A DNA stretch of 64,000 nt from Dehalococcoidia bacterium (lineage in GTDB: Bacteria; Chloroflexota; Dehalococcoidia; UBA6926). The stretch spans positions 32,001-96,000 of the forward strand of contig CAXXET010000008.1 of the NCBI GenBank assembly GCA_963666115.2, given 5' to 3'. This document shows, one piece after another, positions 1-64,000 of this stretch (position 1 is its first letter; each line of letters starts with the position of its first letter). The notes under the pieces were generated by a model, which saw nothing but the letters and a program-made list of their open reading frames with translations, did not search any database and was not told the DNA's origin. The position numbers and the translations under genes are program-made.

Positions 1-440
1 CCGGCTACGCCCTGGCAGACCAGGGAAATTACCACCTGGCCGAGCCTGATGAGGCGCACGTGTCGTACAACTCGTCGCCGCCAACCTCCGGCCCTCACAT
101 GCCGGGTCTTGCCCCGGCCCAGATCTACAATGAGCAAGTCCCGGACGAGTTCCAGGTCCATAATCTGGAGGACGGCTTTGTCAACGTCCAATACGACTGC
201 CCGGACGGATGCCCCGATCTCGTCGCCCAGCTAACCGACGTCGTGAATGAGTACATTGGCGAACCGGAGGGGCGCATCCTCATGGGGCCCTACGCCGGAA
301 TCACCGATCCCGTCACCGGTCAGAGCCGCCGCATCGCCCTCACGGCGTGGACGCGGCTGGACGCCTTTGACGAGTTTGACGTAGAGCGCATCCGCGCGTT
401 CATCGACGCCTACATGGGCATCGATCACCACGTGCCCTGA
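1..440 (+). CDS. DUF3105-like protein, 5'-truncated by window edge
   Basis: Frame open from window start; YNSSPPTSGPH, VHNLEDG.V.VQY.C and IALTAW motifs. Confidence 0.75.
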   Translation, partial: GYALADQGNYHLAEPDEAHVSYNSSPPTSGPHMPGLAPAQIYNEQVPDEFQVHNLEDGFVNVQYDCPDGCPDLVAQLTDVVNEYIGEPEGRILMGPYAGITDPVTGQSRRIALTAWTRLDAFDEFDVERIRAFIDAYMGIDHHVP

Positions 441-458
441 CGACCGGACTATTCGGCG

Positions 459-1370
459 CTAGACGAGCCGGTAGCCGCGGAAGCGGCTGTTCACCTCTCG
501 CAGCGCCCCGCCCAGCTCCGCGACAACCAGGATCACCAACGCCGTGACGTATATCCACGTGAGCAGGATGACGACGGATGCCAGCGAGCCGTACACAGCG
601 TCAAAGCTCCCGAAGTTCGTCAGGTAGAACAGGAAGAGGTTTTTCACGGTTTCCAGCGAGAGTCCGGCAATGGCCGCCGCCGGGACGCAGTACCGCCACG
701 GCGTGCGGTCGCTCGGCAGCCAGCGGTAGAGCATCAGCATCGCAAGGAACACGCTGACCAGGGACAAGGCGCCCAGGATAACCCGTTCGCCTGAGTCAAC
801 AAGGTGCGCGAACTCCCCCAGCCAGCCGCTCGCCGTTATTCCCTCCGCCGCGTGGACGAACGTCGAGCCCGCCAGGGACAACAGCATCAGCCCGCTGACG
901 CCCACGACCATCGTGAGAGACTTCATCCGCACAAGGTGGAAGGCAAACGGGTTCGCCACGCCCCACGCGCGGTCCATGAACCGCGTCATTGCGCCGAAGA
1001 CGTTGCTGCCGGACCAAGCGAGCGCCAACAGCGAAACGAGGCCGACTGCGCCGCGAGACTGCACGATGGCGTCCACGTTGTCGTCGATGAGTTCCTGTTC
1101 CATCGGCAAATACTGCGAAATGATCGCGTGAACCTCCTTCACCACCGTGTCCGTGTCGAAGACGAAGCTCAGCACGGTGATAGAGAAGAGGAGCAGCGGC
1201 AGGATGGCCAGCACCCCGTAGTAGCCGACGGCTGCCGCCATATCCCCCACGCCGTGCGAGGCGGCATTGCGAATCATGACGACGACGACCGCCGTCGGCT
1301 TGAAGCTTTCGAGGACGACGATGACGCCGTGGCCGATGCGCCCCGCCAGTCTGGTGAGTGACCTAAACAC
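459..1370 (-). CDS. YihY/BrkB family membrane protein
   Basis: Several TM helices; AAAVGYYGVLAILPLL and YGSLASVVILLTWIY motifs. Confidence 0.85.
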   Translation of the reverse strand: MFRSLTRLAGRIGHGVIVVLESFKPTAVVVVMIRNAASHGVGDMAAAVGYYGVLAILPLLLFSITVLSFVFDTDTVVKEVHAIISQYLPMEQELIDDNVDAIVQSRGAVGLVSLLALAWSGSNVFGAMTRFMDRAWGVANPFAFHLVRMKSLTMVVGVSGLMLLSLAGSTFVHAAEGITASGWLGEFAHLVDSGERVILGALSLVSVFLAMLMLYRWLPSDRTPWRYCVPAAAIAGLSLETVKNLFLFYLTNFGSFDAVYGSLASVVILLTWIYVTALVILVVAELGGALREVNSRFRGYRLV

Positions 1371-1467
1371 CCCTCCAGCTTATCGGCATTCCGCCGTTCG
1401 CGCCGCCCGGCGCGCCAGCCATGTATCATTGACTGCGAGCAGATGCACAGGAAAAGGGGTGTGGCGC

Positions 1468-2328
1468 ATGTTTGAGACGATTGGCAGGAGTTGGCGGCTC
1501 TTCAAGCTCTGCCTCCATGTCCTGAGCGTTGACAAGGAACTGATCTTCTTCCCGATCTTCTCCACGATCGGCCTGGTCTTCGTCACGCTGACGTTCATCG
1601 GCGTCACGTTTGGCATCGGCTCGTTCGAGAGGATGGAAGCGGGCACGACCAACGCCCTCGATCTCCTGATGATCTTCCTGCTGTACGTCTTCGCCTACTT
1701 CGTCGTCATTTTCTTCAACGCCGCCCTCGTCTTCGCCGCGCATGAGCGGCTGGAGGGCGGAGACCCCAACATTCGCTCCGGCCTCGCCGGCGCATCAAGC
1801 CGTGTCGTCACCATCTTCCTGTGGTCCATCATCGCTGCAACCGTGGGCCTGATCCTCCAGATCCTGTCCAGCCAGGCGCGCGAGCAGGGCGGCATCATGG
1901 GCATCATCGGGCAAATCGTCATTGCGCTCATCGGCGCGGCGTGGTCGCTGATCACGTTCTTCGTCGTCCCGCTCATCGTCATCGAGCACCGCGGATTGGC
2001 GGATTCGTTCAAGACGTCGTTCGCCCTGCTCAAGAGGACGTGGGGCGAGCAGGTCGTCGGAAACTTCGGGCTGGGCCTCCTGCAGCTGGGCGCAACCCTG
2101 CTGGCGCTCCTCGTCGCGTTCATCCTCTTCCTGGCCCTGTCACCGCTCGGCACGGCCGGCATCATCACGGCCGTCGTGATTGGCGCCGTTCTCGTCGCGG
2201 GCGTCTCACTCGTCTTTGCCACGCTGAACGGCATCTACAAGGCCGCCCTGTACAACTACGCTGCGGACGGCCAGGTGCCGTCGCTGTTCACGGACGACAC
2301 CATCCGGGGCGCGTTCCGCCAGCGCTAG
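1468..2328 (+). CDS. Conserved membrane protein (DUF6159-like)
   Basis: ATG 1468 after AAAGGGG; DKELIFFP and KRTWGE motifs; many TM segments. Confidence 0.7.
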   Translation: MFETIGRSWRLFKLCLHVLSVDKELIFFPIFSTIGLVFVTLTFIGVTFGIGSFERMEAGTTNALDLLMIFLLYVFAYFVVIFFNAALVFAAHERLEGGDPNIRSGLAGASSRVVTIFLWSIIAATVGLILQILSSQAREQGGIMGIIGQIVIALIGAAWSLITFFVVPLIVIEHRGLADSFKTSFALLKRTWGEQVVGNFGLGLLQLGATLLALLVAFILFLALSPLGTAGIITAVVIGAVLVAGVSLVFATLNGIYKAALYNYAADGQVPSLFTDDTIRGAFRQR

Positions 2329-2354
2329 GACACACGTCGAAAGGGAGTGGGGAG

Positions 2355-3551
2355 ATGGACTTTCGATTCAGCGCAGAGGAAGAGGCTCTTCGCGCCGAGG
2401 CGGCGGAGTTCGTCCGGCAGGAGTGGCGGCACAACAACAAGGACGCCTACAGCATGATCGTCGCCTCGTACGACGTGGATGACGTCGACGAGGAAGAGCG
2501 GATGCACGCCTACGCAAAGAAGCTGGCCGCGAAGGGCTGGTTCACGATGCACTGGCCGAAGGAGTTCGGCGGGTGGGGCGCGCCGCTCAGCACGCAGATG
2601 GCATACCGCGAGGCGATGGCCTATGCGGGCTCGCCGGAGATACTGGGCGGCGGAATGTTCGCGCCCATGCTGATGATGCACGGCGCGGACTGGCAGCGCG
2701 AGTTCTTCCTGCCCCGCATCGCAAGCGGAGAGATTCACCACCTCTCACAGGGCTTCTCCGAACCCAACGCCGGTTCCGACCTCGCCAACGTGCAGACCCG
2801 CGCGATCGAGGACGGCGACGATTTCGTCTTGAACGGACAAAAAATCTGGAACTCGGAGGGGCGCTGGGCGGATTGGGGGCATTACCTTGTCCGAACGGAT
2901 ACGGACGCGCCCAAGCACCGTGGCATCTCCTACTTCATCATCGACATGAACGACCCCGGCGTGACGCTCCGGCCGCTCTACGACGGGCTGGGACGGTGGC
3001 GCTGGAGCGAGGTGTTCCTGGAGGACGTGCGCGTTCCCAAGCGCAACCTGATCGGCGAACTGAACCGCGGCTTCTACACAGCGATGACGACGCTGAGCTT
3101 CGAGCGCTCACAGGTGGAGATTCCGGCGCGCCTGCAGCGTTACATGGAGCAGTTTATCGAGGCCTACGAGGAACGCGGGGAGGCGGGGCTTGACACCGTG
3201 CTGGACGACCCCGTCGCCCGGCACAAGCTGGCGGATTTGCGCGTGCAGATAGAGACGACGCGGATGCTCTGTTACCGCGTCGCGTGGCTCCAGACGCAGG
3301 GGCAGGTGCCGGACAGGGAAGCCTCCATGGTGAAGGTGACCGGCGACGAGGTTGGCTGGAACGTGTACAACGTGCTGGCGCAGCTGGCGGGCGACGACGC
3401 GCTGATTGCGCCGCGCGGCAGCCGGTTCGCGCCGATGAACGGCTTTCTGGGCGCGAACGCGTGGCTCACGCGCGGCCTCGCCATCGGCGGCGGCACCGAC
3501 GAAGTCCAGCGCAACATCATAGCCCAACGCGGCCTGGGGTTGCCGAGATAG
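2355..3551 (+). CDS. Acyl-CoA dehydrogenase family protein
   Basis: MDFRFSAEE start; QGFSEPNAGSDLA, LNGQKIWNS, IGGGTDEVQRNII. Confidence 0.92.
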   Translation: MDFRFSAEEEALRAEAAEFVRQEWRHNNKDAYSMIVASYDVDDVDEEERMHAYAKKLAAKGWFTMHWPKEFGGWGAPLSTQMAYREAMAYAGSPEILGGGMFAPMLMMHGADWQREFFLPRIASGEIHHLSQGFSEPNAGSDLANVQTRAIEDGDDFVLNGQKIWNSEGRWADWGHYLVRTDTDAPKHRGISYFIIDMNDPGVTLRPLYDGLGRWRWSEVFLEDVRVPKRNLIGELNRGFYTAMTTLSFERSQVEIPARLQRYMEQFIEAYEERGEAGLDTVLDDPVARHKLADLRVQIETTRMLCYRVAWLQTQGQVPDREASMVKVTGDEVGWNVYNVLAQLAGDDALIAPRGSRFAPMNGFLGANAWLTRGLAIGGGTDEVQRNIIAQRGLGLPR

Positions 3552-3567
3552 GCACCCAACCAACGCG

Positions 3568-3646
3568 CCTATAATCAACCATGCTTGGCACCTCGTTTGA
3601 GAACCTCATCACCCCTGATGAAGCGGCCTCAAAGGCAGCAACATAG
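3568..3646 (+). repeat. Copy 1 of a promoter/leader segment (CCTATAATCAACCATGC + PDEAA-encoding stub)
   Basis: 17-bp exact match to 35298-35314; ATG 3581 reads MLGTSFENLITPDEAASKAAT*, versus MPNSQTEPPAPDEAAAEIAAN at 35311. Confidence 0.7.
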
Positions 3647-3655
3647 AAAAGCACC

Positions 3656-5389
3656 ATGAATCGTAGCGCAAAGGTCCTCGGCATATTCGGCATGATTGCG
3701 CTAGTGATCCTGGGCTTCGCACTGGCATTCAATCAATTTTCGCCTCGCCAAGAACCTGTAGTCGCGCCTTCTCCTACAATCACTGCAGAGCCTAAGGTTA
3801 CGCTGACTCCTACACCTGCCGCGACATCCCAAGTCCTTACATCGACTCCCGTGCCGGTTGTGACAACACCGCCCTTCACACCGTCCCCCGCACCGACTGC
3901 TACATCATCATTTGTCCTCACGGCAACACCTGCTCCAACTCCTTCGTCTGAACCAGAATTAGATTTGGTGGCAGCGCGAATTGCAGCGAGGAACTTGAAA
4001 GACCAAATGCAAGCTGTGTATTACATCTGCACGCAATCTTCCTGTGGCACGGCATCCTACGTGAAATTCGCAGAGCCTGGTGGTTCCGTCTCTTACTACA
4101 TCCTCACTGCTGCCCATATATTGTGTGACGACGATGGTGATGCCTGCTCGCATACCGCTGCGGTGCGGAGGGTCTCTATCGGCGAGCCGACCGGTTGGTA
4201 CGAGACACGAGTGGTTCATATCGACTGGGCTAAGGACGTGGCTTTGCTAAATCCCGTTACCGAATTGCGCCAAGTCTATGCTTCACATGGCGTCAGCCTA
4301 GAAAGAGAGTGGTTTGACACTGCTTTGCCGGTGGGAGAGCTCCCATCACGCGGAGCAAGCATGGTCGCCATCGCGTCAAATGGGCTGAAAATCGAAATGA
4401 CAAATGACAGGGAAAGCTATTCTGGCTCTTGTTCAAGACCGGACTACTGTGCACCAGTCTTGGGGCAGGCGTTGAATGGCACATCGGGTAGTCCCGTAAT
4501 TGACGCCCATGGCAGAGTCGTTGGCATTATCACCGGTGGGTGGGAGAGTGACCGTCAGCATATCGTTATTGCTACCGGAGATGGGATCTTGAGGGCTATA
4601 AGGGATGCTCCGACATCCACGACAACTACGCCGCCACCAACACTCTCGGTCCCATGGACACCAGCGCCCGTCCCCACAGCAACACCTATCCTAACGCCAA
4701 CATCTGATCCTGACTCGGACTCCATCATTCGTGAAACGACCTCAGTACCGTTGTTGTTGGGATACAAGATGCATGCTGTGTACCAGATTTGCACCCTGAA
4801 AGCTTGTGGCACAGCGTCCTACGTTAGATTCACAGAGCTTGACGGTTCCGTCTCTTACTTCATCCTCACCGCCGCTCATGTACTTTGCATCGATAATGGC
4901 ACTAGATGCTCACACAACGCTGGGGTGCGAAGGACGGTTGTAGGCGCGACCGGTTGGTATGAGACACAATTGCTTTATGTTGATTGGTCTAAAGATATTG
5001 CGTTGCTAAGTCCAGTCGACGAATTCACATTGCAGTACCGTTATGATTACAGCATAATCACATTCGAATACAAATGGTTTGACGCCGCTTTATCACTAGC
5101 ATTTCTTCCGCCACGTGGGGCGGCATTGACCGCTATCGCATCGAATGCGTTCACTATCGAAATGGTCAATAATAAGGCATCCTATTGGGGCTCTTGTTCA
5201 AGTCTGGACTATTGTGAGCCGGTATTGGGTGAGGCAGTAGATGGCATGGCAGGTAGCCCTGTGGTTGATAGATTTGGCAAAATCGTCGGTATCGTCACCA
5301 GAGGATGGAAGAGCGATCGTCAACATGTTGCGATTGTCACCGGCGACGGAATTTGGCGGGCTATAAGGGACTTTCAAGATAGCCAGTAA
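3656..5389 (+). CDS. Membrane-anchored/secreted protein with two trypsin-like serine protease domains and Pro/Thr linkers
   Basis: N-terminal TM; ILTAAH, D(V/I)ALL, G(TS/MA)GSPV each occur twice; lower GC than flanks. Confidence 0.8.
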   Translation: MNRSAKVLGIFGMIALVILGFALAFNQFSPRQEPVVAPSPTITAEPKVTLTPTPAATSQVLTSTPVPVVTTPPFTPSPAPTATSSFVLTATPAPTPSSEPELDLVAARIAARNLKDQMQAVYYICTQSSCGTASYVKFAEPGGSVSYYILTAAHILCDDDGDACSHTAAVRRVSIGEPTGWYETRVVHIDWAKDVALLNPVTELRQVYASHGVSLEREWFDTALPVGELPSRGASMVAIASNGLKIEMTNDRESYSGSCSRPDYCAPVLGQALNGTSGSPVIDAHGRVVGIITGGWESDRQHIVIATGDGILRAIRDAPTSTTTTPPPTLSVPWTPAPVPTATPILTPTSDPDSDSIIRETTSVPLLLGYKMHAVYQICTLKACGTASYVRFTELDGSVSYFILTAAHVLCIDNGTRCSHNAGVRRTVVGATGWYETQLLYVDWSKDIALLSPVDEFTLQYRYDYSIITFEYKWFDAALSLAFLPPRGAALTAIASNAFTIEMVNNKASYWGSCSSLDYCEPVLGEAVDGMAGSPVVDRFGKIVGIVTRGWKSDRQHVAIVTGDGIWRAIRDFQDSQ

Positions 5390-5400
5390 GGCACCCTCAA

Positions 5401-5553
5401 TTACATCATGCGGACGTAGTCGGGACCCATGCCGGGCGGAGGGCCCAGTTCCGTAATGGGTGGATGCTCATCTGCGAGTCCATCTTTGGCTGCGATGATG
5501 ATGAGCGGGGATTTCGGTGGGGTTCGATGGAATTGGCCTGCGCCTCTTGACAT
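5401..5553 (-). CDS. Putative 50-aa ORF ending PPGMGPDYVRMM
   Basis: Manual translation (below ORF-track size); tail resembles end of ORF 6102-6665. Confidence 0.3.
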   Translation of the reverse strand: MSRGAGQFHRTPPKSPLIIIAAKDGLADEHPPITELGPPPGMGPDYVRMM

Positions 5554-5622
5554 CCGTTGCTCATGTCCCTATAAGAGAGGGCTATAGAAATTCCCCGTCT
5601 TAGGAAAGGAGGAGCAGACACT

Positions 5623-5814
5623 ATGTCTCAAGCAGACCACCTCCAAGAGCATATGGAGAGTGTACGAGAGGCACTACTCGGGCTAAGGATAGCAATCACC
5701 GACCTAAAAACTCGGCGTTTAAATGGGAGCGATGAGTCATCGCTTGACCGCTTCCTAAATGACGCGCTCAAGGTCTTAGGCAAGGCCATTGACAAAGAGG
5801 GCAACTGGAGATGA
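5623..5814 (+). CDS. Small helical hypothetical protein
   Basis: Strong RBS AAAGGAGGAG; 63 aa. Confidence 0.6.
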   Translation: MSQADHLQEHMESVREALLGLRIAITDLKTRRLNGSDESSLDRFLNDALKVLGKAIDKEGNWR

Positions 5815-5876
5815 GAGGCGGTGTGTAGGAACGTGTTATGCCCCGCCCCTTTGAGCTTCGATAGTATGGTTGCTCC

Positions 5877-5908
5877 TCCCCCGCTCAGGGTGAGCGGGGG
5901 ACTTCTTT
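5877..5908 (+). terminator. Hairpin, probable intrinsic terminator
   Basis: TCCCCCGCTCA-GGG-TGAGCGGGGGA then CTTCTTT, between convergent ORFs. Confidence 0.6.
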
Positions 5909-5916
5909 GAGTGGCG

Positions 5917-6105
5917 TTAAGTCAAGCGGCGCTTACGTCGTCCAGTAGCCGCTGCCCCGCAGCTGCCGCACGCCCGCAATAGTGAGCACGATGGGCAGAA
6001 GCGTATCAACGACCGCCCAGATGCCCCAGGCGCTGTGCCAGACCGGAACCTTATTCGCGAAGCGGCCACAATCCCATTACAGCCAGTAGGACATCCTCGA
6101 CTCAC
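5917..6105 (-). CDS. Small Cys-rich, possible Zn-ribbon protein
   Basis: CPTGC, CPSC, CGSC; start overlaps stop of the upstream ORF. Confidence 0.35.
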   Translation of the reverse strand: MSRGCPTGCNGIVAASRIRFRSGTAPGASGRSLIRFCPSCSLLRACGSCGAAATGRRKRRLT

Positions 6106-6665
6106 ATCATGCGGGCGTCGTCGGGATCCATGCCGGGCGGCTCTTCCATCAGGACTGCTACATGTCCTGCAAACTCAAATGGAATGAACCGATGACTACG
6201 AATACCAGCAGACTCCTTCCTGAGCAATTTCTCGCAAGTCGTGCAGAATCTAGTCGATGAATCGCCATGAGTCTTAATCGGGTCACCCATAGACTTTGGA
6301 ACCAGTGGGCGGACATGGTTAATCTGCGTCAGTGTATTCTTGCAGATGGCCTTGGCAGGCACATCCGGGGGCCGTAGGAGATCATGCTTGCGTATAACGT
6401 GAACTCTTGCTTTATGCCCAGCTTTGTTCGTTACCAGAAACAGGTCGCGCCAACTATCTGTCCGGTTGGATACAACCAGCTTAGTGCGGCTGCCCCTTTG
6501 ATCCGAGATCAAATCCCCCAAGCAATGATCACAGACCATACGCTCGTGCATGTTCGCGGGAAATCCCGCACCGCACCGTAAGCACACCTTGAGAAGAGGG
6601 TACACCACTCTACCTCGTTTTCTCCCTAAGACTCTTAGCTCCGCAACGTTGCATGTCTTCATCAA
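6102..6665 (-). CDS. Hypothetical protein with CxxC motifs
   Basis: CLRC, CDHC, CTTC; low GC. Confidence 0.5.
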   Translation of the reverse strand: MMKTCNVAELRVLGRKRGRVVYPLLKVCLRCGAGFPANMHERMVCDHCLGDLISDQRGSRTKLVVSNRTDSWRDLFLVTNKAGHKARVHVIRKHDLLRPPDVPAKAICKNTLTQINHVRPLVPKSMGDPIKTHGDSSTRFCTTCEKLLRKESAGIRSHRFIPFEFAGHVAVLMEEPPGMDPDDARMM

Positions 6666-6740
6666 GGATAGGAGAACAAGGGTGCGTGGTCAAGCTTCAC
6701 ACATCGTTACGTGCGTTTGTGGGCATCTCCTGCGAAACTA

Positions 6741-6793
6741 GGAGTCGCTTTGACTGGTCATTCCGTTAGCCGTATCATTGGCTAAGTGACTCC
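6741..6793 (+). promoter_or_regulatory. Sigma70-like promoter with palindromic operators for the TA operon
   Basis: TTGACT(6750-55)-17 bp-TATCAT(6773-78); TGAC-TG-GTCA and TTAGCC-N8-GGCTAA inverted repeats. Confidence 0.65.
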
Positions 6794-6808
6794 AGAGAGG
6801 GCATACAC

Positions 6809-7054
6809 ATGGTTACCGTCAACGTCCACGAGGCCAAAACCAACCTGTCTCGCCTGCTTGCTCAGGTGGAGGCGGGCGAAGAGGTAGTCATCGCCCGCAA
6901 CGGCACGCCGGTGGCGCGGCTGGAGCGGGTCAAGCCGCGCGTGAAGCGGCAACCGGGCCGTTGGAAGGGCAAGATAAGTATCGACGACAGTTTCTTTGAT
7001 CCGCTTCCGGACGAGGAGCTGGCGCGCTGGGAAGGCAGGGAAATCCCTGATTGA
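6809..7054 (+). CDS. Phd/YefM family antitoxin
   Basis: VNVHEAKTNLSRLL...GEEVVIARNGTPVARL. Confidence 0.92.
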   Translation: MVTVNVHEAKTNLSRLLAQVEAGEEVVIARNGTPVARLERVKPRVKRQPGRWKGKISIDDSFFDPLPDEELARWEGREIPD

Positions 7055-7440
7055 GACTACTACTCGACACTCACGCCCTGATCTGGTGGCTCGTCGACAA
7101 TAGCCGTCGATTGCCAGAAGCTGTCCGTATCGCCCTCGAGGACGAAACAAACGAAATCCTCGTCAGCGCGATAACGGCATTTGAGATAACGACTAAGTAC
7201 AGGCTGGGAAGATTGGATGCGGTGACTGACTTCGTCGATGATGTCGGAGGGGCTGTCGCTGCCGAAGGATTTGATGAGCTTCCGGTTTCCCTGGCAGATG
7301 CCGCCCGTGCAGGCGCGCTGCCCGGACCAAATCAGGACCCGTTTGACAGGATGCTCATGGCGCAGGCCCTCAACCGCGACCTCACGCTCGTCTCAAACGA
7401 GATTCTCTTCGATCAATACGGCGTCCGCCGCCTCTGGTGA
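7051..7440 (+). CDS. vapC: VapC (PIN-domain) toxin
   Basis: LLLDTHALIW, SAITAFEI, DPFDRMLMAQA; 4-bp overlap with antitoxin. Confidence 0.92.
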   Translation: MRLLLDTHALIWWLVDNSRRLPEAVRIALEDETNEILVSAITAFEITTKYRLGRLDAVTDFVDDVGGAVAAEGFDELPVSLADAARAGALPGPNQDPFDRMLMAQALNRDLTLVSNEILFDQYGVRRLW

Positions 7441-7473
7441 AGTATCGCGTCGGTCAAGCGTGCCGTGCCGCCG

Positions 7474-7917
7474 TTACGTCATCCAGTAGTTGCTCCGCAT
7501 CTGCCGCACGCCCGCTATGCCGAGCGTGATGGGCAGGAGCGTATCGACGACGGCCCAGATGACCCAGGCGCTGTGGTTGCCGTCAAGAGAGTCGCTGCCA
7601 TGCGCGAGCAGGCTGAACCAGTTGTGCAGGAACAGGATCGTGACGGCGACGATCCCGTAGAACGTCCCGTTGACGGCAATGTACCGTGAGGAATCACTGT
7701 TGCCCATGGCGCGCTGCCGCCTCTCCTCCTGCTTGTCCGCAAAGCTCACTGCCAGGCCGATGACCAGCGCAATGAGCATGAGGACGTCCAGCACGTACCA
7801 GACGGCCTGGACGTCAAACGTGTCGTTCGCGACGAAGAATGAATTGATGATGAAATACACAACGACGGCGAGGCTCACCGCAATCAGGTAGATGCCTCCG
7901 ATTTGCTTCACGCCCAT
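7474..7917 (-). CDS. Four-TM hypothetical membrane protein
   Basis: RBS AGGAGG; four hydrophobic segments. Confidence 0.7.
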   Translation of the reverse strand: MGVKQIGGIYLIAVSLAVVVYFIINSFFVANDTFDVQAVWYVLDVLMLIALVIGLAVSFADKQEERRQRAMGNSDSSRYIAVNGTFYGIVAVTILFLHNWFSLLAHGSDSLDGNHSAWVIWAVVDTLLPITLGIAGVRQMRSNYWMT

Positions 7918-7966
7918 GACAACCTCCTGTCACCGGTTTCCGTCCCCGTATCGGCCCCCAGGCCGG

Positions 7967-8479
7967 CTAGCGCGCCGCCTCCTGATCGCTTCCGTGCAGG
8001 TTTACCGAGACCCAGCCGCTCGCCGTTGCTCGACCGGACGCATACGGCCGTCCGTCGCTCACCCTTGTTAGCTCCGAGGCGGGGAACGGAGCGTCCAGCC
8101 GCTCAAGCCCCGCAACCGTCAGGAGGTTGACGCTGGGCCGGCCGATAGCGCCGTGCCCGCTGCCGTAGAGGGTGCTTGCGGCGGGCTGGCGCTGCTGTAT
8201 CTCTTCGTACACCCGATCCCTCTGCTCGTCCGGCATGGACATTGGGTCCGCCCACGCCACGATCTGGCCGGTGTATGCGACGGTGTCCTGCCGCTCGGTC
8301 GTCGATACGTACAGCCGCATCGGATTCTGCGATGTCGGCGGCGATTGGCTGAGCGCGAGGATACGAGTGGACGAGTACGGCTGTAGATAGTGCGCTTCGC
8401 CCGGATGATTCTGCTGAGCCTCGATGATTTCGTCGAGGACGCTCTGAAATATGCCGACAATGAAAAGTGCCTCAGTCAC
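7967..8479 (-). CDS. Hypothetical soluble protein
   Basis: GTG 8479 after GGAGG; no family recognised with confidence. Confidence 0.65.
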   Translation of the reverse strand: MTEALFIVGIFQSVLDEIIEAQQNHPGEAHYLQPYSSTRILALSQSPPTSQNPMRLYVSTTERQDTVAYTGQIVAWADPMSMPDEQRDRVYEEIQQRQPAASTLYGSGHGAIGRPSVNLLTVAGLERLDAPFPASELTRVSDGRPYASGRATASGWVSVNLHGSDQEAAR

Positions 8480-8572
8480 TGGCGAACCTCCTAGTCCTCT
8501 GCCCAACCCCCAAATGATAATGCAGATACCCTGGCATCCGCGACAGTTATCCCGCCCCAGGCCAAACTGAGA

Positions 8573-9634
8573 TTAACCTGCCACGTCCACCGTTGCGCCC
8601 GTTGCATGGGATTCCTGGATCGCGTCCAGCACGCGCTGGCATTGGAGACCGTCGTGGAAGTTCGGCGCGGGCGATTGGCCCGACTCGATGCCGCGCACGA
8701 AGTCCTGGACCTCCAACCGGAACGGCAGCAGTCGATGATCGCGATCATCATCGAATGGGTGCAACTCCTCCGGTATCGGGATGGTCCGGAGCTCGCGGGA
8801 ATCGTCATCAAGCCGCCCGACGCGAACGATGCCCTCCGGCGCGGGATTGGGGCCGGACTGGCTGAGGTGAATGGAGCCCTCCGTGCCGTAGATCTGGATG
8901 GACGCGCCCTGCCCGAGCGGGGCGTTGAGGCTGCACGTCAGATTCCCCCACGCGCCGTTGGCGAAGTCCATGTGAACGCTGAACGCGTTGTTCGTATCGG
9001 CCAGGCTGAACCCCTCCGGCACGTTGCCGTGGAGCGCGCCGCTGACGCGCGATACGTCGCCGAACCAGTGGCGCATCCCGTCGATGAAATGGGAGCCAAG
9101 CGCGCCGAGCATCCCGCCGCTGCCGGCGGACGGCGCAGGCGGCGCCGCGCCGGGCCGACGGGCGAACCGCAAATGCAGCGTGGCGGAGATGTGCCGCGGC
9201 TCGCCGATCTGGCCCTCATCGATAAGCTGCCGCGTATAAGCCCGCTGCGGCGCGAAACGAAACTCGTGTGCAATCATGTGCGTCACACCCCGCTCAGTGG
9301 CCATGGCAAGAAGCTCCTCAGCCTCGGATGCGTTGGTGGTGAACGGCTTCTCGCACATCACGTGCTTGCCCGCCTCCAACGCGGCGCGGGTCATCTCATA
9401 GTGCAGGTTGGGCGCCGTCACGACGCTAACGGCATCGACGTCCGGATGCGCCACAAGCTCCCGGTAATCGGTAACGGCGTGCGGGATGCCAAACTTCTCA
9501 GCCGCGCCCTGCGCCCGTTCCGCCCGGCTCGCGCACACCGCGACGACCTCCACCCCCTCGGACTGAAACCCAGGAATATGAACCGTCGCCCCAAACCCAA
9601 CCCCAATCACCCCAACCCGAACCGCTGCCATCAT
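8573..9634 (-). CDS. Gfo/Idh/MocA family oxidoreductase
   Basis: VGVIGVGFG, AGKHVMCEKP, GGMLGALGSHFID. Confidence 0.92.
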   Translation of the reverse strand: MMAAVRVGVIGVGFGATVHIPGFQSEGVEVVAVCASRAERAQGAAEKFGIPHAVTDYRELVAHPDVDAVSVVTAPNLHYEMTRAALEAGKHVMCEKPFTTNASEAEELLAMATERGVTHMIAHEFRFAPQRAYTRQLIDEGQIGEPRHISATLHLRFARRPGAAPPAPSAGSGGMLGALGSHFIDGMRHWFGDVSRVSGALHGNVPEGFSLADTNNAFSVHMDFANGAWGNLTCSLNAPLGQGASIQIYGTEGSIHLSQSGPNPAPEGIVRVGRLDDDSRELRTIPIPEELHPFDDDRDHRLLPFRLEVQDFVRGIESGQSPAPNFHDGLQCQRVLDAIQESHATGATVDVAG

Positions 9635-9752
9635 CCACCCCTCCCCGCATGCCACGCGCCCACACATCACGCCGCCTCAAACCGCCCCAGCCGCCTGTAC
9701 ACTATGAGTATGGCATGACACTCCTTCAGATGAAGCGCAAGGAGGGGAACAC

Positions 9753-10019
9753 ATGAAACAACTCACCGTTAGAGGATTCGACGACGAACTAAGCGAGTGC
9801 ATCCGCCGAGAAGCCGAGCAGGAGGGAATCTCCCTCAGCAAGGCAGCCCTGCGGTTGCTGCGCCGCGGAGCGGGCCTGCCTCAGCCTACTGTCAAGCCAC
9901 CAGAAATCGGGCGTTCTCTGGATCGATTTGCGGGGGTATGGACGAAGGAGGAGGCCGAAGAGTTCGACCGAATCATCAAGGAGAGCTTTGAGGGCATCGA
10001 TGACGAGGATTGGCAGTGA
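9753..10019 (+). CDS. Antitoxin with ribbon-helix-helix-like N-terminus (copy A)
   Basis: MKQLTVRGFDDEL...GISLSKAALRLL; acidic tail; overlaps vapC start. Confidence 0.8.
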   Translation: MKQLTVRGFDDELSECIRREAEQEGISLSKAALRLLRRGAGLPQPTVKPPEIGRSLDRFAGVWTKEEAEEFDRIIKESFEGIDDEDWQ

Positions 10020-10414
10020 ATGCCCTCCTTGATACGAACGCATACTCAGCGTTCTTCGCGAACAATCCCCAGGTATTGATGCTGATACGGGGTGCAGACC
10101 ATGTCTACATTTCAGCCATTGTTCTTGGTGAGCTGTTGCAGGGTTTCCTAGGCGGGTCACGTTTCGAGCAGAATAACCGGCTCCTGCAGGAGTTCCTCAT
10201 GGACTCAAGAGTGTCGGTCCTGAATGTGACCGCGACGACCGCTGGTTACTACGCTGAAATACGTCAATCTCTCCGCGCCAAGGGCCGCCCCATCCCGACG
10301 AACGATATATGGATTGCCGCCCACGCCATGGAAACCGGCGCGGAACTGATCTCAGCAGACCGCCACTTTGAAGAGGTGGACGGCCTGGCATGGGCGAGGG
10401 TGGGGGCAACGTAG
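10016..10414 (+). CDS. vapC: VapC (PIN-domain) toxin
   Basis: LLDTNAYS, IVLGEL, IPTNDIWIAAHA, SADRHF. Confidence 0.92.
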   Translation: MNALLDTNAYSAFFANNPQVLMLIRGADHVYISAIVLGELLQGFLGGSRFEQNNRLLQEFLMDSRVSVLNVTATTAGYYAEIRQSLRAKGRPIPTNDIWIAAHAMETGAELISADRHFEEVDGLAWARVGAT

Positions 10415-10569
10415 GCGCTTGTGAGCACCCTACTCCCAACCGCCCACGCCGCTAAGAGTATGGAGCGGGAGGGGGTGCAGGGCGGCACAGACGTCACCTT
10501 GACGCTCAAACACGCCACACTGACAATGACTGGCACGACACTCCGGCGCGTGTGGCGCGAGGGGGGCAG

Positions 10570-10899
10570 ATGAAGCAACTGACAGTTAGAGGATTCGACG
10601 ACGAACTGAGCGAACACATCCGCCGGGAGGCTGAGCAGGAGGGCATCTCCCTCAGCAAGGTAGCCCTGAGGCTGCTGCGGCGCGGAGCGGGGCTGCCGTC
10701 GCCAAAGGCACGGAAGGACGAAGCGGGGTTGCGGTTTGACGAGAACTCCGGCCCCTCCGGCGTCGATCCTGGCACGCTACGCAGGCTCGCAAGACTTCCT
10801 GTAGAACAACGCGAGGTGGTTCTGTCGGGCGCATCCGTTCTCGTAGATGCCGAAGAAACTGAGGCATGGGACTCAACCCTGAACGACGGGCTGGACTAG
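10570..10899 (+). CDS. Antitoxin copy B: same N-terminus as copy A, unrelated C-terminus
   Basis: First ~43 aa nearly identical to 9753 ORF; lies upstream of the MazF-like gene. Confidence 0.75.
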   Translation: MKQLTVRGFDDELSEHIRREAEQEGISLSKVALRLLRRGAGLPSPKARKDEAGLRFDENSGPSGVDPGTLRRLARLPVEQREVVLSGASVLVDAEETEAWDSTLNDGLD

Positions 10900-10913
10900 G
10901 GACGGGCCGCGCT

Positions 10914-11273
10914 TTGACTACTAATGCCCCAACACGTGGCGAGGTCTGGCTGGTACGGATGCCCCAGGCCGTAGGGGTTGAATTGCAGCGAGATCGCCCC
11001 GCAGTCGTCATTAGTTCCAGTACATTTGATGAGCAGGATGTCCGTATTGTCGTGCCGCTTTCGAGTTGGCGAGACGGGTTCGCTGGAAGACTCAACAAAG
11101 TTCCGATTCAACCCGATGAGCAGAATGGTCTGAATGCAGTTTCGGCGGCCGATTTCCTACAAGTTCGCAGCATTTCTACCCAGCGGTTCCTAAGGCGCAT
11201 AGGCGAACTAGATGCCACCTTGGTCGAAGAAATCGTCGCCGGTGTGGCCGTCGCCATCGAGTACCAGCCTTAG
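10914..11273 (+). CDS. mazF: PemK/MazF family toxin
   Basis: RGEVWLV...GVELQRDRPAVVIS...VVPLS...NGL...QVRSIS.QR. Confidence 0.88.
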   Translation: MTTNAPTRGEVWLVRMPQAVGVELQRDRPAVVISSSTFDEQDVRIVVPLSSWRDGFAGRLNKVPIQPDEQNGLNAVSAADFLQVRSISTQRFLRRIGELDATLVEEIVAGVAVAIEYQP

Positions 11274-11288
11274 GACGCTCGACTATTT

Positions 11289-11363
11289 GTTGATCTCATC
11301 TCACCAGACAGCCATCTCGAGCGGGTGGGTGGCTCCGCGTGGGCGAAGGTGGGGCTAGGATAG
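11289..11363 (+). pseudogene. 3' remnant of a second vapC
   Basis: VDLISPDSHLERVGGSAWAKVGLG* aligns ungapped to AELISADRHFEEVDGLAWARVGAT* of the 10016 VapC. Confidence 0.75.
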
Positions 11364-11381
11364 CCAATCGGGTCACCGACC

Positions 11382-12371
11382 TTACTGAGTCCTAATGAAC
11401 TCTATGCAACTATGACAGAACCGTTCCTCTTCTCCATTCTTAGCAAATCCGGTCGGTTCGTCACAGCGGAGACAATACAGCAGCCGCTCACCATACTCTC
11501 CGCAAAAGGAGCACATATAAATCCTCTCTTCACCACTCTGACCTGGCAAATGGACTATCAAGCCCTCCTCGCATTCCTCACACCAAGGTAGTCCTCCGTT
11601 CTCATCTGACGTCTTCCAATCAATATCAGCGGCGTTATGAATTGCCAGGGTTATGGGATTAGGAACTACCCCACAGAACTTACAATTCGTGTCGTCCGCG
11701 TCAATGACAACGGCATGTTGCCAGCACTCCGAGCATTCCCAAGTTCGGCTACCGATCAAGCCTCCCCGGATATTCTCCAAGCGGGCTTCAACAAACTCCT
11801 TATTCGTGCGCAAGTGGTTTAGTATTTTCGCCCATGTCGCTTCATTGCTGATGTTGCCTGGCAGTGAGTTGCCGTCATCTCGAAAGAAGGAATAGCAGAA
11901 GTCCAAGCACACTGCCAGTAGTGCCCTCACTTGCTCGATTCCCAGATCAGCCTTGTAGTGCCGTAATCGATTTCTAAGGTTTCTAATTTCGTTAAGGCGC
12001 TCTTCGCGTTCTGTACCTATCTGGATTCCCACTATATTCTTGAGTCGTTCAATGGCCATAGGAAGATCGACGGATCGGAAATCACCTTGGCGTAGCTTTG
12101 TTTGGCTAGCCCGATCAGTATCCGCAAAGAGCAGTGTCCAATGCTCTTTCTCCAGTCTCGCCTTAATCAGTAATTCTATGCCATCAACAAGATGTAATGC
12201 AGCATACTTCAAGTCTCGAGGCGTCCCCGCGTCAGCGTGTTCAGCAGCACTCAGTACGAAATCTAATCCGTTTTCCAATAGCCCTAATTGAAACTTCGGT
12301 TCTTGCTCCTCAATGGATGTCCCCTGCCTAGCATGCGAATCTTCGCTGTCACTTGAGTTCGAGTTTGCCAA
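11382..12371 (-). CDS. Putative HEPN-like domain protein with C-terminal multi-CxxC Zn fingers
   Basis: ELLIKARL helix, Rx4H motif RNRLRH, six CxxC pairs; low GC. Confidence 0.6.
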   Translation of the reverse strand: MANSNSSDSEDSHARQGTSIEEQEPKFQLGLLENGLDFVLSAAEHADAGTPRDLKYAALHLVDGIELLIKARLEKEHWTLLFADTDRASQTKLRQGDFRSVDLPMAIERLKNIVGIQIGTEREERLNEIRNLRNRLRHYKADLGIEQVRALLAVCLDFCYSFFRDDGNSLPGNISNEATWAKILNHLRTNKEFVEARLENIRGGLIGSRTWECSECWQHAVVIDADDTNCKFCGVVPNPITLAIHNAADIDWKTSDENGGLPWCEECEEGLIVHLPGQSGEERIYMCSFCGEYGERLLYCLRCDEPTGFAKNGEEERFCHSCIEFIRTQ

Positions 12372-12429
12372 TTCTGCCCTCTTTCGTACTGTCTCGTCTT
12401 CTGTGCTTCTCGTCTCGCCGCTCCTCTAC

Positions 12430-14682
12430 CTACCCACCCCTCCCCCGCAACCCCTCCAACACCCCCTCCGGGTGAATCGGAATCTCATAAGGCCGCACCC
12501 CCACCGCGTCATACACCGCGTTCGCGATAGCAGCCGCCGTCGTGATGTTCGAATGCTCTCCCACCGCCTTGATGTTGTAGTTGCCCCAGCCGCTCGGCGC
12601 TTCCACCAGGATCGTCTCCAGTTCCGGGATGTCCGGCTGCGTCGGCGCCTTATAGTCCGCCAGCGACGGGTTGGACACGCGCCCGGACTCATCCACCGTC
12701 AGGTCCTCCATCATCGCGTGCCCCAGCGCCTGCACCAGGCCGCCCTCCACCTGCCCGTGGAACCCAATCGGATTCAGCACGCGCCCCACGTCGTGAACCG
12801 CCGTCACCTTCTCCACCGTCACGTTGCCCGTGTCCGGATCGACGCTGACCTCCGCCACCTGCGCCACGAACGACGTCATCGGCGACATCATGTCCGGCCC
12901 GCCCTCCGGCGGCCTGTTGCGCCCTGAGATCGGCTCGCCGCGCCGCCGCGCGATGTCCTCCATCGGCACGCTTTCATCCGTGCGCGTGTTGACCAGAGAA
13001 CCGTTCGCGTACTCGACCACGGACTCGTCCCAACCGTTGAACTCCGCCGCCAGGCGCTTGAGCGTCGTCTTGACCTCCGTCGAGGCATCCGTCGCCGCCA
13101 TCGGGCCGACCCGTGACGCGCGTGAGCCGCCAAAGCCGAGATCAGGGACATCGTCGAAGAATTCGTCTGTGCTGAACGGCACGACGTTGATGCGCTCCAG
13201 TTCGACCTGCATCTCTTCCGCGACCGTCTGCCGGATGAGCGTGTTGACGCCGGTTCCAGGGTCGAAGAACGACGTGCGCGCGGTGAGCGTGCCGTCCTCG
13301 TTGACGATGACGGCGGCCTGCGTGTTCCCGCCGTACTGCGGGCGGTGGCCGTAGGCGATGCCGCGCCCGACGTTCGCGGGGCGCGGCTCCGCCATCTTGC
13401 CGGCGCGCGCCGCCTCCTCGATGATCTTGTCCGCGATGATGCCGGTGAACTGGTGGCCCGTCGGCGTCTCATCGCCCTCCCGCACCACGTTCTTCAGGCG
13501 GAACTCGACCGGGTCCATGCCCAGCTCCTCCGCGATGATGTCCATCATGGACTCGCCCGCGAAGATGCCCTGCACCTCGCCCGGCCCGCGCTGGAAGCCG
13601 CCAGGCACCGTGTTCGTCGCCACCTGCCACGTGTCGATGCGCGTGTTGGGGATGCGGTACGGCCCCGCCACCTCATTCGCCCCGGGCAGGCTGCCGCTCG
13701 GCGAATACGCGCGGTACGCCCCTGCGTTGAAATAGATATCGGACTCCCACGCCGTGATCGTCCCGTCGCGTTTCACGCCCACCTTGACGTTCACCTCGGA
13801 GCGGTGGCGCGGATTCATCGCCATCAACTCCTCCGAGTAGTCCATGGCGAACTTGACCGGGCGCCCCGTCTTCTCGGCCAGCGCATAGCAGATCGGCACG
13901 CCGACGATGTCGCCCTTGCCGCCGAAATCCCCGCCCACGTAGGCGAAATTGATGACGACCTGCGAAACGTCGCGCCCGGTCAGCGCCGCGATTGCCGCGC
14001 GGTTGGACATGGGCGACTTCGTCCCGATCCACGTCTGCACCGTGCCGTCGTCGTCGATGGCGACGACGCAGTTGTGCGGCTCAAGATAGAGTTGGTGCGT
14101 GCGGGACGTCTCGAAATCACGCTCGATGATCAGGTCGGCCTCCGCCATTCCCGCCTCAACATCCCCCTTGCTCCAGTTATTGTGGACGACGAGATTGGAG
14201 GGGCCGTCGAGTGGATCGGTGACGCCGCCGTAGCTGTTGAAATCAGGGTGGAGGATCGGGGCGTCCGGGGCGCGTCCCTCGGCGATAGTGACGACGGCAG
14301 GCAACTCCTCGTACTCCACCTCGATGAGCGTCAGCGCCGTGTCCGCCGTTTCCTCATCGTCCGCTGCAACCGCCGCCACCTTGTCGCCGATGTAGAGCGC
14401 GCGATCCCAGGCGATGATCGGTTCGTCCTGGATCGTCTTGCCCCACCGCTGCCCCTCCACGTCCTTGCCGGTAATGACCGCATGGACGCCGGGCAGCGCA
14501 AGCGCGGCAGACGCATCGATGGACACAATGCGGGCATGGGCATACGGAGAGCGCAGCGCCTTGCACCACAGCGTGCCCGGCGGAAGCACGTCTATAGAGT
14601 ACTTGCCCATGCCGGTCACCTTCTCCGGCCCATCCGCCCGCCCAACAGGCTGCCCAATAACGCGATGCTCTGTCGTTGCCAT
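12430..14682 (-). CDS. Xanthine dehydrogenase family molybdopterin-binding large subunit
   Basis: LRSPYAHARI, VGGDFGGKG, GQVEGGLVQALG, AIANAVYDAVG. Confidence 0.9.
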   Translation of the reverse strand: MATTEHRVIGQPVGRADGPEKVTGMGKYSIDVLPPGTLWCKALRSPYAHARIVSIDASAALALPGVHAVITGKDVEGQRWGKTIQDEPIIAWDRALYIGDKVAAVAADDEETADTALTLIEVEYEELPAVVTIAEGRAPDAPILHPDFNSYGGVTDPLDGPSNLVVHNNWSKGDVEAGMAEADLIIERDFETSRTHQLYLEPHNCVVAIDDDGTVQTWIGTKSPMSNRAAIAALTGRDVSQVVINFAYVGGDFGGKGDIVGVPICYALAEKTGRPVKFAMDYSEELMAMNPRHRSEVNVKVGVKRDGTITAWESDIYFNAGAYRAYSPSGSLPGANEVAGPYRIPNTRIDTWQVATNTVPGGFQRGPGEVQGIFAGESMMDIIAEELGMDPVEFRLKNVVREGDETPTGHQFTGIIADKIIEEAARAGKMAEPRPANVGRGIAYGHRPQYGGNTQAAVIVNEDGTLTARTSFFDPGTGVNTLIRQTVAEEMQVELERINVVPFSTDEFFDDVPDLGFGGSRASRVGPMAATDASTEVKTTLKRLAAEFNGWDESVVEYANGSLVNTRTDESVPMEDIARRRGEPISGRNRPPEGGPDMMSPMTSFVAQVAEVSVDPDTGNVTVEKVTAVHDVGRVLNPIGFHGQVEGGLVQALGHAMMEDLTVDESGRVSNPSLADYKAPTQPDIPELETILVEAPSGWGNYNIKAVGEHSNITTAAAIANAVYDAVGVRPYEIPIHPEGVLEGLRGRGG

Positions 14683-14789
14683 GAACGTTGTCCCTTTCCT
14701 ACAGGGTTGTCACCCGCTAACTCCAATCTCCGCTGCGCCAATGTCCACCAAGTATAGCCCGCCCACCCGCCTACGATGTGTCCGAAGGG

Positions 14790-15329
14790 CTAGCCCGGCT
14801 TCTGGAACTTGGCATCGATCGCTCGCCGCTCGGCGTGGTCCATGCCCCACCACGTCGGCCAGTCCGTGTCGTCGCTCTCGGCAGGGAGGTCGCCCAGCAG
14901 GGCGGACGCGCGCCTCACGATGGCGGTGACAAGCCCCGAATCGTAGGCCGCGCCAAGACAGCCCTCATCGAGGCGATCCTGACGGATGAGCACGGTAATC
15001 ACGCGACTCAAATCCAACGGGCTTGCGCCCTCGATGGCCGATGCGTCACTCATCAGGCGTTGGCCCTCAGGCGTCCCCTTCCAGTCCACCCACTCAAACC
15101 CCTGCACCCAGCCGTTGTCGTTGCAGTACTCAAAGAAGTCGCGCCCCACGCGGGAGAGGCGGTACCACCTGCCGCGGCCCGGCTGATCCACCCACTCGCC
15201 GAACTCAAAGCCCGGCTGCCCAAAAGGACGCTCATATACCGCAAGCGCGTTCAGCCGCCTGGCGAGCGGCCCCGCGTCCGAAGCCCGCATCGCAATGTCT
15301 TTCCGCATCCGGTCTCGTTCGGTCGCCAT
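14790..15329 (-). CDS. DUF6508-like protein
   Basis: ITVLIRQDRLDEG.L...YDSGLVTAIVRR; FEWVDW. Confidence 0.6.
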   Translation of the reverse strand: MATERDRMRKDIAMRASDAGPLARRLNALAVYERPFGQPGFEFGEWVDQPGRGRWYRLSRVGRDFFEYCNDNGWVQGFEWVDWKGTPEGQRLMSDASAIEGASPLDLSRVITVLIRQDRLDEGCLGAAYDSGLVTAIVRRASALLGDLPAESDDTDWPTWWGMDHAERRAIDAKFQKPG

Positions 15330-15444
15330 CCACGCACCCCCAAGTACTGTCTGCCACCCACGTTGAGCCGCACTCCACTACGATACGCCGTTGTGCCGCG
15401 CGAAACACGTTTGGACGCGGGGCGGGAACTGCTACCGTTATTTC

Positions 15445-16203
15445 GTGACTACGCCCGCGCATACGGATAGCAACAACGTCGCCGACGACCTGCCCCTGCT
15501 GCGGCAGTGGGCGGAGCGCGTCGGCGCGCCATTGACTGAGCGGCAACTCGATGCGTTCCGCATCTACCGGGGTGAGTTGCTGAACTGGAACGCCGCACGC
15601 GCCAACCTGACCGCGATTACGGACCCCACTGAGGTTGAATCACGCCTGTTCCTCGAAAGCCTCCTGTGCGCCGCCGCGCTGCCGTCGACAGCCGGCACGC
15701 GACTTATCGACGTCGGCTCCGGCGGCGGCTTCCCCGGCCTGCCCCTCGCGATCGCCTTCCCCGAACTGGACGTCACCCTGCTGGAGGCGACGGGCAAGAA
15801 GGTTGAGTTCCTAGAGCACGTGATTGAGCGTCTCGGGTTGGCGAACGCTCGCGCCGTCCATGCCCGCGCCGAGACCCTGGCACGCGACGATGACCACCGT
15901 GAGCAGTACGATGCCGCCACGGCCCGCGCCCTTGCCCCGCTGCGAACGCTGGCGGAGCTCTGCCTCCCGTTCGTTCGCGTCGGCGGCGCTCTCATCGCGC
16001 CGAAAGGCGCGGACGCGGAGCGAGAAATCCATGAGGCGGCGAACGCGCTGTCGGCGCTTGGCGGCGAGCCGGAGGGCATCATCTCGCCCGATCCGGATAC
16101 GCCCATTCCTCCCGATCATCGCATCGTAATCATCCGCAAGACCGCGCCGACGCCGGACGCATACCCCCGCCGCAACGGCGTGCCCGCGCGCAGGCCGCTG
16201 TAG
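15445..16203 (+). CDS. rsmG: 16S rRNA m7G527 methyltransferase
   Basis: NLTAI, IDVGSGGGFPGLPL, ARALAPL, YPRRNGVP. Confidence 0.93.
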   Translation: MTTPAHTDSNNVADDLPLLRQWAERVGAPLTERQLDAFRIYRGELLNWNAARANLTAITDPTEVESRLFLESLLCAAALPSTAGTRLIDVGSGGGFPGLPLAIAFPELDVTLLEATGKKVEFLEHVIERLGLANARAVHARAETLARDDDHREQYDAATARALAPLRTLAELCLPFVRVGGALIAPKGADAEREIHEAANALSALGGEPEGIISPDPDTPIPPDHRIVIIRKTAPTPDAYPRRNGVPARRPL

Positions 16204-16205
16204 CC

Positions 16206-17210
16206 GTGTCCCAGCCCGACAACATCAACTCCCGGCCCGGCGCGCTCCGCCGCCGCATCCTCCATCCGGCCACGCTCATCTCATTCGCCGTCGCCATCCT
16301 CCTGCTGGTTGCGCTGGCGCGAGGCGTGGACGTCAGTTTCGCGGACATGGCGCGAGCGATTGCCGATGCCAACCCGCTCCTGATCGCCGCCGCCCTTGTC
16401 ACGTACTATGTCAACTTCCCACTGCGCGGAATCCGGTGGCGGCTGATGGCGCTCAACGCGCAGGACGAGCCGAGGCCGCTGCCGTCCGCCGCCGCATTCA
16501 GCGAGACCGTCTTTCTTGGGTGGTTCGTCAACGCCATCTCCTGGTTCCGCATGGGCGACCCGTACCGCGCCTACGTGATCTCCCGCCAGCCGGACGGCGA
16601 GTCCTACCCGCGACTGCTCGGCACGGTCCTGGCCGAGCGGGTGGTGGACGCCGTAACCTTCGCCGGCATCCTGCTGCCCGTCGGCGCCCTCATCTGGGCG
16701 GACGCGGGCGGCGCGACGACGGCCGTCATCGGCCTCGCGGTCGCTCTTGGAGGAGGCGGCATCTTCCTGGTGACCTGGATGGCGCTCTTCGGAGACCGCC
16801 TCACAGGGAGGCTGCCCATCGCAATCCGCGAGTGGGTAGAGCGTCTGCGAATAGGCGCGCTCCTCAGCCTCAACGGCAGGCGATGGCGCATTTCCCTGCT
16901 AAGCATCGGGGCGTGGGCGGCAGAGGTCGGACGGCTATTGCTGGTCAGCTGGGCGCTCGGATTCGATATCCCGTTCCCGGTGATCGCCTTCGTCGCCCTC
17001 GCCCACAACCTGATCACCGCAATCCCCGCCACCCCAGGCGGCCTCGGCATCGCCGAAGCAGGCATGATAGGCCTCCTCCTCCCCTGGATGCCGCCGGAGG
17101 AGGCCGCCATCCTAACAGCCCTGGACCGAGCAATCTCCTGGCTAAGCGTAATCGCCCTAGGCGCCCTGCTAATAGCCTGGCGTGAAGGAGTCCGCCGGGG
17201 AAAGTACTAA
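16206..17210 (+). CDS. Lysylphosphatidylglycerol synthase TM/flippase-like (UPF0104) protein
   Basis: RGIRWRL, RMGDPYR, ERVVD, TPGGLGIAE. Confidence 0.85.
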   Translation: MSQPDNINSRPGALRRRILHPATLISFAVAILLLVALARGVDVSFADMARAIADANPLLIAAALVTYYVNFPLRGIRWRLMALNAQDEPRPLPSAAAFSETVFLGWFVNAISWFRMGDPYRAYVISRQPDGESYPRLLGTVLAERVVDAVTFAGILLPVGALIWADAGGATTAVIGLAVALGGGGIFLVTWMALFGDRLTGRLPIAIREWVERLRIGALLSLNGRRWRISLLSIGAWAAEVGRLLLVSWALGFDIPFPVIAFVALAHNLITAIPATPGGLGIAEAGMIGLLLPWMPPEEAAILTALDRAISWLSVIALGALLIAWREGVRRGKY

Positions 17211-17226
17211 AATGACCAGACCCATC

Positions 17227-17252
17227 CGTCATTCCCGCGAACGCGGGAATCT
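17227..17252. repeat. REP-like palindrome
   Basis: CGTCATTCCCGCGAACGCGGGAATCT; related copy at 35243. Confidence 0.7.
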
Positions 17253-17439
17253 AACCGCTGAGCCGCAGGACGGCGAACGTGATTGAGGACGCTATCACAG
17301 CCGACGCCAAGGCTGCGCTGAGCGTGACGCCTATCATCCACCCGATGAGGCGTGTTTCTATCCGGGCAAGGTCTTCCCTAGTCGGAAAGTGTTGGAACTC
17401 ACGACGCAGATCCTGCATCGTTATCGACTGATCTGCCAT
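17251..17439 (-). CDS. Small protein with coiled segment and C-terminal TM anchor
   Basis: PTREDLARIETRLIGWMIG followed by a hydrophobic helix; RBS GAGGA. Confidence 0.6.
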   Translation of the reverse strand: MADQSITMQDLRREFQHFPTREDLARIETRLIGWMIGVTLSAALASAVIASSITFAVLRLSG

Positions 17440-17559
17440 CAATCTTCCTCGTGAACTCCTTGCCACCCTCATTCTGCCATAGAGGCACCTCGCGGAACTC
17501 TTCGCCGTCGCCCGCCCGTACCCGCTGGTCGCGCCGGTCACGGCAAGCGGCCCCACTCA

Positions 17560-19389
17560 TCAGTGATCAGCACCTACTTCACGCAAGAGGTCTTCCGGAT
17601 TCCAAATCAGGCCCGCCAATTGCTGGTACAACTTGCCCCGTTCCTCCATGTCCATTCGCTTGAACTCGCGGTGCGCCCGGAATGGCATATGATTCCGCTC
17701 AACGAAGTCGAGAAAGCCTGGATTGTTGGTGTACGCCAACTCGTGAAGCGAGCGAGCAAGCAAGTTCTGGGAGTTGTAGTGTGGCAGTTTCTCTTCGTAG
17801 GGCAGATCGCCGTAGCTCGCGTTGAACTGCTTCGGCAGGAGCAGGAGTCCACCCACCCGGTTTCGATACTCAGAGAAGTCTGCGGCGTGAGTGAACTCAT
17901 CTGCGTGGTATTCATGGCGATTAGCCCAGATATGCTCCACTTCATAGCGTGTCCTTCCCGTTGCGACATACTCGTGGTATCGCGAAGGCTGACCCGACTG
18001 TGTCTCAACGAAATCGGTCATGCGAGCCAAGAGGCGATGCAGGGCATAGCGGTTTTGCTGGTGAACCGTTAGCCGATCGTTGGAGACAAACGTTTCCTCC
18101 TCCCGGCCCAGACGTTCATACAAGTACTTGGCCAACTCTCTGGGCTCCAGCCCGCGTATGTCACGCATAACCAGAAACATGGCGTACTGCATGGTCGAAT
18201 AGGCGATCGATCTGAAGTTCCATATGCGCCACGCAATCAGGATATCGACGAAACGGGCAACCAGCCGCAGCTTGGTGCCGACTGTCTCCTCGTTGTCTCC
18301 GGTGCGCAGCGGGGCCAAGAGGAGCATGTCCTGCAAGGTGAACCCTTGTGCAGCGTTGTAATAGACGTGCTCCAGGCCGGAAACTAGTTTTTCCTGTGCC
18401 GCGCGGATCCGCAGGTATTGCTCGCTATAGAAAGCGAAATCGCGGCGGACAAAGTCGAAGAATCCGTCCTGTTGGCCCAGTCCGAGTCGTTCCTTCGTAT
18501 CATCCACCCACCGATGAAATTCAGTGCCGATTCGTTCAAAGTCTTGGGCGGAGGCGCCCTTTCGCCGCTCACGGATCGAGTTCGCAAACTGGCTCCGCAG
18601 CCACGCCTTGAAGAAGTCTGAGCCATGTTCGTCACCTTGCTCGCTCAGCACTTGGACGCGTCGCCGCCACAGTTCGTTCGCCTCCATACGTCGGCCTTGC
18701 TCCATGTTGGCAAGCAGGTAACCCTTCAGCATCTCCGTGGGGTTCAGCGAGAGTCCGCGATCATTCATTGTCTCGAAGATTGTGTACGCCTCTGCGTCGT
18801 CGTTCGCAGTGATCTCGACAAGGTCGACGTTATCGATCAACCAATCGATGAAGAAGGGTAGCGCTTCCTCCCGTAGCTCGTCGGGGAAATGCGATTCAAT
18901 ATCCTGATAGCGGTCATACAGGTTCGTAACCGATTCGTCTTGGTCGCTGGCATCGTAGCTTTCGCCGTCAAACAGCGCCCGCATGCAAGCTTCTCTCTCG
19001 GGAACATCCAAGAAGAAACTCTTTTTACCGAATTGCTCGGAGAAAATCAGGTGGTCGATGGAAACAGCATTATCTCGACCCTTCTGGAGCTTACGCAAGG
19101 CAATGAGAAGCAGTGTCAGAGTCGTTAGCCGCTGTTGCCCATCAACAATGAAGCTGTCGGTTCCTCGCTGGCTGATGATGACGGAACCAAGGAAGTAGCG
19201 GGGGAACTCCTTGACAGTTGTCCGAGGGATGCCGCTCTCATACTCCTCAAGGAACTTTTCGGTCAGATCGTTCAGTAACTCGCGGACCTGCTTCGCTTCC
19301 CAACGGTACTCGCGCTGGTAGTAGTCGATGGCGTATTTCACGCCCAGCAACTCTCGTACGCTCTTCCCTACTGCGCCAATCGGCCTCAT
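17560..19389 (-). CDS. GmrSD-type (DUF262 + DUF1524) modification-dependent restriction endonuclease
   Basis: YQREYRW, VDGQQRLTT, FETMNDRG; C-terminal EHIWA...GLLLLP..FNASYG. Confidence 0.88.
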   Translation of the reverse strand: MRPIGAVGKSVRELLGVKYAIDYYQREYRWEAKQVRELLNDLTEKFLEEYESGIPRTTVKEFPRYFLGSVIISQRGTDSFIVDGQQRLTTLTLLLIALRKLQKGRDNAVSIDHLIFSEQFGKKSFFLDVPEREACMRALFDGESYDASDQDESVTNLYDRYQDIESHFPDELREEALPFFIDWLIDNVDLVEITANDDAEAYTIFETMNDRGLSLNPTEMLKGYLLANMEQGRRMEANELWRRRVQVLSEQGDEHGSDFFKAWLRSQFANSIRERRKGASAQDFERIGTEFHRWVDDTKERLGLGQQDGFFDFVRRDFAFYSEQYLRIRAAQEKLVSGLEHVYYNAAQGFTLQDMLLLAPLRTGDNEETVGTKLRLVARFVDILIAWRIWNFRSIAYSTMQYAMFLVMRDIRGLEPRELAKYLYERLGREEETFVSNDRLTVHQQNRYALHRLLARMTDFVETQSGQPSRYHEYVATGRTRYEVEHIWANRHEYHADEFTHAADFSEYRNRVGGLLLLPKQFNASYGDLPYEEKLPHYNSQNLLARSLHELAYTNNPGFLDFVERNHMPFRAHREFKRMDMEERGKLYQQLAGLIWNPEDLLREVGADH

Positions 19390-19452
19390 CGTGACTCCCT
19401 AAAGTCGTGTCAGCAATCTCTCATCGTCCGCCTAGCATACACGCAGCCGCCC

Positions 19453-20220
19453 CTACGCCGTCACCCGCCTATACATGATCGTCGTCGCAGTCAGCGCAAC
19501 AATCGTCATCACGATCAGTATCGAAACCCCCGGCAGGATGTGCTCCCACTCCCAGCCCGTCACGACGACTGCGCGTATCGCCTCCAGCACGTAGTTCACG
19601 GGGTTGAGCGAGACCGCGATTTGGAACCAGCCCGCCATGAGTTCCTTTGGCATGAACGCGGTCGTCACGAAGACCGCCGGGATGAAGAAGATGAACATGG
19701 ATTGCGTGACCTGAACGCTCCGTGTCTTGATCGCGATTATCAGGCCCAAACACGACCACGCCACGCCGAATAGCGTCCCAAGTATCAGTATCGCAAGCAG
19801 GCCGAGCCACCCCGATTCCGACGACGCGCCCATGAGCAAGCCCGTGATGACGATTGTGATCCCCTGGATGAAGCCCCGCGTCGCCGACACGAGCAGAACG
19901 CCCAGCAGGATGGAGATGCGGTAGATCGGCGCGAGCAGCAGCTTGTTGAGGTAGCCGGACAGATCGTCAGTCAGCAGGTTGAAGCCGGCGTCGATCCCGC
20001 TGAAGATCATGGCCTGCACGATGATCATCGGCATCAGGTACGTGACGTAGCTGTCGGTAGGAAACCCCGGCAGCATGGAGACGTTGTCGAACGCCGCCAC
20101 GAAGACGACCATGAAGAGGATGTTGATGGAGACGGCGGGCAGTATCTGGCCCGGCTGCGTAACCCACGCGCGGAAATTGCGCAGGTAGATATACCAGGTC
20201 TGGAGCGTAAGGCTGATCAC
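19453..20220 (-). CDS. ABC-2 type transporter permease
   Basis: Six TM; GYLNKLLLAP, NPVNYVLEAIR. Confidence 0.88.
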   Translation of the reverse strand: MISLTLQTWYIYLRNFRAWVTQPGQILPAVSINILFMVVFVAAFDNVSMLPGFPTDSYVTYLMPMIIVQAMIFSGIDAGFNLLTDDLSGYLNKLLLAPIYRISILLGVLLVSATRGFIQGITIVITGLLMGASSESGWLGLLAILILGTLFGVAWSCLGLIIAIKTRSVQVTQSMFIFFIPAVFVTTAFMPKELMAGWFQIAVSLNPVNYVLEAIRAVVVTGWEWEHILPGVSILIVMTIVALTATTIMYRRVTA

Positions 20221-20226
20221 GTTCGT

Positions 20227-21273
20227 CTAGCCCCCGTCGCTCAGCCCCAGCCAGGGCCGGAACGCGTTGTTCATCTCGTCCCCGCCCGTTTCCTCATCGC
20301 GGATGGTGCGTCCGGTGTGCTGCAGGAAAACGTCGTCGAGCGTCGGGCTTGCCACGGACAGGTTGGCGACGGGCACATTGTTGTTGGCGAGCAGCTGCAT
20401 CAGCCCCGGCACAGCCGCGCCGCCGTTCTGCACGGTCACGGCGATTCCGTCCTGCACGCGGGCCGTTGCGGACACGTAGTCTTGCTGGTCAATCAGTTCC
20501 TGCGCCTTCGCGATGAGCGGCTCGCGCTCTTCCACCGTCTCCGGCCCCGTGATGATGATCGTGACGACGTCGCCGCCCACCTGCTCCTTGAGTTCGCGCG
20601 GCGACCCCTCCGCGACGATCTTGCCGCGGTCGATGATCGCCAGCCGCTCGCACAGCCGGTCAGCCTCGTCCATCATCTGCGTCGTCAGGATGATAGTGAC
20701 GCCTTCCTCCGTGTTGAGGTGGCGCAGGTGATCCCACAGCGTGTTGCGGCTCTGCGGATCGAGGCCGGTCGTCGGCTCATCCAGGAAGAGAACCTTCGGC
20801 TCATGGACAAGGGTCGCGACCAAATCCAGCCGCCGCCTCATCCCGCCGGAGAACGTGCCGATCTTCTTCTGGGCGACGTTTGCCAGCCCGATGAACTCCA
20901 ACAACTCCTTGGAGCGCGCCCGCGCATCCGAGCTGCGCAGGCCGTACAGGCGGCCCTGCAAGGTCAGAAAATCATGCGCTTTCGCCAGGTCGTCCAGGCC
21001 GGCGGTCTGCATGGCGACGCCGACGCTGCGCCGGATTTGCTCCGCCTGCCGATCCACGTCATAGCCCGCGACGCTGACACGCCCGGACGTCTTCTTGAGC
21101 AAGGTCGAAAGAATCTTGAGCGCGGTGCTCTTGCCCGCGCCGTTAGGCCCAAGAAAGCCGAAGAACTCGCCCTCATGCACCGAGAAATCAATCCCGTCAA
21201 CCGCGCGCGTCCCGCCCGGATAGACCATGACAAGGTCCTTAACATCGATGACGGCCTTCCGGCTGTTGGACAC
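20227..21273 (-). CDS. ABC transporter ATP-binding protein (DrrA-like)
   Basis: GPNGAGKS, FSGGMRRR, LFLDEPTTGLDP. Confidence 0.92.
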   Translation of the reverse strand: MSNSRKAVIDVKDLVMVYPGGTRAVDGIDFSVHEGEFFGFLGPNGAGKSTALKILSTLLKKTSGRVSVAGYDVDRQAEQIRRSVGVAMQTAGLDDLAKAHDFLTLQGRLYGLRSSDARARSKELLEFIGLANVAQKKIGTFSGGMRRRLDLVATLVHEPKVLFLDEPTTGLDPQSRNTLWDHLRHLNTEEGVTIILTTQMMDEADRLCERLAIIDRGKIVAEGSPRELKEQVGGDVVTIIITGPETVEEREPLIAKAQELIDQQDYVSATARVQDGIAVTVQNGGAAVPGLMQLLANNNVPVANLSVASPTLDDVFLQHTGRTIRDEETGGDEMNNAFRPWLGLSDGG

Positions 21274-21407
21274 CCCACCTCCCGCGCCACCCGCAGCGGC
21301 AACTCACACATGGTACGGGTGGAGGGGGCGGTGGGGAAGGGGGCAGTTGCAGGACGTACAATTGTTCGCTATCCTGATTGAATCAAGGGGCGCGGGGAGA
21401 CAGCACA

Positions 21408-22706
21408 TTGACGACATTGCACGGGCAGTACGGGGAGATTAGGGACGCCGTCCACGGCTTTGTTCGCCTCGAGCGGGATGAGCGGACCTTGCTCGATTCT
21501 CCCTTTCTCCAGCGTCTACGCGATGTCCATCAGCTTGCCCTGTCGTACCTCGTTTATCCCGGTGCGACCCACAAGCGATTCGAACATAGCCTAGGCGTCA
21601 TGGAGCTTGCGGGGCGGGCATATGACGTGATAACGGACAGGCGGCGGCAGGGAAACCCCAGCATCCTCGAGCGCTATGGACTGGACGATGACGGGTTTAG
21701 GCTCTATTGGCGCAAGGTCGTCAGAATGGCAGGACTTTGCCATGACATTGGTCACCTGCCGTTTTCCCATGCGGCCGAGGATACAGTCTTGCCGCCCGGC
21801 ACCTCACACGAGAACATCACAGCGGCACTTATCCTGAGCGAGGAAATGTCGCCGTTCTGGGAGGGTATGACTCCCCCCTTGCGGCCCCTTGACGTGGCCA
21901 AGGTCGCTGTGGGCAAGAAATTCCTGCCTGATGAAGACTTCAGGCCCCTAGAGCGCATTCTGCATGACATCATCGGCCATGACGGGCTCGGCGCGGATCG
22001 GATGGATTACCTGCTTCGCGACTCGCGCCACGCGGGAGTCGCGTATGGGGTGTTCGATCATTTGCGGCTTCTCGATACGATGCGGATTCTGGCCGGCACT
22101 GCCCCTGACGCGCCTGCGGACGAATTGGGGATTGAGTATGGCGGGCTATACGCGGCGGAAAGTCTCTTCCTTGCGCGGTACTTCATGTTCATGCAGGTGT
22201 ACTACCACCCAGTGCGCAGGGCGTATGACCTCCATCTACAGGACTTTATGGGGTCATGGCTTGGCGAGCTTGAGTGGCCTGTCAAATGGGAAGTGCTGCG
22301 CAGCTTGACGGACAGCGAGGCCCTGCTGGCAATGAGAGAGGCGGAGGGTGTCAAGGATTCTCTCGGCCAGGACCCGGCCCGGCGTATTCTCCACCGCGAT
22401 CACTTCAGGCGCATCGTGACCGTGACGCCCGCCCAAGGGGAGCAGGGTGAAGACAAGTTTGAGAGCGCCAGGCAGGCCCTGGAGGATAGGCTGGAGCCCG
22501 GCGACGTGAAGATTCACCCCGGCTCCCGGCGGGACAGGCCAGTAATCGAGTTTCCGGTGAAGATGGAGGATGGCTCCAGCGAGTCGCCTGCCAACCTCTC
22601 TGAGACGTATAGCCGGCTCCCCATAGCCGATGTCCGTTACATCTTCGTCGACCGACACTACGTCGATGCGGCCTGGCAAATCTTGCGCGACATTGGCGTG
22701 AGCTAG
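21408..22706 (+). CDS. HD-domain phosphohydrolase, dNTP triphosphohydrolase/YwfO-like
   Basis: RDAVHG, QRLR..HQL...VYPGATHKRFEHSLG, LCHDIGH.PFSH, DRMDYLLRD. Confidence 0.88.
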   Translation: MTTLHGQYGEIRDAVHGFVRLERDERTLLDSPFLQRLRDVHQLALSYLVYPGATHKRFEHSLGVMELAGRAYDVITDRRRQGNPSILERYGLDDDGFRLYWRKVVRMAGLCHDIGHLPFSHAAEDTVLPPGTSHENITAALILSEEMSPFWEGMTPPLRPLDVAKVAVGKKFLPDEDFRPLERILHDIIGHDGLGADRMDYLLRDSRHAGVAYGVFDHLRLLDTMRILAGTAPDAPADELGIEYGGLYAAESLFLARYFMFMQVYYHPVRRAYDLHLQDFMGSWLGELEWPVKWEVLRSLTDSEALLAMREAEGVKDSLGQDPARRILHRDHFRRIVTVTPAQGEQGEDKFESARQALEDRLEPGDVKIHPGSRRDRPVIEFPVKMEDGSSESPANLSETYSRLPIADVRYIFVDRHYVDAAWQILRDIGVS

Positions 22707-22747
22707 AAATGGTGACACACTGAGGCACGTGAGGGGGGGCATAAGAA

Positions 22748-23317
22748 ATGGATGCTGCTGCTGTTGGATCGATCACTGATCGGGAGCGCGACGGCATTGT
22801 CCTGCGGCTGGTCGGCCAGATGGGCGAGTCTGGAAGTTGGGGGGGCGAGACGCATATTCAGAAGTCCGTCTTTTTCCTACAGAGCTTGCTGGGCATCTCG
22901 CTGGGATATCGCTTCGTGCTGCATCTCCACGGCCCCTATTCCTTCGAGTTGCGTGACGACCTCACTCGCTTGCGGGCGCGGAACAAGCTCGCTCTAAAGC
23001 TCAACCCCGGCTACGGTCCGTCATTGCGGCTCGATAGGGACATCGATGTTGCCGGTCTGCCAGGTGAGGAATCCAAGAATACAATCGGTTTCGTGGCGGA
23101 GTACATTTCTACGCGGACTGTGAGGGACCTTGAGCGCGTGGCCACTGCATATTTCCTTCTCCACGTAAAGGAGACTCCCGTCCCGGATACGAGTCTCCCC
23201 GAAGAGTTGCGCCGCCTCAAGCCGCACATCACGGAGGAGGAGTCCGCGTTGGCGCTTGACGAAGTACAGAAGCTCGTGGACGGAGCCAAAGAAGCGGCCT
23301 CCACCCCACGAAGCTAA
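22748..23317 (+). CDS. YwgA-like protein
   Basis: GETHIQKSVFFLQ, YRFVLHLHGPYSFEL; follows the HD gene as in ywfO-ywgA. Confidence 0.65.
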   Translation: MDAAAVGSITDRERDGIVLRLVGQMGESGSWGGETHIQKSVFFLQSLLGISLGYRFVLHLHGPYSFELRDDLTRLRARNKLALKLNPGYGPSLRLDRDIDVAGLPGEESKNTIGFVAEYISTRTVRDLERVATAYFLLHVKETPVPDTSLPEELRRLKPHITEEESALALDEVQKLVDGAKEAASTPRS

Positions 23318-23404
23318 CGCGCTCAGCGGCTACCGGACGGCCCTCCCTTTTCTCCCCCTCATCCTTGCCCGCCCCTTGCCCCCGCCCCTATACTGCTATC
23401 TGTT

Positions 23405-23542
23405 ATGCCCAAGCGAACCTATCAACCCAAGGTGCGCCGCCGCAAGCGCGTCCACGGCTTCCGACACCGCATGAGAGACCCCGGCGGCAGAAATGTTGTT
23501 GCGCGTCGACGCGCCAAGGGGCGTCATCGTCTCAGCGTCTAA
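23405..23542 (+). CDS. rpmH: 50S ribosomal protein L34
   Basis: Manual translation [23 protein letters not shown]...[12 protein letters not shown]; absent from ORF track. Confidence 0.97.
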
Positions 23543-23552
23543 CTGTGTCGCC

Positions 23553-23891
23553 ATGCCCCGGACGACGGACCACCGGCTGCGGCGGAGTTCCGATTTTGAC
23601 CGCGTTTCCCACGTCGGCGAGGGCCGCGCCAACGATCTCGTCGTCCTCCGCTACGCGCCGAATGACGTCGAGGCCATGCGCGCCGGGTACGCGGTCAGCA
23701 AGCGCGTGGGCGGCGCAGTCACGCGCAACGCGGTCAAGCGGCGGCTCCGGGAGGCGGTTCGCAAGCTCGGCCCGCGCGAATCAGGAGTCGACCTCGTGTT
23801 CATCGCCAGACCAAAGATCGTCCAGGCGGACTACCACGGCATCGAAGATGCGGTCGCCGATGTCCTCAAACGCGCCGGTCTGCAGGATTGA
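23553..23891 (+). CDS. rnpA: Ribonuclease P protein component
   Basis: RLRRSSDF, VSKRVGGAVTRNAVKRRLRE; follows rpmH. Confidence 0.95.
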   Translation: MPRTTDHRLRRSSDFDRVSHVGEGRANDLVVLRYAPNDVEAMRAGYAVSKRVGGAVTRNAVKRRLREAVRKLGPRESGVDLVFIARPKIVQADYHGIEDAVADVLKRAGLQD

Positions 23892-23900
23892 GTCAAGAAG

Positions 23901-24110
23901 ATGAAATACCTGGCCCTGGGATTCCTGCGACTGTACAAGTTCGTCCTCTCTCCTCTTTTGCCCGCCGCCTGCCGCTATCAGCCCACGTGCTCCGACTACG
24001 CGCGTGAGGCAGTCGAACGGCACGGCGCGCTGCGCGGCACGATCCTGGCGGCGCGGCGGCTGGCGCGGTGCCATCCGCTCCGGGAAGGGGGGTACGACCC
24101 TGTTCCGTAA
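23901..24110 (+). CDS. yidD: Membrane protein insertion efficiency factor
   Basis: [11 protein letters not shown]...RLARCHP..GGYDPVP. Confidence 0.95.
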
Positions 24111-25224
24111 GCCTTTGTTCCTGCTCATTGCCGTGCTGGCGATGCTCGCGGCGTTTGGCTGCACGCCGGGCGGCCTGTACGACGCGAAGCCGTGGGCCGC
24201 GCCCGTTCTTCTCGGCGATGAGACAGTCGTCATCGGAACGGACACCGGACACGTCGTCGTCGGCAACATCATCACGGGACAGGAGCTGGGACGCTGCGAG
24301 ACGGGCGAGGGACGCAACAGCGTCCGCGCCGTCTTTGGAGCGCCCCTGCTGCATGACGGGCGCATCTATGCGGGGGGCTTCGACGGCATTGTGTACGCCA
24401 TAGACCCCAATTCCCTGCTGCCTGAATCCGACGCGGAGTGCATCCCGTTCTTTGAAGCCGACTCCCCGATCGTCGGCGGGCCGACGCTGACGCCGGAAGG
24501 GGTGCTCTTCGTCGGCACGGAGGGCACGGCGGAGACGCGGCGCGGGAAGCTCTACGCAATCGACATCGAAACTGCGGCCCCGCTGTGGACATTTGAAGCC
24601 GATTCCGGGATTTGGGGCACTCCCGTGATCAGCGATGGGCTGGTGTACGTTGGCACGCTGGGCGGCACGCTGCACGCGGTTCACATGGACGGCAGCCCCG
24701 GCGTCGAGGCGTGGCGGCACCAGGCCGACGCCGGCATTGGCGGCATGACGTTGCACGATGATGTCCTGTACGTGGGCGCGCTCGACAACAACCTCTACGC
24801 GCTGGACGCCGCGACGGGCGCGCCGCACTGGCCCGCGCCGTTCACCGCGAACAACTGGTTCTGGGCCGCTCCGCTTGTCATCGGCGACCGCCTCTTCGCG
24901 CCGTCCCTCGATCACTCACTGTACATCCTGGATAAGGACACGGGCGCGCAGGTGATGGACCCGGTGATGACGGGCGGGGCAATACAGAGCAACCCGGCCC
25001 TGACGGGCAGCCACATCAGCATTGCCAACGAAGAGAAAGAGACCTGGTGGATTGATCCCGTGACCGGCCAGGGCATCGTGGGCGGCAAACTGCCCGATCC
25101 CGTATACGCGCCCATCGTGCCGTTCGGAGAGAGCGATGCGCTGTTCTTTGCCCAGGACGGCGCAATCTACCGCGCGTCGCCCTCATTGAGGCAGCCCGTC
25201 CGCGTATTCCCGGTGGAGAGCTAG
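24100..25224 (+). CDS. PQQ-like/BamB-like beta-propeller lipoprotein (start uncertain)
   Basis: Lipobox-like AFGC; repeated P...G..YVG..G.LYA.D..TG...W blades. Confidence 0.8.
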
Positions 25225-25233
25225 GCAGCGGCC

Positions 25234-26148
25234 ATGTTGGAAGTACTCGGCGACATATTCATCTTCCTGCTCCTGCAGCCGATGCTGAACGGGCTGGTGA
25301 TGCTGTACAGCCTGCTCTTTGACAGCATGGCGCTGGCCATCATCGCCCTCACGGTTGTCGTCCGCGTCGCGTTCTACCCCCTGACTCTCAAGCAGCTGCA
25401 ATCCTCCGCCAAGATGCAGGCGCTCCAGCCGCAGATGCAGGAGATCCGCAACCGCTACAAGAACAACCCCCAGCTCCAGCAGCGCGAGACGATGAAGATG
25501 TATCGAGAGGCTGGTGTCAGTCCGCTCGGCTGCCTGGGGCCGATGGTCGTCCAGTTCCCCATCTGGATCGGGTTGTACTGGGCAATCATCAAGGGCCTCG
25601 GCAACCTGCCCGGCAGCTTCGTCTATCTCTCCCAGCGGCTCTACTCGTGGCTGCCCGTCGGCGGCGAAGTGCTTCCGTTGAACACGGAAATGCCATGGAT
25701 CCTCGGCACGCTGGACCTCTCCGCGCCTGACCCCACGCCGCTGATGCCGCTTCTTGTCGCGGCCTCCACCTGGGCGCAGCAGCGCATCATGCAGCCGCCC
25801 GCCATGACCGACCAGCAGAGGCAGCAGCAGCAGATCATGCTGTTCCTGTTCCCCATCATGCTGGGCTTCCTCGCCTTTACATTCCCGTCGGGCTTAGCCC
25901 TATACTGGTTCGTCTCTAACTTCATAACCATCGGTATGCAGGGGTTCATCTCCGGGTGGGGGAACCTGATTCCCGGCCGCCAACGCGCCGCTGCAAATGT
26001 CATTGCCCCTCAAAATCAACAGGTGGAGACAAGGACAGATCATGAGTCAGAGTCTGGAATGGACGGGGAGGACGGTCGAGGAAGCGATTCGGGAAGGACT
26101 CGACGAGCTCGGTCTCGAACGCGAAGACGTCGACGTCGACGTCCTTAG
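25234..26148 (+). CDS. yidC: Membrane protein insertase YidC (short form)
   Basis: KMQALQPQMQEIR, GCLGPMVVQFPIW, GLALYWFVSN. Confidence 0.93.
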   Translation: MLEVLGDIFIFLLLQPMLNGLVMLYSLLFDSMALAIIALTVVVRVAFYPLTLKQLQSSAKMQALQPQMQEIRNRYKNNPQLQQRETMKMYREAGVSPLGCLGPMVVQFPIWIGLYWAIIKGLGNLPGSFVYLSQRLYSWLPVGGEVLPLNTEMPWILGTLDLSAPDPTPLMPLLVAASTWAQQRIMQPPAMTDQQRQQQQIMLFLFPIMLGFLAFTFPSGLALYWFVSNFITIGMQGFISGWGNLIPGRQRAAANVIAPQNQQVETRTDHESESGMDGEDGRGSDSGRTRRARSRTRRRRRRRP

Positions 26149-26974
26149 CGAGGGACGCTCCGGCTTGCTGGGACTCCGGTCATCGGAGGAGGCGCGTGTC
26201 CGCCTGCGCGTCCGGCAGGAGGGCGATGAGGACGAGTACGCATCCTTCGCATCCCTCTCCGCGGATGCGGAGACCGCGCAGGAGGTTCTCGCCGAAATGC
26301 TCCGGCACATGGACGTTGACGCCGACATTTCCGTCTACGTTCCCGGCAGCGACCCCACCCGCCCCTTTGAACCCGGAGACCCCATCGTCCTCGACGTTGA
26401 GAGAGAGGACGCCGGCCTGCTGATCGGAAGGCGCGGCCAGACCCTCCGCCACGTGCAGATGCTCCTCAACACCATCGTCTCCCGGTCCGTCGGGCATTAC
26501 GTCCCTCTGCGCATTGACGTGGAGGGCTACCAGCAGCGCCACATCTACCGCCTCCAGCAGATCGCCCTCCGCGCCGCGGACCACGTGAACCGGCGAAGGC
26601 GTCCCATCACCCTCGACCCCATGTCGCCCGCCGACCGCCGCATCATCCACATGACACTCGCAAACAACCCGTCTGTCGTCACGGGCAGCACGGGCCACGG
26701 CGAGAACCGGCGCGTCACCATCCAGCAGGCCCCGCGCGGCGGCGGCGACCAACAAGCCGGCCGTCCAGCCGCCCAGGCGCCCCCACCGCCCGCGCCCCTG
26801 GCGGACGAGGATGACTACGAGGACGACGACTACATCGACGACGATGAAGATTATGACGATGAGTATGACGACGAAGACTACGACGATGATGATGAAGAGT
26901 ACGAGGATGACGAGGACTATGACGATGAGTACGACGACGAGGAGCAGGACGAGGACCCTCCCCCGCCGCGCTGA
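26042..26974 (+). CDS. jag: Jag/EloR/KhpB RNA-binding protein with acidic tail
   Basis: GRTVEEAI (Jag_N), LIGRRGQTL (KH), RRIIHMTL (R3H). Confidence 0.92.
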   Translation: MSQSLEWTGRTVEEAIREGLDELGLEREDVDVDVLSEGRSGLLGLRSSEEARVRLRVRQEGDEDEYASFASLSADAETAQEVLAEMLRHMDVDADISVYVPGSDPTRPFEPGDPIVLDVEREDAGLLIGRRGQTLRHVQMLLNTIVSRSVGHYVPLRIDVEGYQQRHIYRLQQIALRAADHVNRRRRPITLDPMSPADRRIIHMTLANNPSVVTGSTGHGENRRVTIQQAPRGGGDQQAGRPAAQAPPPPAPLADEDDYEDDDYIDDDEDYDDEYDDEDYDDDDEEYEDDEDYDDEYDDEEQDEDPPPPR

Positions 26975-26991
26975 GCTCGCCCGCCATCCCC

Positions 26992-27693
26992 ATGACCACC
27001 GCCGCCCCTGATTTCGTGGCCATTGGCGGGCCAAAATCTCCCGCTGCCTTTGGCGCTCTCACCGCCCTGCGGCTCGGCCGCTCCGCCGGGTTATTGACAG
27101 GCGACACGCTGCCCGCCGGCGAACGCGAAACCCTTGTGTCATCCGGCGCGCCCGTCGCGTTCGGCCCCGCGCCCCTGCGGGCGGAGCATATTCCCTGGGC
27201 GTGGCTGGACGCGGAAATTGTGCTCGCCGCGCCGATGGCGGATGAGATCGACCACACGATGCTTGGCAGATTCAGCCGCTCGCTCGTCGGCGTGATGGGC
27301 GCGGCGGCGCTGGGTCTCACGGGTGTCGGCGCCGTATTCGTTGCAGAGCAGGACGTGCCCGCCGGCCCGGTCGCCGCGCCCATCGCGTTGTCTCTCGGCC
27401 CCCGGAACGGCGCGCGGCTGTGGTGGCAGGGCGGTTGGCAGGACGTTCCAGCCGACGCGAGAACCCGGCGCGACGCTGATCCGCCAATCCTGGCGGCTGC
27501 GGCGGCGGCGTTTCTTACGCGCCTCACGGAAACACGCGACGCAACGGCAGCCGCCCGTTTCGCCGCCGCCGCAGCCGCCCTCCTCCCGCCCGCGCCCCGC
27601 TTCACGCTCGAAGACATCCCAACCCGTGAGGCTATCGCTGACGCGGAGGTCGTATCATATGGCGGAGGGACACAAGCGCCAGGGAGGCGGTAG
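26992..27693 (+). CDS. Degenerate PfkB/ribokinase-like protein
   Basis: Layout resembles PfkB (ALTALRLG; IVLAAPMADE; LSLGPRNGARL; AARFAAAAA); no GAGD. Confidence 0.5.
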   Translation: MTTAAPDFVAIGGPKSPAAFGALTALRLGRSAGLLTGDTLPAGERETLVSSGAPVAFGPAPLRAEHIPWAWLDAEIVLAAPMADEIDHTMLGRFSRSLVGVMGAAALGLTGVGAVFVAEQDVPAGPVAAPIALSLGPRNGARLWWQGGWQDVPADARTRRDADPPILAAAAAAFLTRLTETRDATAAARFAAAAAALLPPAPRFTLEDIPTREAIADAEVVSYGGGTQAPGRR

Positions 27694-27695
27694 AC

Positions 27696-27917
27696 GTGAG
27701 ACTGGGACTGACATTGCTCTTGGTGGGCGTCGTCATGATCGGCGGCTTTGCGGCCTACACCCTCGTGCGCTTCATCGTGCTAACGGACGAGGTGCCCATC
27801 ATCATGAGAATCGGCCTGCCCACAGTTGTCGTCGGCGCGCTTGTGCTCCTGGTCAAGGCGATATGGGACCGGCTGCGGCAGAGACGCAGCGCCGATGTCC
27901 ACCGATACCATGGTTGA
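27696..27917 (+). CDS. Small two-TM membrane protein
   Basis: Two hydrophobic helices; operonic spacing. Confidence 0.6.
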   Translation: MRLGLTLLLVGVVMIGGFAAYTLVRFIVLTDEVPIIMRIGLPTVVVGALVLLVKAIWDRLRQRRSADVHRYHG

Positions 27918-28149
27918 GACCATCTTCTGGCTGACCGCCATCCTGGCCTACGTGGCCGTGCAGATTGCCGTTCAGATTGCGGCAGCGCGCGACCTCGGCA
28001 AGCGCAAGCGCGTCCGCGGCGGCAACCGCTGGCTCTGGGTCGTCGTCATCCTGCTCCTCCTCCCCGGCGCGCTCGCCTACTTCGCCTTTGGCCGCCTCCC
28101 GGATGATGACCCTGCCGCCATGCCGCCGCAAAGCCCCGCAACGTGGTAG
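27910..28149 (+). CDS. PLDc_N-like small membrane protein
   Basis: DL.KR..VRGGNRWLWVVVILL..PGALAYFAFGR. Confidence 0.75.
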   Translation: MVETIFWLTAILAYVAVQIAVQIAAARDLGKRKRVRGGNRWLWVVVILLLLPGALAYFAFGRLPDDDPAAMPPQSPATW

Positions 28150-28210
28150 CGTAGTCAGACAATCACTGACACACGCATAGCCCAGACATCCACAGGTAGG
28201 TAGACCGCAC

Positions 28211-31200
28211 ATGCCTTTTTCGCCCGTATCCAGCAAGGTCTCGTTCCCGGACATGGAACGGGACGTTTTGCAATTCTGGAAGGACAAGGACATCTTCCGC
28301 CGTTCCATCCAGAGGCGGGAGAACGGCCCGATCTTCACGTTCTTCGAGGGGCCGCCCACCGCCAACGGCGCCCCCGGCGTCCACCACGTCCTCGCCCGCG
28401 TCTTCAAGGACGTCATCCCACGCTTCAAGACCATGCAGGGCTACCAGGTGCCCCGCAAGGGCGGCTGGGACACGCACGGCTTGCCGGTTGAACTGGCCGT
28501 CGAGGCTGAACTGAACCTGTCCACCAAGCGCGACATCGAAGCGTACGGCATCGCGAAATTCAACGAGAAGTGCAAGGAGAGTGTCTTCCGCTACGTGCAG
28601 GACTGGGAATCGCTGTCCGAGCGCATCGCTTTCTGGGTGGACATGGATGACCCGTACGTCACCTACTCGAATGAGTACATCGAGTCCGGCTGGTGGATCT
28701 TCAACCAACTCTGGGACAAGGGGCTCATCTACCAGGGCTACCGCGTGACGCCGCACTGCCCCCGCTGCGTCACCTCCCTCAGCTCCCATGAGGTCGCCCT
28801 GGGCTACAAGGACGACGCCGAAGACCCCTCCGTCCACGTCAAGTTCCGCGTCCACGACAGCGCAAAGGCGCGTGAGCTGCTGGGCGAGGGCGGTTCGCCC
28901 GCCTATCTGTTGGCATGGACGACGACGCCCTGGACGCTCCCCGGCAACACCGGCCTCGCGGTCGCCGTCGGCGCGCGCTACGTCGTCGCCGAGGGCCCGT
29001 GGGGCAGGGACGGCGGCAATGAGCGCCTGATCCTCGCCGACGCGCTCACCGATCAGGCGCTCGAGGGCGACTACGAAATCCTCGGCGAGTTCTCCGGAAG
29101 AGAATTGGTCGGCCTCACATATGAGCCGCTCTTTAACTACGCTGTTCCCGACGGCTACGCCGGCAAGGTCGTCGCAGCCGATTTCGTCCTGCTCACCGAG
29201 GGCACCGGCATCGTCCACATCGCGCCCGCCTACGGCGCCGAAGACCTGAGCGTCGGCAACGCCGAGGGCCTGCCTGTCGTCCACACGGTCAACATCGACG
29301 GCGCAATGCTCGATTATGAAAGCGCTCCCTGGTCGGGCAAGTTCTTCAAGGACGCCGATCCGGACATCGCCGCAGACCTGGATGAGCGCGGCCTCCTCCT
29401 GCGCGGCGGCACAATCGAGCACACATACCCCTTCTGCTGGCGCTGCGACGAGCCGCTCCTCTACTACGCGAAGGAGTCCTGGTACATCCGCACGACCGCC
29501 CTCAAGGACAGGCTCATCTCCGCCAACCGCGAGATCGGCTGGGTGCCTGAGCACATCGGCGAAGGCCGGTTCGGGGAGTGGCTCCAGAACAACGTCGATT
29601 GGGCGCTCTCACGCGAACGCTACTGGGGCACGCCCATCCCGCTGTGGCTCTGCGACGGGTGCGGTGACCCGATGGCCATCGGCAGCATCGAGCAGCTCGC
29701 CGCGCAGGAGGGCCTCGAGGGCTACACCCCCGGCATGGACCTCCACCGCCCCTTCATCGACGATGTCACGTTCGCCTGCGGTTCATGCGATGGCCGCTAC
29801 CGCCGCATCCCGGAGGTCATGGACGCGTGGTATGACTCCGGCGCGATGCCCATTGCCCAGTGGCACTACCCGTTTGAGAACGTGGACGTATTCGAGCAGC
29901 AGCAGATGGCCGACTACATCTGCGAGGGCGTGGATCAGACGCGCGGCTGGTTCTACACCCTTCACGCGCTCGCCGTCCTCCTCTTTGACCGCCCCGCCTA
30001 CAAAAACGTCCTCTCCTTGGGCCACATCCTGGACGGCGAGGGCGAAAAAATGTCCAAGTCGCGCGGCAACGTCGTCGAACCCTGGGACATCCTCGAGGCC
30101 CGCGGCGCGGACGCGCTCCGATGGTACATGTACACGGCCTCCACCCCCGGCAACGCCCGCCGCTTCTCCGCCAACCTCGTGGGCGACACCGTCCGCCGCT
30201 TCCTGCTGCCCCTCTGGAACACCTACAGCTTCTTCGTCACCTACGCCAACGTGGACGGTTTCGACCCCGCCTCCACGCCCGCCCCGCCGTTGGCGGACCG
30301 TCCGCTCCTTGACCGCTGGCTCGTTTCCCGCCTGCAGGGGCTGATCGCGTCCGTCACGGACGCCATGGAGCGGTACGAAGTGATGGAGGCCACGCACGCC
30401 ATCGAGTCGTTCGTCGATGAGTTGTCCACGTGGTACGTGCGCCGCAACCGCCGCCGCTTCTGGAAGTCCGACAACGACTCCGACAAGGCCGCGGCTTACC
30501 ACACGCTCTACGAGGCGCTGACGACGCTTTCCCGCCTGCTCGCGCCGTTTACGCCGTTCGTCGCGGAGCACATGCACCGCAACCTGGTCTCCTCTCTCAC
30601 CGAGGATGAGCCGGAGAGCGTCCACCTTGCGGGCTGGCCGGCGGCGGACGACGCGCTGCGTGACACGGCAACGGAGGACGACGTGCGTCTCGCAATGCGC
30701 CTCTCAAGCCTGGGGCGCGCGGTGCGGGGCAGGGCGCAGATCAAGGTGCGCCAGCCGCTGGCGGAGATGTTGGTCATGCTGCCCGGGCGCGCCGAGCGCG
30801 AATCGCTCGCCCGCATAGATGACCAGCTCATTGAAGAACTGAACGTCAAGGCCGTCCGCGCCGTCGAGGACGAATCCGCCTTCCTCTCCGTCCGCGTCCG
30901 CCCCAACCTCCAGAACCTCGGACGCCGCCTTGGCGGCGACCTGCCAAAGCTGACCGCCCACATCGAGAGCCTGTCCGATGCCGAACTCAACGCCGTCGCC
31001 GCCCGTGTCCGCAACGAACAGTCGCAGGACTTGGCCGGTTTCACCCTCTCCCATCAAGACCTGCTCGTCGATACCGAAGACCGCCCGGGCTACCTGAGCG
31101 GCGCAGAGGGCATCCACACCGTCGCCCTGAACACAGAAATCACAACCGAACTCCGGCGCGAAGGCCTGGCCCGCGAACTGGTCCGCCACCTCCAGGAACT

Positions 31201-31420
31201 CCGCCGCACAGCCGCCCTAAACGTCTCAGACCGCATCACAGCCTACGTCTCCGGCAACGGGGCCAACATCCCAGACACGCTGTCCGACTATGGCGACTAC
31301 ATCCGCCAGGAAACCCTGGCCGTGGACATCCTCCAAACCACCCCCGCCGAAGGCGCAGCCACCGAGACCGTCAAACTTGACGACGATACGGTCACAATCG
31401 GCGTAGAAAAGGTGGGCTGA
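28211..31420 (+). CDS. ileS: Isoleucyl-tRNA synthetase, type 2
   Basis: EGPPTANG.PGVHH, GWDTHGLPVE, WTTTPWTL, DQTRGWF, KMSKS. Confidence 0.97.
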   Translation: MPFSPVSSKVSFPDMERDVLQFWKDKDIFRRSIQRRENGPIFTFFEGPPTANGAPGVHHVLARVFKDVIPRFKTMQGYQVPRKGGWDTHGLPVELAVEAELNLSTKRDIEAYGIAKFNEKCKESVFRYVQDWESLSERIAFWVDMDDPYVTYSNEYIESGWWIFNQLWDKGLIYQGYRVTPHCPRCVTSLSSHEVALGYKDDAEDPSVHVKFRVHDSAKARELLGEGGSPAYLLAWTTTPWTLPGNTGLAVAVGARYVVAEGPWGRDGGNERLILADALTDQALEGDYEILGEFSGRELVGLTYEPLFNYAVPDGYAGKVVAADFVLLTEGTGIVHIAPAYGAEDLSVGNAEGLPVVHTVNIDGAMLDYESAPWSGKFFKDADPDIAADLDERGLLLRGGTIEHTYPFCWRCDEPLLYYAKESWYIRTTALKDRLISANREIGWVPEHIGEGRFGEWLQNNVDWALSRERYWGTPIPLWLCDGCGDPMAIGSIEQLAAQEGLEGYTPGMDLHRPFIDDVTFACGSCDGRYRRIPEVMDAWYDSGAMPIAQWHYPFENVDVFEQQQMADYICEGVDQTRGWFYTLHALAVLLFDRPAYKNVLSLGHILDGEGEKMSKSRGNVVEPWDILEARGADALRWYMYTASTPGNARRFSANLVGDTVRRFLLPLWNTYSFFVTYANVDGFDPASTPAPPLADRPLLDRWLVSRLQGLIASVTDAMERYEVMEATHAIESFVDELSTWYVRRNRRRFWKSDNDSDKAAAYHTLYEALTTLSRLLAPFTPFVAEHMHRNLVSSLTEDEPESVHLAGWPAADDALRDTATEDDVRLAMRLSSLGRAVRGRAQIKVRQPLAEMLVMLPGRAERESLARIDDQLIEELNVKAVRAVEDESAFLSVRVRPNLQNLGRRLGGDLPKLTAHIESLSDAELNAVAARVRNEQSQDLAGFTLSHQDLLVDTEDRPGYLSGAEGIHTVALNTEITTELRREGLARELVRHLQELRRTAALNVSDRITAYVSGNGANIPDTLSDYGDYIRQETLAVDILQTTPAEGAATETVKLDDDTVTIGVEKVG

Positions 31421-31441
31421 TCAGAGCGCTTTGCCCGTCGC

Positions 31442-32089
31442 TTATTCGGCGACCAGGCGCTTTGCGACTTCTATAAGCGCAGTGACACCGGCGGCATCCA
31501 GCCCATCCACTCCGAGTCCGTGGGCGAGCGCGTTCCTCACCTTCATGGCATCGTTCAGATGGTTGTAGTCCGCTCTATCAATAACGCCTTCGTAGCCAGC
31601 GACCTCAAGCATGTTGTACGACGTGAAAATCCGCAGCGGCTCCCGCTGTGCCTCGGGTATCTTGTTCCGCAGGGCGGCTTCGCAAACAGACCAGGCGAGC
31701 AAGTATGCTGCTTCCGTCAAGCCGCTGGACAGAGCCGTTTCAGCTTGCCGAATCCGCTGAGTCATCCCCGCTTTGTCGATCAGGCTTGTGGCCTCCGGCG
31801 CATCAAGAATGCCGGGCTCACCCACAAGTACCAAGTCGAAGCTCCAATCAGGTTGTGACTCCACCTCAAGGGCTAGTTCTTCCACCTGCGGAAGCGCCTT
31901 GAGGGACGATCTCGTCTTAACCTCCACAACCCTGTGGTCCGTGCCCTTCACAGCGACAATATCGGCAATATAGCCGGGCGCGAACTCCACCGGCGAGTTC
32001 CGCGCCACCTCATATCCATTCGCGCGAAACTCTTCAGCTTTGCGATCCGCCGCCCTCTTCTCAGCGGTAGCGATGTCCTCTATAACCAC
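31442..32089 (-). CDS. REase (AHJR-like) fold + HEPN-like domain protein
   Basis: ADIVAVK...VVEVKT PD-(D/E)xK-like core; C-terminal RNALAHG; GTG 32089 after AGGAGG. Confidence 0.7.
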   Translation of the reverse strand: MVIEDIATAEKRAADRKAEEFRANGYEVARNSPVEFAPGYIADIVAVKGTDHRVVEVKTRSSLKALPQVEELALEVESQPDWSFDLVLVGEPGILDAPEATSLIDKAGMTQRIRQAETALSSGLTEAAYLLAWSVCEAALRNKIPEAQREPLRIFTSYNMLEVAGYEGVIDRADYNHLNDAMKVRNALAHGLGVDGLDAAGVTALIEVAKRLVAE

Positions 32090-32507
32090 GCCGTGACCCT
32101 CCTGCGTCCGCGCTTCGCTCACAAAGACATGGACAAACGCATTATATTCTCTCGCAGCCCGCCTGAGCAGGCCGGACGACCCCTCGAATGAAAGGGGGGC
32201 GCTTAGATCCCTTCTCCGGCTGAGCAGATCTGTAATCTGCGAATCATCCGCGTACACAACACCGTTCATCGCATCCAGGATGAGCTTGGGGATATTGTCG
32301 ATGTCTATAGGCAGCTGCCCCCGGCAGAACCGGCCCGCGAAAGTACGTGATCGCGGCAATCACGTCTCCTTCGAACGGCAGGCCATCATCCCATCGGCGG
32401 CGCGCCTCGTCTCTGACCGTCTCCGTCCATTGCCTCTTTCGAGTGGCAGAGGATGATTGCTGTGATACCGGAACGCCCTGGACGACGAACTCGAAGGGTA
32501 GTGCCAG
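32080..32507 (-). pseudogene. RusA-like endonuclease with apparent frameshifts
   Basis: LPFEFVVQGVPVSQQ in one frame, DIDNIPKLILDAM.GVVYADDSQI in another; frames join by removing one base from C5 at 32318-22. Confidence 0.7.
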
Positions 32508-32571
32508 AACTACCTCCTTTGCCCCAAGTGTACCCAATCGGCGGCAGCGCTTGGCCGCGTGACGATGGCTC

Positions 32572-33543
32572 CTAGCCCCCCAGCGTCTCCCCCACGAACT
32601 CCGGCCGCCCCCGCACGAACTCCCGCGCCGGCATCGCCCTCCGCCCCTCCGCCTGCACCTCAAGCAGCTCCAGCAGCCCCTCCCCCGTGCCGACGGCGAC
32701 GCCCGCCCCGCCTCCGTCCTCTGACCGCCTCAGCCGCACGACGCGCCCCGCTGGCGTGCCTCGCGCATCGTACTCCTCCGGCAGCGCAATCGCGCGGCGG
32801 ATAGCCAGGCGCTTGCCCGCCAGCATCGTGTACGCCCCCGGTTGGGGCGTCATCGCCAACACGCGCCGCTCCAGTTCCTGCGCGGGGCTGTCCCAATTCA
32901 GCAAGCCGTCACCCTTCTCCAGCATCCGCGATTGCGTGGCCAGGCCATGATCCTGGGCCTCGGGCGTTATCGATCCGCCGAGCCAGTTGCCCAGGGTTTC
33001 CACCAGCAGCGCCGCGCCCATCTGCGAGAGTCGTTCCGTCAATTCCCCCGCCGTCTCGCCGGACCGAATCGGCGCCGCGCGCCGGCTCAGCAGCGGCCCT
33101 GAATCAACACCCTCTTCCAGCAGGAAGATGCTCACGCCGGCGTTCTCGTCGCCCTCCAGCAGCGTCCACACCACCGGCGCAGGCCCCCGGTGACGAGGCA
33201 GCAGCGACGGATGAACGTTCAGCGCGCCGCGCGGCGGGATGTCCAACACGCTGCGCGGGAAGATGAGGCCGTAGGCCGCCGTTACGATAACCGTCGGTTC
33301 CAGCGTCCGTATCCGTTCAGCTTCCTCCTCCGAGCGAAGCGTCGCCGGCTCGAGCACGTCGAGCCCGTACTGCACGGCGCGTTCCTTGACGGGCGACCGG
33401 CGCGGCCGCCGCCCGCGCCCCGCCGGCTGGTCCGGGCGCGTCAGCACGGCGACGGGCCGGTTCTCCGACCTCATCAGCGCATCGAGCGTCGGCACGGCGA
33501 ATTCGGCGGTGCCGCAAAAGATGATCCGGGAATTTTGCTCCAT
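32572..33543 (-). CDS. fmt: Methionyl-tRNA formyltransferase
   Basis: FCGTAEFA, TRPDQPAGRG, NVHPSLLPRHRG. Confidence 0.95.
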   Translation of the reverse strand: MEQNSRIIFCGTAEFAVPTLDALMRSENRPVAVLTRPDQPAGRGRRPRRSPVKERAVQYGLDVLEPATLRSEEEAERIRTLEPTVIVTAAYGLIFPRSVLDIPPRGALNVHPSLLPRHRGPAPVVWTLLEGDENAGVSIFLLEEGVDSGPLLSRRAAPIRSGETAGELTERLSQMGAALLVETLGNWLGGSITPEAQDHGLATQSRMLEKGDGLLNWDSPAQELERRVLAMTPQPGAYTMLAGKRLAIRRAIALPEEYDARGTPAGRVVRLRRSEDGGGAGVAVGTGEGLLELLEVQAEGRRAMPAREFVRGRPEFVGETLGG

Positions 33544-33832
33544 TTTTCTCCGCCGAAACGCAGGCTCTCAGTACGGGCTACCCTCGAATTATTGAGGTAT
33601 TGAGAGCTTGTGGCAATGGCGCGGACACCCGCCACATTGCCTCAATCGTGGGCACCATGACGGTTTGCGTCTCTACGGTATCGACGCCCCTCACTTACCG
33701 GGTGTTAACGTAGATTCTTGTGACCCGACAGCGCCGGTGACTCTACCCGTCGACGGCGTGCCCTCCACGCTCAGGGAGGGTTGTCTTCCGGACAGTCGCG
33801 GTCGCTGCTTGCTGGAGGAGGACAGCGTTTCA

Positions 33833-35216
33833 ATGCCGGATGAACTTGTGCGCAAAACGTGGGAGGAGGCTCTTGGCCGCCTTCGCACGCAGATGAGCGC
33901 CGCCGCGTTCAACACGTGGCTGGCGGACACGTCCGGCGCTGCCCTCACCCGCGATGAGCTCACGGTGACCGTCCCAAGCGAGTACGCCCAGCATTGGATC
34001 CAGGGCTCCCTGCTCCCCATCATGGAGCGCATCGTCTCCGATGTCCTCAAAACGCCCCGTCGGCGTCGTCCTGCAGGTGGCGTCCGATGGCCCGCAGGCC
34101 CAGCCCGTTGCCGCAGCCGCGCGTGTCGTTGCCGAAGAACCGGCGCCCGCAAAACCCGCCCGTGGCGGTTCCCCCTTCATCATCGGCGCGCGACCGGACC
34201 CGCAGTTCACCTTCGACCGTTTCGTCGTCGGTGACAACACCAAGCTCGCCTACGCTGCCGCGACGAAGGTCGCCAGCGATCACGGCGGCGACTATAACCC
34301 GCTCGTCCTGTACGGCCCGCCCGGCCTCGGCAAGACGCACCTGCTTCACGCGATCGCCAACGAGGCGCAGGGGCAGGGGCGCACCACGCTCCTGGCCACG
34401 TCCGAGCAGTTCGTCCACGATTACGTCACCTCCGTCCAGAAGAAGACCACGGCAGGCTTCCGGGAGCGGTACCGTTCCCCGGACATCCTCGTCATCGACG
34501 ACGTGCAGTTCATCTGCGGCAAGGTCAAGAGCGAAGAGGCCCTGCTGCACACCTGCGGGGCGCTGCTGCGGGCAGGCCAGCAGATCGTCGTCTCCGCGGA
34601 CAGGGCGCCTGACGCATTGCAGTTCAGGAGCCCGCGCCTTGCCGCCCGCCTCCGCGCCGGCCTGCCCGTCGACGTGAAGCCGCCAAACAGGCGCACGCGC
34701 CTCAACATCCTGGCCTTCAAAGCGGCGCGCTACGACCTCGAAACACCGGACGATGTCCTCTCCTACCTTGCCGCCCGCCAGTTCTCCAGCATCAACCAGT
34801 TGGAGGGAGAACTCACCCGCGTCATCGCCCACGCCTCCCTGCTGGACCAGGCGCTCACGCTCGACCTCGCCCGCCAGGCCCTCTCCACCGCATCGACAAA
34901 CGCTGACCCCGTCCCCCTGACAATCGACGCCATCATTCGCACCACAGCCGCGTTCCGCCAGGTGACGCCCGCGGACATCACAGGCCGCAGCCGCGCCCGC
35001 CCCGCAGCCGAAACGCGCCATCTCGCAGTCTTCCTCGCCAGCCGCCACACCGATCACTCGCTCGCCTACATCGGCAAGTCATTTGGCAACCGCGACCACA
35101 CCACCGTCATGCACAGCATTCGCCGCATGGAGCGCGCCCTGGCCACAGACGCCAAGCTCCGCGCCGACGCCGAAGCAATCATCCAACTAGCCTCCTCCAC
35201 CTTCCCCCCCCACTAG
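33833..35216 (+). CDS. dnaA: Replication initiator DnaA, split by a one-base frameshift
   Basis: Domain I (AFNTWL) from 33833; FTFDRFVVG, GPPGLGKTHLL, DDVQF, RDHTTVMH in next frame; joined by removing one A from AAAA 34049-52. Confidence 0.9.
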
Positions 35217-35242
35217 CCCCCCCCCGCCATTCCGCACCCCTC

Positions 35243-35269
35243 CGTCATTCCGGCGTAGGCCGGAATCCA
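35243..35269. repeat. REP-like palindrome
   Basis: CGTCATTCCGGCGTAGGCCGGAATCCA, same family as 17227. Confidence 0.7.
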
Positions 35270-35297
35270 CCCCGTGGCCCGATAGGGCCACAACCCC

Positions 35298-35435
35298 CCT
35301 ATAATCAACCATGCCCAACTCACAAACAGAACCCCCCGCCCCCGACGAAGCCGCCGCAGAAATCGCCGCCAACGAACTCCTCCGCCGCCACGAGCGGGAT
35401 GAGCCCGAAGCCAACATCGCTGCAGCCCTCACATC
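35298..35435 (+). pseudogene. Copy 2 of promoter/leader plus 5' gene stub, possibly of a type IIG R-M gene
   Basis: TATAAT just before ATG 35311; ELLRRHERDEPEANIAAA, then composition shifts; family assignment from recall only. Confidence 0.45.
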
Positions 35436-35531
35436 CACGTGCATCACAATCAGCACGCCTGGTGCGAACACGCCCGCCATCATCACTTTCAGTGTCTCCC
35501 ATCCTGAATGCAGGTACACAGGGTGGAGGAT

Positions 35532-36161
35532 ATGATGGAGGATGTGCAATGGTATTCGTACTTTGAGTACGTTGCTTTTTTCTATCCGATTGGAATCCCT
35601 CTTCATGGCCTTCTTTGGTTGCCTGCTTGCACCGATCATCGCACTCTTATGCTTCGTACTGGCGGTCCCGGTTGCGCCTGGATGCCGGTTCCTATGCCGG
35701 AGCCGGAGCCCTTCACTCCGCTCTCTTGGTTCTGCCGGCAGCGTATCTTATCTTGCGGTTATCAATAGGAGACTCGCGATTCCTTCGCTTGGTAGCATTC
35801 GCTGGATTCGTATTCATTTACCTCGTCTGGGTCTTTTCTCCTGGGTATCAATGTATCTCAAGCACTCCTCTCGCTTCTGGAAATCAGTGTTTTCGACCAA
35901 TACCCTCTGATTATTATGGGCCCGGCCTTTGTGTGGTTCCTGGGCATGCTACTCCTCAATGTCTTCACGCTGCGCCTAACGATAAGGAACCTTCTCGCCG
36001 CGCGTGCAGCGCCGCCGCCGCCCGACAGTGAGCCTCCGTTTGATCGGCGCGCGGGCGAATACTGGCCTTACCTCATGCCCTGGGCAGCAGTGATCGTCTG
36101 GTCTTTCATCACGCTGGCAGGCACGATTGCCGTCGGCATGGCGGCGCTAGGGACCCAATGA
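35532..36161 (+). pseudogene. Low-GC membrane protein gene split across frames
   Basis: GGAGG RBS + ATG 35532; hydrophobic segments continue through ORFs 35508/35542/35615/35916. Confidence 0.55.
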
Positions 36162-36250
36162 TCCGCCCCCGCCGGAGACATAGCGTTGTCTGAGACGCGC
36201 CTCATCCACGTTGACGTTCAACCGGCGCCCTAATCACCCTGCTGTTCTAA

Positions 36251-36336
36251 TGTCATTCTGAGCGCAGCGAAGAATCCAAAGCCTCAATTGTGCGGGCGGA
36301 CACGTCCTTAGATTCTTCGGGGCTGCGCCCCCCAGA
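36251..36336. repeat. REP-like imperfect inverted-repeat element
   Basis: TGTCATTCTGAGCGCAGCGAAGAATC ... GATTCTTCGGGGCTGCGCCCCCCAGA. Confidence 0.65.
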
Positions 36337-36589
36337 GCACCTGTGGAAGCTGCCGATACCGGCGTATAACGAGCGAGAGGCCCTGCATCGTGAGTTGGCA
36401 AAGGCAGGCAAAGCGGCAGCCGAGCGTGTGGCGGACATCCTGCCGGAACTCCGCGCGAGAGAAGAGGCCGAGGGCAGGCCCCTAACAGTAACAAAAGCCC
36501 GCAAAGAAATCCGCAACTGGCTCCGCGCATCCAACGAAGGCAAGCACGTCGAGCGCCTGGTAGCCACCCTCCTAAAAGGCGGAACGTAG
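36337..36589 (+). pseudogene. 3' gene remnant, possibly C-terminus of a type IIG R-M/N6-methylase
   Basis: HLWKLPIPAY...LHRELA.AG...TVTKARKEIRNWL begins abruptly after the repeat, without start or RBS. Confidence 0.5.
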
Positions 36590-36732
36590 CCTCACCCTTC
36601 GACAGGCTCAGGGGGCGGGGGGAGACTGGGGCCCTGCTTTCGCACTGATTGCCACCCTCCGTGCGGTGTCTTACAGTGTCAGTAGTCCGGGCAGGCGGTC
36701 AGGCATGAATCTGGGCATGGGAGAATGTATCG

Positions 36733-37674
36733 GTGGATGCGGTCTCGCTCTTTACAGGGTGCGGTGGTTCCGACCGGGGGCTAGTCGATGCGGGCTGGGA
36801 CATCGTGCTGGCGAATGACATCCTGCCGTACGCCAGGGAGGTCTACGAGGCGAACCTGCCTGCAACGGATTTCAGATCGACAAGCATTGAGAACATCCGA
36901 ACGTTTCCCTCGGCTGACCTCCTGATCGGATGCTACCCGTGCCAGGGATTCAGCCAGGGAGGGGCGCGCGAAGCTGATCGGAACATCAACAGCCTGTATA
37001 AGGAGTTCGACCGCGCCCTGCGAGAAATCCGCCCCAAAGCTTTTGTCGTCGAAAATGTCCCGGGCATGGCCCGCAGCAATAATCGTCACCTCTTGGACGA
37101 TCAGCTTAGACGGTTCAGTGCGGCAGGCTTCAATGTTGCCGTGCCACAAACCGTCAACGCGGCCCACTATGGGCTGCCGCAAGAACGGCGAAGGATTTTC
37201 ATCGTCGGCATCCGTTCCGACCTTGGTCTGACATACGAATTCCCGGAGCCTACGCACGGCCCAGGGCTACAACACTTTGCGACGCAGGAGAGCGCGCTTG
37301 GGGATTTTGACGAGGCGTGGCCCGCCGGGGAGTTCTGTGACCAGCCGTTTCACTGGTACTACCTCTCACGCAATCGCCACCGCCGGTGGGATGAGCCTAG
37401 CAAGACAATCCTCGCGAACGCCCGCCACATGCCGCTGCACCCAATGAGCCCCCCGCTGGTCAAGCAGGGCACGGACAAGTGGGCCTTTGCGGGAGACCCC
37501 GATTCGGCGCGCCGCCTGTCATACCGGGAGGCGGCCGCCCTGCAGGGCTTGTCCGGCTGGCGCTTTCCTGACACGGCACGGCTGATGAAGAAGTACCAGG
37601 TTATCGGCAACGCCGTGCCGCCGATGCTCTTCCGGCAGATCGTCGACGCGATACCTGCGGAGGTCTTCTCATGA
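36733..37674 (+). CDS. DNA (cytosine-5) methyltransferase
   Basis: SLFTGCGG, YPCQGFS, ENVPG, QERRRIF, IGNAVPP. Confidence 0.93.
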   Translation: MDAVSLFTGCGGSDRGLVDAGWDIVLANDILPYAREVYEANLPATDFRSTSIENIRTFPSADLLIGCYPCQGFSQGGAREADRNINSLYKEFDRALREIRPKAFVVENVPGMARSNNRHLLDDQLRRFSAAGFNVAVPQTVNAAHYGLPQERRRIFIVGIRSDLGLTYEFPEPTHGPGLQHFATQESALGDFDEAWPAGEFCDQPFHWYYLSRNRHRRWDEPSKTILANARHMPLHPMSPPLVKQGTDKWAFAGDPDSARRLSYREAAALQGLSGWRFPDTARLMKKYQVIGNAVPPMLFRQIVDAIPAEVFS

Positions 37675-38738
37675 GCTTTCAGACGCTAGACATTGAGTCG
37701 CTGGAGTTCGACAAGGAGAATCCTCGACTGCCCTCCAACCTGCGGGGTGGCAGCGATGCTGACATTCTGGCGTACCTTGCCGCCAAAACTGGAATCGAAA
37801 ACCTCATGTCGTCCATTGGAGAGAACGGCTTCTTCGCAGGTGAGGCTATCGTCGTGACGCCCCAAGGCACCGACAAGTACACGGTCATTGAGGGAAATCG
37901 CCGGCTGGCAGCATTGCGCCTATTGCAGGACCCGGAACAGGTTGGCCGGGCAACAATCAGGCGAGCAGCGGAGGAGGCCAAGAGCAAGCCGACCCAAGTG
38001 CCCGCATATGTCGTCCAAACGCGAGACGAAACTTTGCAGTACCTGGGATTCCGCCACATCTCAGGAGTACAGCGGTGGGACCCGTTGGCAAAGGCGAGAT
38101 ACCTGGAATCGTTGTTTGAACGGGTTGAAGGCGACGACCCTATGGAGAGATACGCTGCGGTTGCCCGAGAGATCGGCAGCACACGGCCTGCTGTGCAGAG
38201 GAACCTTGATGCCCTTGCTGCATACAAGAGCATTGAGCAGAGAGATTTCTACGGCATCACAGACATAGAGGAGGGAACCTTTCAGTTCGGGACCTTTTAC
38301 ACAGCGCTCGGCAATGTTGACATAGCAAACTTCATTGGCACCAAACAAGATGGGGCTCCAGCGCATCCGCTAACAAACCCGTCGGCGCTGAACCAGGATA
38401 ACCTCCAAAAACTTGTAAAGTACATGTTCGAGAAGAATGACCGCGGAGCAACAGTCCTTGGTGAATCACGCAATATCCCCAAGCTGGCCGCCGTGGTAGC
38501 TAACGCGGATTCATTGCAGGCGCTGCGCAGAGGTGAAACGCTGGAAACGGCGTACCGATTGACGCCCCATGGCCGAGAGGAATTCATCAGCCGCATGACT
38601 CAAGCAAACGACGCGCTGAGACTGGCGAGTGGCAATGTATACGATGTCGACGAAACGGACAAAATTGCAACGGACCTCGTCCGTGAGGCCAGCAAGATAG
38701 TTCGTTCTATATCCGAACGGCTACGCTTGTCTCAATAG
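37671..38738 (+). CDS. ParB/Srx N-terminal domain protein
   Basis: FDKENPRL, VIEGNRRLAALRLL, GFRHISG..RW..LAKARY; 4-bp overlap with the MTase. Confidence 0.75.
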   Translation: MSFQTLDIESLEFDKENPRLPSNLRGGSDADILAYLAAKTGIENLMSSIGENGFFAGEAIVVTPQGTDKYTVIEGNRRLAALRLLQDPEQVGRATIRRAAEEAKSKPTQVPAYVVQTRDETLQYLGFRHISGVQRWDPLAKARYLESLFERVEGDDPMERYAAVAREIGSTRPAVQRNLDALAAYKSIEQRDFYGITDIEEGTFQFGTFYTALGNVDIANFIGTKQDGAPAHPLTNPSALNQDNLQKLVKYMFEKNDRGATVLGESRNIPKLAAVVANADSLQALRRGETLETAYRLTPHGREEFISRMTQANDALRLASGNVYDVDETDKIATDLVREASKIVRSISERLRLSQ

Positions 38739-38742
38739 TGTA

Positions 38743-39702
38743 ATGATTGATATAACGTGGGATTCATCGATCACCAAAGATCCGCTCCAGTTGGCGGATG
38801 GAATTGAGCTTGCGGTCGCCTTTGTTGGTCGTTATGGCAGCCGATTCACGCAGGCGAATTTCCAACGTTCGGTGGACACCGAGAATCTCGACGATACGGA
38901 GGACTCATTCCTCGATAGTGATGGGGCTTACGAGCGCAACGAACAATTTGAGCAGGCGCTTGCCCTCATCGCAGATCGCGCATCCTGGCTTGGTCGTGCA
39001 TATCCTTTCAAGGTAGAGTCCGGAGAAGTTCAGTTTGCCCCTCCGGAATCACTTGAGGATTGCCTGCCCTACCTCTTTTTGCTTGTATGCTCCAACAGCA
39101 ACTATGCTCCTTCCCTAAAGAATGGCCTGCCAATCGATTTTGAATACCTGTGCAAGGAAGCGTTTAGAGCGCTCTTTCCCCAACGGGCCGAGGTTCTTCT
39201 GTTCAGCAAGAACAGCCAGGATCGGAGAGAAATTTTTGGATCATCCGCAGGAGACGCCGTTCGCATGTTGGCGCAAATGCTCAATACCGGTTTGGTAAAC
39301 TCCGAGCGCCTACCCGACACACAGCGTGAATTTGGCATCGACCTTATTGCTACCTATTCCTTTGATGACCAGGCTCCGTACACTTTCTTCGCTTTCGCAC
39401 AATGCACAATAGGAGAAGAATGGTGGCTCAAGAAGCATGAGGCAATCGCGGATAACGGACTCGCCGACTTTATTCATTTGAATGCGCGTCACTCCAATTT
39501 CTTGATGATTCCGCATTTTCCGCGATACAATCTACGGGAATGGAGCGAAGACCCTGCGCGCACTGGAAACTGCATACTCTGTGACCGTTTCAGGATATGC
39601 AAATTGCTGCAGAGGGCCGACTCTTTCGATCCCAGCAGCCCTCCGGAGAGTATCGCGGAGGTCTTCAAGCAACTCAGAGACAATCTCGTTGAGCCGGTCT
39701 GA
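38743..39702 (+). CDS. Hypothetical protein, possible degenerate PD-(D/E)xK nuclease
   Basis: FEYLC...GIDLIA...FAFAQCT pattern; 4 bp after the ParB-like gene. Confidence 0.55.
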   Translation: MIDITWDSSITKDPLQLADGIELAVAFVGRYGSRFTQANFQRSVDTENLDDTEDSFLDSDGAYERNEQFEQALALIADRASWLGRAYPFKVESGEVQFAPPESLEDCLPYLFLLVCSNSNYAPSLKNGLPIDFEYLCKEAFRALFPQRAEVLLFSKNSQDRREIFGSSAGDAVRMLAQMLNTGLVNSERLPDTQREFGIDLIATYSFDDQAPYTFFAFAQCTIGEEWWLKKHEAIADNGLADFIHLNARHSNFLMIPHFPRYNLREWSEDPARTGNCILCDRFRICKLLQRADSFDPSSPPESIAEVFKQLRDNLVEPV

Positions 39703-39738
39703 CGGGGCGCAAGCGAAGACTCTGGAAGGACGCATCAC

Positions 39739-40200
39739 ATGGCTGACACCGTATCGCCTGAGACCCGCAGCCGCATGATGTCCCGCATCAAATCGAAGGG
39801 CACCAAGCCGGAGGTTCTTGTACGGCGATTGCTCCATGGCCTCGGGTACAGGTATCGCTTGCATCGGGCAGGCCTGCCTGGGCGGCCTGACATGGTGTTC
39901 CCTTCGCGCCGCAAGGTCGTGTTCGTGCATGGTTGCTTTTGGCACTACCATCCTGAATGCGACCAGGCGCGCATACCCGACACCAACCGCGATTACTGGT
40001 TGCCGAAGTTGACGCGCACCAGGGCCAGGGACGCGCGCAACAGCCTGGCGCTCAGGGAAAAAGGCTGGGACGTGATGACGGTCTGGGAATGCCAGCTGAA
40101 GGATATAGAGGCAGTCACCAAGCGACTCGTTGATTTCCTGGACCATCCGCCCCCAACCCCCATTCACCATCATCATCCGTCTCCCCAATCTTTCCACTAA
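39739..40200 (+). CDS. vsr: Very short patch repair endonuclease
   Basis: RSRMMSRIKSKGTKPE, LPGRPD, FVHGCFWH, VWEC. Confidence 0.95.
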   Translation: MADTVSPETRSRMMSRIKSKGTKPEVLVRRLLHGLGYRYRLHRAGLPGRPDMVFPSRRKVVFVHGCFWHYHPECDQARIPDTNRDYWLPKLTRTRARDARNSLALREKGWDVMTVWECQLKDIEAVTKRLVDFLDHPPPTPIHHHHPSPQSFH

Positions 40201-40335
40201 CCCCCAGCTCTCCCCGCCACCTTTCCACCGCCTTTCCACACCGATTCCACCCGGAATCCACACGCCTTCCCCTAGTCAAATCAATTCACCGTCCACCATC
40301 CCCACAGCCTTAGAGGCGGTATAACAACCCACATG
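40190..40335 (+). promoter_or_regulatory. Array of DnaA-box-like 9-mers, candidate oriC
   Basis: CTTTCCACC, CTTTCCACA, GATTCCACC, GAATCCACA at 40221/40232/40243/40254, plus copies at 40190 and 40298. Confidence 0.5.
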
Positions 40336-40351
40336 GATATATGCTGAGAGA

Positions 40352-41632
40352 ATGATTGACCAAGCTCAGATACACGTGAACGGTGGAAAAGGCGGGCGCG
40401 GCGCAGTGTCCTTCCGGCGGGAGAAGTACGTTCCGTTTGGCGGGCCTGACGGCGGCGATGGCGGCCAGGGCGGCAGTGTCGTGTTTCGCGCCGACGAGAA
40501 TCTGATGACGCTGCAGGACTACGGGCGCAGTCTTCGATATGCCGCGCAAAACGGGGAGCCTGGCCGCGGCAAGAAGCAGACCGGCAAGACTGGCGGCGAT
40601 CTCATTTTGACGGTTCCTGTGGGAACGATAGTGACGTGGACGGGCGAGAAGACTGGCGGCGCGGTGGACCTTGAGTCGGACGGCGCGAGTATCGTCGTTG
40701 CGAAGGGCGGAGGCGGAGGCCGCGGCAACGTGCGGTTCACGAGTTCGACGAATCGCGCGCCGCGGCTGGCAGAGAGCGGCGAACCCGGCGAAGAGGTGGA
40801 CGTCCGCCTTGATCTGAAGCTGCTCGCCGATGTTGGCCTTGTCGGCCTCCCCAACGCGGGCAAGTCCAGTCTCCTGGCAATCGGCTCCGGGGCGAACCCG
40901 CGTGTCGCGGCCTACGCGTTCACCACCACCGAGCCGAACCTTGGCGTTGTGGACATCGGCTGGAGTAGCTTCGTCCTGGCGGACATCCCGGGGCTTATTG
41001 AGGGCGCGCATGAGGGCAAGGGCCTTGGCGACCAATTCCTCCGCCACGTGGAGCGCACCGCCGTCCTCATCCACATCATCGACGGTAGCCTGCCGGATGT
41101 CCTGGATGCATGGCGGAGCATCAACAACGAACTCGCGCTCCACGAGGCCCGGTTGGAGGACAAGCCGCAGATCGTGGCCGTCAACAAGATCGACGTGCCT
41201 GAGACGCAAGAGCAGCTGCCGGAACTGCAGGAGGCGTTCGCCGCCGAGGGTGTCGACGAGGTATTCGCGGTGTCCGCCGTCACCGGCGAGGGCGTGACGG
41301 AGCTGATGCGGGCCGCCTACACCCGCGTCGAAGCCGAAAGGGAGGCGCGCAAGCGGGCGCCGGCGCAGGAGGCGGACGAGCCGGAGGTCATCATCAGGCC
41401 TGAGCCGTTCCGCATCATGCCGGTCGTGGAGGCCGAGGAGGAGGGAGTGTGGCGGCTCAAGCACCCCCGCATTGAGCGGCTCGCCGACGGCATCGACCTC
41501 ACGGACATGGGCGTCGCCGCGCAGTTCTGGCGAGAACTCGGCCACGTCGGCGCGATTGATGCCCTGGAGCGGGCGGGCGCAGAGCCGGGCGACTGGGTAC
41601 TCATCGGCCGGACGGAGGTGAGGTGGCGGTGA
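40352..41632 (+). CDS. obgE: GTPase ObgE
   Basis: FRREKYVPFGGPDGGDGG, GLPNAGKS, YAFTT, DIPG, NKID. Confidence 0.97.
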   Translation: MIDQAQIHVNGGKGGRGAVSFRREKYVPFGGPDGGDGGQGGSVVFRADENLMTLQDYGRSLRYAAQNGEPGRGKKQTGKTGGDLILTVPVGTIVTWTGEKTGGAVDLESDGASIVVAKGGGGGRGNVRFTSSTNRAPRLAESGEPGEEVDVRLDLKLLADVGLVGLPNAGKSSLLAIGSGANPRVAAYAFTTTEPNLGVVDIGWSSFVLADIPGLIEGAHEGKGLGDQFLRHVERTAVLIHIIDGSLPDVLDAWRSINNELALHEARLEDKPQIVAVNKIDVPETQEQLPELQEAFAAEGVDEVFAVSAVTGEGVTELMRAAYTRVEAEREARKRAPAQEADEPEVIIRPEPFRIMPVVEAEEEGVWRLKHPRIERLADGIDLTDMGVAAQFWRELGHVGAIDALERAGAEPGDWVLIGRTEVRWR

Positions 41633-42249
41633 GCCGCGTCGGCATCCTGGGCGGCAGCTTTGATCCCCCGCACGTCGGCCACCTGATGATTGCGCGGGAG
41701 GCGCGGGAGCGCGTCGGCCTTGATGCCGTCCTCTTCGTGCCGGCGGGCGAGCAGTGGCTCAAGGAGGGGCAGGTCGTCGCCCCTGCCACCCACCGCCTCG
41801 CCATGACGCACCTGCTGGTAGGCTCAACCCCCCACTTCAGCGTGTCCGACATGGAAATCACGCGCCCCGGCCCAACGTACACCGTTGACACTCTCCACGC
41901 CCTCCGGGAAGCGTCGCCGCCGGACACGGACTATTTCTTCATCCTCGGCGAAGACGCCGTGGCCGACCTCCCCCGCTGGCACAGCCCGCAGGAGCTCGTG
42001 ACACTGTGCCGCTTCATCGCCATGCCCCGCGCTGGCGCCGGAGGACGCCCCGACCTCTCTCCGGCCTACGCCGCCGTCCCCGGCCTGCGCGACAAGGTCA
42101 CCGTCCTCGACGACGCCCCCCGCATCGACGTCAGTTCCTCGTCCGTCCGCCGGATGATCGAGCGCGGAGAAGACCTTAAAAGCGCCTTAAACGGCGTTTT
42201 ACCGGACTACATTGTGAAATACTTAACTGCGCACCGACTGTATGGCTGA
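41629..42249 (+). CDS. nadD: Nicotinate-nucleotide adenylyltransferase
   Basis: GGSFDPPHVGH, TYTVDTL, FILGED, VSSSSVR. Confidence 0.93.
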   Translation: MSRVGILGGSFDPPHVGHLMIAREARERVGLDAVLFVPAGEQWLKEGQVVAPATHRLAMTHLLVGSTPHFSVSDMEITRPGPTYTVDTLHALREASPPDTDYFFILGEDAVADLPRWHSPQELVTLCRFIAMPRAGAGGRPDLSPAYAAVPGLRDKVTVLDDAPRIDVSSSSVRRMIERGEDLKSALNGVLPDYIVKYLTAHRLYG

Positions 42250-42259
42250 GCAGGATTTC

Positions 42260-43153
42260 CTATTGCTCAAGCGTCCTGAGGAAGCGATCGTCGCGCCGCC
42301 ACCGCGGTCTCGTCCGCGCCCACAGCGATAGCATCACCGGACGCCCCAACAGCTCCTCCAAAAGCGGCCTCACCCGCGTGCCCACGTCCTTGAGAGCCTT
42401 CCCCCCCTTGCCCACAACGATCCCCCGCTGCGTAACCCGCTCAACATAAACGCTAGCCTCAATAAAATCCTTCCCGCCATGCTCCGGGTCCTGCGGCGCG
42501 TGCTTCTCCACTTCAACGGCGGTCGCGTAGGGCACCTCGTCGCCGTACACGGCAAACACGCCCTCCCGTATCAGTTCGGAGATCAAAAAAGTCTCCGAGC
42601 GGTCGGTCAAAGTTGACGGATCGAAGAGCGGCTCCTGCTCCGGCAGGTTGGCGATGATGCTCTCTAGGAGGCTGTCCAGCCCGTCGCCCGTTTTGGCGCT
42701 AATCGGGATGATGTCCCGGAACTCCGCGTACAGTTCGTTGTAGTCCTCGATGACGGGCAGCAGCCTTCCCTTGCGGACGGTATCCAGCTTGTTGACGGCA
42801 ACGATGGCGGGGAGGTTTCGCGCCGTGATTTCGCCGAGCAGCGTCTCTTCAACGTCTCCTGCCGTGCGCGGCGCGGACACCAGCACTGCCAGGTCGGCAG
42901 TCTCCAACGCCTGCCGCGTCTCGCGCAGCATCCGGCGGCTCAGGGCGTCAACACGCGGGTCGGCGGGACGCCCCGGTGTATCCAGCAACCCGACTTGGAA
43001 ATCATCCCCGTGCAGAACGGCCAGGATCCGATAGCGCGACGTCTGCGGCTTCGGGCTAACCGCCGCCAGCCGCGTCCCCACCAGCGTATTGACCAGCGTC
43101 GACTTCCCAACATTGGGCCGCCCAACAACGGCAACATACCCGGCGCGGATCAT
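42260..43153 (-). CDS. era: GTPase Era
   Basis: GRPNVGKSTL, PKPQTSR, DTPG, NKLD; KH motif VVGKGG. Confidence 0.93.
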   Translation of the reverse strand: MIRAGYVAVVGRPNVGKSTLVNTLVGTRLAAVSPKPQTSRYRILAVLHGDDFQVGLLDTPGRPADPRVDALSRRMLRETRQALETADLAVLVSAPRTAGDVEETLLGEITARNLPAIVAVNKLDTVRKGRLLPVIEDYNELYAEFRDIIPISAKTGDGLDSLLESIIANLPEQEPLFDPSTLTDRSETFLISELIREGVFAVYGDEVPYATAVEVEKHAPQDPEHGGKDFIEASVYVERVTQRGIVVGKGGKALKDVGTRVRPLLEELLGRPVMLSLWARTRPRWRRDDRFLRTLEQ

Positions 43154-43201
43154 CTTTGCGCCGCCGTGTGGCAGGGGCCTGTTACGGTCACGGTCACCGT
43201 G

Positions 43202-43588
43202 TCAGGAGGCCTCGGCGAACCGCTCGGCATCCTGGATAAACTTCTCCGTTTCCCGAATCAACCGGATGACCTCTTCAATGGGATCGAAGTCATTGTTCAT
43301 GTTGCACTGCACGAAGAGGACGCCCACCCGGTTCCTGTATTGCTCCCGAAACGCCGCGAGTTGAGGGTCGTGCTTGCTGATCGTCGTGAGGCTGTGTTGA
43401 ATGGCGGCGCCTGTGCGTGGAGCGTCGGCTGAGCGCGCCGCGATGAGCGCGCTGGCGGCCTTGTCCGTGGCGTCCGATGCCTTGAGCGTCGCCTCGCGCA
43501 GTTCGCCGGTCAGCATGAGGGTCATAGCGGCGCCGCGCATGACGCGGGCCTCCTCCAACAGTTCCTGGACTTCTGTCGTGACGGTCAT
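43202..43588 (-). CDS. HEPN/PaREP1-like protein, degenerate paralogue
   Basis: GELREATLKASDATDKAASALIAAR aligns with the neighbouring gene. Confidence 0.6.
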   Translation of the reverse strand: MTVTTEVQELLEEARVMRGAAMTLMLTGELREATLKASDATDKAASALIAARSADAPRTGAAIQHSLTTISKHDPQLAAFREQYRNRVGVLFVQCNMNNDFDPIEEVIRLIRETEKFIQDAERFAEAS

Positions 43589-43628
43589 TACGCACCTCCG
43601 AGGCGACGGTCACCTGAACACGCTTAGT

Positions 43629-44012
43629 CTACGAAATCGCCAAGCGTTCGGCCAATTGAACATAGGACGCCGTGTCACGGATGGCGGCAACGACGGCGTC
43701 AGCAGGCTCACAATCCCCGTAGTAGAAGCATCTGCCGTGCAAATCCCTCTGGTAAGCCCGGTAGCCCTCAACCAGTTCTTGCGCCAACGGGTAGTCGGCA
43801 GCCACTGCCCGCAAACTTCGCCACGTTGCGCTCGACGTTCGGGGCTCCATGCCAGTACGGGCCGAAATGAGGCCGTCTGCGGCGCGTTTCACGGCGCACC
43901 ATGCCTTTTCGGCGGCATCACGAATGTCGCCGGTATCCAGCAGGGTCAACGCGGACGTGCTCATCAGGCGGGCATCCTCAAAGATTCTGCGAGTATCGTC
44001 CGTCATCGCCAT
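43629..44012 (-). CDS. HEPN/PaREP1-like protein
   Basis: GDIRDAAEKAWCAV...LHGRCFYYG. Confidence 0.65.
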   Translation of the reverse strand: MAMTDDTRRIFEDARLMSTSALTLLDTGDIRDAAEKAWCAVKRAADGLISARTGMEPRTSSATWRSLRAVAADYPLAQELVEGYRAYQRDLHGRCFYYGDCEPADAVVAAIRDTASYVQLAERLAIS

Positions 44013-44016
44013 TTGC

Positions 44017-45447
44017 CTATTTTCCTTCCAGCGCCGCCCGCACAGCCGCTATCAGCTCATCATCCTCTTCCGGCAGCACGGTCCGCGGGTCAAGCAGCAG
44101 GCGGTCATCCTCAATGCGACCGATCACGGCAGGGTGCGAAGGCGATGCCCGCAGGCGTTCGGTTAGCGTGTCCGCGTTGGCGCGCTCCGGTTCGATTGCC
44201 AGGGCGCGCGTCGGCAGCGTTCCGCCCGGCAGGCTCCCCCCGCCCACCGCCGTCTCCGCCTCCACCACGCGCAAGCCCTCCCCGCCGATCTCCTCTCGCC
44301 ACCGCAGTGCGCGCTCGTCCAGCGACGCCGCGCCTGCGGAGATCATGCGCCACACGGGAACTTCCGTTAGCGCCACGCCCCGCGCGTACGATTGCAGCGT
44401 CGCCGTCAACGCCGCCAGATCCAGCTTGTCGATTCGAACGGCGCGAGCCAGTGGATGGGACTTCATTTTGTCGATAAGCTCCTTGCGCCCCACCGCGATG
44501 CCCGCCTGCGGCCCTCCCAGCAGCTTGTCGCCGGAAAACAGCGCGATGTCCGAACCCTCCCGCTCCAACGCGTCTCGCACCGTGGGCTCCGGCGCAAGGC
44601 CGAACTGCGCGGTGTCCAGCAGACAGCCGGAACCAAGGTCGTTGATGAGCGGAACGTTGCGCGCGTGTGCAATCTCCGCAATCTCCGCCGCGTCCGGCGT
44701 GCTCGTGAAACCGACAACAAGGAAATTGCTGCGATGCACCCGCAGGAGCGCCCCCGTGTTGTCCGTGACGGCGTCCGCGTAGTCCGCGGCGTACGTGCGA
44801 TTTGTCGTGCCGACTTCAACGAGAATTGCCCCACTCTGGCGCAGCACGTCCGGTATCCTGAACCGCCCCCCAATCTCCACGGCCTCTCCGCGAGAGACGA
44901 TGACCTCCCGCCCTCCAGCGATTGCCGCAAGGGCAAGCAGGACGGCGGAGGCGTTGTTGTTGACCACGATGGCCGCCTCCGCGCCCGTCAGGAATTGCAG
45001 CAGCCGCTCCGGGTGCGCGTGGCGTGAGCCGCGCTCTCCGGCCTGCAGGTCGTATTCGAGATCGGAGTACCCGCGCGCCACGCTGCTCATCGCCTCGATG
45101 GCGGCACGACTCAATGGCGCGCGCCCCAGGTTCGTGTGGATGATGACCCCGGCCGCGTTGATGACGCGGCGAGGCCGCGGCCCCAAAAGGTCGTTGATGG
45201 ACGCCGTCACGCGGGCGGTGAGCGTATCCATATCGGGCGCGCCGTCCGTCTCGCCGGCCAAAATCGCCCCGCGCGCCGCGTCGATAGCTTGTCGCGCCGC
45301 ACTCGTCACCGTGTCGACTCCAACGCTCTCCGCAAGCACGCCAAGCGCTTCACTGCCGACCAGTCGATCCACGCTCGGCAGCCCGCGCAGGGCATCGGAT
45401 TGCCGCTGCCGTCCGCCGCCCGAGTTCCCCTCGTGTGACTGTGCCAT
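44017..45447 (-). CDS. selA: L-seryl-tRNA(Sec) selenium transferase
   Basis: INAAGVIIHTNLGRAPL, VNNNASA, EVGTTNRT, FSGDKLLGGPQAG. Confidence 0.96.
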   Translation of the reverse strand: MAQSHEGNSGGGRQRQSDALRGLPSVDRLVGSEALGVLAESVGVDTVTSAARQAIDAARGAILAGETDGAPDMDTLTARVTASINDLLGPRPRRVINAAGVIIHTNLGRAPLSRAAIEAMSSVARGYSDLEYDLQAGERGSRHAHPERLLQFLTGAEAAIVVNNNASAVLLALAAIAGGREVIVSRGEAVEIGGRFRIPDVLRQSGAILVEVGTTNRTYAADYADAVTDNTGALLRVHRSNFLVVGFTSTPDAAEIAEIAHARNVPLINDLGSGCLLDTAQFGLAPEPTVRDALEREGSDIALFSGDKLLGGPQAGIAVGRKELIDKMKSHPLARAVRIDKLDLAALTATLQSYARGVALTEVPVWRMISAGAASLDERALRWREEIGGEGLRVVEAETAVGGGSLPGGTLPTRALAIEPERANADTLTERLRASPSHPAVIGRIEDDRLLLDPRTVLPEEDDELIAAVRAALEGK

Positions 45448-45601
45448 ACGTGATTATCGCCCATCATGGGCAGGGCACGCTGATGCCCCTATGCGTGGGG
45501 CGTTGGTCGTGACGTATACTACTAGTTCGGGCGCGCGTATGAGGCGCGTGGCCACACTAACAGTGGTTCGGGCATTGGCCGAACGGCGAGGGGGTAAAGG
45601 A

Positions 45602-46210
45602 ATGCAGGTCATTGGCCTGACGGGGGGGATCGCAAGCGGCAAGAGCCTCGTGAGCGAGGTGCTCCGCGACGAATACGAAGCAACCGTCATCAGCGGCGAC
45701 GAGTTGGGTCACCAGGCGTATCTGCCGGACACCGACGCGTGGAAGGACATCCTGGCCCGGTGGGGCGACGACCTGATGAACCCGGACACGCGCGAGATTG
45801 ACCGCCGCAAGCTCGGCGCAATCGTTTTCGCCGACCCGGAGGAACTCAAGGCGCTCAACGAGATCACGTGGCCGCGTATTCGGACGCTCGCAGAGAACCG
45901 CATCGCCGAATTGCGCGAAAGCGGCGTGAAGATTGCCGTGCTTGAGGCCGCCATCATGATCGAGGCGGGATGGACGGATATGTGCGACGAGTTGTGGGTG
46001 ACGCAGGCGTCGGAAGCGGATGCCATTTCGCGTCTCCAATCCCGCAACAACCTGACCGAAGAGCAGGCGAAACAGCGCATCAACGCCCAGCTGTCCAACG
46101 AGGCACGCGCGGACGAGGCGGACGTCTTGCTCCAGAACACCGGCACCATAGAGGAACTGCGCATCCGCGTCGGCGAGCTCTGGCACGCCCGCATCCGCCC
46201 GTTCCTGTAG
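45602..46210 (+). CDS. coaE: Dephospho-CoA kinase
   Basis: IGLTGGIASGKS, IDRRKLGAIVF, RINAQ. Confidence 0.93.
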   Translation: MQVIGLTGGIASGKSLVSEVLRDEYEATVISGDELGHQAYLPDTDAWKDILARWGDDLMNPDTREIDRRKLGAIVFADPEELKALNEITWPRIRTLAENRIAELRESGVKIAVLEAAIMIEAGWTDMCDELWVTQASEADAISRLQSRNNLTEEQAKQRINAQLSNEARADEADVLLQNTGTIEELRIRVGELWHARIRPFL

Positions 46211-46253
46211 GCTGCCGACCTGCAGAGAGCAATAACCACTCAAAGGGATTGGA

Positions 46254-47153
46254 ATGACCGAACAGACAGCGCTCAAAGACGCCACTGTGATGTCGTACTC
46301 CGAGTACGAGATCGAGGAATACACGATTGACAGCGAGCCCTACTACCTGCCCATCAGGGACGAGGTGGAGGTGTTCACCGCAGCCTACGAAGAAAAGATA
46401 CCCGTCATTCTCAAAGGCCCTACCGGCTGTGGCAAGACGCGGTTCGTGGAGTACATGGCGTGGCGGCTTGGCCGCCCCATCACCACCGTCCGGCAGGACG
46501 GCAAGGAGAACTCCCACGGCAAGGCCCTCGTCACCATCGCCGCCCACGAAGACCTGACCGCCAGCGATCTCGTCGGACGCTTCCTGCTCGAGGGCGAGGA
46601 GACCAAGTGGGTGGACGGCCCGCTCACCCGCGCCGTCAAGACCGGGGCCATCTGCTACCTCGATGAGGTTGTCGAGGCCCGCAAGGACACCACGGTGCTC
46701 ATCCACCCGCTGACTGACCACCGCCGCCTCCTCCCCGTTGAGAAGCGCGGCCAGATCCTGGAGGCTGCGGACGGCTTCCTGCTGGTCATCTCCTACAATC
46801 CCGGCTACCAGAGCGCGCTGAAGGACCTCAAGCAGTCCACGCGCCAGCGGTTTGTCGCGATGGAGTTCGATTACCCGCCGCGTGAATACGAGGCGCGAAT
46901 CGTCCTCCAGGAGAGCGGCGTCGATGAGGACTCCGCCGATCTGCTCGCCCGTCTTGGCGAAAAGATTCGCAACCTCAAGGAGCACGGGTTGCAGGAGGGC
47001 GTCTCCACGCGCCTGCTCATCTACGCGGGCAAGCTGATTGCCCGGGGCGTGTCTCCCCGCCGCGCCTGCGACGTGGCCATCTCCGACGCCCTCACCGATG
47101 ACGCCTCTGTCCAGCGCAGCATCCGGGAGATCACAACAAGCATCTTTGAGTAG
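46254..47153 (+). CDS. CbbQ/NirQ/NorQ family AAA+ ATPase
   Basis: [31 protein letters not shown]. Confidence 0.92.
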
Positions 47154-47194
47154 GAGCGGCGGCATCCGCCCGTCAAGACGACCCCTGTAAACGC

Positions 47195-50100
47195 ATGACA
47201 TCAGAACACGGCGGAACGGCGAACCCGGCGCAGACGCGCGATGAACTGGTTGCCCAGTTGCTTGCGCTGCCCGCGGCTGTTGGGCAGGCCTACCAGGGCG
47301 CGACTGACCACGTGGAGCACCGCCTCGGCAGTGACGAGCATTACGACCGGTGGCTGTCGGCGGCCCTGGGCATTGCGGGGGCCTCGTTCCGCGCATGGGA
47401 GGCCGCCGCTGAGTACGTGCGCTCCTCACCCGCCGTTCTCGATGCGCTGGAGAGGCCGCAGGAGGCGGCGTCCTGGTACGAGAGCGGCCGCGCGCTATCG
47501 GCTCACTCAGCCGCCCTTGCCTCGTCGTTCTTCCGCGCCAGCGCCGGCTTTCTTGAACGCCGCGATGTTGGACGCTTGCCCGCGTGGATATCAGCCGCTG
47601 AAACGCTTTTCCACGGAACATGGAAGTCCGGTGCGCTGGCCGCCCGGTTCTTTGAGGTCAGCCCCGCCCTTCTTGATCACGTGCGGCTGAGCGATCTCGC
47701 TGCCTTCGCAAACTTCCTCGATCACGTCGCGCAGCACTCCAGCGAACTCGCCGAGGAGTGCCTGACCATGGCCCCGGACTCGCTGCCGTACGTCGATGAC
47801 GAGACCATCGACAGATACCTGGAACTTCTTGGCGAGACCGCCAACCGCAACTGGAAGTACGCCAAGGAAACGCAGCGCGCCGCCGCCGTCGCGCTGCCCC
47901 GCATCGCCCGGTCCGAACGCCAGCGCTTCCTGACCTTCGCCATCAACCTGGCTGGTGACGGCGGCAAGCGCTACCTCTCTTTCCTTGCCGAAGGCTCCCG
48001 CGCCATCAGCGATTTGCCGCTCTTCATGCACCGGCAGGCATTGGATGACTTCGAGGTGCTGTGCGGGCTGTCCGAGGAGGCCGCCGTCGAGTTCCTCCGC
48101 GCCGCCCCCCAGGTCCTGGACCGCATCGACCCTGACAACCTCAACCGGTGGTTCTCCGAGGGCGTCACGATGCTCGAGCGGAACGAGGCCGCCGGCATCG
48201 CCTTCTTCCGGCTGGAATCCGCGCGCGGCGAGGCCCTGCTCCAGGAACTCTCGGCAACCGTCAGCCTGGAGGACGTCGCGCCAATCCTGCAGATGTACGC
48301 GCGCGGCCTCACCGGCGGCGATATGCAGCTCCGCCCCACACCGGAACTCGCCAACCGCAGCATCGGCTGGGCCACGGAGGACCGCGCCTCAACCGACGGA
48401 ACCAACATCTTCCTCCCGCCGGAAATCGCGCTCTTTGAGAGCAAGGACGACAACTTCGGCTGGTTCAAGGTTCTCTGCACCCACCAGACCGGCCACCTTG
48501 AGTTCGACAGCTTCACGTTCAACTTCAACCGCGCCGGCAATATCTTCCCGCTCACGCGCCCGGCCCTCGCCGAGCGTGTCGCGGAGCAGAACGCCGGCGG
48601 AGCGAACCGTGAGCCCGTTGTTGCGGCGCCCAACCCGGAAATGACCGGCGTGGCCACTGCCGTTCTCTCGGACTATGAGCGATTCTTTGACCTCTTCCCG
48701 GAGCGGCGTCTCGCGTCCGACCTGTTCGCCGCGCTGGAGGACGCCCGCGTCGACCACCTCGTCAGGCAGCATTACCGTGGACTGCGCCGCGCCTACGGAA
48801 TGGTGCAGGCCGCCGCCGTGATTGGCCGCCCCGCCCCCCAGCAGCTTCCCCTCCGCATGGCCCTCGTCGAGCTGCTCATCCGCATGACCCTGCTCGAAGG
48901 CGACAAGAAGATCCCCGTCCCCCAAAGCCTGTATGACGTCGTCCAGCGCATGGCCGTCATCCTGGCTCGCCTGCGCCACGACGAGGCGACGGTGGAGGAC
49001 TCTGCCGAGGCAACCGTTATCCTCTATCGCCTGTTGATCAATGTGCCGAACACCATGCCGCAACCCGATCTTGATTGGGACGAGATGGAGCTTGATGAAC
49101 TTGGCGGCGAGGCCGCGCAGGGCCTGCAGGAGGCCGACAGCGCCCAGATGGGCGGCGAGGAGTTCGTGCCCGGCTCCGGCACGGAACAGGACGTGCCGTA
49201 CCAGTCGCCGGAGGACGTGGACTACCGCGGTGATTTCAAGCCGGAGCTCGTGCAGACGATCGCCAACCTCCGCAAGGGACAACAGCGCGCGGAGGACAGC
49301 GTGCAGGCCCCGCCGCTCACCGAGGAGATGGTGCGCCAACTCCTGGAAAAGAGCGCGGAAATCGACCTCTCCAGCGTCGTTGAGGGCGATATCGACGATC
49401 CCAGCGGCCTCTTCATCTCAAGCCTGATGAGCGAAGCCATCGAGGGCCCCGACGCCGAGTTCAATGACGAGATGGGCGAGGTCGGGAGCGGCGGCGGTGA
49501 CGGCGAAGAGAACGAGGAGTCGCTGGAAGAGCAGGAGCAGACGGCCCTCTACGATGAGTGGGACTTCGTGGCGCTTGACTACAAGCCCGCGTGGTGCCGC
49601 GTCCGCGAATCCACCATGGCGGAAGGCTCCGCAGAGTTCTATGAGCAAACCATCGAGCGGCACGCCGGCCTCATCAACGAGGTGCGGCGGCAGTTCGAGA
49701 TGATGGTGCCGGAGACCTACCGCAAGGAGAAGCGCCTCACGGACGGCGAAGAATTCGACCTGGACGCCGTGATCGATGCCATCGTGCAGAGACGCGCCGG
49801 CGCGACACCCGACGACAAGGTCTACTGGCGGCGCAACAAGACGGAGCGCGACGTTGCCGTCATCTTCCTGCTGGACATGAGCGCGTCCACCGCCGAGGCC
49901 ATTGAAGAACGCTCGGATTACGACGATGACGATGAGGACATCCCGGACGATCCCCGCCAGTACCTCTTCTGGCTGCGGTCTCGCCGCGAACAGCAGAAGC
50001 GCTCCTATCTCCGCATCATCGACCTGGAGAAGGAATCAACCGTCCTGCTGATCCGCGCGCTGGAGACCATCGGCGATCAGTACGGCATCTACGGCTTCTC

Positions 50101-50536
50101 CGGCTACGGTCGTGAGAACGTGGAGTTCTACAGCGTCAAGGGCCTGGAGGAGCAATTCTCAGACCGCGTCGCCAAGCGCATCGACGGCATTACGCCGCTG
50201 CACGCGACGCGCATGGGCCCGGCAATTCGCCACGCGACCGCCAAGCTGGACGACGTGAGCGCCAAGACCAAGGTGCTGTTCCTGATCTCGGATGGTCGGC
50301 CGCAGGATCGCGGCTACAGCCGAGAGGGCGCCGAAAAGGAATACGCCGTCCACGATACCCACGATGCGCTCGTACAGGCCAAGGCCAAGGGCATCATCCC
50401 CTTCCTGCTCACGGTTGACCGCGCCGGCCACGACTACATGAAAGAGATGTGCGGAGACCTCCCCTACGAAGTCTTGGCAGACATAGAACTCCTCCCCAAG
50501 CGCCTCCCCCAACTCTACTCCCGCCTAACCCTGTAG
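47195..50536 (+). CDS. Large NorD/CbbO-like vWA-domain protein
   Basis: YDEWD, LLDMSAST (MIDAS), TRMGPAIRH, ISDGRPQD; long helical N-terminus. Confidence 0.85.
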   Translation: MTSEHGGTANPAQTRDELVAQLLALPAAVGQAYQGATDHVEHRLGSDEHYDRWLSAALGIAGASFRAWEAAAEYVRSSPAVLDALERPQEAASWYESGRALSAHSAALASSFFRASAGFLERRDVGRLPAWISAAETLFHGTWKSGALAARFFEVSPALLDHVRLSDLAAFANFLDHVAQHSSELAEECLTMAPDSLPYVDDETIDRYLELLGETANRNWKYAKETQRAAAVALPRIARSERQRFLTFAINLAGDGGKRYLSFLAEGSRAISDLPLFMHRQALDDFEVLCGLSEEAAVEFLRAAPQVLDRIDPDNLNRWFSEGVTMLERNEAAGIAFFRLESARGEALLQELSATVSLEDVAPILQMYARGLTGGDMQLRPTPELANRSIGWATEDRASTDGTNIFLPPEIALFESKDDNFGWFKVLCTHQTGHLEFDSFTFNFNRAGNIFPLTRPALAERVAEQNAGGANREPVVAAPNPEMTGVATAVLSDYERFFDLFPERRLASDLFAALEDARVDHLVRQHYRGLRRAYGMVQAAAVIGRPAPQQLPLRMALVELLIRMTLLEGDKKIPVPQSLYDVVQRMAVILARLRHDEATVEDSAEATVILYRLLINVPNTMPQPDLDWDEMELDELGGEAAQGLQEADSAQMGGEEFVPGSGTEQDVPYQSPEDVDYRGDFKPELVQTIANLRKGQQRAEDSVQAPPLTEEMVRQLLEKSAEIDLSSVVEGDIDDPSGLFISSLMSEAIEGPDAEFNDEMGEVGSGGGDGEENEESLEEQEQTALYDEWDFVALDYKPAWCRVRESTMAEGSAEFYEQTIERHAGLINEVRRQFEMMVPETYRKEKRLTDGEEFDLDAVIDAIVQRRAGATPDDKVYWRRNKTERDVAVIFLLDMSASTAEAIEERSDYDDDDEDIPDDPRQYLFWLRSRREQQKRSYLRIIDLEKESTVLLIRALETIGDQYGIYGFSGYGRENVEFYSVKGLEEQFSDRVAKRIDGITPLHATRMGPAIRHATAKLDDVSAKTKVLFLISDGRPQDRGYSREGAEKEYAVHDTHDALVQAKAKGIIPFLLTVDRAGHDYMKEMCGDLPYEVLADIELLPKRLPQLYSRLTL

Positions 50537-50563
50537 GGGACGCGCGTCGTGTACCATTGGTGT

Positions 50564-50845
50564 ATGACACGCACAAACATAGACATAGACGACGAAGCCT
50601 GCGCCGAAGTAATGCGCCGCTACGGCCTCTCCACCAAGCGGGAGGCGGTCAACATGGCGTTGCGCCGCGTCGCCGGAAGGCCGATGACGCTTGAACAAGC
50701 ATTGGCCATGCGAGGAACCGGTTGGGACGGTGATCTGGATGAGATGCGGGCGATGTCTCCGCAGCTTGAAGCCTGGATCAACAGACCGGAAGACGAGGGG
50801 TTGCCTGGCCTAGAGAAGTATTTGTCTTCCCGCCCTTTGGCGTAG
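50564..50845 (+). CDS. VapB-family antitoxin with no adjacent toxin
   Basis: [10 protein letters not shown]...[11 protein letters not shown]...[10 protein letters not shown]. Confidence 0.8.
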
Positions 50846-50908
50846 CCACCGTCCCTTACTCCGCCCCCTCCAGCATCCACCACTGGGCGCTGTGTTAGCA
50901 CGCCTGTC

Positions 50909-50937
50909 TTGACATTTGACGTCTAGACGTCTAAGCT
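50909..50937 (+). promoter_or_regulatory. Sigma70-like promoter with a 14-bp palindrome in the spacer
   Basis: TTGACA(50909-14)-17 bp-TAAGCT(50932-37); GACGTCTAGACGTC at 50918-31. Confidence 0.7.
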
Positions 50938-50946
50938 GGCCTCGCT

Positions 50947-52092
50947 ATGAGCGTTGCGGAAGGACGATACGCGCCGGGAACTGTACGGGACGGCATCGTG
51001 CTGGTGCTTTCGCGGAGCGCGGCGCCGCTGCCGGTTCGTGAGATTGAGCGCCGCGTCACAGAGGTCATCGGCCCCACGCCTGCTTCGTCCGTCAGATCGT
51101 TCCTCAGGCTGAACACGCCGAACCTGTTCGTGCGAGAAGCGCGAGGCGTGTACAAGCTGAGCGCGACCGATTCCCTGGGCGCGCAGACCCCAATCACCGA
51201 CGGCGCGGGATGGGAAGACCGGTTTACATACGGCGACGCAACGCTCTATCGCGCGGATTGCCTGACGTGGCTCGACCATCGAGAGGACAATAGCTTGCAC
51301 GCCGTGGTGACTGATCCACCGTTCGGCCTGCACGAGTATTCGGCAGAGCAGCAGGCAAAGCTGCGGGCAGGGCGGGGCGGCGTGTGGCGCATCCCGCCCG
51401 CGTTCGACGGGGTCGCCCGCTCCGCCGTGCCGCGATTCACGACGATGAACGAGGAGCAGATACTGGAGCTTCGCGCGTTCTTCTTCACGTGGGCGCGGAT
51501 GCTGCGTCCCAAACTGGTGCCGGGCGCGAACGTCATTGTCGCCTCGAATCCCCTGCTGTCCTACGTGGCGTCCGACGCGCTGGCGGATGCCGGATTGGAA
51601 CGCCGCGGAGAGATCGTGCGGTTAACGATGACCCTTCGCGGCGGGGATCGGCCAAAGGCGGCGCATGAAGAGTTTCCCGACGTGAGCGTCATGCCGCGCT
51701 CCATGTGGGAGCCGTGGCTTGTCTTTCGCAAGCCGCTGGAGGGAAGCGTCAGGGAGAACCTGCGCAAATGGGGAACGGGCGGGTTCCGCCGGCCAAGCCC
51801 CACCAGCCCATTTGGCGACGTAATCCGGTCGGCGCCCACGCGCAAGGCGGAACGAGACCTTGCGCCGCATCCCAACCTCAAGCCGCAAGCGTTCCTGCGC
51901 ACCATCGTGCGGGCCGCCCTGCCGCTTGGGACGGGCGTGATCCTCGACCCGTTTGCCGGGTCAGGCTCGACGCTTGCCGCCGCCGAGGCCGTTGGCTACC
52001 GGAGCGTCGGCATCGAGCGGGACGAAATCTACTTTGACATGGCAAAAGAGGCTATCCCAAAGCTGAGGCGCTTGGGCGTCAGGCAGGATTAG
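50947..52092 (+). CDS. Amino (N6-A/N4-C) DNA methyltransferase, beta-class motif order, with N-terminal wHTH-like domain
   Basis: VTDPPF, HPNLKP, LDPFAGSGST; N-terminal LPVREI...ASSVRSFL. Confidence 0.88.
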   Translation: MSVAEGRYAPGTVRDGIVLVLSRSAAPLPVREIERRVTEVIGPTPASSVRSFLRLNTPNLFVREARGVYKLSATDSLGAQTPITDGAGWEDRFTYGDATLYRADCLTWLDHREDNSLHAVVTDPPFGLHEYSAEQQAKLRAGRGGVWRIPPAFDGVARSAVPRFTTMNEEQILELRAFFFTWARMLRPKLVPGANVIVASNPLLSYVASDALADAGLERRGEIVRLTMTLRGGDRPKAAHEEFPDVSVMPRSMWEPWLVFRKPLEGSVRENLRKWGTGGFRRPSPTSPFGDVIRSAPTRKAERDLAPHPNLKPQAFLRTIVRAALPLGTGVILDPFAGSGSTLAAAEAVGYRSVGIERDEIYFDMAKEAIPKLRRLGVRQD

Positions 52093-52696
52093 GCTCCTTG
52101 TAAACCCAACTTTCGCGCAGTCTGCGGATACCGTCTTTGTGCAGTGTGGCGGTTCGCGTTCCCAATTCGCTCCGGGCGTTGCGCCGAAAATCATCCACGG
52201 TTACCTGGCCGAGATAGACCTCTGTGAACGTGAGCGGCGTGCGATCACGCGCGGGCTCAGTCGTGTTGTCCACGGTATGCACGAATACGCACAGCCACTG
52301 GTCACGCGCACCGTGCGTGTCGACGGCCCCGCCCGCCTTCCTCGTTGACTTTACCTCCACGCCCTGCTCCCCGGACTGGACGGCATTGTTGGGGTAGACA
52401 CCCTGCACGACCAGGTCAGGATGGCCGTTGTGGAACCGGTTTGCGGTAAGCGTGCGGGCGTGCGTGGCCAGTGAAGCTGTCAGCATGTCTGAGAGCAAGC
52501 CGGACAGGGCGGCGGGCCGCAGCATATCGTCCAGCCGCTCCAGGCCCCGCTCAATCAGGCGTGAGTTCACGTCGAAGAAGAAGTCATAGACATCCTGCAT
52601 GGCGAGCTGGAAATCCTCTACTCGCAGCCCGTACGGCAGGGGCAGAGCTTGGTTGAAATTCGCAGTGCGGACTTCGTTGCGTGGAGTTTGAGTCAC
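52079..52696 (-). CDS. Putative type II restriction endonuclease
   Basis: HPDL...GVEVKST motif; convergent, 14-bp overlap with the MTase. Confidence 0.65.
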   Translation of the reverse strand: MTQTPRNEVRTANFNQALPLPYGLRVEDFQLAMQDVYDFFFDVNSRLIERGLERLDDMLRPAALSGLLSDMLTASLATHARTLTANRFHNGHPDLVVQGVYPNNAVQSGEQGVEVKSTRKAGGAVDTHGARDQWLCVFVHTVDNTTEPARDRTPLTFTEVYLGQVTVDDFRRNARSELGTRTATLHKDGIRRLRESWVYKEPNPA

Positions 52697-52713
52697 TTGA
52701 CTAGGTGCCCTCC

Positions 52714-53553
52714 CTACTCACTCTGAGGTCCCCCCTCCAGCATCCGCCACCACCCCGCCAGATCCGCCGCCGCCTGCAGCAGCTGCCCCGGCCGACGTAT
52801 CCCGTCCTCCGTGATCACGTGATCCACGTATTCCGGCGGGATGATGTCCAGTTCAGGGGATGATGCGCCGTCGCGTGACGCCGGCAGCCATGGCGCCAGC
52901 TTGAGTGTGTCCGCGAAGAAATGGACGGGCACGGGCGAGTCGCGCCGCGCAGCCGCCTCCACCAGCGCAAGCGTCCCCGCGTCCGCCGCCATCGACCCGT
53001 CCGCCAGGAACGCCGTGCAGCCGAGCAGCACGATGTCGCACCCGGCAAGCGCATCACTAATGTCGCTGTGTGAGTCCCCGCCGGCTCCGTTTGGGGAAAG
53101 TCCCCCAACCGTGCGGAGCTCCCGGATCCCGTCTCCGGCCAGCGCAATGGCCGCCCGCACACTCTCAGACCGCCCCAGCGTCGTGACCGTCGCGCCCTCC
53201 TCGATGAGCGGCTGCCCCCGCCGACCGAGCGATGCCGGCGTGTCCCCCAGCAGCCGCGCCAGCCGCGCCACGCTCCGCGCCGCCGCCGCCATCCGATCCC
53301 CGGACCGCGCCTCCCGCGCCGTCCGGTAAGCCGAAACCCCCACGTTTCGTATCGCCACAACCTCCGGGCGCGCCTCCGCAATCGTGAACGCGATCTCCCG
53401 CAGCGGCTCCGGCTCGCCGATATACATTTCCGTCAACGCGCGATGCAGCAGCCGCGCGCCCCGCGCCGCGATGCCCACCGCCGTGTCGGAGCGCTCATCA
53501 CGCAGGGCGTCCGCCTCCCGCGCCAGCTCATCCCACTCCATCGGCGCCCTCAT
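52714..53553 (-). CDS. Degenerate eIF-2B-like (IF-2B family) protein
   Basis: ARPEVVAIRN, VTTLGRSESV, DIVLLGC, DIIPPEYVDHVITEDG. Confidence 0.65.
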   Translation of the reverse strand: MRAPMEWDELAREADALRDERSDTAVGIAARGARLLHRALTEMYIGEPEPLREIAFTIAEARPEVVAIRNVGVSAYRTAREARSGDRMAAAARSVARLARLLGDTPASLGRRGQPLIEEGATVTTLGRSESVRAAIALAGDGIRELRTVGGLSPNGAGGDSHSDISDALAGCDIVLLGCTAFLADGSMAADAGTLALVEAAARRDSPVPVHFFADTLKLAPWLPASRDGASSPELDIIPPEYVDHVITEDGIRRPGQLLQAAADLAGWWRMLEGGPQSE

Positions 53554-54425
53554 TCCCCGTCCGCCTCGGAACGCGTCAGGATCACGTTGTCCAACAGCCG
53601 CGTCCGCCCAATACGCACGGCAGTCGATGCCATCGCCCCGTCCGCTGCATCGCCCTCGACCTCTTGGAGCGTCAGCGCGTCCGCCACGGAAACGTAGTCG
53701 ATAGACGCGATGAGCGGCTCCGCATCCAGCGTGGAGCGCATCGCCTCACGGAGCGCGTCCGCCCGCGCCTCACCCTCGCGATAGAGGTCCAATGCCGCCG
53801 TCAACGCGCGGTACACAACCGGCGCGGCCTGCCGCTCCTCCACTGTCAGATACGTATTGCGGCTGGACATGGCGAGGCCGTCCGGCTCCCGCACCGTTGG
53901 CGCGACGACAATCTCCCCCGGCACGTTCAGATCGCGAACCATGCGCCGCACGACGGCGACCTGTTGCCCGTCCTTCTGTCCGAAATACGAACGATCCGGC
54001 TGCACGATATTGAACAGCTTGAGCACCACGGTCGCCACGCCCATAAAATGCCCGGGCCGCACGGCCCCCTCCAGCCGGCTGGCAATATCCCCCGGCACGA
54101 CGTAGACGTCCTGCTCCGGCGGCGGATACATCTCTTCGGGCGTGGGATGGAAGACCAGGTCGCACCCCGCCGCGTCCAGCATCGCCAGATCTCTCTCCAG
54201 GTCGCGCGGATAAGCCGCAAAGTCCTCGTTGGGGGCGAACTGCGCCGGATTCACAAAGATCGACGCCGCGACGACGGCATTCTCCGCCCGCGCCCGCCGC
54301 ACAAGCGAGATATGCCCCTCATGCAGAAACCCCATAGTCGGCACAAACCCAAGCCCCCCCGCCAAGCGCGCGAAGCCCCGCGCACGGCGGAAGTCTTGGA
54401 CAGTTGTGATTAGCTGTAAGGCCAT
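53550..54425 (-). CDS. panC: Pantoate-beta-alanine ligase
   Basis: FVPTMGFLHEGH, RPGHF.GVATVV.KLF, FGQKD, GLAMSSRN. Confidence 0.97.
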   Translation of the reverse strand: MALQLITTVQDFRRARGFARLAGGLGFVPTMGFLHEGHISLVRRARAENAVVAASIFVNPAQFAPNEDFAAYPRDLERDLAMLDAAGCDLVFHPTPEEMYPPPEQDVYVVPGDIASRLEGAVRPGHFMGVATVVLKLFNIVQPDRSYFGQKDGQQVAVVRRMVRDLNVPGEIVVAPTVREPDGLAMSSRNTYLTVEERQAAPVVYRALTAALDLYREGEARADALREAMRSTLDAEPLIASIDYVSVADALTLQEVEGDAADGAMASTAVRIGRTRLLDNVILTRSEADGE

Positions 54426-54615
54426 GACATCTCAGGACATTGTACGGGCGCAAGCGTGGCATTGTCGGGGGGAAATGGTGGGGCGCGAACGGCGTCGGCC
54501 CGAAATTGTCCAGGAAACTGGGGCTAACAGCAGGGTCATCAGCGGCAATAATGGTAGTCCGCCACTGTCGGATCGTCATCGGCGGCGGCAAGTCTGAATG
54601 AAAGGAGGTGAAAGC

Positions 54616-54786
54616 ATGGTACAAAATGACGAGGCGGTGAGGCGGTCGAACCAGTTGAACCCGAACAACCGGGAATACTGGAGGTCGCGAGGGTTCAATG
54701 ACCGCCCGACGGATTGGCGGAAGCGGGCAAAGGCGCAGCAGCCCCAACCGAACCGGCAGGCCAAGACGAACAACCGGAAGAAGTAA
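54616..54786 (+). CDS. 56-aa basic Asn/Gln-rich protein with NQLNPNN..YW.SRG motif
   Basis: Very strong RBS AAAGGAGGTGA; MVQNDEAVRRSNQLNPNNREYWRSRG. Confidence 0.75.
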   Translation: MVQNDEAVRRSNQLNPNNREYWRSRGFNDRPTDWRKRAKAQQPQPNRQAKTNNRKK

Positions 54787-54794
54787 GGAACGGA

Positions 54795-54850
54795 CGGGAG
54801 TGCCGGCGGCCCTGGGCGACTGGCGCTCCCGCAATGCAGGCGTGATTGCG
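54795..54850 (+). other. Two adjacent hairpins between peptide gene and HTH-TPR gene
   Basis: CGGGAGTGCCGG...CTGGCGCTCCCG (with G-U pairs) and CGCAAT...ATTGCG; no U-tract. Confidence 0.5.
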
Positions 54851-54857
54851 AGGGGCA

Positions 54858-56507
54858 ATGACTGAACCGCTGAATTCTGGGTTGGGAATCCATGGGCGGC
54901 AACTGCTTGGCCAGGCTGTCAGGCTCTTGCGGCTGGATCACGATGACCTCAAGTCAAGGACCGCGCGGCGCTTCTTTTCGGGAGCCGAAGTCAATACGTT
55001 CGATCACAACCAGATTATGTCTGCCGTCGCCGAGTCCCTTCTACGCAGCGGTATCTTGCCAGAATCCATCGTTACCTATCCAAGGATCACCCATACCGAC
55101 ATCTTGAAGGTCGCCATCGAGCATTGGGTCAACCGATGGGATCAGATGATTGCGTTTCTCCAGAACGAAACGGGAGGCAGCGAGCATCCGGCTGTGATTG
55201 TAGAAGGAATCGTTCGCCTGCAGATCATCGACCTCTCCCTGCGCGTCTTTTCAGCCTTGCGTCTTGGCGGAACTGAAATTGGCGCCCAAAAGAAGATGCC
55301 GTGGGCGCGCAAGGACGGGACAAAGAGGATTTTGCGTGCGCTGGTACGCGACGCCGGAATCACCCGCGACCAGTTGGCTCGGGAAGTGGCAGTATCTGAA
55401 ACGACAGTCGACAATTGGCTGGATGGCAAAGCCCTACCGTCTGCCCAGAACGCCAAGGTGATTGCCGGGGAGATAGGGCGTCGACATCCGAAATGGAACT
55501 TGCATGAGATCGAAAACGACCTGCGGTTAGCCCGCCTGTTTTCGGAGATGGGCAAGCGATTGGAATTTCTGGTTGATTCGAGCAAATTCGAGTCATTTGC
55601 TGATGCGCTGGTTCGGTTCGTGTATCGGCTAAACATGGATGTGCGACGCTCGGGCAGGCCGCCAATCCAGGAAGTCTCAGGCTTGGAGGCACAGACCCTC
55701 GTCTATGGAGTCGAATGCCCGCAAATCCATTCGCTATTGGAGAATCTGGCCCGCAAGGAGCGCGATCCTGAATGGAAGCGCTATATTCGTGCGGCGAACC
55801 AGAACTGGCGCTTCGCCCTGCAAGCCCTCTCAGCACAGGCGGCAGGCGACCAAATGGCAGCAGGTTTGGCTCAAGAGCCGCCACAGTCTGAATCCGATCC
55901 GCCGCCCGACAGGCTCAAAGATCTGATTCCCAAGTCATTGGCCCGACTGCCCGTCAGTTCAGATTTACGTGAGATGATTCTCGACATCGCAAGGGCGGCG
56001 GACTCACGACGGGCCCTGGTAAAGGACTACCCATTGAGCGCCAGGGCGCACATGGCATTGGGGTCTTTCCTGGGCATGATGGCCAAGCACCGCCAGAACC
56101 GGCAGATGCTTGAAGAGGGTATCGCTGAATGCCACATCGCAGCGGAATTAGCGCCTGGCTGGGATAATCCGGCCGTGGAACCGGGGATAATCCTCGCGAA
56201 TGTTGGGGAGTTCAATCGGGCGCTGGAGGAACTGGATGAGGCTGAGAGCCGCTTGGGCGCGCCGACTCCTCACCTGAATCATGTTAGGGGCTACGTGCTC
56301 ATGGAGCTTGGCCGTCATGGACAAGCGCTAGAGAATTTTGAAAGCGCCATTGAGTCCGCCCCGGAGTTTGCGCGAGCGTATCTCTACGGCGCTCGCTGTG
56401 CATTTGCCGTGGGGGACAAGCGCGCGGGTATTCGCTACGCGAAAGCCGCCCGTAGGTTTGGAGAACCGGGCGAGTACATCGCATGGAAGCTAGGCAAATA
56501 TCGCTAG
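54858..56507 (+). CDS. Protein with central XRE-type HTH and C-terminal TPR-like repeats
   Basis: GITRDQLAREVAVSETTVDNWLDGKALP; RGYVLMELGRHGQALENFESAI..APEFARAYL. Confidence 0.75.
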   Translation: MTEPLNSGLGIHGRQLLGQAVRLLRLDHDDLKSRTARRFFSGAEVNTFDHNQIMSAVAESLLRSGILPESIVTYPRITHTDILKVAIEHWVNRWDQMIAFLQNETGGSEHPAVIVEGIVRLQIIDLSLRVFSALRLGGTEIGAQKKMPWARKDGTKRILRALVRDAGITRDQLAREVAVSETTVDNWLDGKALPSAQNAKVIAGEIGRRHPKWNLHEIENDLRLARLFSEMGKRLEFLVDSSKFESFADALVRFVYRLNMDVRRSGRPPIQEVSGLEAQTLVYGVECPQIHSLLENLARKERDPEWKRYIRAANQNWRFALQALSAQAAGDQMAAGLAQEPPQSESDPPPDRLKDLIPKSLARLPVSSDLREMILDIARAADSRRALVKDYPLSARAHMALGSFLGMMAKHRQNRQMLEEGIAECHIAAELAPGWDNPAVEPGIILANVGEFNRALEELDEAESRLGAPTPHLNHVRGYVLMELGRHGQALENFESAIESAPEFARAYLYGARCAFAVGDKRAGIRYAKAARRFGEPGEYIAWKLGKYR

Positions 56508-56518
56508 AGCCTCCCCCC

Positions 56519-57307
56519 TCACCACCCCGCCACAAAATCCAGCTCCAGCCGGATGTTGTCCTCCAGGCTCACGATGAAGAACAGATCCGGAACCTCCATC
56601 TCGAACTCCCCGAACGTGAAATTCGTCTTCGCCGTGCCTGCCACGCTGGCGCCGTCAAACGTGGCGACAGTTTCCCACGCGACGGGCCGCGTCACCTCCC
56701 GCACCGTCAGGTCCCCGTTGATCGTGAACTCCGCCTCGCCCGATGTTGGCAGCGGCCACGCGAGCCCATCGATGCTCGTGGCCACGAACACGATCTCCGG
56801 ATAGGTCGCCGTTTCGATGGCGTTGCGTCGCAGATAGCGGTCGCGATTCTCCTCGTCGCTCTTCAGGCTCGCCGCGTTCAGCACGATGCGCGAACCCTCC
56901 GGCACAATCTTCCCGTCCGCCGCAAACGTGAACGCCCCCGTCACCTCCGTCGTCTCGCCGATAGCGTCAAAAGGCAGCTCGACGTTCGCCAACTCCTCAC
57001 GAATCAGGTAACGTGCTGCGGTCCCCTCCTCGAGCGTCGCGGTGAGACCCTCAGCGGGCACCTCGTCATCCACGGCGCCCCCGCTCGCTGGAGTGGCCGC
57101 ATCATCCTCAGTCACCATAGTCGGCATGGCGGTCGGCGGGGCAGCCGTGGGAATTGCAGTCGCCGTGGCCGTCGGGCTGGCGGCGGCCTCGTCGCCGTCG
57201 TCATCCGACTCGCTGCCCGTGCCGCACGCGGCAGCCAACACGGCCACCATCAGAGCCGCCGCAATCACCACCAATAGCCGCGCTGAAACGATGCCGTGCC
57301 TGTCCAT
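56519..57307 (-). CDS. YceI-like lipoprotein
   Basis: Lipobox LAAAC; SLKSDEENRD.YLR, YPEIVF, GDLTVREVT. Confidence 0.85.
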   Translation of the reverse strand: MDRHGIVSARLLVVIAAALMVAVLAAACGTGSESDDDGDEAAASPTATATAIPTAAPPTAMPTMVTEDDAATPASGGAVDDEVPAEGLTATLEEGTAARYLIREELANVELPFDAIGETTEVTGAFTFAADGKIVPEGSRIVLNAASLKSDEENRDRYLRRNAIETATYPEIVFVATSIDGLAWPLPTSGEAEFTINGDLTVREVTRPVAWETVATFDGASVAGTAKTNFTFGEFEMEVPDLFFIVSLEDNIRLELDFVAGW

Positions 57308-57437
57308 GGAGATACCTGTTCCTTGTGTCCTGGGCGTGGGTGTCAAACACAAGCATACGGGCGAGGAACGCCCCGCGCACGCCCTGATTTGCATGAGGCG
57401 CAATCCTCTGGCAACTGCGCGGTAGAATTAACGGACG

Positions 57438-58397
57438 ATGACACCCACCGAAGTGCCGGCGCGCCGCCATTTCCTGTCCCTTGCCGACCTCTCCCGGGAG
57501 GAGGTCGGCGCCGTGCTTGACGCCGCCGTCGCCATCCGCGCCGGGGAGCTAAGCCCGGACCTCACAGGGCGCAGCCTCGTCCTGCTGCTGGAAAAGCCGT
57601 CCCTCCGCACCCGCGTCAGCTTTGAATTGGGGATGCGCAAGATGGGCGGCCACAGCCTCAGCATGTTGCCGCAGGAAGTCGGGCTTGGCGGACGCGAGCC
57701 GCCGGAGGACGTCGCGCGCGTCCTCAGCCGCTACGCGGACGTCATCGCCGCCCGCGTCAACGACCACCAAACGCTCACCGAACTGGCTAACGCCGCCGAT
57801 GTCCCCGTCATCAACGCCCTCTCCGACGTCGAGCATCCCTGCCAAACGCTCGCTGATCTCCAGACGATCCGCGAGCATCTGGGCGGCCTGGAGGGCGTCA
57901 CGGTCGCGTTCATCGGCGACGGCAACAACGTGTCCGCAGGCCTCGCCATCGGCTGCGCCCTCGTTGGCGCAAAGTTCCGCATCGCGTCGCCGTCCGGCTA
58001 TGAACTGCCGCAGGATGTCGTGGCGCAGGCCAACGGACTCGCAGGGCAGGAGGGACGCGGCCCACAACTGCTGTTCAGCCCGCAGGACGCCGCTGAGGGC
58101 GCGGACGTCGTCTACACGGACGTGTGGGCCAGCATGGGACAGGAGGCGGAGCGTGAGCAGCGCGCCCGTGATTTCCAGGGCTACCAGGTATCCCCGCAGC
58201 TCATGGAGCTTGCCAATCCGGATGCCGTCTTCATGCACGATCTCCCCGCGCATGAGGACGAAGAAATTTCTGAGGGAATGCTCACCCATCCCCAGTCCAT
58301 CGTCTTTGACCAGGCCGAGAACCGGATGCACGCGCAGGCTGCCCTCATGGCGTTCCTGCTCGGCGCGCTCCCGCCCGCCCGCCAGGAAACCGCATGA
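57438..58397 (+). CDS. argF: Ornithine carbamoyltransferase
   Basis: KPSLRTRVSF, HPCQTLAD, YTDVWASMG, MHDLPA, QAENR. Confidence 0.92.
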   Translation: MTPTEVPARRHFLSLADLSREEVGAVLDAAVAIRAGELSPDLTGRSLVLLLEKPSLRTRVSFELGMRKMGGHSLSMLPQEVGLGGREPPEDVARVLSRYADVIAARVNDHQTLTELANAADVPVINALSDVEHPCQTLADLQTIREHLGGLEGVTVAFIGDGNNVSAGLAIGCALVGAKFRIASPSGYELPQDVVAQANGLAGQEGRGPQLLFSPQDAAEGADVVYTDVWASMGQEAEREQRARDFQGYQVSPQLMELANPDAVFMHDLPAHEDEEISEGMLTHPQSIVFDQAENRMHAQAALMAFLLGALPPARQETA

Positions 58398-59767
58398 CCG
58401 CCCTTGTTGAAACACGCACCGGAGTGCCGAGCGGCCTCCCCACTGTCGCCATCGTTGGCCGCCCCAACGTCGGCAAATCCTCCCTCTTCAACCGCATGGT
58501 CGCCGAGCGCATCGCAATCGTTGCCGATGAGCCGGGCACCACCCGCGACCGCGTCACCGCCTACGTCACCCGTGACGACCGTACCCTTGCCCTGATCGAC
58601 ACCGGCGGCCTCATCCTCGGAGAAGAGGAGGGCATGATCGGCGCGATCCGCGACCAGGTTGCCGTCGCCCTCAGCGAGGCGGATGTCCTCTGCTTCGTCG
58701 TCGACGTGAACGCCGGCCTCCTGCCCGCCGACGAAGAGGTCGCCGACCTCCTCCGCCGCGTCTCCAAACCCGTCGTGCTGATTGCCAACAAGGCGGACAA
58801 CATCCAACGCGAGCGGCTCGCTGCAGAGTTCTACGAACTTGGCATTGGAGACCCCATTATCGTCAGCGCCCACCACGGGCGCGGCGTGAATGAGTTGTGG
58901 GACGGCATCATGGCTGCCCTGCCGGACGTGGAAGCGCCGCCCCCGGCCCCGCAGGGCTCGATACCCGTCGCCATCGTGGGCCGCCCCAACGTTGGCAAAT
59001 CATCGCTCGTCAACGCCATCCTCGGCCAGGAGCGCGCCATGGTGCGCGATGAGCCGGGCACCACCCGCGATGCCGTCGATACCCTCTTCGAATACGAGAA
59101 CCGCAAGTATCTGCTGATCGATACCGCCGGCATCCGCCGCCGCGGCCACATCGAGCGTGGCGTGGAGCGATTCAGCGTCGCCCGCGCCATGCAGGCCATC
59201 GAGCGCGCGGACGTTGCCGTGCTGGTCGTCGATGCCACCGAGTACCTGACTGCCCAGGACCTCCACGTCGCCGGTTTTGTGCAGCAGGCCCACAAGGGAC
59301 TCGCGCTCGTGATCAACAAGTGGGACCTCGCGCAGGAGGACGAAATCGACCGCCAGGAGGTCGAAATGCTCGTCCGCGCCCGCCTGAAATTCTTCCCGTC
59401 AATGCCCATCCTGTTCACCTCCGCGCTGCGTGGGCGCGGCGTCCGCGCCGTTCTGGACGTGGTCGCCCGCATCCAGATGGAGCGCATGACCCGCGTCACC
59501 ACCGCGCAGGTGAACAGGGCATTGCTCGACGCCCTGGCAGACCATCAGCCGCCGTCGTCGGGCCGCAGGCGGTTGCAGATCTACTACGCGACGCAAGCGG
59601 AGGTGAACCCCCCCACGTTCGTCTTCTTCTGCAACGATCCGTCGCTCATCCACTTCTCCTACCGCCGCTATCTTGAAAACGTCTTGCGCCGCAAGTTCGG
59701 CTTTGAAGGCACCGCCATCCGCCTGATCTTCCGCGGCCGCGATGCGAACCGGGATGAACCCGATTAG
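58394..59767 (+). CDS. der: Ribosome biogenesis GTPase Der
   Basis: Two GRPNVGKSSL/GTTRD G-domains and a KH-like C-terminus. Confidence 0.97.
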   Translation: MTALVETRTGVPSGLPTVAIVGRPNVGKSSLFNRMVAERIAIVADEPGTTRDRVTAYVTRDDRTLALIDTGGLILGEEEGMIGAIRDQVAVALSEADVLCFVVDVNAGLLPADEEVADLLRRVSKPVVLIANKADNIQRERLAAEFYELGIGDPIIVSAHHGRGVNELWDGIMAALPDVEAPPPAPQGSIPVAIVGRPNVGKSSLVNAILGQERAMVRDEPGTTRDAVDTLFEYENRKYLLIDTAGIRRRGHIERGVERFSVARAMQAIERADVAVLVVDATEYLTAQDLHVAGFVQQAHKGLALVINKWDLAQEDEIDRQEVEMLVRARLKFFPSMPILFTSALRGRGVRAVLDVVARIQMERMTRVTTAQVNRALLDALADHQPPSSGRRRLQIYYATQAEVNPPTFVFFCNDPSLIHFSYRRYLENVLRRKFGFEGTAIRLIFRGRDANRDEPD

Positions 59768-59795
59768 GGCGGCGCGTTTGCTAAGGGAGTTGGCA

Positions 59796-60467
59796 ATGCC
59801 GGAATTGCTGGAATCGATCACATTCGCGGAGATCGCCCTCACCATCGCCGCCGCCCTCGGCAGCTACCTGCTCGGTGCGATCCCGATTGGCCTGCTCGTC
59901 GGCAAGCTCTTCGGCGGCGTCGACGTCCGCCAGTCCGGCAGCGGTCGCACTGGCGCAACCAACGTCCTCCGCACGCTCGGCTGGAAGGCAACCGTCCCGG
60001 TCGTCCTGCTTGACCTGTTCAAGGGATCGGCTGCCGTTCTCGCCGGCGGCGCGATTGCCGGGGTGCCCGGAGAAGTCGCCGCCGCAGTCGCCGTCGTCCT
60101 GGGCCATAGCTGGTCGGTATTCATCGGGTTTGGCGGGGGGCGCGGCGTGATACCGGCGGGCGGCGCCGCGCTCGCCCTCGTCTGGCCCGCCGCCATCATC
60201 GGCACAATCGTCGGCATCCTCGTCATTGCTCTCACGCGCTACGTCTCGCTCGGCTCTCTGCTCGGCACCGTCACGTGCGTCGGCATCATGGCCGCGTTCG
60301 CGATCATGGGCCTCGCGCCGCCGTTCTTCGATGCCGTGCCCCTCGTCGTCGCCCCCCTGGCCGTCGCCGGCGGCGCGATGATCGTCTACGCCCACCGCGA
60401 CAACATCAAGCGCCTGCTAACCGGCGCCGAACGCCGCTTCGGCCAACCCGCCGAACCGCCGCCCTGA
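59796..60467 (+). CDS. plsY: Glycerol-3-phosphate acyltransferase
   Basis: YLLGAIP, GSGRTGATNVLR, GGRGV, HRDNIKRL. Confidence 0.94.
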   Translation: MPELLESITFAEIALTIAAALGSYLLGAIPIGLLVGKLFGGVDVRQSGSGRTGATNVLRTLGWKATVPVVLLDLFKGSAAVLAGGAIAGVPGEVAAAVAVVLGHSWSVFIGFGGGRGVIPAGGAALALVWPAAIIGTIVGILVIALTRYVSLGSLLGTVTCVGIMAAFAIMGLAPPFFDAVPLVVAPLAVAGGAMIVYAHRDNIKRLLTGAERRFGQPAEPPP

Positions 60468-60582
60468 CCGCCCGCTCCCCATCGGGAGGAGCGCGACACA
60501 GGCGTTGACATTGTCCAAACCTTTGTCCACAATGAACTTGCGATAAAGCAGTCTATGGCGTAGCGCGCGGAACATGAACCCC

Positions 60583-60607
60583 GTGACACTGTCATTGACA
60601 GTGTCAC
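60583..60607. promoter_or_regulatory. Perfect inverted repeat made of two TGACA-N-TGTCA boxes upstream of fic
   Basis: GTGACACTGTCA-T-TGACAGTGTCAC; partial third box near 60506. Confidence 0.65.
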
Positions 60608-60645
60608 AACGATGAACCTTTGTTACCCATGCCAGGAGGTACTCA

Positions 60646-61806
60646 GTGTTTCAGTGGCCCATCAATTTTGGCCTGGAAGTACAGGACGCCCCGGACATCA
60701 TCAGGATGACCGAGGCTGCCCACGTCATCGCCGCCGCGATTGCCGGGGTTCCGCTAACCCCGGAGACGCAAGAGCGGCTGCACAGGCTGAACATCATGCG
60801 CGCCGTGCGGGGCACGACAGGCATCGAGGGAATCGAGCTGACAGACGAAGAAGTCGATGAGATCATTGCCTCTCCTCAAGGCGAGCCCGTCTTGCCGCGC
60901 ATACGGGTTCGCGAAGAGATGGAGGCGCGCGCCGCGCACAATCTCTTCATGCGCGTTGAGGACATTCTATGGGATGACATAGACACACAGCTGACGGAAA
61001 GCCTGGTCTGTGAATTTCACGAGATTCTAACGCGTGACGCTGATTATCAGGGGAATACTCCCGGGCAATATCGAAAGCACCGGGTCTACGTGGGCAGGTA
61101 TGAGCCGCCCGATTCTGCTGACGTGCCGGAACTCATGGCCCGGTATATCGAATGGCTGAACCAGGGGGCCGGCGCCCAGATGGATCCTGTGGCGCGGGCC
61201 GTCGTCGCCCATTTCCTGCTGGTAAGCATCCACCCGTTCGGCGATGGCAACGGCCGACTCTCCCGCGGCGTTGAGAGTTTCTTGCTGTACAAGGCCGGCA
61301 TCAACGTTCGCGGGTTCTATTCCCTGTCGAATTACTACTATCGCGAGCGCGATGCGTACTTCAATGCGCTAAACACCGTGCGTTTCCGTTCGGACCCCGA
61401 TGCCACGCCGTTCGTCCGATTCGCCCTGGAGGGCCTGCGACAAGAGCTTGAGGATGTCCACCAATATGTGATCGACGAGACACGGATGATCGCCTTCCAC
61501 GACTACTCCAGGGAACAGATTGCCCGCGGTGGCCGTCTTGGCAGCCCAGCCGGTCGCCGTCAATTGGAGTTTGTGCTCATTCTCAGGGCAGAGCCGGTCG
61601 CCGCCGCCGACATTCGCTCAGGCAGGCACATTCTCTCCGGGCTCTACCGGCGTGTCGCTGACAGAACGCTCTACCGCGACATCAACGCCCTGCAGAACCT
61701 GGGGCTCGTCACCTACCAGGACGGCATCGTCCGCGCCAACATCGGGGTCATCGACCAATACACGGCGGGCCGGCGACACCCTGCCTCCCCCTCCCCCAAT
61801 GTGTGA
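60646..61806 (+). CDS. Fic family protein with C-terminal wHTH
   Basis: HPFGDGNGRLSR; inhibitory-type TTGIEG; RTLYRDINALQNLGLV. Confidence 0.9.
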   Translation: MFQWPINFGLEVQDAPDIIRMTEAAHVIAAAIAGVPLTPETQERLHRLNIMRAVRGTTGIEGIELTDEEVDEIIASPQGEPVLPRIRVREEMEARAAHNLFMRVEDILWDDIDTQLTESLVCEFHEILTRDADYQGNTPGQYRKHRVYVGRYEPPDSADVPELMARYIEWLNQGAGAQMDPVARAVVAHFLLVSIHPFGDGNGRLSRGVESFLLYKAGINVRGFYSLSNYYYRERDAYFNALNTVRFRSDPDATPFVRFALEGLRQELEDVHQYVIDETRMIAFHDYSREQIARGGRLGSPAGRRQLEFVLILRAEPVAAADIRSGRHILSGLYRRVADRTLYRDINALQNLGLVTYQDGIVRANIGVIDQYTAGRRHPASPSPNV

Positions 61807-61840
61807 CAATTAACGGGAATCACGCGGCAGGAGGTCTCAC

Positions 61841-62872
61841 GTGAGCAGTCAGACGCGCAAGGCTGCCGTCATCGGCACCACCAGTTGGGGCACCACCCTT
61901 GCCCTCCTCCTCGCGCGCGCCGGCGCCGACACCCTCCTCTGGGCGCGCACCGAAGAGACCGCCCAGCGCATGAACGATGCCGGCCAGAATCCTGATCGCC
62001 TCCCCGGCTTCCCCTTCCCCGATAACCTGCGCGTCACCCCGTCTATGCCCCGGGCCGTTTCGGACGCAGACGTGATCATCGTCTGCGTGCCGTCCCCCGC
62101 CTTCCGCCAGAACCTGCACTGGCTCAGGGAGGGAAACCCCTCGCCCGATGCCGCTATCGTCACCGCCACCAAAGGCCTCGACCGCGCCGACGGCTCGCGC
62201 ATGAGCGAAATCTTTGCCCAGGAGATGGGGCAGGACGCCCTGCGCCAATACTGCGTCATCTCCGGCCCCAACCTCTCCCATGAAATCGCCGACGGCCTCC
62301 CCTCCTCCGCCGTCGTCGCGTCCGCCGCGGAGGACATGGCCGCCCGCGCGCAGGACGCGCTCACCTCGCCCGTCTTCCGCGTCTACACCAGCCCCGATGT
62401 CGCCGGCGTGGAGCTTGGCGGCTCCCTCAAGAACATCGTGGCCATCGGTGCGGGCATGATCGACGGCATGGGGTTTGGCGACAATGCCAAGGCCGCGTTC
62501 ATCTCACGCGCCATCGCGGAGATCACGCGGCTCGGCCTCGCGGCGGGCGCGCAGCCCCTGACCTTCAGCGGCCTCGCCGGCGTCGGAGACCTCGTCGCTA
62601 CCTGCTACAGCCGCCTCTCGCGTAACAGGCGCGTGGGCGAGGAACTGGGGCGCGGACGCAGCATCGCCCAGATCATGGGCGACCTGAATGAAGTCTGTGA
62701 GGGCTACAACACCACGCCCGCCGCGATCCGCCTGGCCGAACGCCTCAACGTGGAGACCCCCATCACGCTCGAAACCCACCGTGTCCTGCACGAGGGGCTG
62801 AATCCGCGCGAGGCGATCCAGTCCCTCATGGGACGCCCCGCCACCACCGAATACCCCGGCGAATCGCCGTAG
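61841..62872 (+). CDS. gpsA: NAD(P)H-dependent glycerol-3-phosphate dehydrogenase
   Basis: IGTTSWGT, ATKG, SGPN, LKNIVAI, GDLVATC.S..SRN. Confidence 0.95.
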   Translation: MSSQTRKAAVIGTTSWGTTLALLLARAGADTLLWARTEETAQRMNDAGQNPDRLPGFPFPDNLRVTPSMPRAVSDADVIIVCVPSPAFRQNLHWLREGNPSPDAAIVTATKGLDRADGSRMSEIFAQEMGQDALRQYCVISGPNLSHEIADGLPSSAVVASAAEDMAARAQDALTSPVFRVYTSPDVAGVELGGSLKNIVAIGAGMIDGMGFGDNAKAAFISRAIAEITRLGLAAGAQPLTFSGLAGVGDLVATCYSRLSRNRRVGEELGRGRSIAQIMGDLNEVCEGYNTTPAAIRLAERLNVETPITLETHRVLHEGLNPREAIQSLMGRPATTEYPGESP

Positions 62873-62943
62873 CGCGCCGGCGCAAACGCCGCTAGCCCGC
62901 ATCCTGTACTATTAGAGGCAGTCACATACTGAAAGAACCCACC

Positions 62944-64000
62944 TTGATACAGGCAGCCCCAATCGATCTGGACGACTTGACTGCGGACGGCAGAGGCGAT
63001 CCCTCCGGGATGGGCGGACACATAGCGGCGTTTCCCCACCGTGTTATGCAGGGGTGGAGCGGCGCCGCGAGTCTTGCCCTGCCGGATGAGTTCCGCGCTG
63101 TCCGCCGCGTTGTCGTGCAGGGCATGGGCGGCTCCGCCATAGCGGGTGACATCGCCGCCGAGGCCGTGGACGCCCTGCGCGAGCCTGGGGCAGCCGGGCC
63201 GCAAATCGATGTCTTTCGTGACTACGGCGCGCACCCAGCCGCCGGCCCTGACAGCCTGGTCATCATCATGAGCCACTCCGGCCGCACCGAGGAGGCGCTG
63301 TCCGGGGTGGAGGCCTCGCGTGAACGCGGCGCGCATCTCATCGTCATGGCGGGTGGCGGGCCGCTCGAAGAGGCCGCTCGCGCCAACGGAATCCCCGTTG
63401 CCATGATGCCGGAGAACGGCGGCCCGCCGCGCACCTACCTCCCGTATGCCCTCGGCGCGATGCTGCGCGTCTTCGTCGATCTCGGCATCGCCCCGCAGAG
63501 CACGGAGATGCAGTTGGCCGGCGCCGTTGCCGAACTCGAATCACGGCAAGCAGACTTTGATCCAACCTGCAATCGAACAGGGGCGGGGCGGATCAATCCC
63601 GCCAAGGAACTGGCGCGCGCCCTCTCCGGACGCATCCCCGTCATCGTCAGCGCGCGCGGCCTTGTCTCCGCCGCCCGCCGCTGGAAGACCCAGCTCAACG
63701 AGAACGCAAAGACCCCTGCATGGATGGAAGAACTCCCTGAGATGCACCACAACGCCATCGTGGGCTTTGAGCAACCCGATCTCAGTGACAATCTCGCCGT
63801 CGTCCTGCTCGGCCCGCCGTCCATTGGACCGCGTGGCCTCCATGACCGCTACGCGCTCTCCCGCCGCGTCCTGGACGACCTTGGCATCCCCGTTCACTGG
63901 CCCGCGCTCGCGGGAACCGCGCCGCTGTCGCGCCTGCTGGAGGCCGTGCTGCTGGGTGATTACGTCAGCTACTACCTGGCGCTCGTGAACGGCATCGACC
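62944..64000 (+). CDS. Bifunctional phosphoglucose/phosphomannose isomerase (SIS), 3'-truncated
   Basis: Manual translation: DPSGM, GMGGSAIAGD, SHSGRTEE, RWKTQLNENAK, PEMHHN; open to window end. Confidence 0.88.
   Translation, partial: MIQAAPIDLDDLTADGRGDPSGMGGHIAAFPHRVMQGWSGAASLALPDEFRAVRRVVVQGMGGSAIAGDIAAEAVDALREPGAAGPQIDVFRDYGAHPAAGPDSLVIIMSHSGRTEEALSGVEASRERGAHLIVMAGGGPLEEAARANGIPVAMMPENGGPPRTYLPYALGAMLRVFVDLGIAPQSTEMQLAGAVAELESRQADFDPTCNRTGAGRINPAKELARALSGRIPVIVSARGLVSAARRWKTQLNENAKTPAWMEELPEMHHNAIVGFEQPDLSDNLAVVLLGPPSIGPRGLHDRYALSRRVLDDLGIPVHWPALAGTAPLSRLLEAVLLGDYVSYYLALVNGID

Follow-up and report, generated by a model that had tools for sequence, protein, structure and literature searches.

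How can the two ends of a gene be kept while its middle is exchanged, repeatedly and with no recombinase nearby? The question is raised by a 64-kb window (the whole stretch of DNA analysed here) of G000, a sponge-associated Dehalococcoidia genome that was assembled from a metagenome in 9 contigs. An earlier note had described such gene shells in the window and had taken the short gene ends to be homology anchors for serial cassette swapping, an integron-like outcome. The window was compared in synteny with four relatives (72–88% identity), the 136 ORFs of the window (78 + 58) were scanned with Pfam, and gene family and promoter motif counts were obtained from a comparison set of 22 genomes of the genus. 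Gene ends kept around replaced middles were indeed seen repeatedly in the window. None of the 136 ORFs matched an integrase or transposase family, in line with the earlier note, and there was no Phage_integrase match among them that could place an IntI-type recombinase beside a cassette site. Two tyrosine recombinases (contigs C4 and C6) and three DDE_Tnp_1 transposases are encoded elsewhere in the genome, all outside the window.

The comparison of five genomes revealed ~12 slots of differing content in the 64 kb between core genes near dnaA, with empty sites of 7–48 bp in relatives. The slots carry defence genes: GmrSD/HEC-06, HEC-08, SoFic, a type II methyltransferase, a C5 cytosine methylase with Vsr, a PD-Lambda-5_A-like protein and a weak dGTPase-like match. 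A ~47-nt repeat was spotted by eye in slot 5 of G013. At the outer borders of inserts of at least 250 bp no clear repeats were found. The shells are probably scars left where gene bodies were replaced in these small slots of variable content, which lie between conserved housekeeping genes; the overwritten DNA would have been selfish defence modules of two kinds, a mobile type IIG RM gene of ~1050 aa and a FitA-VapC pair.

The RM family is present in 11 full-length copies in 10 of the 22 genomes, at no fewer than 8 non-orthologous loci. An intact paralogue in G000 (C7:442-3609) matches PADLOC REase_MTase_IIG (E 6.4e-62) as well as Pfam N6_Mtase (E 1.2e-10) and Eco57I (E 4e-10) and is, as a single chain with an Eco57I-type N6-adenine methyltransferase core, of type IIG; no family match covers aa 1–260 of the RM protein. 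A split copy lies in slot B (35220-40185), which measures 4965 bp in G000, 3335 bp in G013, where the RM gene is intact, and 7–34 bp in the nearly empty sites of G003, G007 and G008. The left part of this shell (35237-35445, + strand) comprises a REP-like element (35237-35280), the promoter (35297-35310) and an RM 5' stub from 35311 to ~35445, and the right part (36337-36589, + strand) is a 3' stub encoding aa 973–1055 (tblastn 72% identity, E 1.5e-28). Since 35377-35445 matches aa 20–42 and 36335-36583 matches aa 973–1055, the 35311 stub represents the first ~45 codons and the 36337 stub the last 83 codons of one ~1050-aa gene; both fit one intact RM protein and do not stem from unrelated genes. 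The note had recognised the stubs, but its membrane gene between them was not borne out as a gene: the lower-GC filler (35446-36248, + strand) shows hydrophobic ORFs spread over three or four frames and matched nothing in 41 genomes, and its 81-aa ORF, searched against 1.84 billion representatives, found only itself and two marginal matches (E 4e-6 and 4e-5). This filler resembles decayed or non-coding DNA. A REP/MITE-like palindromic repeat of 87 nt (36249-36336), the core of which has more than 100 genomic copies, sits precisely on the right junction, and downstream follows a neighbouring cassette of the slot (36733-40200, + strand) with a Dcm-type C5 methylase, a PD-Lambda-5_A-like protein, a 319-aa ORF and Vsr. 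In terms of replacement, a G013-like RM gene would have lost aa ~46–972 and received ~0.8 kb of filler plus the REP-like repeat instead; this requires either two illegitimate joins or an event linked to the REP, and the replacement model does not spell it out.

A filler that is nearly free of homologues and frameshifted in appearance could also mean that the stubs were left by ordinary deletions in dying genes and that the DNA between them never was incoming cargo. Broken RM copies are present elsewhere in the genus: a 5' stub with stops occurs in G009, fragments in G004, G005 likewise carries RM copies with stops or in fragments, and G002 and G003 have a 3' stub in common. Terminal gene fragments are also frequent across the genome (~18 loci at 60% identity or more). 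However, the two other shells, described below, hold intact foreign genes, whose homologues stand in different surroundings elsewhere (the protease in G002, MazF with the same antitoxin tail in G008), and the hybrid antitoxin of one of them is in frame and conserved in 8 other protein clusters, which makes decay alone very improbable. The shell junctions, mapped to within ~10 nt, might further be chimeras of co-existing strains in a metagenome-assembled genome of 9 contigs, and the public contigs over 33800-41000 are indeed short, with no shell B junction bridged by at least 31 letters. We consider such an artefact hardly credible, as 36308-36646 and 36107-36257 are covered without a difference by contigs of run X5, G007 and G018, each assembled as a single contig, have promoter-stub junctions of a similar kind, the 3'-stub junction is common to the G002 and G003 assemblies, and the hybrid antitoxin is found again in 8 metagenomic clusters that are independent of one another.

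In slot A (3551-7465), only the start of the RM gene is left. The RM promoter CCTATAATCAACC and a 21-codon stub ORF (3565-3647, + strand) were identified by alignment with five RM 5' regions and by the exact motif; 3565-3629 aligns with the promoter and the first ~17 codons and RM homology ends at ~3629, so that the same promoter and 5' stub recur before a protease, as had been claimed for position 3568. The RM gene is intact at this slot in G007. The protease (3656-5389, + strand) is a secreted-type protein of 577 aa with two trypsin-like domains (Pfam Trypsin_2, E 5.6e-20), encoded by a gene of ~53% GC with an internal duplication (67%). At the orthologous loci, relatives have intact RM genes or empty sites, and G002 has a copy of the protease (86% identical) in slot A, without the RM stub. 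The protease cassette begins ~15 nt ahead of the ATG in both contexts, and this constant 5' border hints at a defined cassette end.

The shared 3' tails that had been noticed at 5401 and 6102 proved to be a 60-nt direct repeat (R2, 85% over 60 nt) around an insert of 640 bp. The left copy (R2a, 5381-5439) comprises a 3' tail of the 187-aa ORF and the end of the protease gene; the right copy (R2b, 6081-6140) overlaps the stop of the 187-aa ORF (6102-6665, − strand), which is cargo common to G002 and has no family in Pfam, NCBIfam or PADLOC. G002 has a single R2 copy and no insert. Within the insert (5440-6080), 5440-5925 had no match in the genus, and 5926-6037 matches 7467-7575 (82% over 112 nt), the 3' tail of a core membrane-protein gene (7474-7917, − strand; in all four relatives), which is the source of the duplicated fragment. 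G002 carries a further tail fragment of this gene upstream of its protease. A Phd/YefM antitoxin (6809-7054) and a PIN/VapC toxin (7051-7440; both + strand, Pfam) are the right-hand residents of the slot and common to G003, G007 and G002; the right slot border (~6742) is at the identical place in G000, G003 and G007, and the junction between the 187-aa ORF and Phd is common to G002. Slot A is a set of nested scars from at least three events. The left join lies within RM codon ~18, and the right border coincides with the shared slot border and with the G002 junction. A G007-like RM gene may have been replaced from ~codon 18 to the right slot border by a block of protease and 187-aa ORF as in G002, the right end of the exchange lying in homology of the shared Phd-VapC/membrane-gene flank and the left end being an illegitimate join, which would be the pattern of homology-facilitated illegitimate recombination.

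The third shell concerns two neighbouring toxin-antitoxin units. Unit 1 (9753-10414, + strand; Pfam) encodes a FitA-like RHH antitoxin (9753-10019) and a PIN/VapC toxin (10010-10414); whole-module homologues were found in seven other genomes of the genus and a vapC 3' fragment in G011. Unit 2 repeats its beginning (9658-9880 versus 10485-10697, 77%, with a core of 139 nt at 86%), and Pfam detected the FitA-like RHH domain in both antitoxins. The unit 2 antitoxin (10570-10899, + strand) is a hybrid of 109 aa in which a FitA RHH N-terminus (to ~10697) is followed by a trimmed linker and then by a C-terminal tail of the MazE type, and its ORF overlaps that of a toxin of the PemK/MazF fold (10866-11273, + strand; Pfam PemK_toxin, E 2e-21), as in MazEF. 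Downstream lie the last ~24 codons and the stop of a vapC gene (11291-11363, + strand): 11291-11354 aligns ungapped with 10342-10405 (46/63 identical), the stop codon is in register, and the score of 29 was reached by none of 5000 shuffles (8.1 ± 1.3). A second antitoxin unit that keeps its 5' half and a vapC 3' tip around mazF, as first noticed, is therefore a FitA-VapC pair in which vapC was replaced and ~70 nt of it survive.

Homologues show the newcomer and the hybrid in other genomes. The window MazF is 66% identical (aa) to that of G008, where it is preceded by a 411-aa XRE-type protein with a C-terminal tail like that of the window antitoxin. The in-frame hybrid itself is kept in the 8 metagenomic clusters, with the MazE-type tail conserved in 7 of them (P0002-P0008) and a diverged C-terminus in P0009. 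Judged by this shared tail, the toxin is presumably neutralised by the C-terminus of the antitoxin. P0007 (134 aa) combines a complete FitA, 70% identical to P0011 over 86 aa, with the MazE-type tail, the window protein is without ~25 internal residues and P0008 is without more, and the resulting series of 134, 109 and 95 aa shows later trimming of the antitoxin. A cassette of MazE tail and MazF would have taken the place of vapC and joined the end of fitA in frame; the VapC-binding part of FitA, by then useless, would have been trimmed afterwards. This shell goes back to a single old event that a lineage has inherited.

The RM promoter and 5' end are reused with different bodies. The promoter is compact, with TATAAT 5–6 nt ahead of the ATG, and its exact motif (CCTATAAT(C)CAACCATG) occurs 10 times in the 22 genomes (reversed control: 0), so that the genus-wide count of anchors did find copies with differing bodies. 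Six copies stand before family-1 RM genes (one with a stop) and four before other bodies in three genomes. In G000 these are the protease and the ORFan filler, whereas in both G007 and G018 the body belongs to a second methyltransferase family. G007 has three copies of the promoter module, whose ~70-nt upstream parts are near-identical and whose ORFs are 65% identical or unrelated. At an orthologous locus of G005 and G007, two unrelated RM genes (ORFs of ~3.1 kb) are exchanged from start codon to stop codon; the flanks are 84–91% identical over kilobases, homology reaches the ATG via a REP and the promoter, and it returns at the stop codon with the downstream REP. These exchanges, the nested scars of slot A and the single 5' border of the protease cassette would also suit a reusable socket, in which the upstream REP and compact promoter and a downstream REP cluster serve as homology arms and RecA-type recombination swaps defence ORFs with an integron-like outcome. 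In its wider form, a portable expression socket would let unrelated defence ORFs be exchanged start-to-stop at several loci by host recombination alone; it would be a homology-based functional analogue of the integron platform, and the 5' stubs would be imprecise captures of promoterless foreign genes. Yet 10 motifs in 22 genomes are few copies, high-copy palindromic repeats are found at only 3 sites in the window against ~12 slots, and neither the G000 paralogue on C7 nor shell A has an upstream REP. The junction codon differs from event to event, with 5' stubs of ~3, 9, 18 and 45 codons, which places the joins within the gene rather than in the arms, and the RM ends are less conserved than the middle (mean pairwise identity 0.56–0.68 versus 0.70–0.80). 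Moreover, the protease stands in G002 without a socket, the toxin-antitoxin shell has neither REP nor promoter socket, and the G002/G003 remnant is a 3' stub only, behind unrelated genes with another promoter. We regard a reusable socket as unlikely and its portable, multi-locus form as distinctly unlikely. Of the idea that gene ends act as anchors, the reuse of the promoter with four bodies and the G005/G007 swap remain, whereas special conservation of the ends and constant junctions do not; the stubs are remnants of resident genes that are intact at the same sites in relatives. A dedicated integron-like platform finds no support in the G002 cargo without RM stub, in the near-homologue-free filler of shell B or in the single old event behind the toxin-antitoxin shell.

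Besides the constant border of the protease cassette, gene-body replacement has a further regularity to account for. Four independent remnants (two in G000, one each in G007 and G018) retain the promoter and at most 45 of 1050 codons, which is more orderly than random deletion and requires selection, as we assume, or a mechanistic bias; short 5' stubs may persist since the retained promoter drives the new cargo. The overall pattern fits homologous recombination in conserved flanks combined with illegitimate joins, not a dedicated integron-like platform. As even potential donor and recipient species are too diverged (~15–20% in DNA; 13–28% in core DNA among the species compared) for recombination tracts to show, we infer the recombination mechanism and the route of DNA uptake from the observed end states, i.e. 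homologies, junctions, intact or empty sites in relatives and the homologue series. ComEC and DprA were matched in G000, but the identical search matches most control genomes too and is hence uninformative on competence. Vivid as it is, the window is for the most part an ordinary record of defence-gene swapping by recombination. It agrees with what is already known of slots like minimal mobile elements, allelic substitution of RM genes, homology-facilitated illegitimate recombination and the shuffling of antitoxin modules. Its value lies in unusually legible scars of defence-gene turnover in a genome with almost no mobile-element genes: RM genes move between slots, get gutted and leave promoters that presumably drive newcomers, and a toxin-antitoxin pair switches its toxin and keeps its repressor domain. 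If the socket reading were true, a recombinase-free route of cassette exchange would be worth seeking in other streamlined symbionts.

As in integrons, promoterless cargo stands behind a resident promoter and differs among genomes, but the window has no IntI-type recombinase, fixed junction sites or cassette arrays, and its junctions lie inside coding sequence. Minimal mobile elements often hold RM genes. By the definition given in PMC3082526, those of Neisseria (Saunders and Snyder 2002; Snyder et al. 2007) resemble the window in having differing whole-gene cassettes, often for defence, between the same two conserved genes, no recombinase, and exchange attributed to homologous recombination in the flanks; the ~12 slots of the five-genome comparison answer to this description. 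Here, however, species of an uncultured genus are compared and several slots keep partial resident genes. A passage of PMC5635113 describes variable hotspots without mobile elements, with recombination at the flanks, and Furuta, Abe and Kobayashi 2010 (PMC2853133) describe allelic substitution of RM genes and their insertion with long target duplication. Likewise, the RM gene occurs here at many non-orthologous loci without a transposase, one RM gene replaced another at the G005/G007 locus, and direct repeats of 60–110 nt from neighbouring gene tails border inserts where a relative is single-copy, as R2 does around 5440-6080; these repeats differ in being diverged (82–85%) and interleaved. The anchor model for T6SS effector-immunity displacement, as outlined in Kirchberger et al. 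2017 (PMC5361080), and the Rhs/CdiA orphans share with the window an upstream anchor, a displaced resident body, 3' remnants and nested scars. In those systems, the constant 5' region is long and belongs to a functional gene, and orphans form arrays, whereas the window keeps a promoter and 3–45 codons of a dead gene and has no arrays. The toxin-antitoxin shell, in which promoter and N-terminal DNA-binding domain behave as one module and C-terminus plus toxin as another, mobile as a unit, recalls the two-module view of type II antitoxins, which Makarova et al. 2009 reportedly concerns. The model goes back to Smith and Magnuson 2004, as cited in a passage of PMC3879964. The unit of MazE tail and MazF has different fusion partners, an RHH domain in G000 and an XRE-type protein in G008, and beyond the model the physical scars of the swap survive here, in the vapC tip and the size series. 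To our knowledge, such surviving scars of an antitoxin-module swap have not been reported, and the antitoxins of 134, 109 and 95 aa form a natural record of two-module antitoxin evolution.

Pfam searches placed dnaA at 33608-35216 of the window (G000:C8:32001-96000; genome G000, 2.07 Mb in 9 contigs, about 63.5% GC) and identified rnpA, yidC, jag, rsmG, ileS, fmt, obg, era and selA in the same stretch; since dnaA occurs together with rnpA, yidC, jag and others, the window covers the neighbourhood of the replication origin. Metagenomes that contain window sequence at low share were from sponge and marine sources. Four other genomes of the genus, G013, G003, G007 and G008, run collinear to the window with identities of 72-88%. 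This collinearity is broken at about 12 slots, variable segments between core genes, whose contents differ among the five genomes and which lie near 3551, 7930, 9650, 14700, 17200, 21282, 31414, 35220, 43153, 50536, 54371 and 60460. Every slot falls in a very narrow gap between two core genes; the one between era and selA, for example, measures 21 bp in the relatives. G000 has filled 11 of the about 12 slots, and each of the four compared relatives fills fewer. Defence cargo in the slots comprised GmrSD/HEC-06, HEC-08, an AHJR-like nuclease, a HEPN-type pair, a type II methyltransferase, SoFic, a C5 cytosine methylase with Vsr and a PD-Lambda-5_A-like protein and, by a weak match, a dGTPase-like protein. 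Two genes had features of their own: the Jag/KhpB-like gene contains, in its C-terminal part, an acidic, D/E/Y-rich tandem repeat with periods of 9-18 nt (26804-26956), and a 1113-aa core ORF (47195-50536), which adjoins a CbbQ/NirQ-type AAA ATPase, belongs to no Pfam family and is kept in all four relatives.

Comparison of the window with itself using short words revealed five pairs of direct repeats and, on the reverse strand, a single short match (59410-59518). Two pairs are internal to genes, one to the protease gene (3914-4605 and 4670-5370, 67%) and one to der/engA. The others are shared by the two toxin-antitoxin units (9658-9880 and 10485-10697, 77%, with a 139-nt core of 86%), by two copies of a membrane-gene tail (5926-6037 and 7467-7575, 82%) and by the two copies of a 60-nt direct repeat, R2 (5381-5439 and 6081-6140, 85%). 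Therefore, real repeats lie behind the shared antitoxin ends and the shared 3' tails that the earlier note had described. The note had also seen one promoter and 5' stub recurring at 3568, in front of a protease; against the whole genome this similarity is short (72 nt, 71%, E 0.001) and, therefore, outside evidence was required.

The 3' stub matched G000:C7:439-692 with 66% identity over 254 nt (E 7e-28), at the terminus of a complete ORF of 1056 aa that encodes a type IIG restriction-modification (RM) protein (PADLOC REase_MTase_IIG, E 6.4e-62; Pfam N6_Mtase/Eco57I). With tblastn, residues 973-1055 of the RM family were found at 36335-36583 and residues 20-42 at 35377-35445. All RM copies have the upstream motif CC(C/G)CCTATAAT(C)CAACCATG in common, and since the -10 box lies only 5-6 nt from the ATG, the mRNA of the family may be leaderless. 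The segment 3565-3629 aligns with this promoter and the first ~17 codons of the RM gene, including the PDEAA motif. The exact promoter motif was found in 10 copies in 6 of 22 genus genomes and its reversed control in none, so that the resemblance seen at 3568 held up. Judged by sequence, a single gene family accounts for all three stubs, at 35311, 36337 and 3568. Eleven full-length copies, one of them with a TAG, are present in 10 of the 22 genomes and, as comparison of their flanks revealed, occupy at least 8 non-orthologous loci; the RM gene is mobile, without a linked recombinase. Remnants were found elsewhere in the genus as well: G002 and G003 share a 3' stub at one orthologous locus, preceded by unrelated genes and a different promoter, G009 has a 5' stub containing stops and G004 has gene fragments. 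A candidate 3' stub on G001:C70 was dropped, as the contig ends at that point.

Slot B (35220-40185) contains an intact RM gene in G013 and 7-34 bp in G003, G007 and G008, and slot A (3551-7465) contains in G007 an intact RM gene with the window's Phd-VapC pair behind it, in G003 15 bp followed by Phd-VapC and in G008 48 bp. Alignment with related genomes, proposed in the earlier note as a check, thus revealed differing cargo, with intact RM genes or near-empty sites in the relatives, and since G013 and G007 hold the intact gene at slots B and A, the stubs at both places in the window are remnants of resident copies. The claim that a 5' stub at 35311 and a 3' stub at 36337 enclose unrelated cargo was borne out as far as the stubs are concerned, which are the two ends of one RM gene. 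RM homology stops near 35445 and restarts exactly at 36337, directly behind an 87-nt REP/MITE-like repeat with more than 100 genomic copies. The cargo, which the note had taken for a membrane gene, did not hold up as such: the hydrophobic ORFs of the ~0.8-kb filler are spread over three or four frames, the filler has no match among 41 genomes, and its 81-aa ORF returned only itself and two marginal matches among 1.84 billion representatives. We read the filler as decayed or non-coding DNA and not as a working cassette. Contigs over this region from four public runs were all short; none bridged the junctions by at least 31 letters, and 35487-35968 was uncovered.

In slot A of the window, RM homology stops near 3629 and homology to the protease locus of G002 begins near 3641, which leaves 15 nt up to the ATG of the protease gene. 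At the right end, the window regains homology to G007, G003 and G002 at about 6742, a common border before the Phd promoter, and no RM 3' stub remains. The protease and a 187-aa ORF of G002 are 86% and 83% identical to those of the window; the region upstream of the G002 protease differs, with about 1 kb of other sequence plus 55 nt from the membrane-gene tail. The end state seen here is the one expected from a single homologous crossover in the right flank and a single illegitimate join within the RM gene. In G002 the protease is followed by a single R2 and the 187-aa ORF in opposite orientation; in the window two copies of R2 flank a 640-bp insert, which carries a second version of the neighbouring core membrane gene's tail. 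These tail repeats are scars of the "long target duplication" type, a term used in PMC2853133, and show at least three events in slot A. When the outer borders of every insert of at least 250 bp in the five genomes were searched systematically for direct repeats, self-overlaps alone were returned. By eye only, a 305-bp insert in slot 5 of G013 (equivalent to 17200-19444 of the window) is apparently flanked by a ~47-nt direct repeat of about 77%, derived from the 3' tail of an ABC-2 permease gene; it would be a further tail duplication from a flanking core gene.

A comparable shell is seen in the toxin-antitoxin units. Unit 1 (9753-10414) encodes a FitA-like RHH antitoxin and a PIN toxin, VapC. 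Unit 2 has the same upstream region and first 43 antitoxin codons and then diverges into a hybrid antitoxin (10570-10899) that overlaps the MazF gene (10866-11273). Behind the stop codon of mazF, the final ~63 nt of vapC reappear at 11291-11354 in an ungapped alignment (46 of 63 identical), with reading frame and stop in register; the alignment score of 29, compared with 8.1 ± 1.3 for shuffles, was reached by 0 of 5000 shuffles. In the same slot of G008, a MazF of 66% identity lies downstream of an XRE-type protein of 411 aa that resembles the hybrid antitoxin's tail over its last ~45 residues. MazF and a similar tail thus stand behind different proteins in the two genomes and, therefore, the moving unit is antitoxin tail plus toxin. 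The XRE-type protein would be the MazF antitoxin there, with a peptidase-like region judged by eye only, and the same slot of G008 (C1, about 480000-483500) also has a ThiF/E1-like gene of 457 aa, accompanied by two small partner ORFs.

The hybrid is not confined to the window: among 112 matches, 8 metagenomic clusters (P0002-P0009) were hybrids with 61-82% identity; 7 aligned over the full query, and P0009, at 74% coverage, had a divergent C-terminus. P0007 (134 aa) joins an entire FitA (86 of 89 aa align to P0011, with 70% identity) to a MazE-type tail, and therefore vapC was replaced in the original event, with the fusion point at the extreme end of fitA. The window hybrid equals P0007 minus ~25 internal residues, and P0008 (95 aa) has lost more; the VapC-binding segment would have been trimmed after vapC was replaced. 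The hybrid was found in no other genome of the genus set, and a search for close relatives in species-representative genomes returned the FitA-VapC locus of G009 alone. The arrangement agrees with the two-module antitoxin model as presented in part of PMC3879964.

G000 encodes a total of two tyrosine recombinases and three IS4-type transposases; a search for RAYT (Y1 transposase), rve and Ku found none in this genome. ComEC and DprA were found, as in most control genomes. Several palindromic REP/MITE-like repeat families with the cores GTCATTCCGGCGTAGGCCGGAATCC, GTCATTCTGAGCGCAGCGAAGAATC and CACCCTGAGCCTGTCGAAGGG have more than 100 copies each in G000 and are present in all genus genomes. High-copy sites in the window are 17225-17253, 35237-35280 and 36249-36336, three sites against about 12 slots, which rules out REP elements as general slot borders. 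Genome-wide tblastn with 1552 ORFs gave 71 loci with partial hits, of which about 18 were, on sorting the list by hand, terminal fragments of at least 60% identity (8 N-terminal, 10 C-terminal); gene remnants are therefore a general feature of G000.

The earlier note had inferred that conserved gene ends act as homology anchors for cassette swapping. Its observation is confirmed and this interpretation partly supported. Against it, mean pairwise identity of the 11 full-length RM copies is 0.56-0.68 in the first and last parts versus 0.70-0.80 in the methylase core, ruling out conserved ends around a variable middle for this gene, the junction codon differs in each RM remnant, and REP elements mark just 3 sites of the window. 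In its favour, two further promoter copies, in G007 and G018, precede genes of another family, whose methylase core is just 26-34% identical. In G018, a second-family gene that starts at an ATG of its own comes after a 9-codon RM stub; the G007 fusion falls within about 4 codons. The G007 copy sits at a locus that holds the RM gene in G005, with flanks 84-91% identical: homology extends up to the ATG, is absent across both ORFs and returns at the stop codon and downstream REP. The ~70-nt upstream module is nearly identical in all three G007 sockets (REP plus promoter module). A promoter-bearing module is thus reused with four bodies from outside the family in three genomes. The REP plus promoter pattern occurs once in G000, which counts against the anchor idea and rules the pattern out there as a generic dispersed module. 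The second family, a ~1040-aa methyltransferase-domain protein using the promoter module of the type IIG family, had no Pfam match in G007 (C1:666001-677000) and is split into 694-aa and 281-aa ORFs in G018 (C1:1311001-1322000). The short 5' stubs, we think, reflect selection for expression of the newcomer, together with removal of a lone nuclease domain; alternatively, a mechanistic bias may lie behind them.

In sum, we see here a new and well-preserved case of processes already known; the chance that the RM socket represents a more organised arrangement is modest. The slots fall under the definition of minimal mobile elements given in a passage of PMC3082526 and resemble the hotspots without mobile elements, with recombination at flanking core genes, treated in part of PMC5635113; an anchor-and-displacement logic is proposed, in a section of PMC5361080, for T6SS effector modules and Rhs tips.

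Follow-up and report, generated by a model that had tools for sequence, protein, structure and literature searches.

The islet between panC and a yceI-like gene on a Dehalococcoidia contig encodes a 56-aa protein, with a conserved motif centred on NPNN, and, downstream, a 549-aa protein with an XRE-type helix-turn-helix (HTH) and a C-terminal TPR array. The two genes constitute a conserved module and are not chance neighbours. The regulator family and a dyad box upstream travel together, and the gene between them is exchangeable. With a probability of roughly 55%, we take the module to be an autoregulated XRE-TPR transcription-factor cassette with swappable cargo, in which the NPNN protein would be the output rather than a ligand of the regulator.

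Organization and location of the islet

The window is the whole 64-kb stretch (64,000 nucleotides) of DNA analysed, and the islet and its flanks contain the following features.

53550-54425, minus strand: panC (Pfam E 1e-103)
54503-54528, plus strand: conserved dyad box with the core TTGTCCAGGAAACTGGGGCT (54506-54525); abuts the -35 and is the putative operator for the regulator
54524-54552, plus strand: promoter-like site from a consensus scan; -35-like CTAACA, 17-nt spacer, -10-like AATAAT
54604-54610, plus strand: Shine-Dalgarno sequence GGAGGTG, read from the sequence, 5 nt upstream of the small-ORF ATG
54616-54786, plus strand: gene for the 56-aa protein of the NPNN-motif family; extremely hydrophilic product, pI 11.7, GRAVY about -2.2
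54795-54831, plus strand: GC-rich stem-loop; 18-nt-arm inverted repeat in a 71-nt spacer, no U-tract behind it
54858-56507, plus strand: XRE-HTH/TPR regulator gene; 549 aa from the ATG, or 553 aa from an alternative TTG at 54846
54858-55298, plus strand: N-terminal helical domain of the regulator, residues 1-147; conserved RTARRFF.G and WD motifs
55302-55502, plus strand: XRE-type HTH, residues 149-215 (Pfam, fold searches and conservation)
56040-56489, plus strand: C-terminal TPR array, about residues 395-544 (Pfam below cut-off, model helices and Foldseek)
56519-57403, minus strand: YceI-domain gene (Pfam E 7e-18)

Pfam confirms both flanking genes, and with them the location given in a preliminary description of this DNA. 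The panC-yceI distance is 2.09 kb here. Among 21 other genomes of the genus, the gap is ~80-270 nt in nine and ~0.9-1.4 kb, with other cargo, in eight; the remaining four have no yceI match within the stretch examined. The peptide-regulator module is accessory and located in a variable panC/yceI hotspot. A methylase and putative nuclease gene pair is present at 50947-52696, with two housekeeping genes between this pair and the regulator.

The NPNN protein family

The small ORF had been credited with a very strong RBS, and inspection of the sequence agrees. An alternative 62-aa reading, from 54598, has no comparable Shine-Dalgarno, and most peptide-linked loci have a GGAGG-type sequence in front of their homologous ORF (in L056 it is GGGAGG). 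The conserved core has a median dN/dS of 0.11 (37 usable of 105 pairs). Together, the strong Shine-Dalgarno and the dN/dS of about 0.11 indicate that the small ORF is a real gene.

The family to which its product belongs is uncharacterised and is defined here from an alignment of 15 homologues. Twelve positions are invariant (Q13, N15, P16, N17, N18, Y21, W22, R25, G26, R30, P31 and W34), all of which are present in the window protein, and the conserved ~30 residues can be written as N-Q-x-N-P-N-N-x-x-Y-W-x-x-R-G-x-x-x-R-P-x-x-W. The motif NQxNPNN..YW.SRG, named in the preliminary description, is real, as the alignment documents, and it is widespread; a profile search identified 1359 cluster representatives at E ≤ 1e-3, with the window protein at E 1.6e-18, far more than a word-based search with the window peptide, which returned only itself and one relative. 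The motif also occurs in tandem-repeat, secreted and eukaryote-like protein forms. At regulator loci, the NPNN proteins have 49-58 residues and, from their composition, GRAVY values of -1.8 to -2.35. Neither a hydrophobic nor a signal segment is seen by GRAVY and hydropathy of these sequences, consistent with the earlier statement that the window peptide has no signal sequence. No model in Pfam, NCBIfam or PADLOC matches the NPNN peptide, and one NPNN repeat protein has a weak, below cut-off match to Pfam Phage_30_3 (E 2.8e-4). A profile of the peptide alignment matched solved structures only over a chance-level stretch (E 1.1), a protein atlas queried with the peptide returned unnamed clusters at 0.85-0.88 that are leads only, and none of the papers listed in literature searches for the motif was relevant.

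Most NPNN genes are not adjacent to a regulator gene. In the class sample, 9 of the 12 genomes with a peptide gene lack a regulator homologue (E ≤ 1e-20), the regulator family being present in 7 of the 401 genomes sampled. The source genome itself has a second, solo NPNN copy, on contig 1, and copies are present on plasmids of Pseudomonas, Thioclava, Cereibacter and Vibrio. The three plasmid copies examined are near helicase/HNH, AbiEii or TIR genes, and have neither the regulator nor the box. Viral contigs contain no relative of the regulator and the NPNN motif at two loci only, and the motif was not found in phage records.

The XRE-HTH/TPR regulator

Pfam, an AlphaFold2 model and fold searches support the architecture initially proposed for the ~549-aa protein, namely an unassigned N-domain, a central HTH and a TPR-like end, and they place the HTH at residues 149-215, not at the N-terminus. 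With the 553-aa form as query, Pfam locates the HTH at residues 160-211 (HTH_24 above, HTH_31 and HTH_3 below cut-off) and TPR matches, all below cut-offs, at residues 447-538. The model (pLDDT 86, pTM 0.82) has paired helices at the TPR end and about 180 helical residues between the HTH and the canonical TPRs. VIA-align matches to the HTH include C.EcoT38IS (Z 9.9), then Aca10, ClgR, ImmR, the N-terminal domain of CapH, DdrO and PlcR, and Foldseek matches the TPR end, at E 3e-5 to 1e-3, to APC/C TPR subunits, MamA and OGT. A wide VIA-align fold search returned no match confined to N-domain residues 8-147, and the protein atlas no usable match for this domain, a result that does not in itself establish a new fold.

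The regulator family comprises 91 protein clusters at E 3e-30 or better, with query coverage of 97-100% for most and of 55-86% for the six weakest matches. Alignment of 52 sequences has 23 invariant columns, and within the HTH, residues T182, V184, D185, N186 and W187 show little or no variation in the family. The window regulator has all of the family hallmarks, RTARRFF.G and WD in the N-domain, ..VDNWLDG.. in the HTH and WDNPAVEPG in the TPR region.

An exchangeable cargo slot

Of 34 readable loci, 15 have an NPNN gene directly upstream of, and on the same strand as, a regulator homologue, and all are from Dehalococcoidia/Chloroflexota. Many of the loci are relatives, so the counts are not independent. 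The 15 are 10 of 23 genome-contig loci, 3 of 4 readable metagenome loci, L065 and the window. The linkage spans regulators that are only 24-43% identical. Other loci have a different gene in the same slot. This is a prokaryotic viperin (pVip) in nine loci, two of which were scanned with PADLOC (E 4e-90 and 6e-85), an Smr-domain protein in six (Pfam Smr 2e-9 and 3e-11 in the two scanned) and an unrelated 45-aa basic protein in two; in a further two, nothing recognisable is present. In a profile scan of all loci, the NPNN motif was absent from the viperin, Smr and other small cargo. The source genome contains both types of arrangement as, on contig 6, a paralogous regulator gene lies behind the box and directly downstream of a viperin gene, identified by its homology to the scanned orthologous pVips.

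Cargo also differs between related regulators. In a quick, midpoint-rooted tree, in which the window row is on a long branch, the closely related regulators of L055 and L047 have end branches of 0.18 and 0.19 changes per column, and yet they are associated with different small proteins. In L044, a duplicated box and a 5′ fragment of an Smr gene flank an inserted LRR gene, an arrangement that looks like the footprint of a cargo exchange.

The suggestion that the pair is a peptide-receptor module is thus only partly sustained. The pairing is conserved, and tabulating the neighbours of the peptide family, as had been advised, reveals linkage to HTH/TPR genes at 15 loci; the family is nevertheless mostly unlinked, and the receptor idea is weakened because other loci have a viperin, an Smr protein or a small protein unrelated to the NPNN family in the slot behind the same box.

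The dyad box and promoter

The box has a ~20 bp consensus, TTGTCCA-N6-cTtGgGCt. As its initial detection relied on a 5-mer anchor in the 260 nt upstream, five of its columns are conserved by construction, and the independently conserved columns are the flanking ones only, namely 13 (T), 15 and 17 (G), 18 (C) and 6 (A). In 26 loci, which include all four cargo types, the box begins 79-110 nt ahead of the start codon of the cargo, and 20 of these 26 have a -10-like TAnnnT hexamer at a constant offset of +40/+41 relative to the box (+41 in the window). The promoter consensus scan found two sites, with 0.9 expected.

A PWM built from the box identifies one site, on the same strand and upstream of the cargo, in 31 of 36 regulator loci. 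For three of the five exceptions, the upstream DNA is absent from the contig; the other two, L050 and the probably decayed L042, have neither a box nor recognisable cargo. All five held-out loci (L026, L062, L067, L071 and the genome's own C6) score 25.8 or more. Within the 64-kb window, the box is the only site with a score of 15 or more, and in the 2.07-Mb genome just two sites reach the training minimum of 21.9, one in the window operon and one ahead of the operon that pairs a viperin gene with a regulator gene in the same genome; no other site scores above 17.1. The PWM scan detected no box at 12 unlinked peptide loci or at the three plasmid peptide loci. The box is essentially unique to cargo-regulator operons. 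Its recogniser could be another factor or a special sigma factor, and not the neighbouring HTH.

The stem-loop between the genes

The preliminary description of a structured spacer is also borne out, by the 18-nt-arm inverted repeat and by a stem-loop in the same position in all 13 peptide-linked loci folded. The predicted folding energy of the spacer RNA is -40.2 kcal/mol over 91 nt, with a z of -2.68 relative to dinucleotide shuffles (2 of 200 shuffles equal it), and of only -1.44 by mononucleotide shuffles. Homologous structures are weak in L041 (z -0.45) and L046 (z +0.66). In a 12-sequence consensus structure, 7 of 12 pairs are preserved through double (compensatory) changes. A sequence scan of 54300-56700 found no canonical terminator. 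A stem-loop accompanies small-protein cargo in all 15 loci looked at; the folding covered small-protein loci, and for enzyme-cargo loci gene overlaps and short gaps were noted.

A model for the cassette

We envisage the islet as a self-contained operon of two genes that is horizontally mobile and has exchangeable cargo, arranged as a box-abutted promoter, a ~55-nt leader, the strongly translated NPNN gene, the stem-loop and the weakly initiated regulator gene. The regulator would use the invariant recognition motif of its HTH to bind the box and would control both the cargo and its own synthesis, and its TPR array would sense a protein or peptide signal, probably of infection or stress since the cargoes include viperin and Smr. 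The box centre is predicted at about -44 from the inferred transcription start, touching a poor -35, a position that fits activation and equally allows repression. The stem-loop may serve in attenuation or in protection of a transcript end, and in combination with the strong and weak ribosome-binding sites would make the NPNN protein far more abundant than the regulator. As the two boxes of the genome are nearly alike, the peptide and viperin operons may answer to the same regulator or regulators. The small protein reads as a regulated product because relatives carry a viperin or nuclease-type gene at its position, behind the same box. That it is output and not input we infer from this exchangeability, and the TPR domain may yet be subject to feedback from a cargo product.

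A more specific version of this model, which we offer as speculation and with little confidence, is a modular inducible immune or stress cassette. An operator-bound, TPR-sensing XRE factor would switch on whichever effector is plugged in, the NPNN protein would be a new small antiviral or stress effector, and the peptide and viperin operons would form one two-operon regulon.

Alternative interpretations

TPR arrays commonly bind short peptides, and the NPNN protein might be an intracellular ligand or anti-regulator that binds the TPR domain of its neighbour and switches DNA binding, with the stem-loop setting an excess of peptide, much as in an unsecreted version of RRNPP peptide signalling or in SinI/SinR. 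Adjacency maintained across the divergent regulators and the deep branches of the quick tree, a peptide with a conserved ~30-residue core, and a strong Shine-Dalgarno and stem-loop consistent with peptide excess would all be accommodated. The ligand interpretation is nonetheless unlikely. Proteins without the NPNN motif occupy the slot behind the same box, the related L055 and L047 regulators have different small partners, and most peptide genes, including the second one in this genome and those on plasmids, have no regulator. There is, furthermore, no clear charge complementarity between peptides and regulator domains (10 pairs, Pearson r -0.53 to +0.26). The exchangeable slot, the partners of L055 and L047 and the unlinked family appear to fit a regulated cargo better than a ligand.

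In HigBA, HicAB and MqsRA, the effector gene precedes the gene for an XRE-HTH protein, and the same order here raises the prospect of a toxin-antitoxin-like or abortive-infection pair, in which the upstream effector would be held by binding to the HTH-TPR protein and the regulator would repress at the box. Enzyme-cargo genes overlap or nearly abut the regulator gene, suggestive of coupled synthesis, the accessory hotspot is beside restriction-modification genes, and HicA and RelE toxin genes are reported, in bioRxiv 10.1101/2023.12.08.570793, to adjoin pVip genes. However, in most genomes that have it, the source genome included, an NPNN gene is found alone, which is unexpected for a toxin, and the stem-loop and weak ribosome-binding site would leave the 'antitoxin' scarcer than the 'toxin'. 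The regulator, at 549 aa, is not a small labile antitoxin, and the peptide is matched by no PADLOC or toxin family. We regard such a pair as slightly less probable than a ligand. By far the least credible explanation is that unrelated genes, one for a small stress protein and one for a TPR regulator, have come together by chance in a variable region. The very large size and mostly unlinked distribution of the NPNN family, and a panC/yceI hotspot that takes up varied genes, would be expected on that basis, but the same strand, a ~60-100-nt spacer, the stem-loop and the box would not be expected to recur, as they do, in 15 loci from divergent genomes with spacer GC contents of 47-73%. The autoregulated cassette with swappable cargo remains the reading that we favour.

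If so, the cassette would provide a defined regulator-operator pair that controls antiviral genes (viperin) in a class that is uncultured and abundant in the environment, and a first clue to the function of the NPNN motif family, with its 1359 cluster representatives. The genetic slot of this family is also used by two enzymes whose action interferes with processes of nucleic acids or of translation, and the natural cargo-swap series would then help to identify further small effectors through guilt by association. As a caution, a small ORF beside an HTH-TPR gene need not always encode a quorum-sensing-type peptide.

Comparison with known systems

RRNPP systems (PlcR/PapR, NprR/NprX, PrgX, Rgg/SHP, ComR/ComS, AimR/AimP and Rap/Phr) similarly combine an XRE HTH and a TPR-type array with an adjacent small ORF, and the window HTH superposes on PlcR (Z 7.2), PrgX (Z 6.3) and ComR (Z 6.3); XRE proteins outside the RRNPP group match it as well or better. 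The hallmarks of RRNPP systems are an N-terminal XRE HTH directly before the TPR-like domain, and an exported peptide precursor that is matured to a short signal, which occupies the TPR groove and thereby switches the regulator. In the window regulator, by contrast, the HTH is internal, behind a 147-aa helical domain, and the TPRs begin at about residue 395. The small ORF is upstream and, judged from its sequence for export, its product has no signal segment and a ~30-residue core that extends across the protein. The peptide slot can, moreover, hold enzymes, and the host is a member of the Chloroflexota and not of the Bacillota.

Toxin-first type II toxin-antitoxin systems (HigBA, HicAB and MqsRA) share with the window the order of a small or effector gene followed by that of an HTH protein and the location in an accessory island, and the HTH matches HigA, MqsA and HipB (Z 6.2-6.8). 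Such systems are autoregulated at an operator; the window has a promoter-proximal dyad box, at which autoregulation is putative. They differ in that the protein at the antitoxin position is here very large and has TPRs, the upstream NPNN gene is often alone and the expression signals favour the upstream product.

CapH/CapP of CBASS, BrxR/CapW and C proteins exemplify a dedicated DNA-binding protein, with a promoter-proximal site, encoded with an antiviral or accessory gene. The window HTH matches C.EcoT38IS (Z 9.9), C.Kpn2I (7.7), C.AhdI (7.5) and the N-terminal domain of CapH (7.8), and viperin is among the cargoes of the regulator family. Unlike these systems, the window module has neither a partner protease nor a WYL domain, the 549-aa regulator with its TPRs and N-domain is encoded downstream of the cargo, and the cargo includes tiny hydrophilic proteins outside the known defence families. 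The C proteins of restriction-modification systems are stand-alone HTHs of ~80 aa, encoded with and controlling a restriction gene, and with these the window regulator shares only the HTH fold.

In the accessible parts of the literature searched (pVip, viperin, Chloroflexota and TPR), an HTH-TPR partner of pVip was not found. The window module differs from pVip loci in having the NPNN gene in place of a radical-SAM gene, but regulators paralogous and orthologous to that of the window are encoded directly downstream of pVip, behind the same box.

The islet and its variable surroundings

The two plus-strand ORFs of the islet lie between the minus-strand panC and YceI-domain genes, and all parts reported in the preliminary description, namely these flanking genes, a 56-aa ORF with a strong ribosome-binding site (RBS), a structured spacer and a ~549-aa HTH/TPR protein, are present as described.

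Features of the islet
53550-54425, minus: panC (Pfam Pantoate_ligase, E 1e-103)
54616-54786, plus: small ORF, 56-aa NPNN protein; ATG with GGAGGTG 5 nt before it
From ATG 54858 (549 aa) or TTG 54846 (553 aa), plus: regulator ORF; recorded form (P0003) 549 aa
56519-57403, minus: YceI-domain gene (Pfam, E 7e-18)

A longer, 62-aa reading of the small ORF from 54598 has no RBS. The distance from panC to the yceI-like gene is 80-270 nt in 9 of 21 congeneric genomes, and 8 have ~0.9-1.4 kb of other cargo there, for example a 445-aa protein or a family-less protein of 244-257 aa that a small antitoxin-like ORF sometimes accompanies. In the remaining 4, no yceI match was found in the fetched stretch, 3 of them having DNA methyltransferase-like ORFs at this position. 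Given this variation among congeners, the islet is one filling of a variable hotspot. The 244-257-aa protein, for which there is no Pfam family, occupies the gap in L088, L094, L095, L102 and L104, accompanied in some genomes by a 66-84-aa ORF that resembles a small antitoxin-like protein. Two genes from the islet is a type II methyltransferase gene (50947-52092; PADLOC MTase_II, 3e-109), overlapped tail-to-tail by a convergent 205-aa ORF (52079-52696, minus) that has only a faint REase_II match (E 0.06) and has similarly placed homologues in two congeners (L087, L099); 50947-52696 is probably a small restriction-modification pair.

The NPNN small protein

The NPNN protein is extremely hydrophilic (GRAVY -2.2), and very basic in the window (pI 11.7), most relatives having a pI of 4.3-6.8. 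Fifteen homologues align easily, with 12 invariant positions (Q13, N15, P16, N17, N18, Y21, W22, R25, G26, R30, P31 and W34). Every peptide-linked homologue has a Shine-Dalgarno sequence before its start, GGAGG-type in most, and the median dN/dS of the 29-codon core is 0.11 (37 of 105 pairs with usable dS). Judged from these sequences, the small ORF is a protein-coding gene under purifying selection.

The motif, which the preliminary description had linked to uncharacterised small proteins, was verified: of 1.84 billion cluster representatives, 1359 match the family profile at E<=1e-3 and 387 at E<=1e-10. It is a large family of uncharacterised proteins, with no matching model in Pfam, NCBIfam or PADLOC and an informative name for none of 10 representatives checked. 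Many matches contain two to four copies of the motif, some start with a signal-peptide-like segment, and some are 500-700-aa low-complexity proteins of eukaryotic appearance, as read from sequence. Four such long proteins (P0113, P0134, P0175 and P0187) have two or three motifs followed by a conserved ...RPP.L.DAL..GH..L..EGH segment, and in P0187 three motifs are joined to a PLAC8-like cysteine-rich domain (Pfam E 2e-6, below cut-off).

The XRE-TPR regulator

A word-based search returned 91 regulator clusters at E 3e-30 or better, most being full-length homologues of ~560-600 aa with 29-43% identity (one 82%); the six weakest cover only 55-86% of the query. All named genome matches are Dehalococcoidia, Chloroflexota or SAR202, and a pattern-plus-tblastn search of a viral contig collection found no relative. 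The AlphaFold2 model is all-helical (pLDDT 86, pTM 0.82), and with it Foldseek finds only TPR proteins in the PDB (APC/C subunits, MamA, OGT). Residues 1-215, modelled separately (pLDDT 83), were aligned to 48,161 PDB representatives. By this structural alignment of a predicted model, residues 149-215 are a classic XRE HTH, with C.EcoT38IS (Z 9.9), Aca10, ClgR, ImmR, the CapH N-terminal domain, DdrO, P22 c2 and PlcR as best matches, and no match was confined to residues 8-147. The most conserved stretch of the family lies in the HTH (T182, V184, D185, N186, W187); the N-domain has the conserved motifs RTARRFF.G and W94-D95. In one genome (G235), two open frames of ~875 aa (L067, L071), each downstream of a prokaryotic viperin (pVip) gene and a box (see below), match the family in the N-domain and HTH only (profile positions 15-322).

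Occupants of the slot upstream of the regulator

The upstream gene was compared in 34 regulator loci with readable upstream DNA: 22 of 23 from genome contigs (L057 starts too near a contig end), 4 of 5 from metagenome contigs (L059 lacks its 5' end; L061 and L062 are near-identical), L065, L067 and L071, the same-genus L024-L026, a paralogue on contig 6 of the window's own genome, and the window.

Gene directly upstream of the regulator, on the same strand, in 34 loci
NPNN protein: 15 (L040, L041, L046, L048, L051-L056, L060-L062, L065, window)
Prokaryotic viperin: 9 (L035, L036, L043, L067, L071, L024-L026, own contig 6; PADLOC pVip E 4e-90 and 6e-85 in two loci scanned)
Smr-domain protein, 155-160 aa: 6 (L037-L039, L044, L045, L058; Pfam Smr 2e-9 and 3e-11 in two scanned)
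Unrelated 45-aa basic protein: 2 (L047, L049)
Nothing recognisable: 2 (L042, regulator seemingly frameshifted; L050)

As the NPNN gene adjoins the regulator in 15 of 34 loci, the pair is a genuine recurrent module. The proposed peptide-receptor module thus stands as a recurrent pair but not as an exclusive one, because the same slot also holds viperin, Smr or the 45-aa protein; the NPNN protein is merely one of several occupants. The 45-aa protein (L047, 3735-3872; L049, about 3630-3766) begins MAKSKG, is rich in G, K, A and S and matched no family model; its loci keep the same strong Shine-Dalgarno sequence, stem-loop and box.

The quick maximum-likelihood tree of 29 regulators, midpoint-rooted, with the careful search unfinished and the window on a long branch, has peptide-linked rows on all deep branches of its main clade. 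Smr- and viperin-linked groups are nested inside this clade, and the same-genus viperin-linked group is its sister. L047, with the 45-aa protein, is sister to the NPNN-linked L055 (end branches 0.19 and 0.18).

The viperin-regulator operon of the window's own genome (G000 contig 6, 245016-247721, minus) starts with a box and consists of a pVip gene (246766-247680) and an overlapping gene for a 586-aa regulator paralogue, 25% identical to that of the window. L044 has, at 48-3400, an extra box and a broken 5' Smr fragment 3.3 kb upstream of an intact box-Smr-regulator unit, with a gene for an 853-aa leucine-rich-repeat protein between the two boxes, and looks like a duplication left by insertion into a cassette.

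A conserved box and a putative promoter

Conservation among close relatives begins ~100 nt upstream of the peptide gene, and its core, sought in all loci, defined a box, ttTTGTCCA.t...cTtGgGCt, that is an imperfect dyad (GTCCA-N7-TGGGC). In 26 loci, irrespective of cargo, it begins 79-110 nt upstream of the start codon of the cargo gene. Five anchoring columns are conserved by construction; conservation independent of them is seen in the A that follows and in T, G, G and C of the second half-site (1.6-2.0 bits). When a weight matrix made from the 26 sites (lowest training score 21.9) was applied to 36 regulator loci, 31 had a single site, located upstream of the cargo and in the cargo's orientation, and 3 of the other 5 have no upstream DNA in the contig. 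All five held-out loci (L026, L062, L067, L071 and own contig 6) score 25.8 or more, and no site scoring 18 or more occurs in 12 unlinked peptide loci or 3 plasmid loci. Two sites in the 2.07-Mb genome reach 21.9, window 54503 and contig 6 position 247721, the latter just upstream of the viperin gene; the two are closely alike and the next best scores 17.1.

Of 26 loci, 20 have a TAnnnT hexamer at +40 or +41 relative to the box, and a consensus scan identified a promoter-like CTAACA-17-AATAAT at window 54524-54552. With this geometry, the second half-site touches a poor -35 element and the dyad centre is near -44 from the inferred start. In bacterial promoters generally, such a position suits an activator contacting RNA polymerase and equally allows repression.

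The stem-loop between the two genes

The 71-nt spacer contains an inverted repeat with 18-nt arms (54795-54831), and the predicted fold of 91 nt around it has -40.2 kcal/mol (z -2.68). There is no following T-run, and a scan found no canonical terminator. A long stem is the minimum-energy structure in all 13 peptide-linked spacers folded, with z at or below -2 in 8 and weaker in L041 (-0.45), L046 (+0.66), L061 (-1.16), the window (-1.44, mononucleotide shuffles) and L052 (-1.63). In a 12-sequence consensus with 12 pairs, 7 are maintained by double changes in one or more of the sequences. The stem-loop is also read in the sequences of both 45-aa-protein loci. In enzyme-cargo loci, the cargo and regulator genes overlap (own contig 6, L024, L025, L026, L035, L058) or have gaps of 18-70 nt.

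NPNN genes away from the regulator

Among 401 evenly sampled genomes of the class, 12 have the peptide, 7 the regulator and 3 the pair (own genome, G160 and G305). Seen from the regulator the linkage is frequent (15 of 34 loci), whereas the peptide occurs mostly without the regulator. The window's genome has a second, acidic NPNN copy, 44% identical (contig 1, 6153-6287, minus; L002 1486-1638), flanked by a MATE-like transporter gene and pth, a position kept in two congeners (L004, L005), with neither box nor regulator nearby. Unlinked peptide loci have no common neighbour gene, and on Proteobacterial plasmids the NPNN protein is a lone 'hypothetical protein'.

Proposed mechanism and alternatives

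The interpretation moves from a peptide receptor to a regulator with swappable cargo, in a locus more structured than the preliminary description recognised. We favour, with a probability of about 0.55, a mobile cassette with an operator-promoter, a cargo that can be exchanged and a transcription factor of XRE-TPR type, the factor controlling both the cargo and itself. The sequence comparisons show co-inheritance, exchange of cargo, specificity of the box and a fixed geometry of the promoter; we infer that the HTH binds the box, and likewise the direction in which control runs, the signal and what the peptide does. The TPR array would sense the signal, and the stem-loop, together with the contrast between strong and weak RBSs, would keep the small protein well in excess of the regulator.

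That the NPNN protein is instead an intracellular ligand or anti-regulator would fit the recurrent pair, but is unlikely with a slot that also takes enzymes. A toxin-first, toxin-antitoxin-like pair is somewhat less probable again: the upstream gene should then not be kept alone, an expectation that failed. Both are compatible with cargo feedback on the TPR domain. Chance neighbours, for which the many unlinked peptide genes might speak, are very improbable given the recurrence of the pair. For an uncultured class, the finding supplies an operator-regulator pair that is linked to viperin and can be tested directly, and it gives a first hint, from genetic context, about a very large family of uncharacterised mini-proteins.

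Comparison with known systems

In the material reached by full-text literature searching, neither the NPNN motif nor any HTH-TPR partner for pVip was found described, and the passages seen of 10.1101/2023.12.08.570793 and 10.1101/2025.09.30.679545 describe no such partner. HicA and RelE genes are reported beside pVip genes in the passages seen of the former, so that pVip often has a small neighbour (10.1101/2023.12.08.570793). The module resembles RRNPP systems, peptide-sensing HTH+TPR regulators, in parts list only. Their HTH is at the N-terminus and their peptide is an exported precursor; here, as the preliminary description maintained, these hallmarks are missing, the HTH being internal (149-215) and the small protein having no hydrophobic segment, and the module is therefore not filed under RRNPP. 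Closest in working to the proposed cassette are the dedicated regulators of accessory and defence operons.
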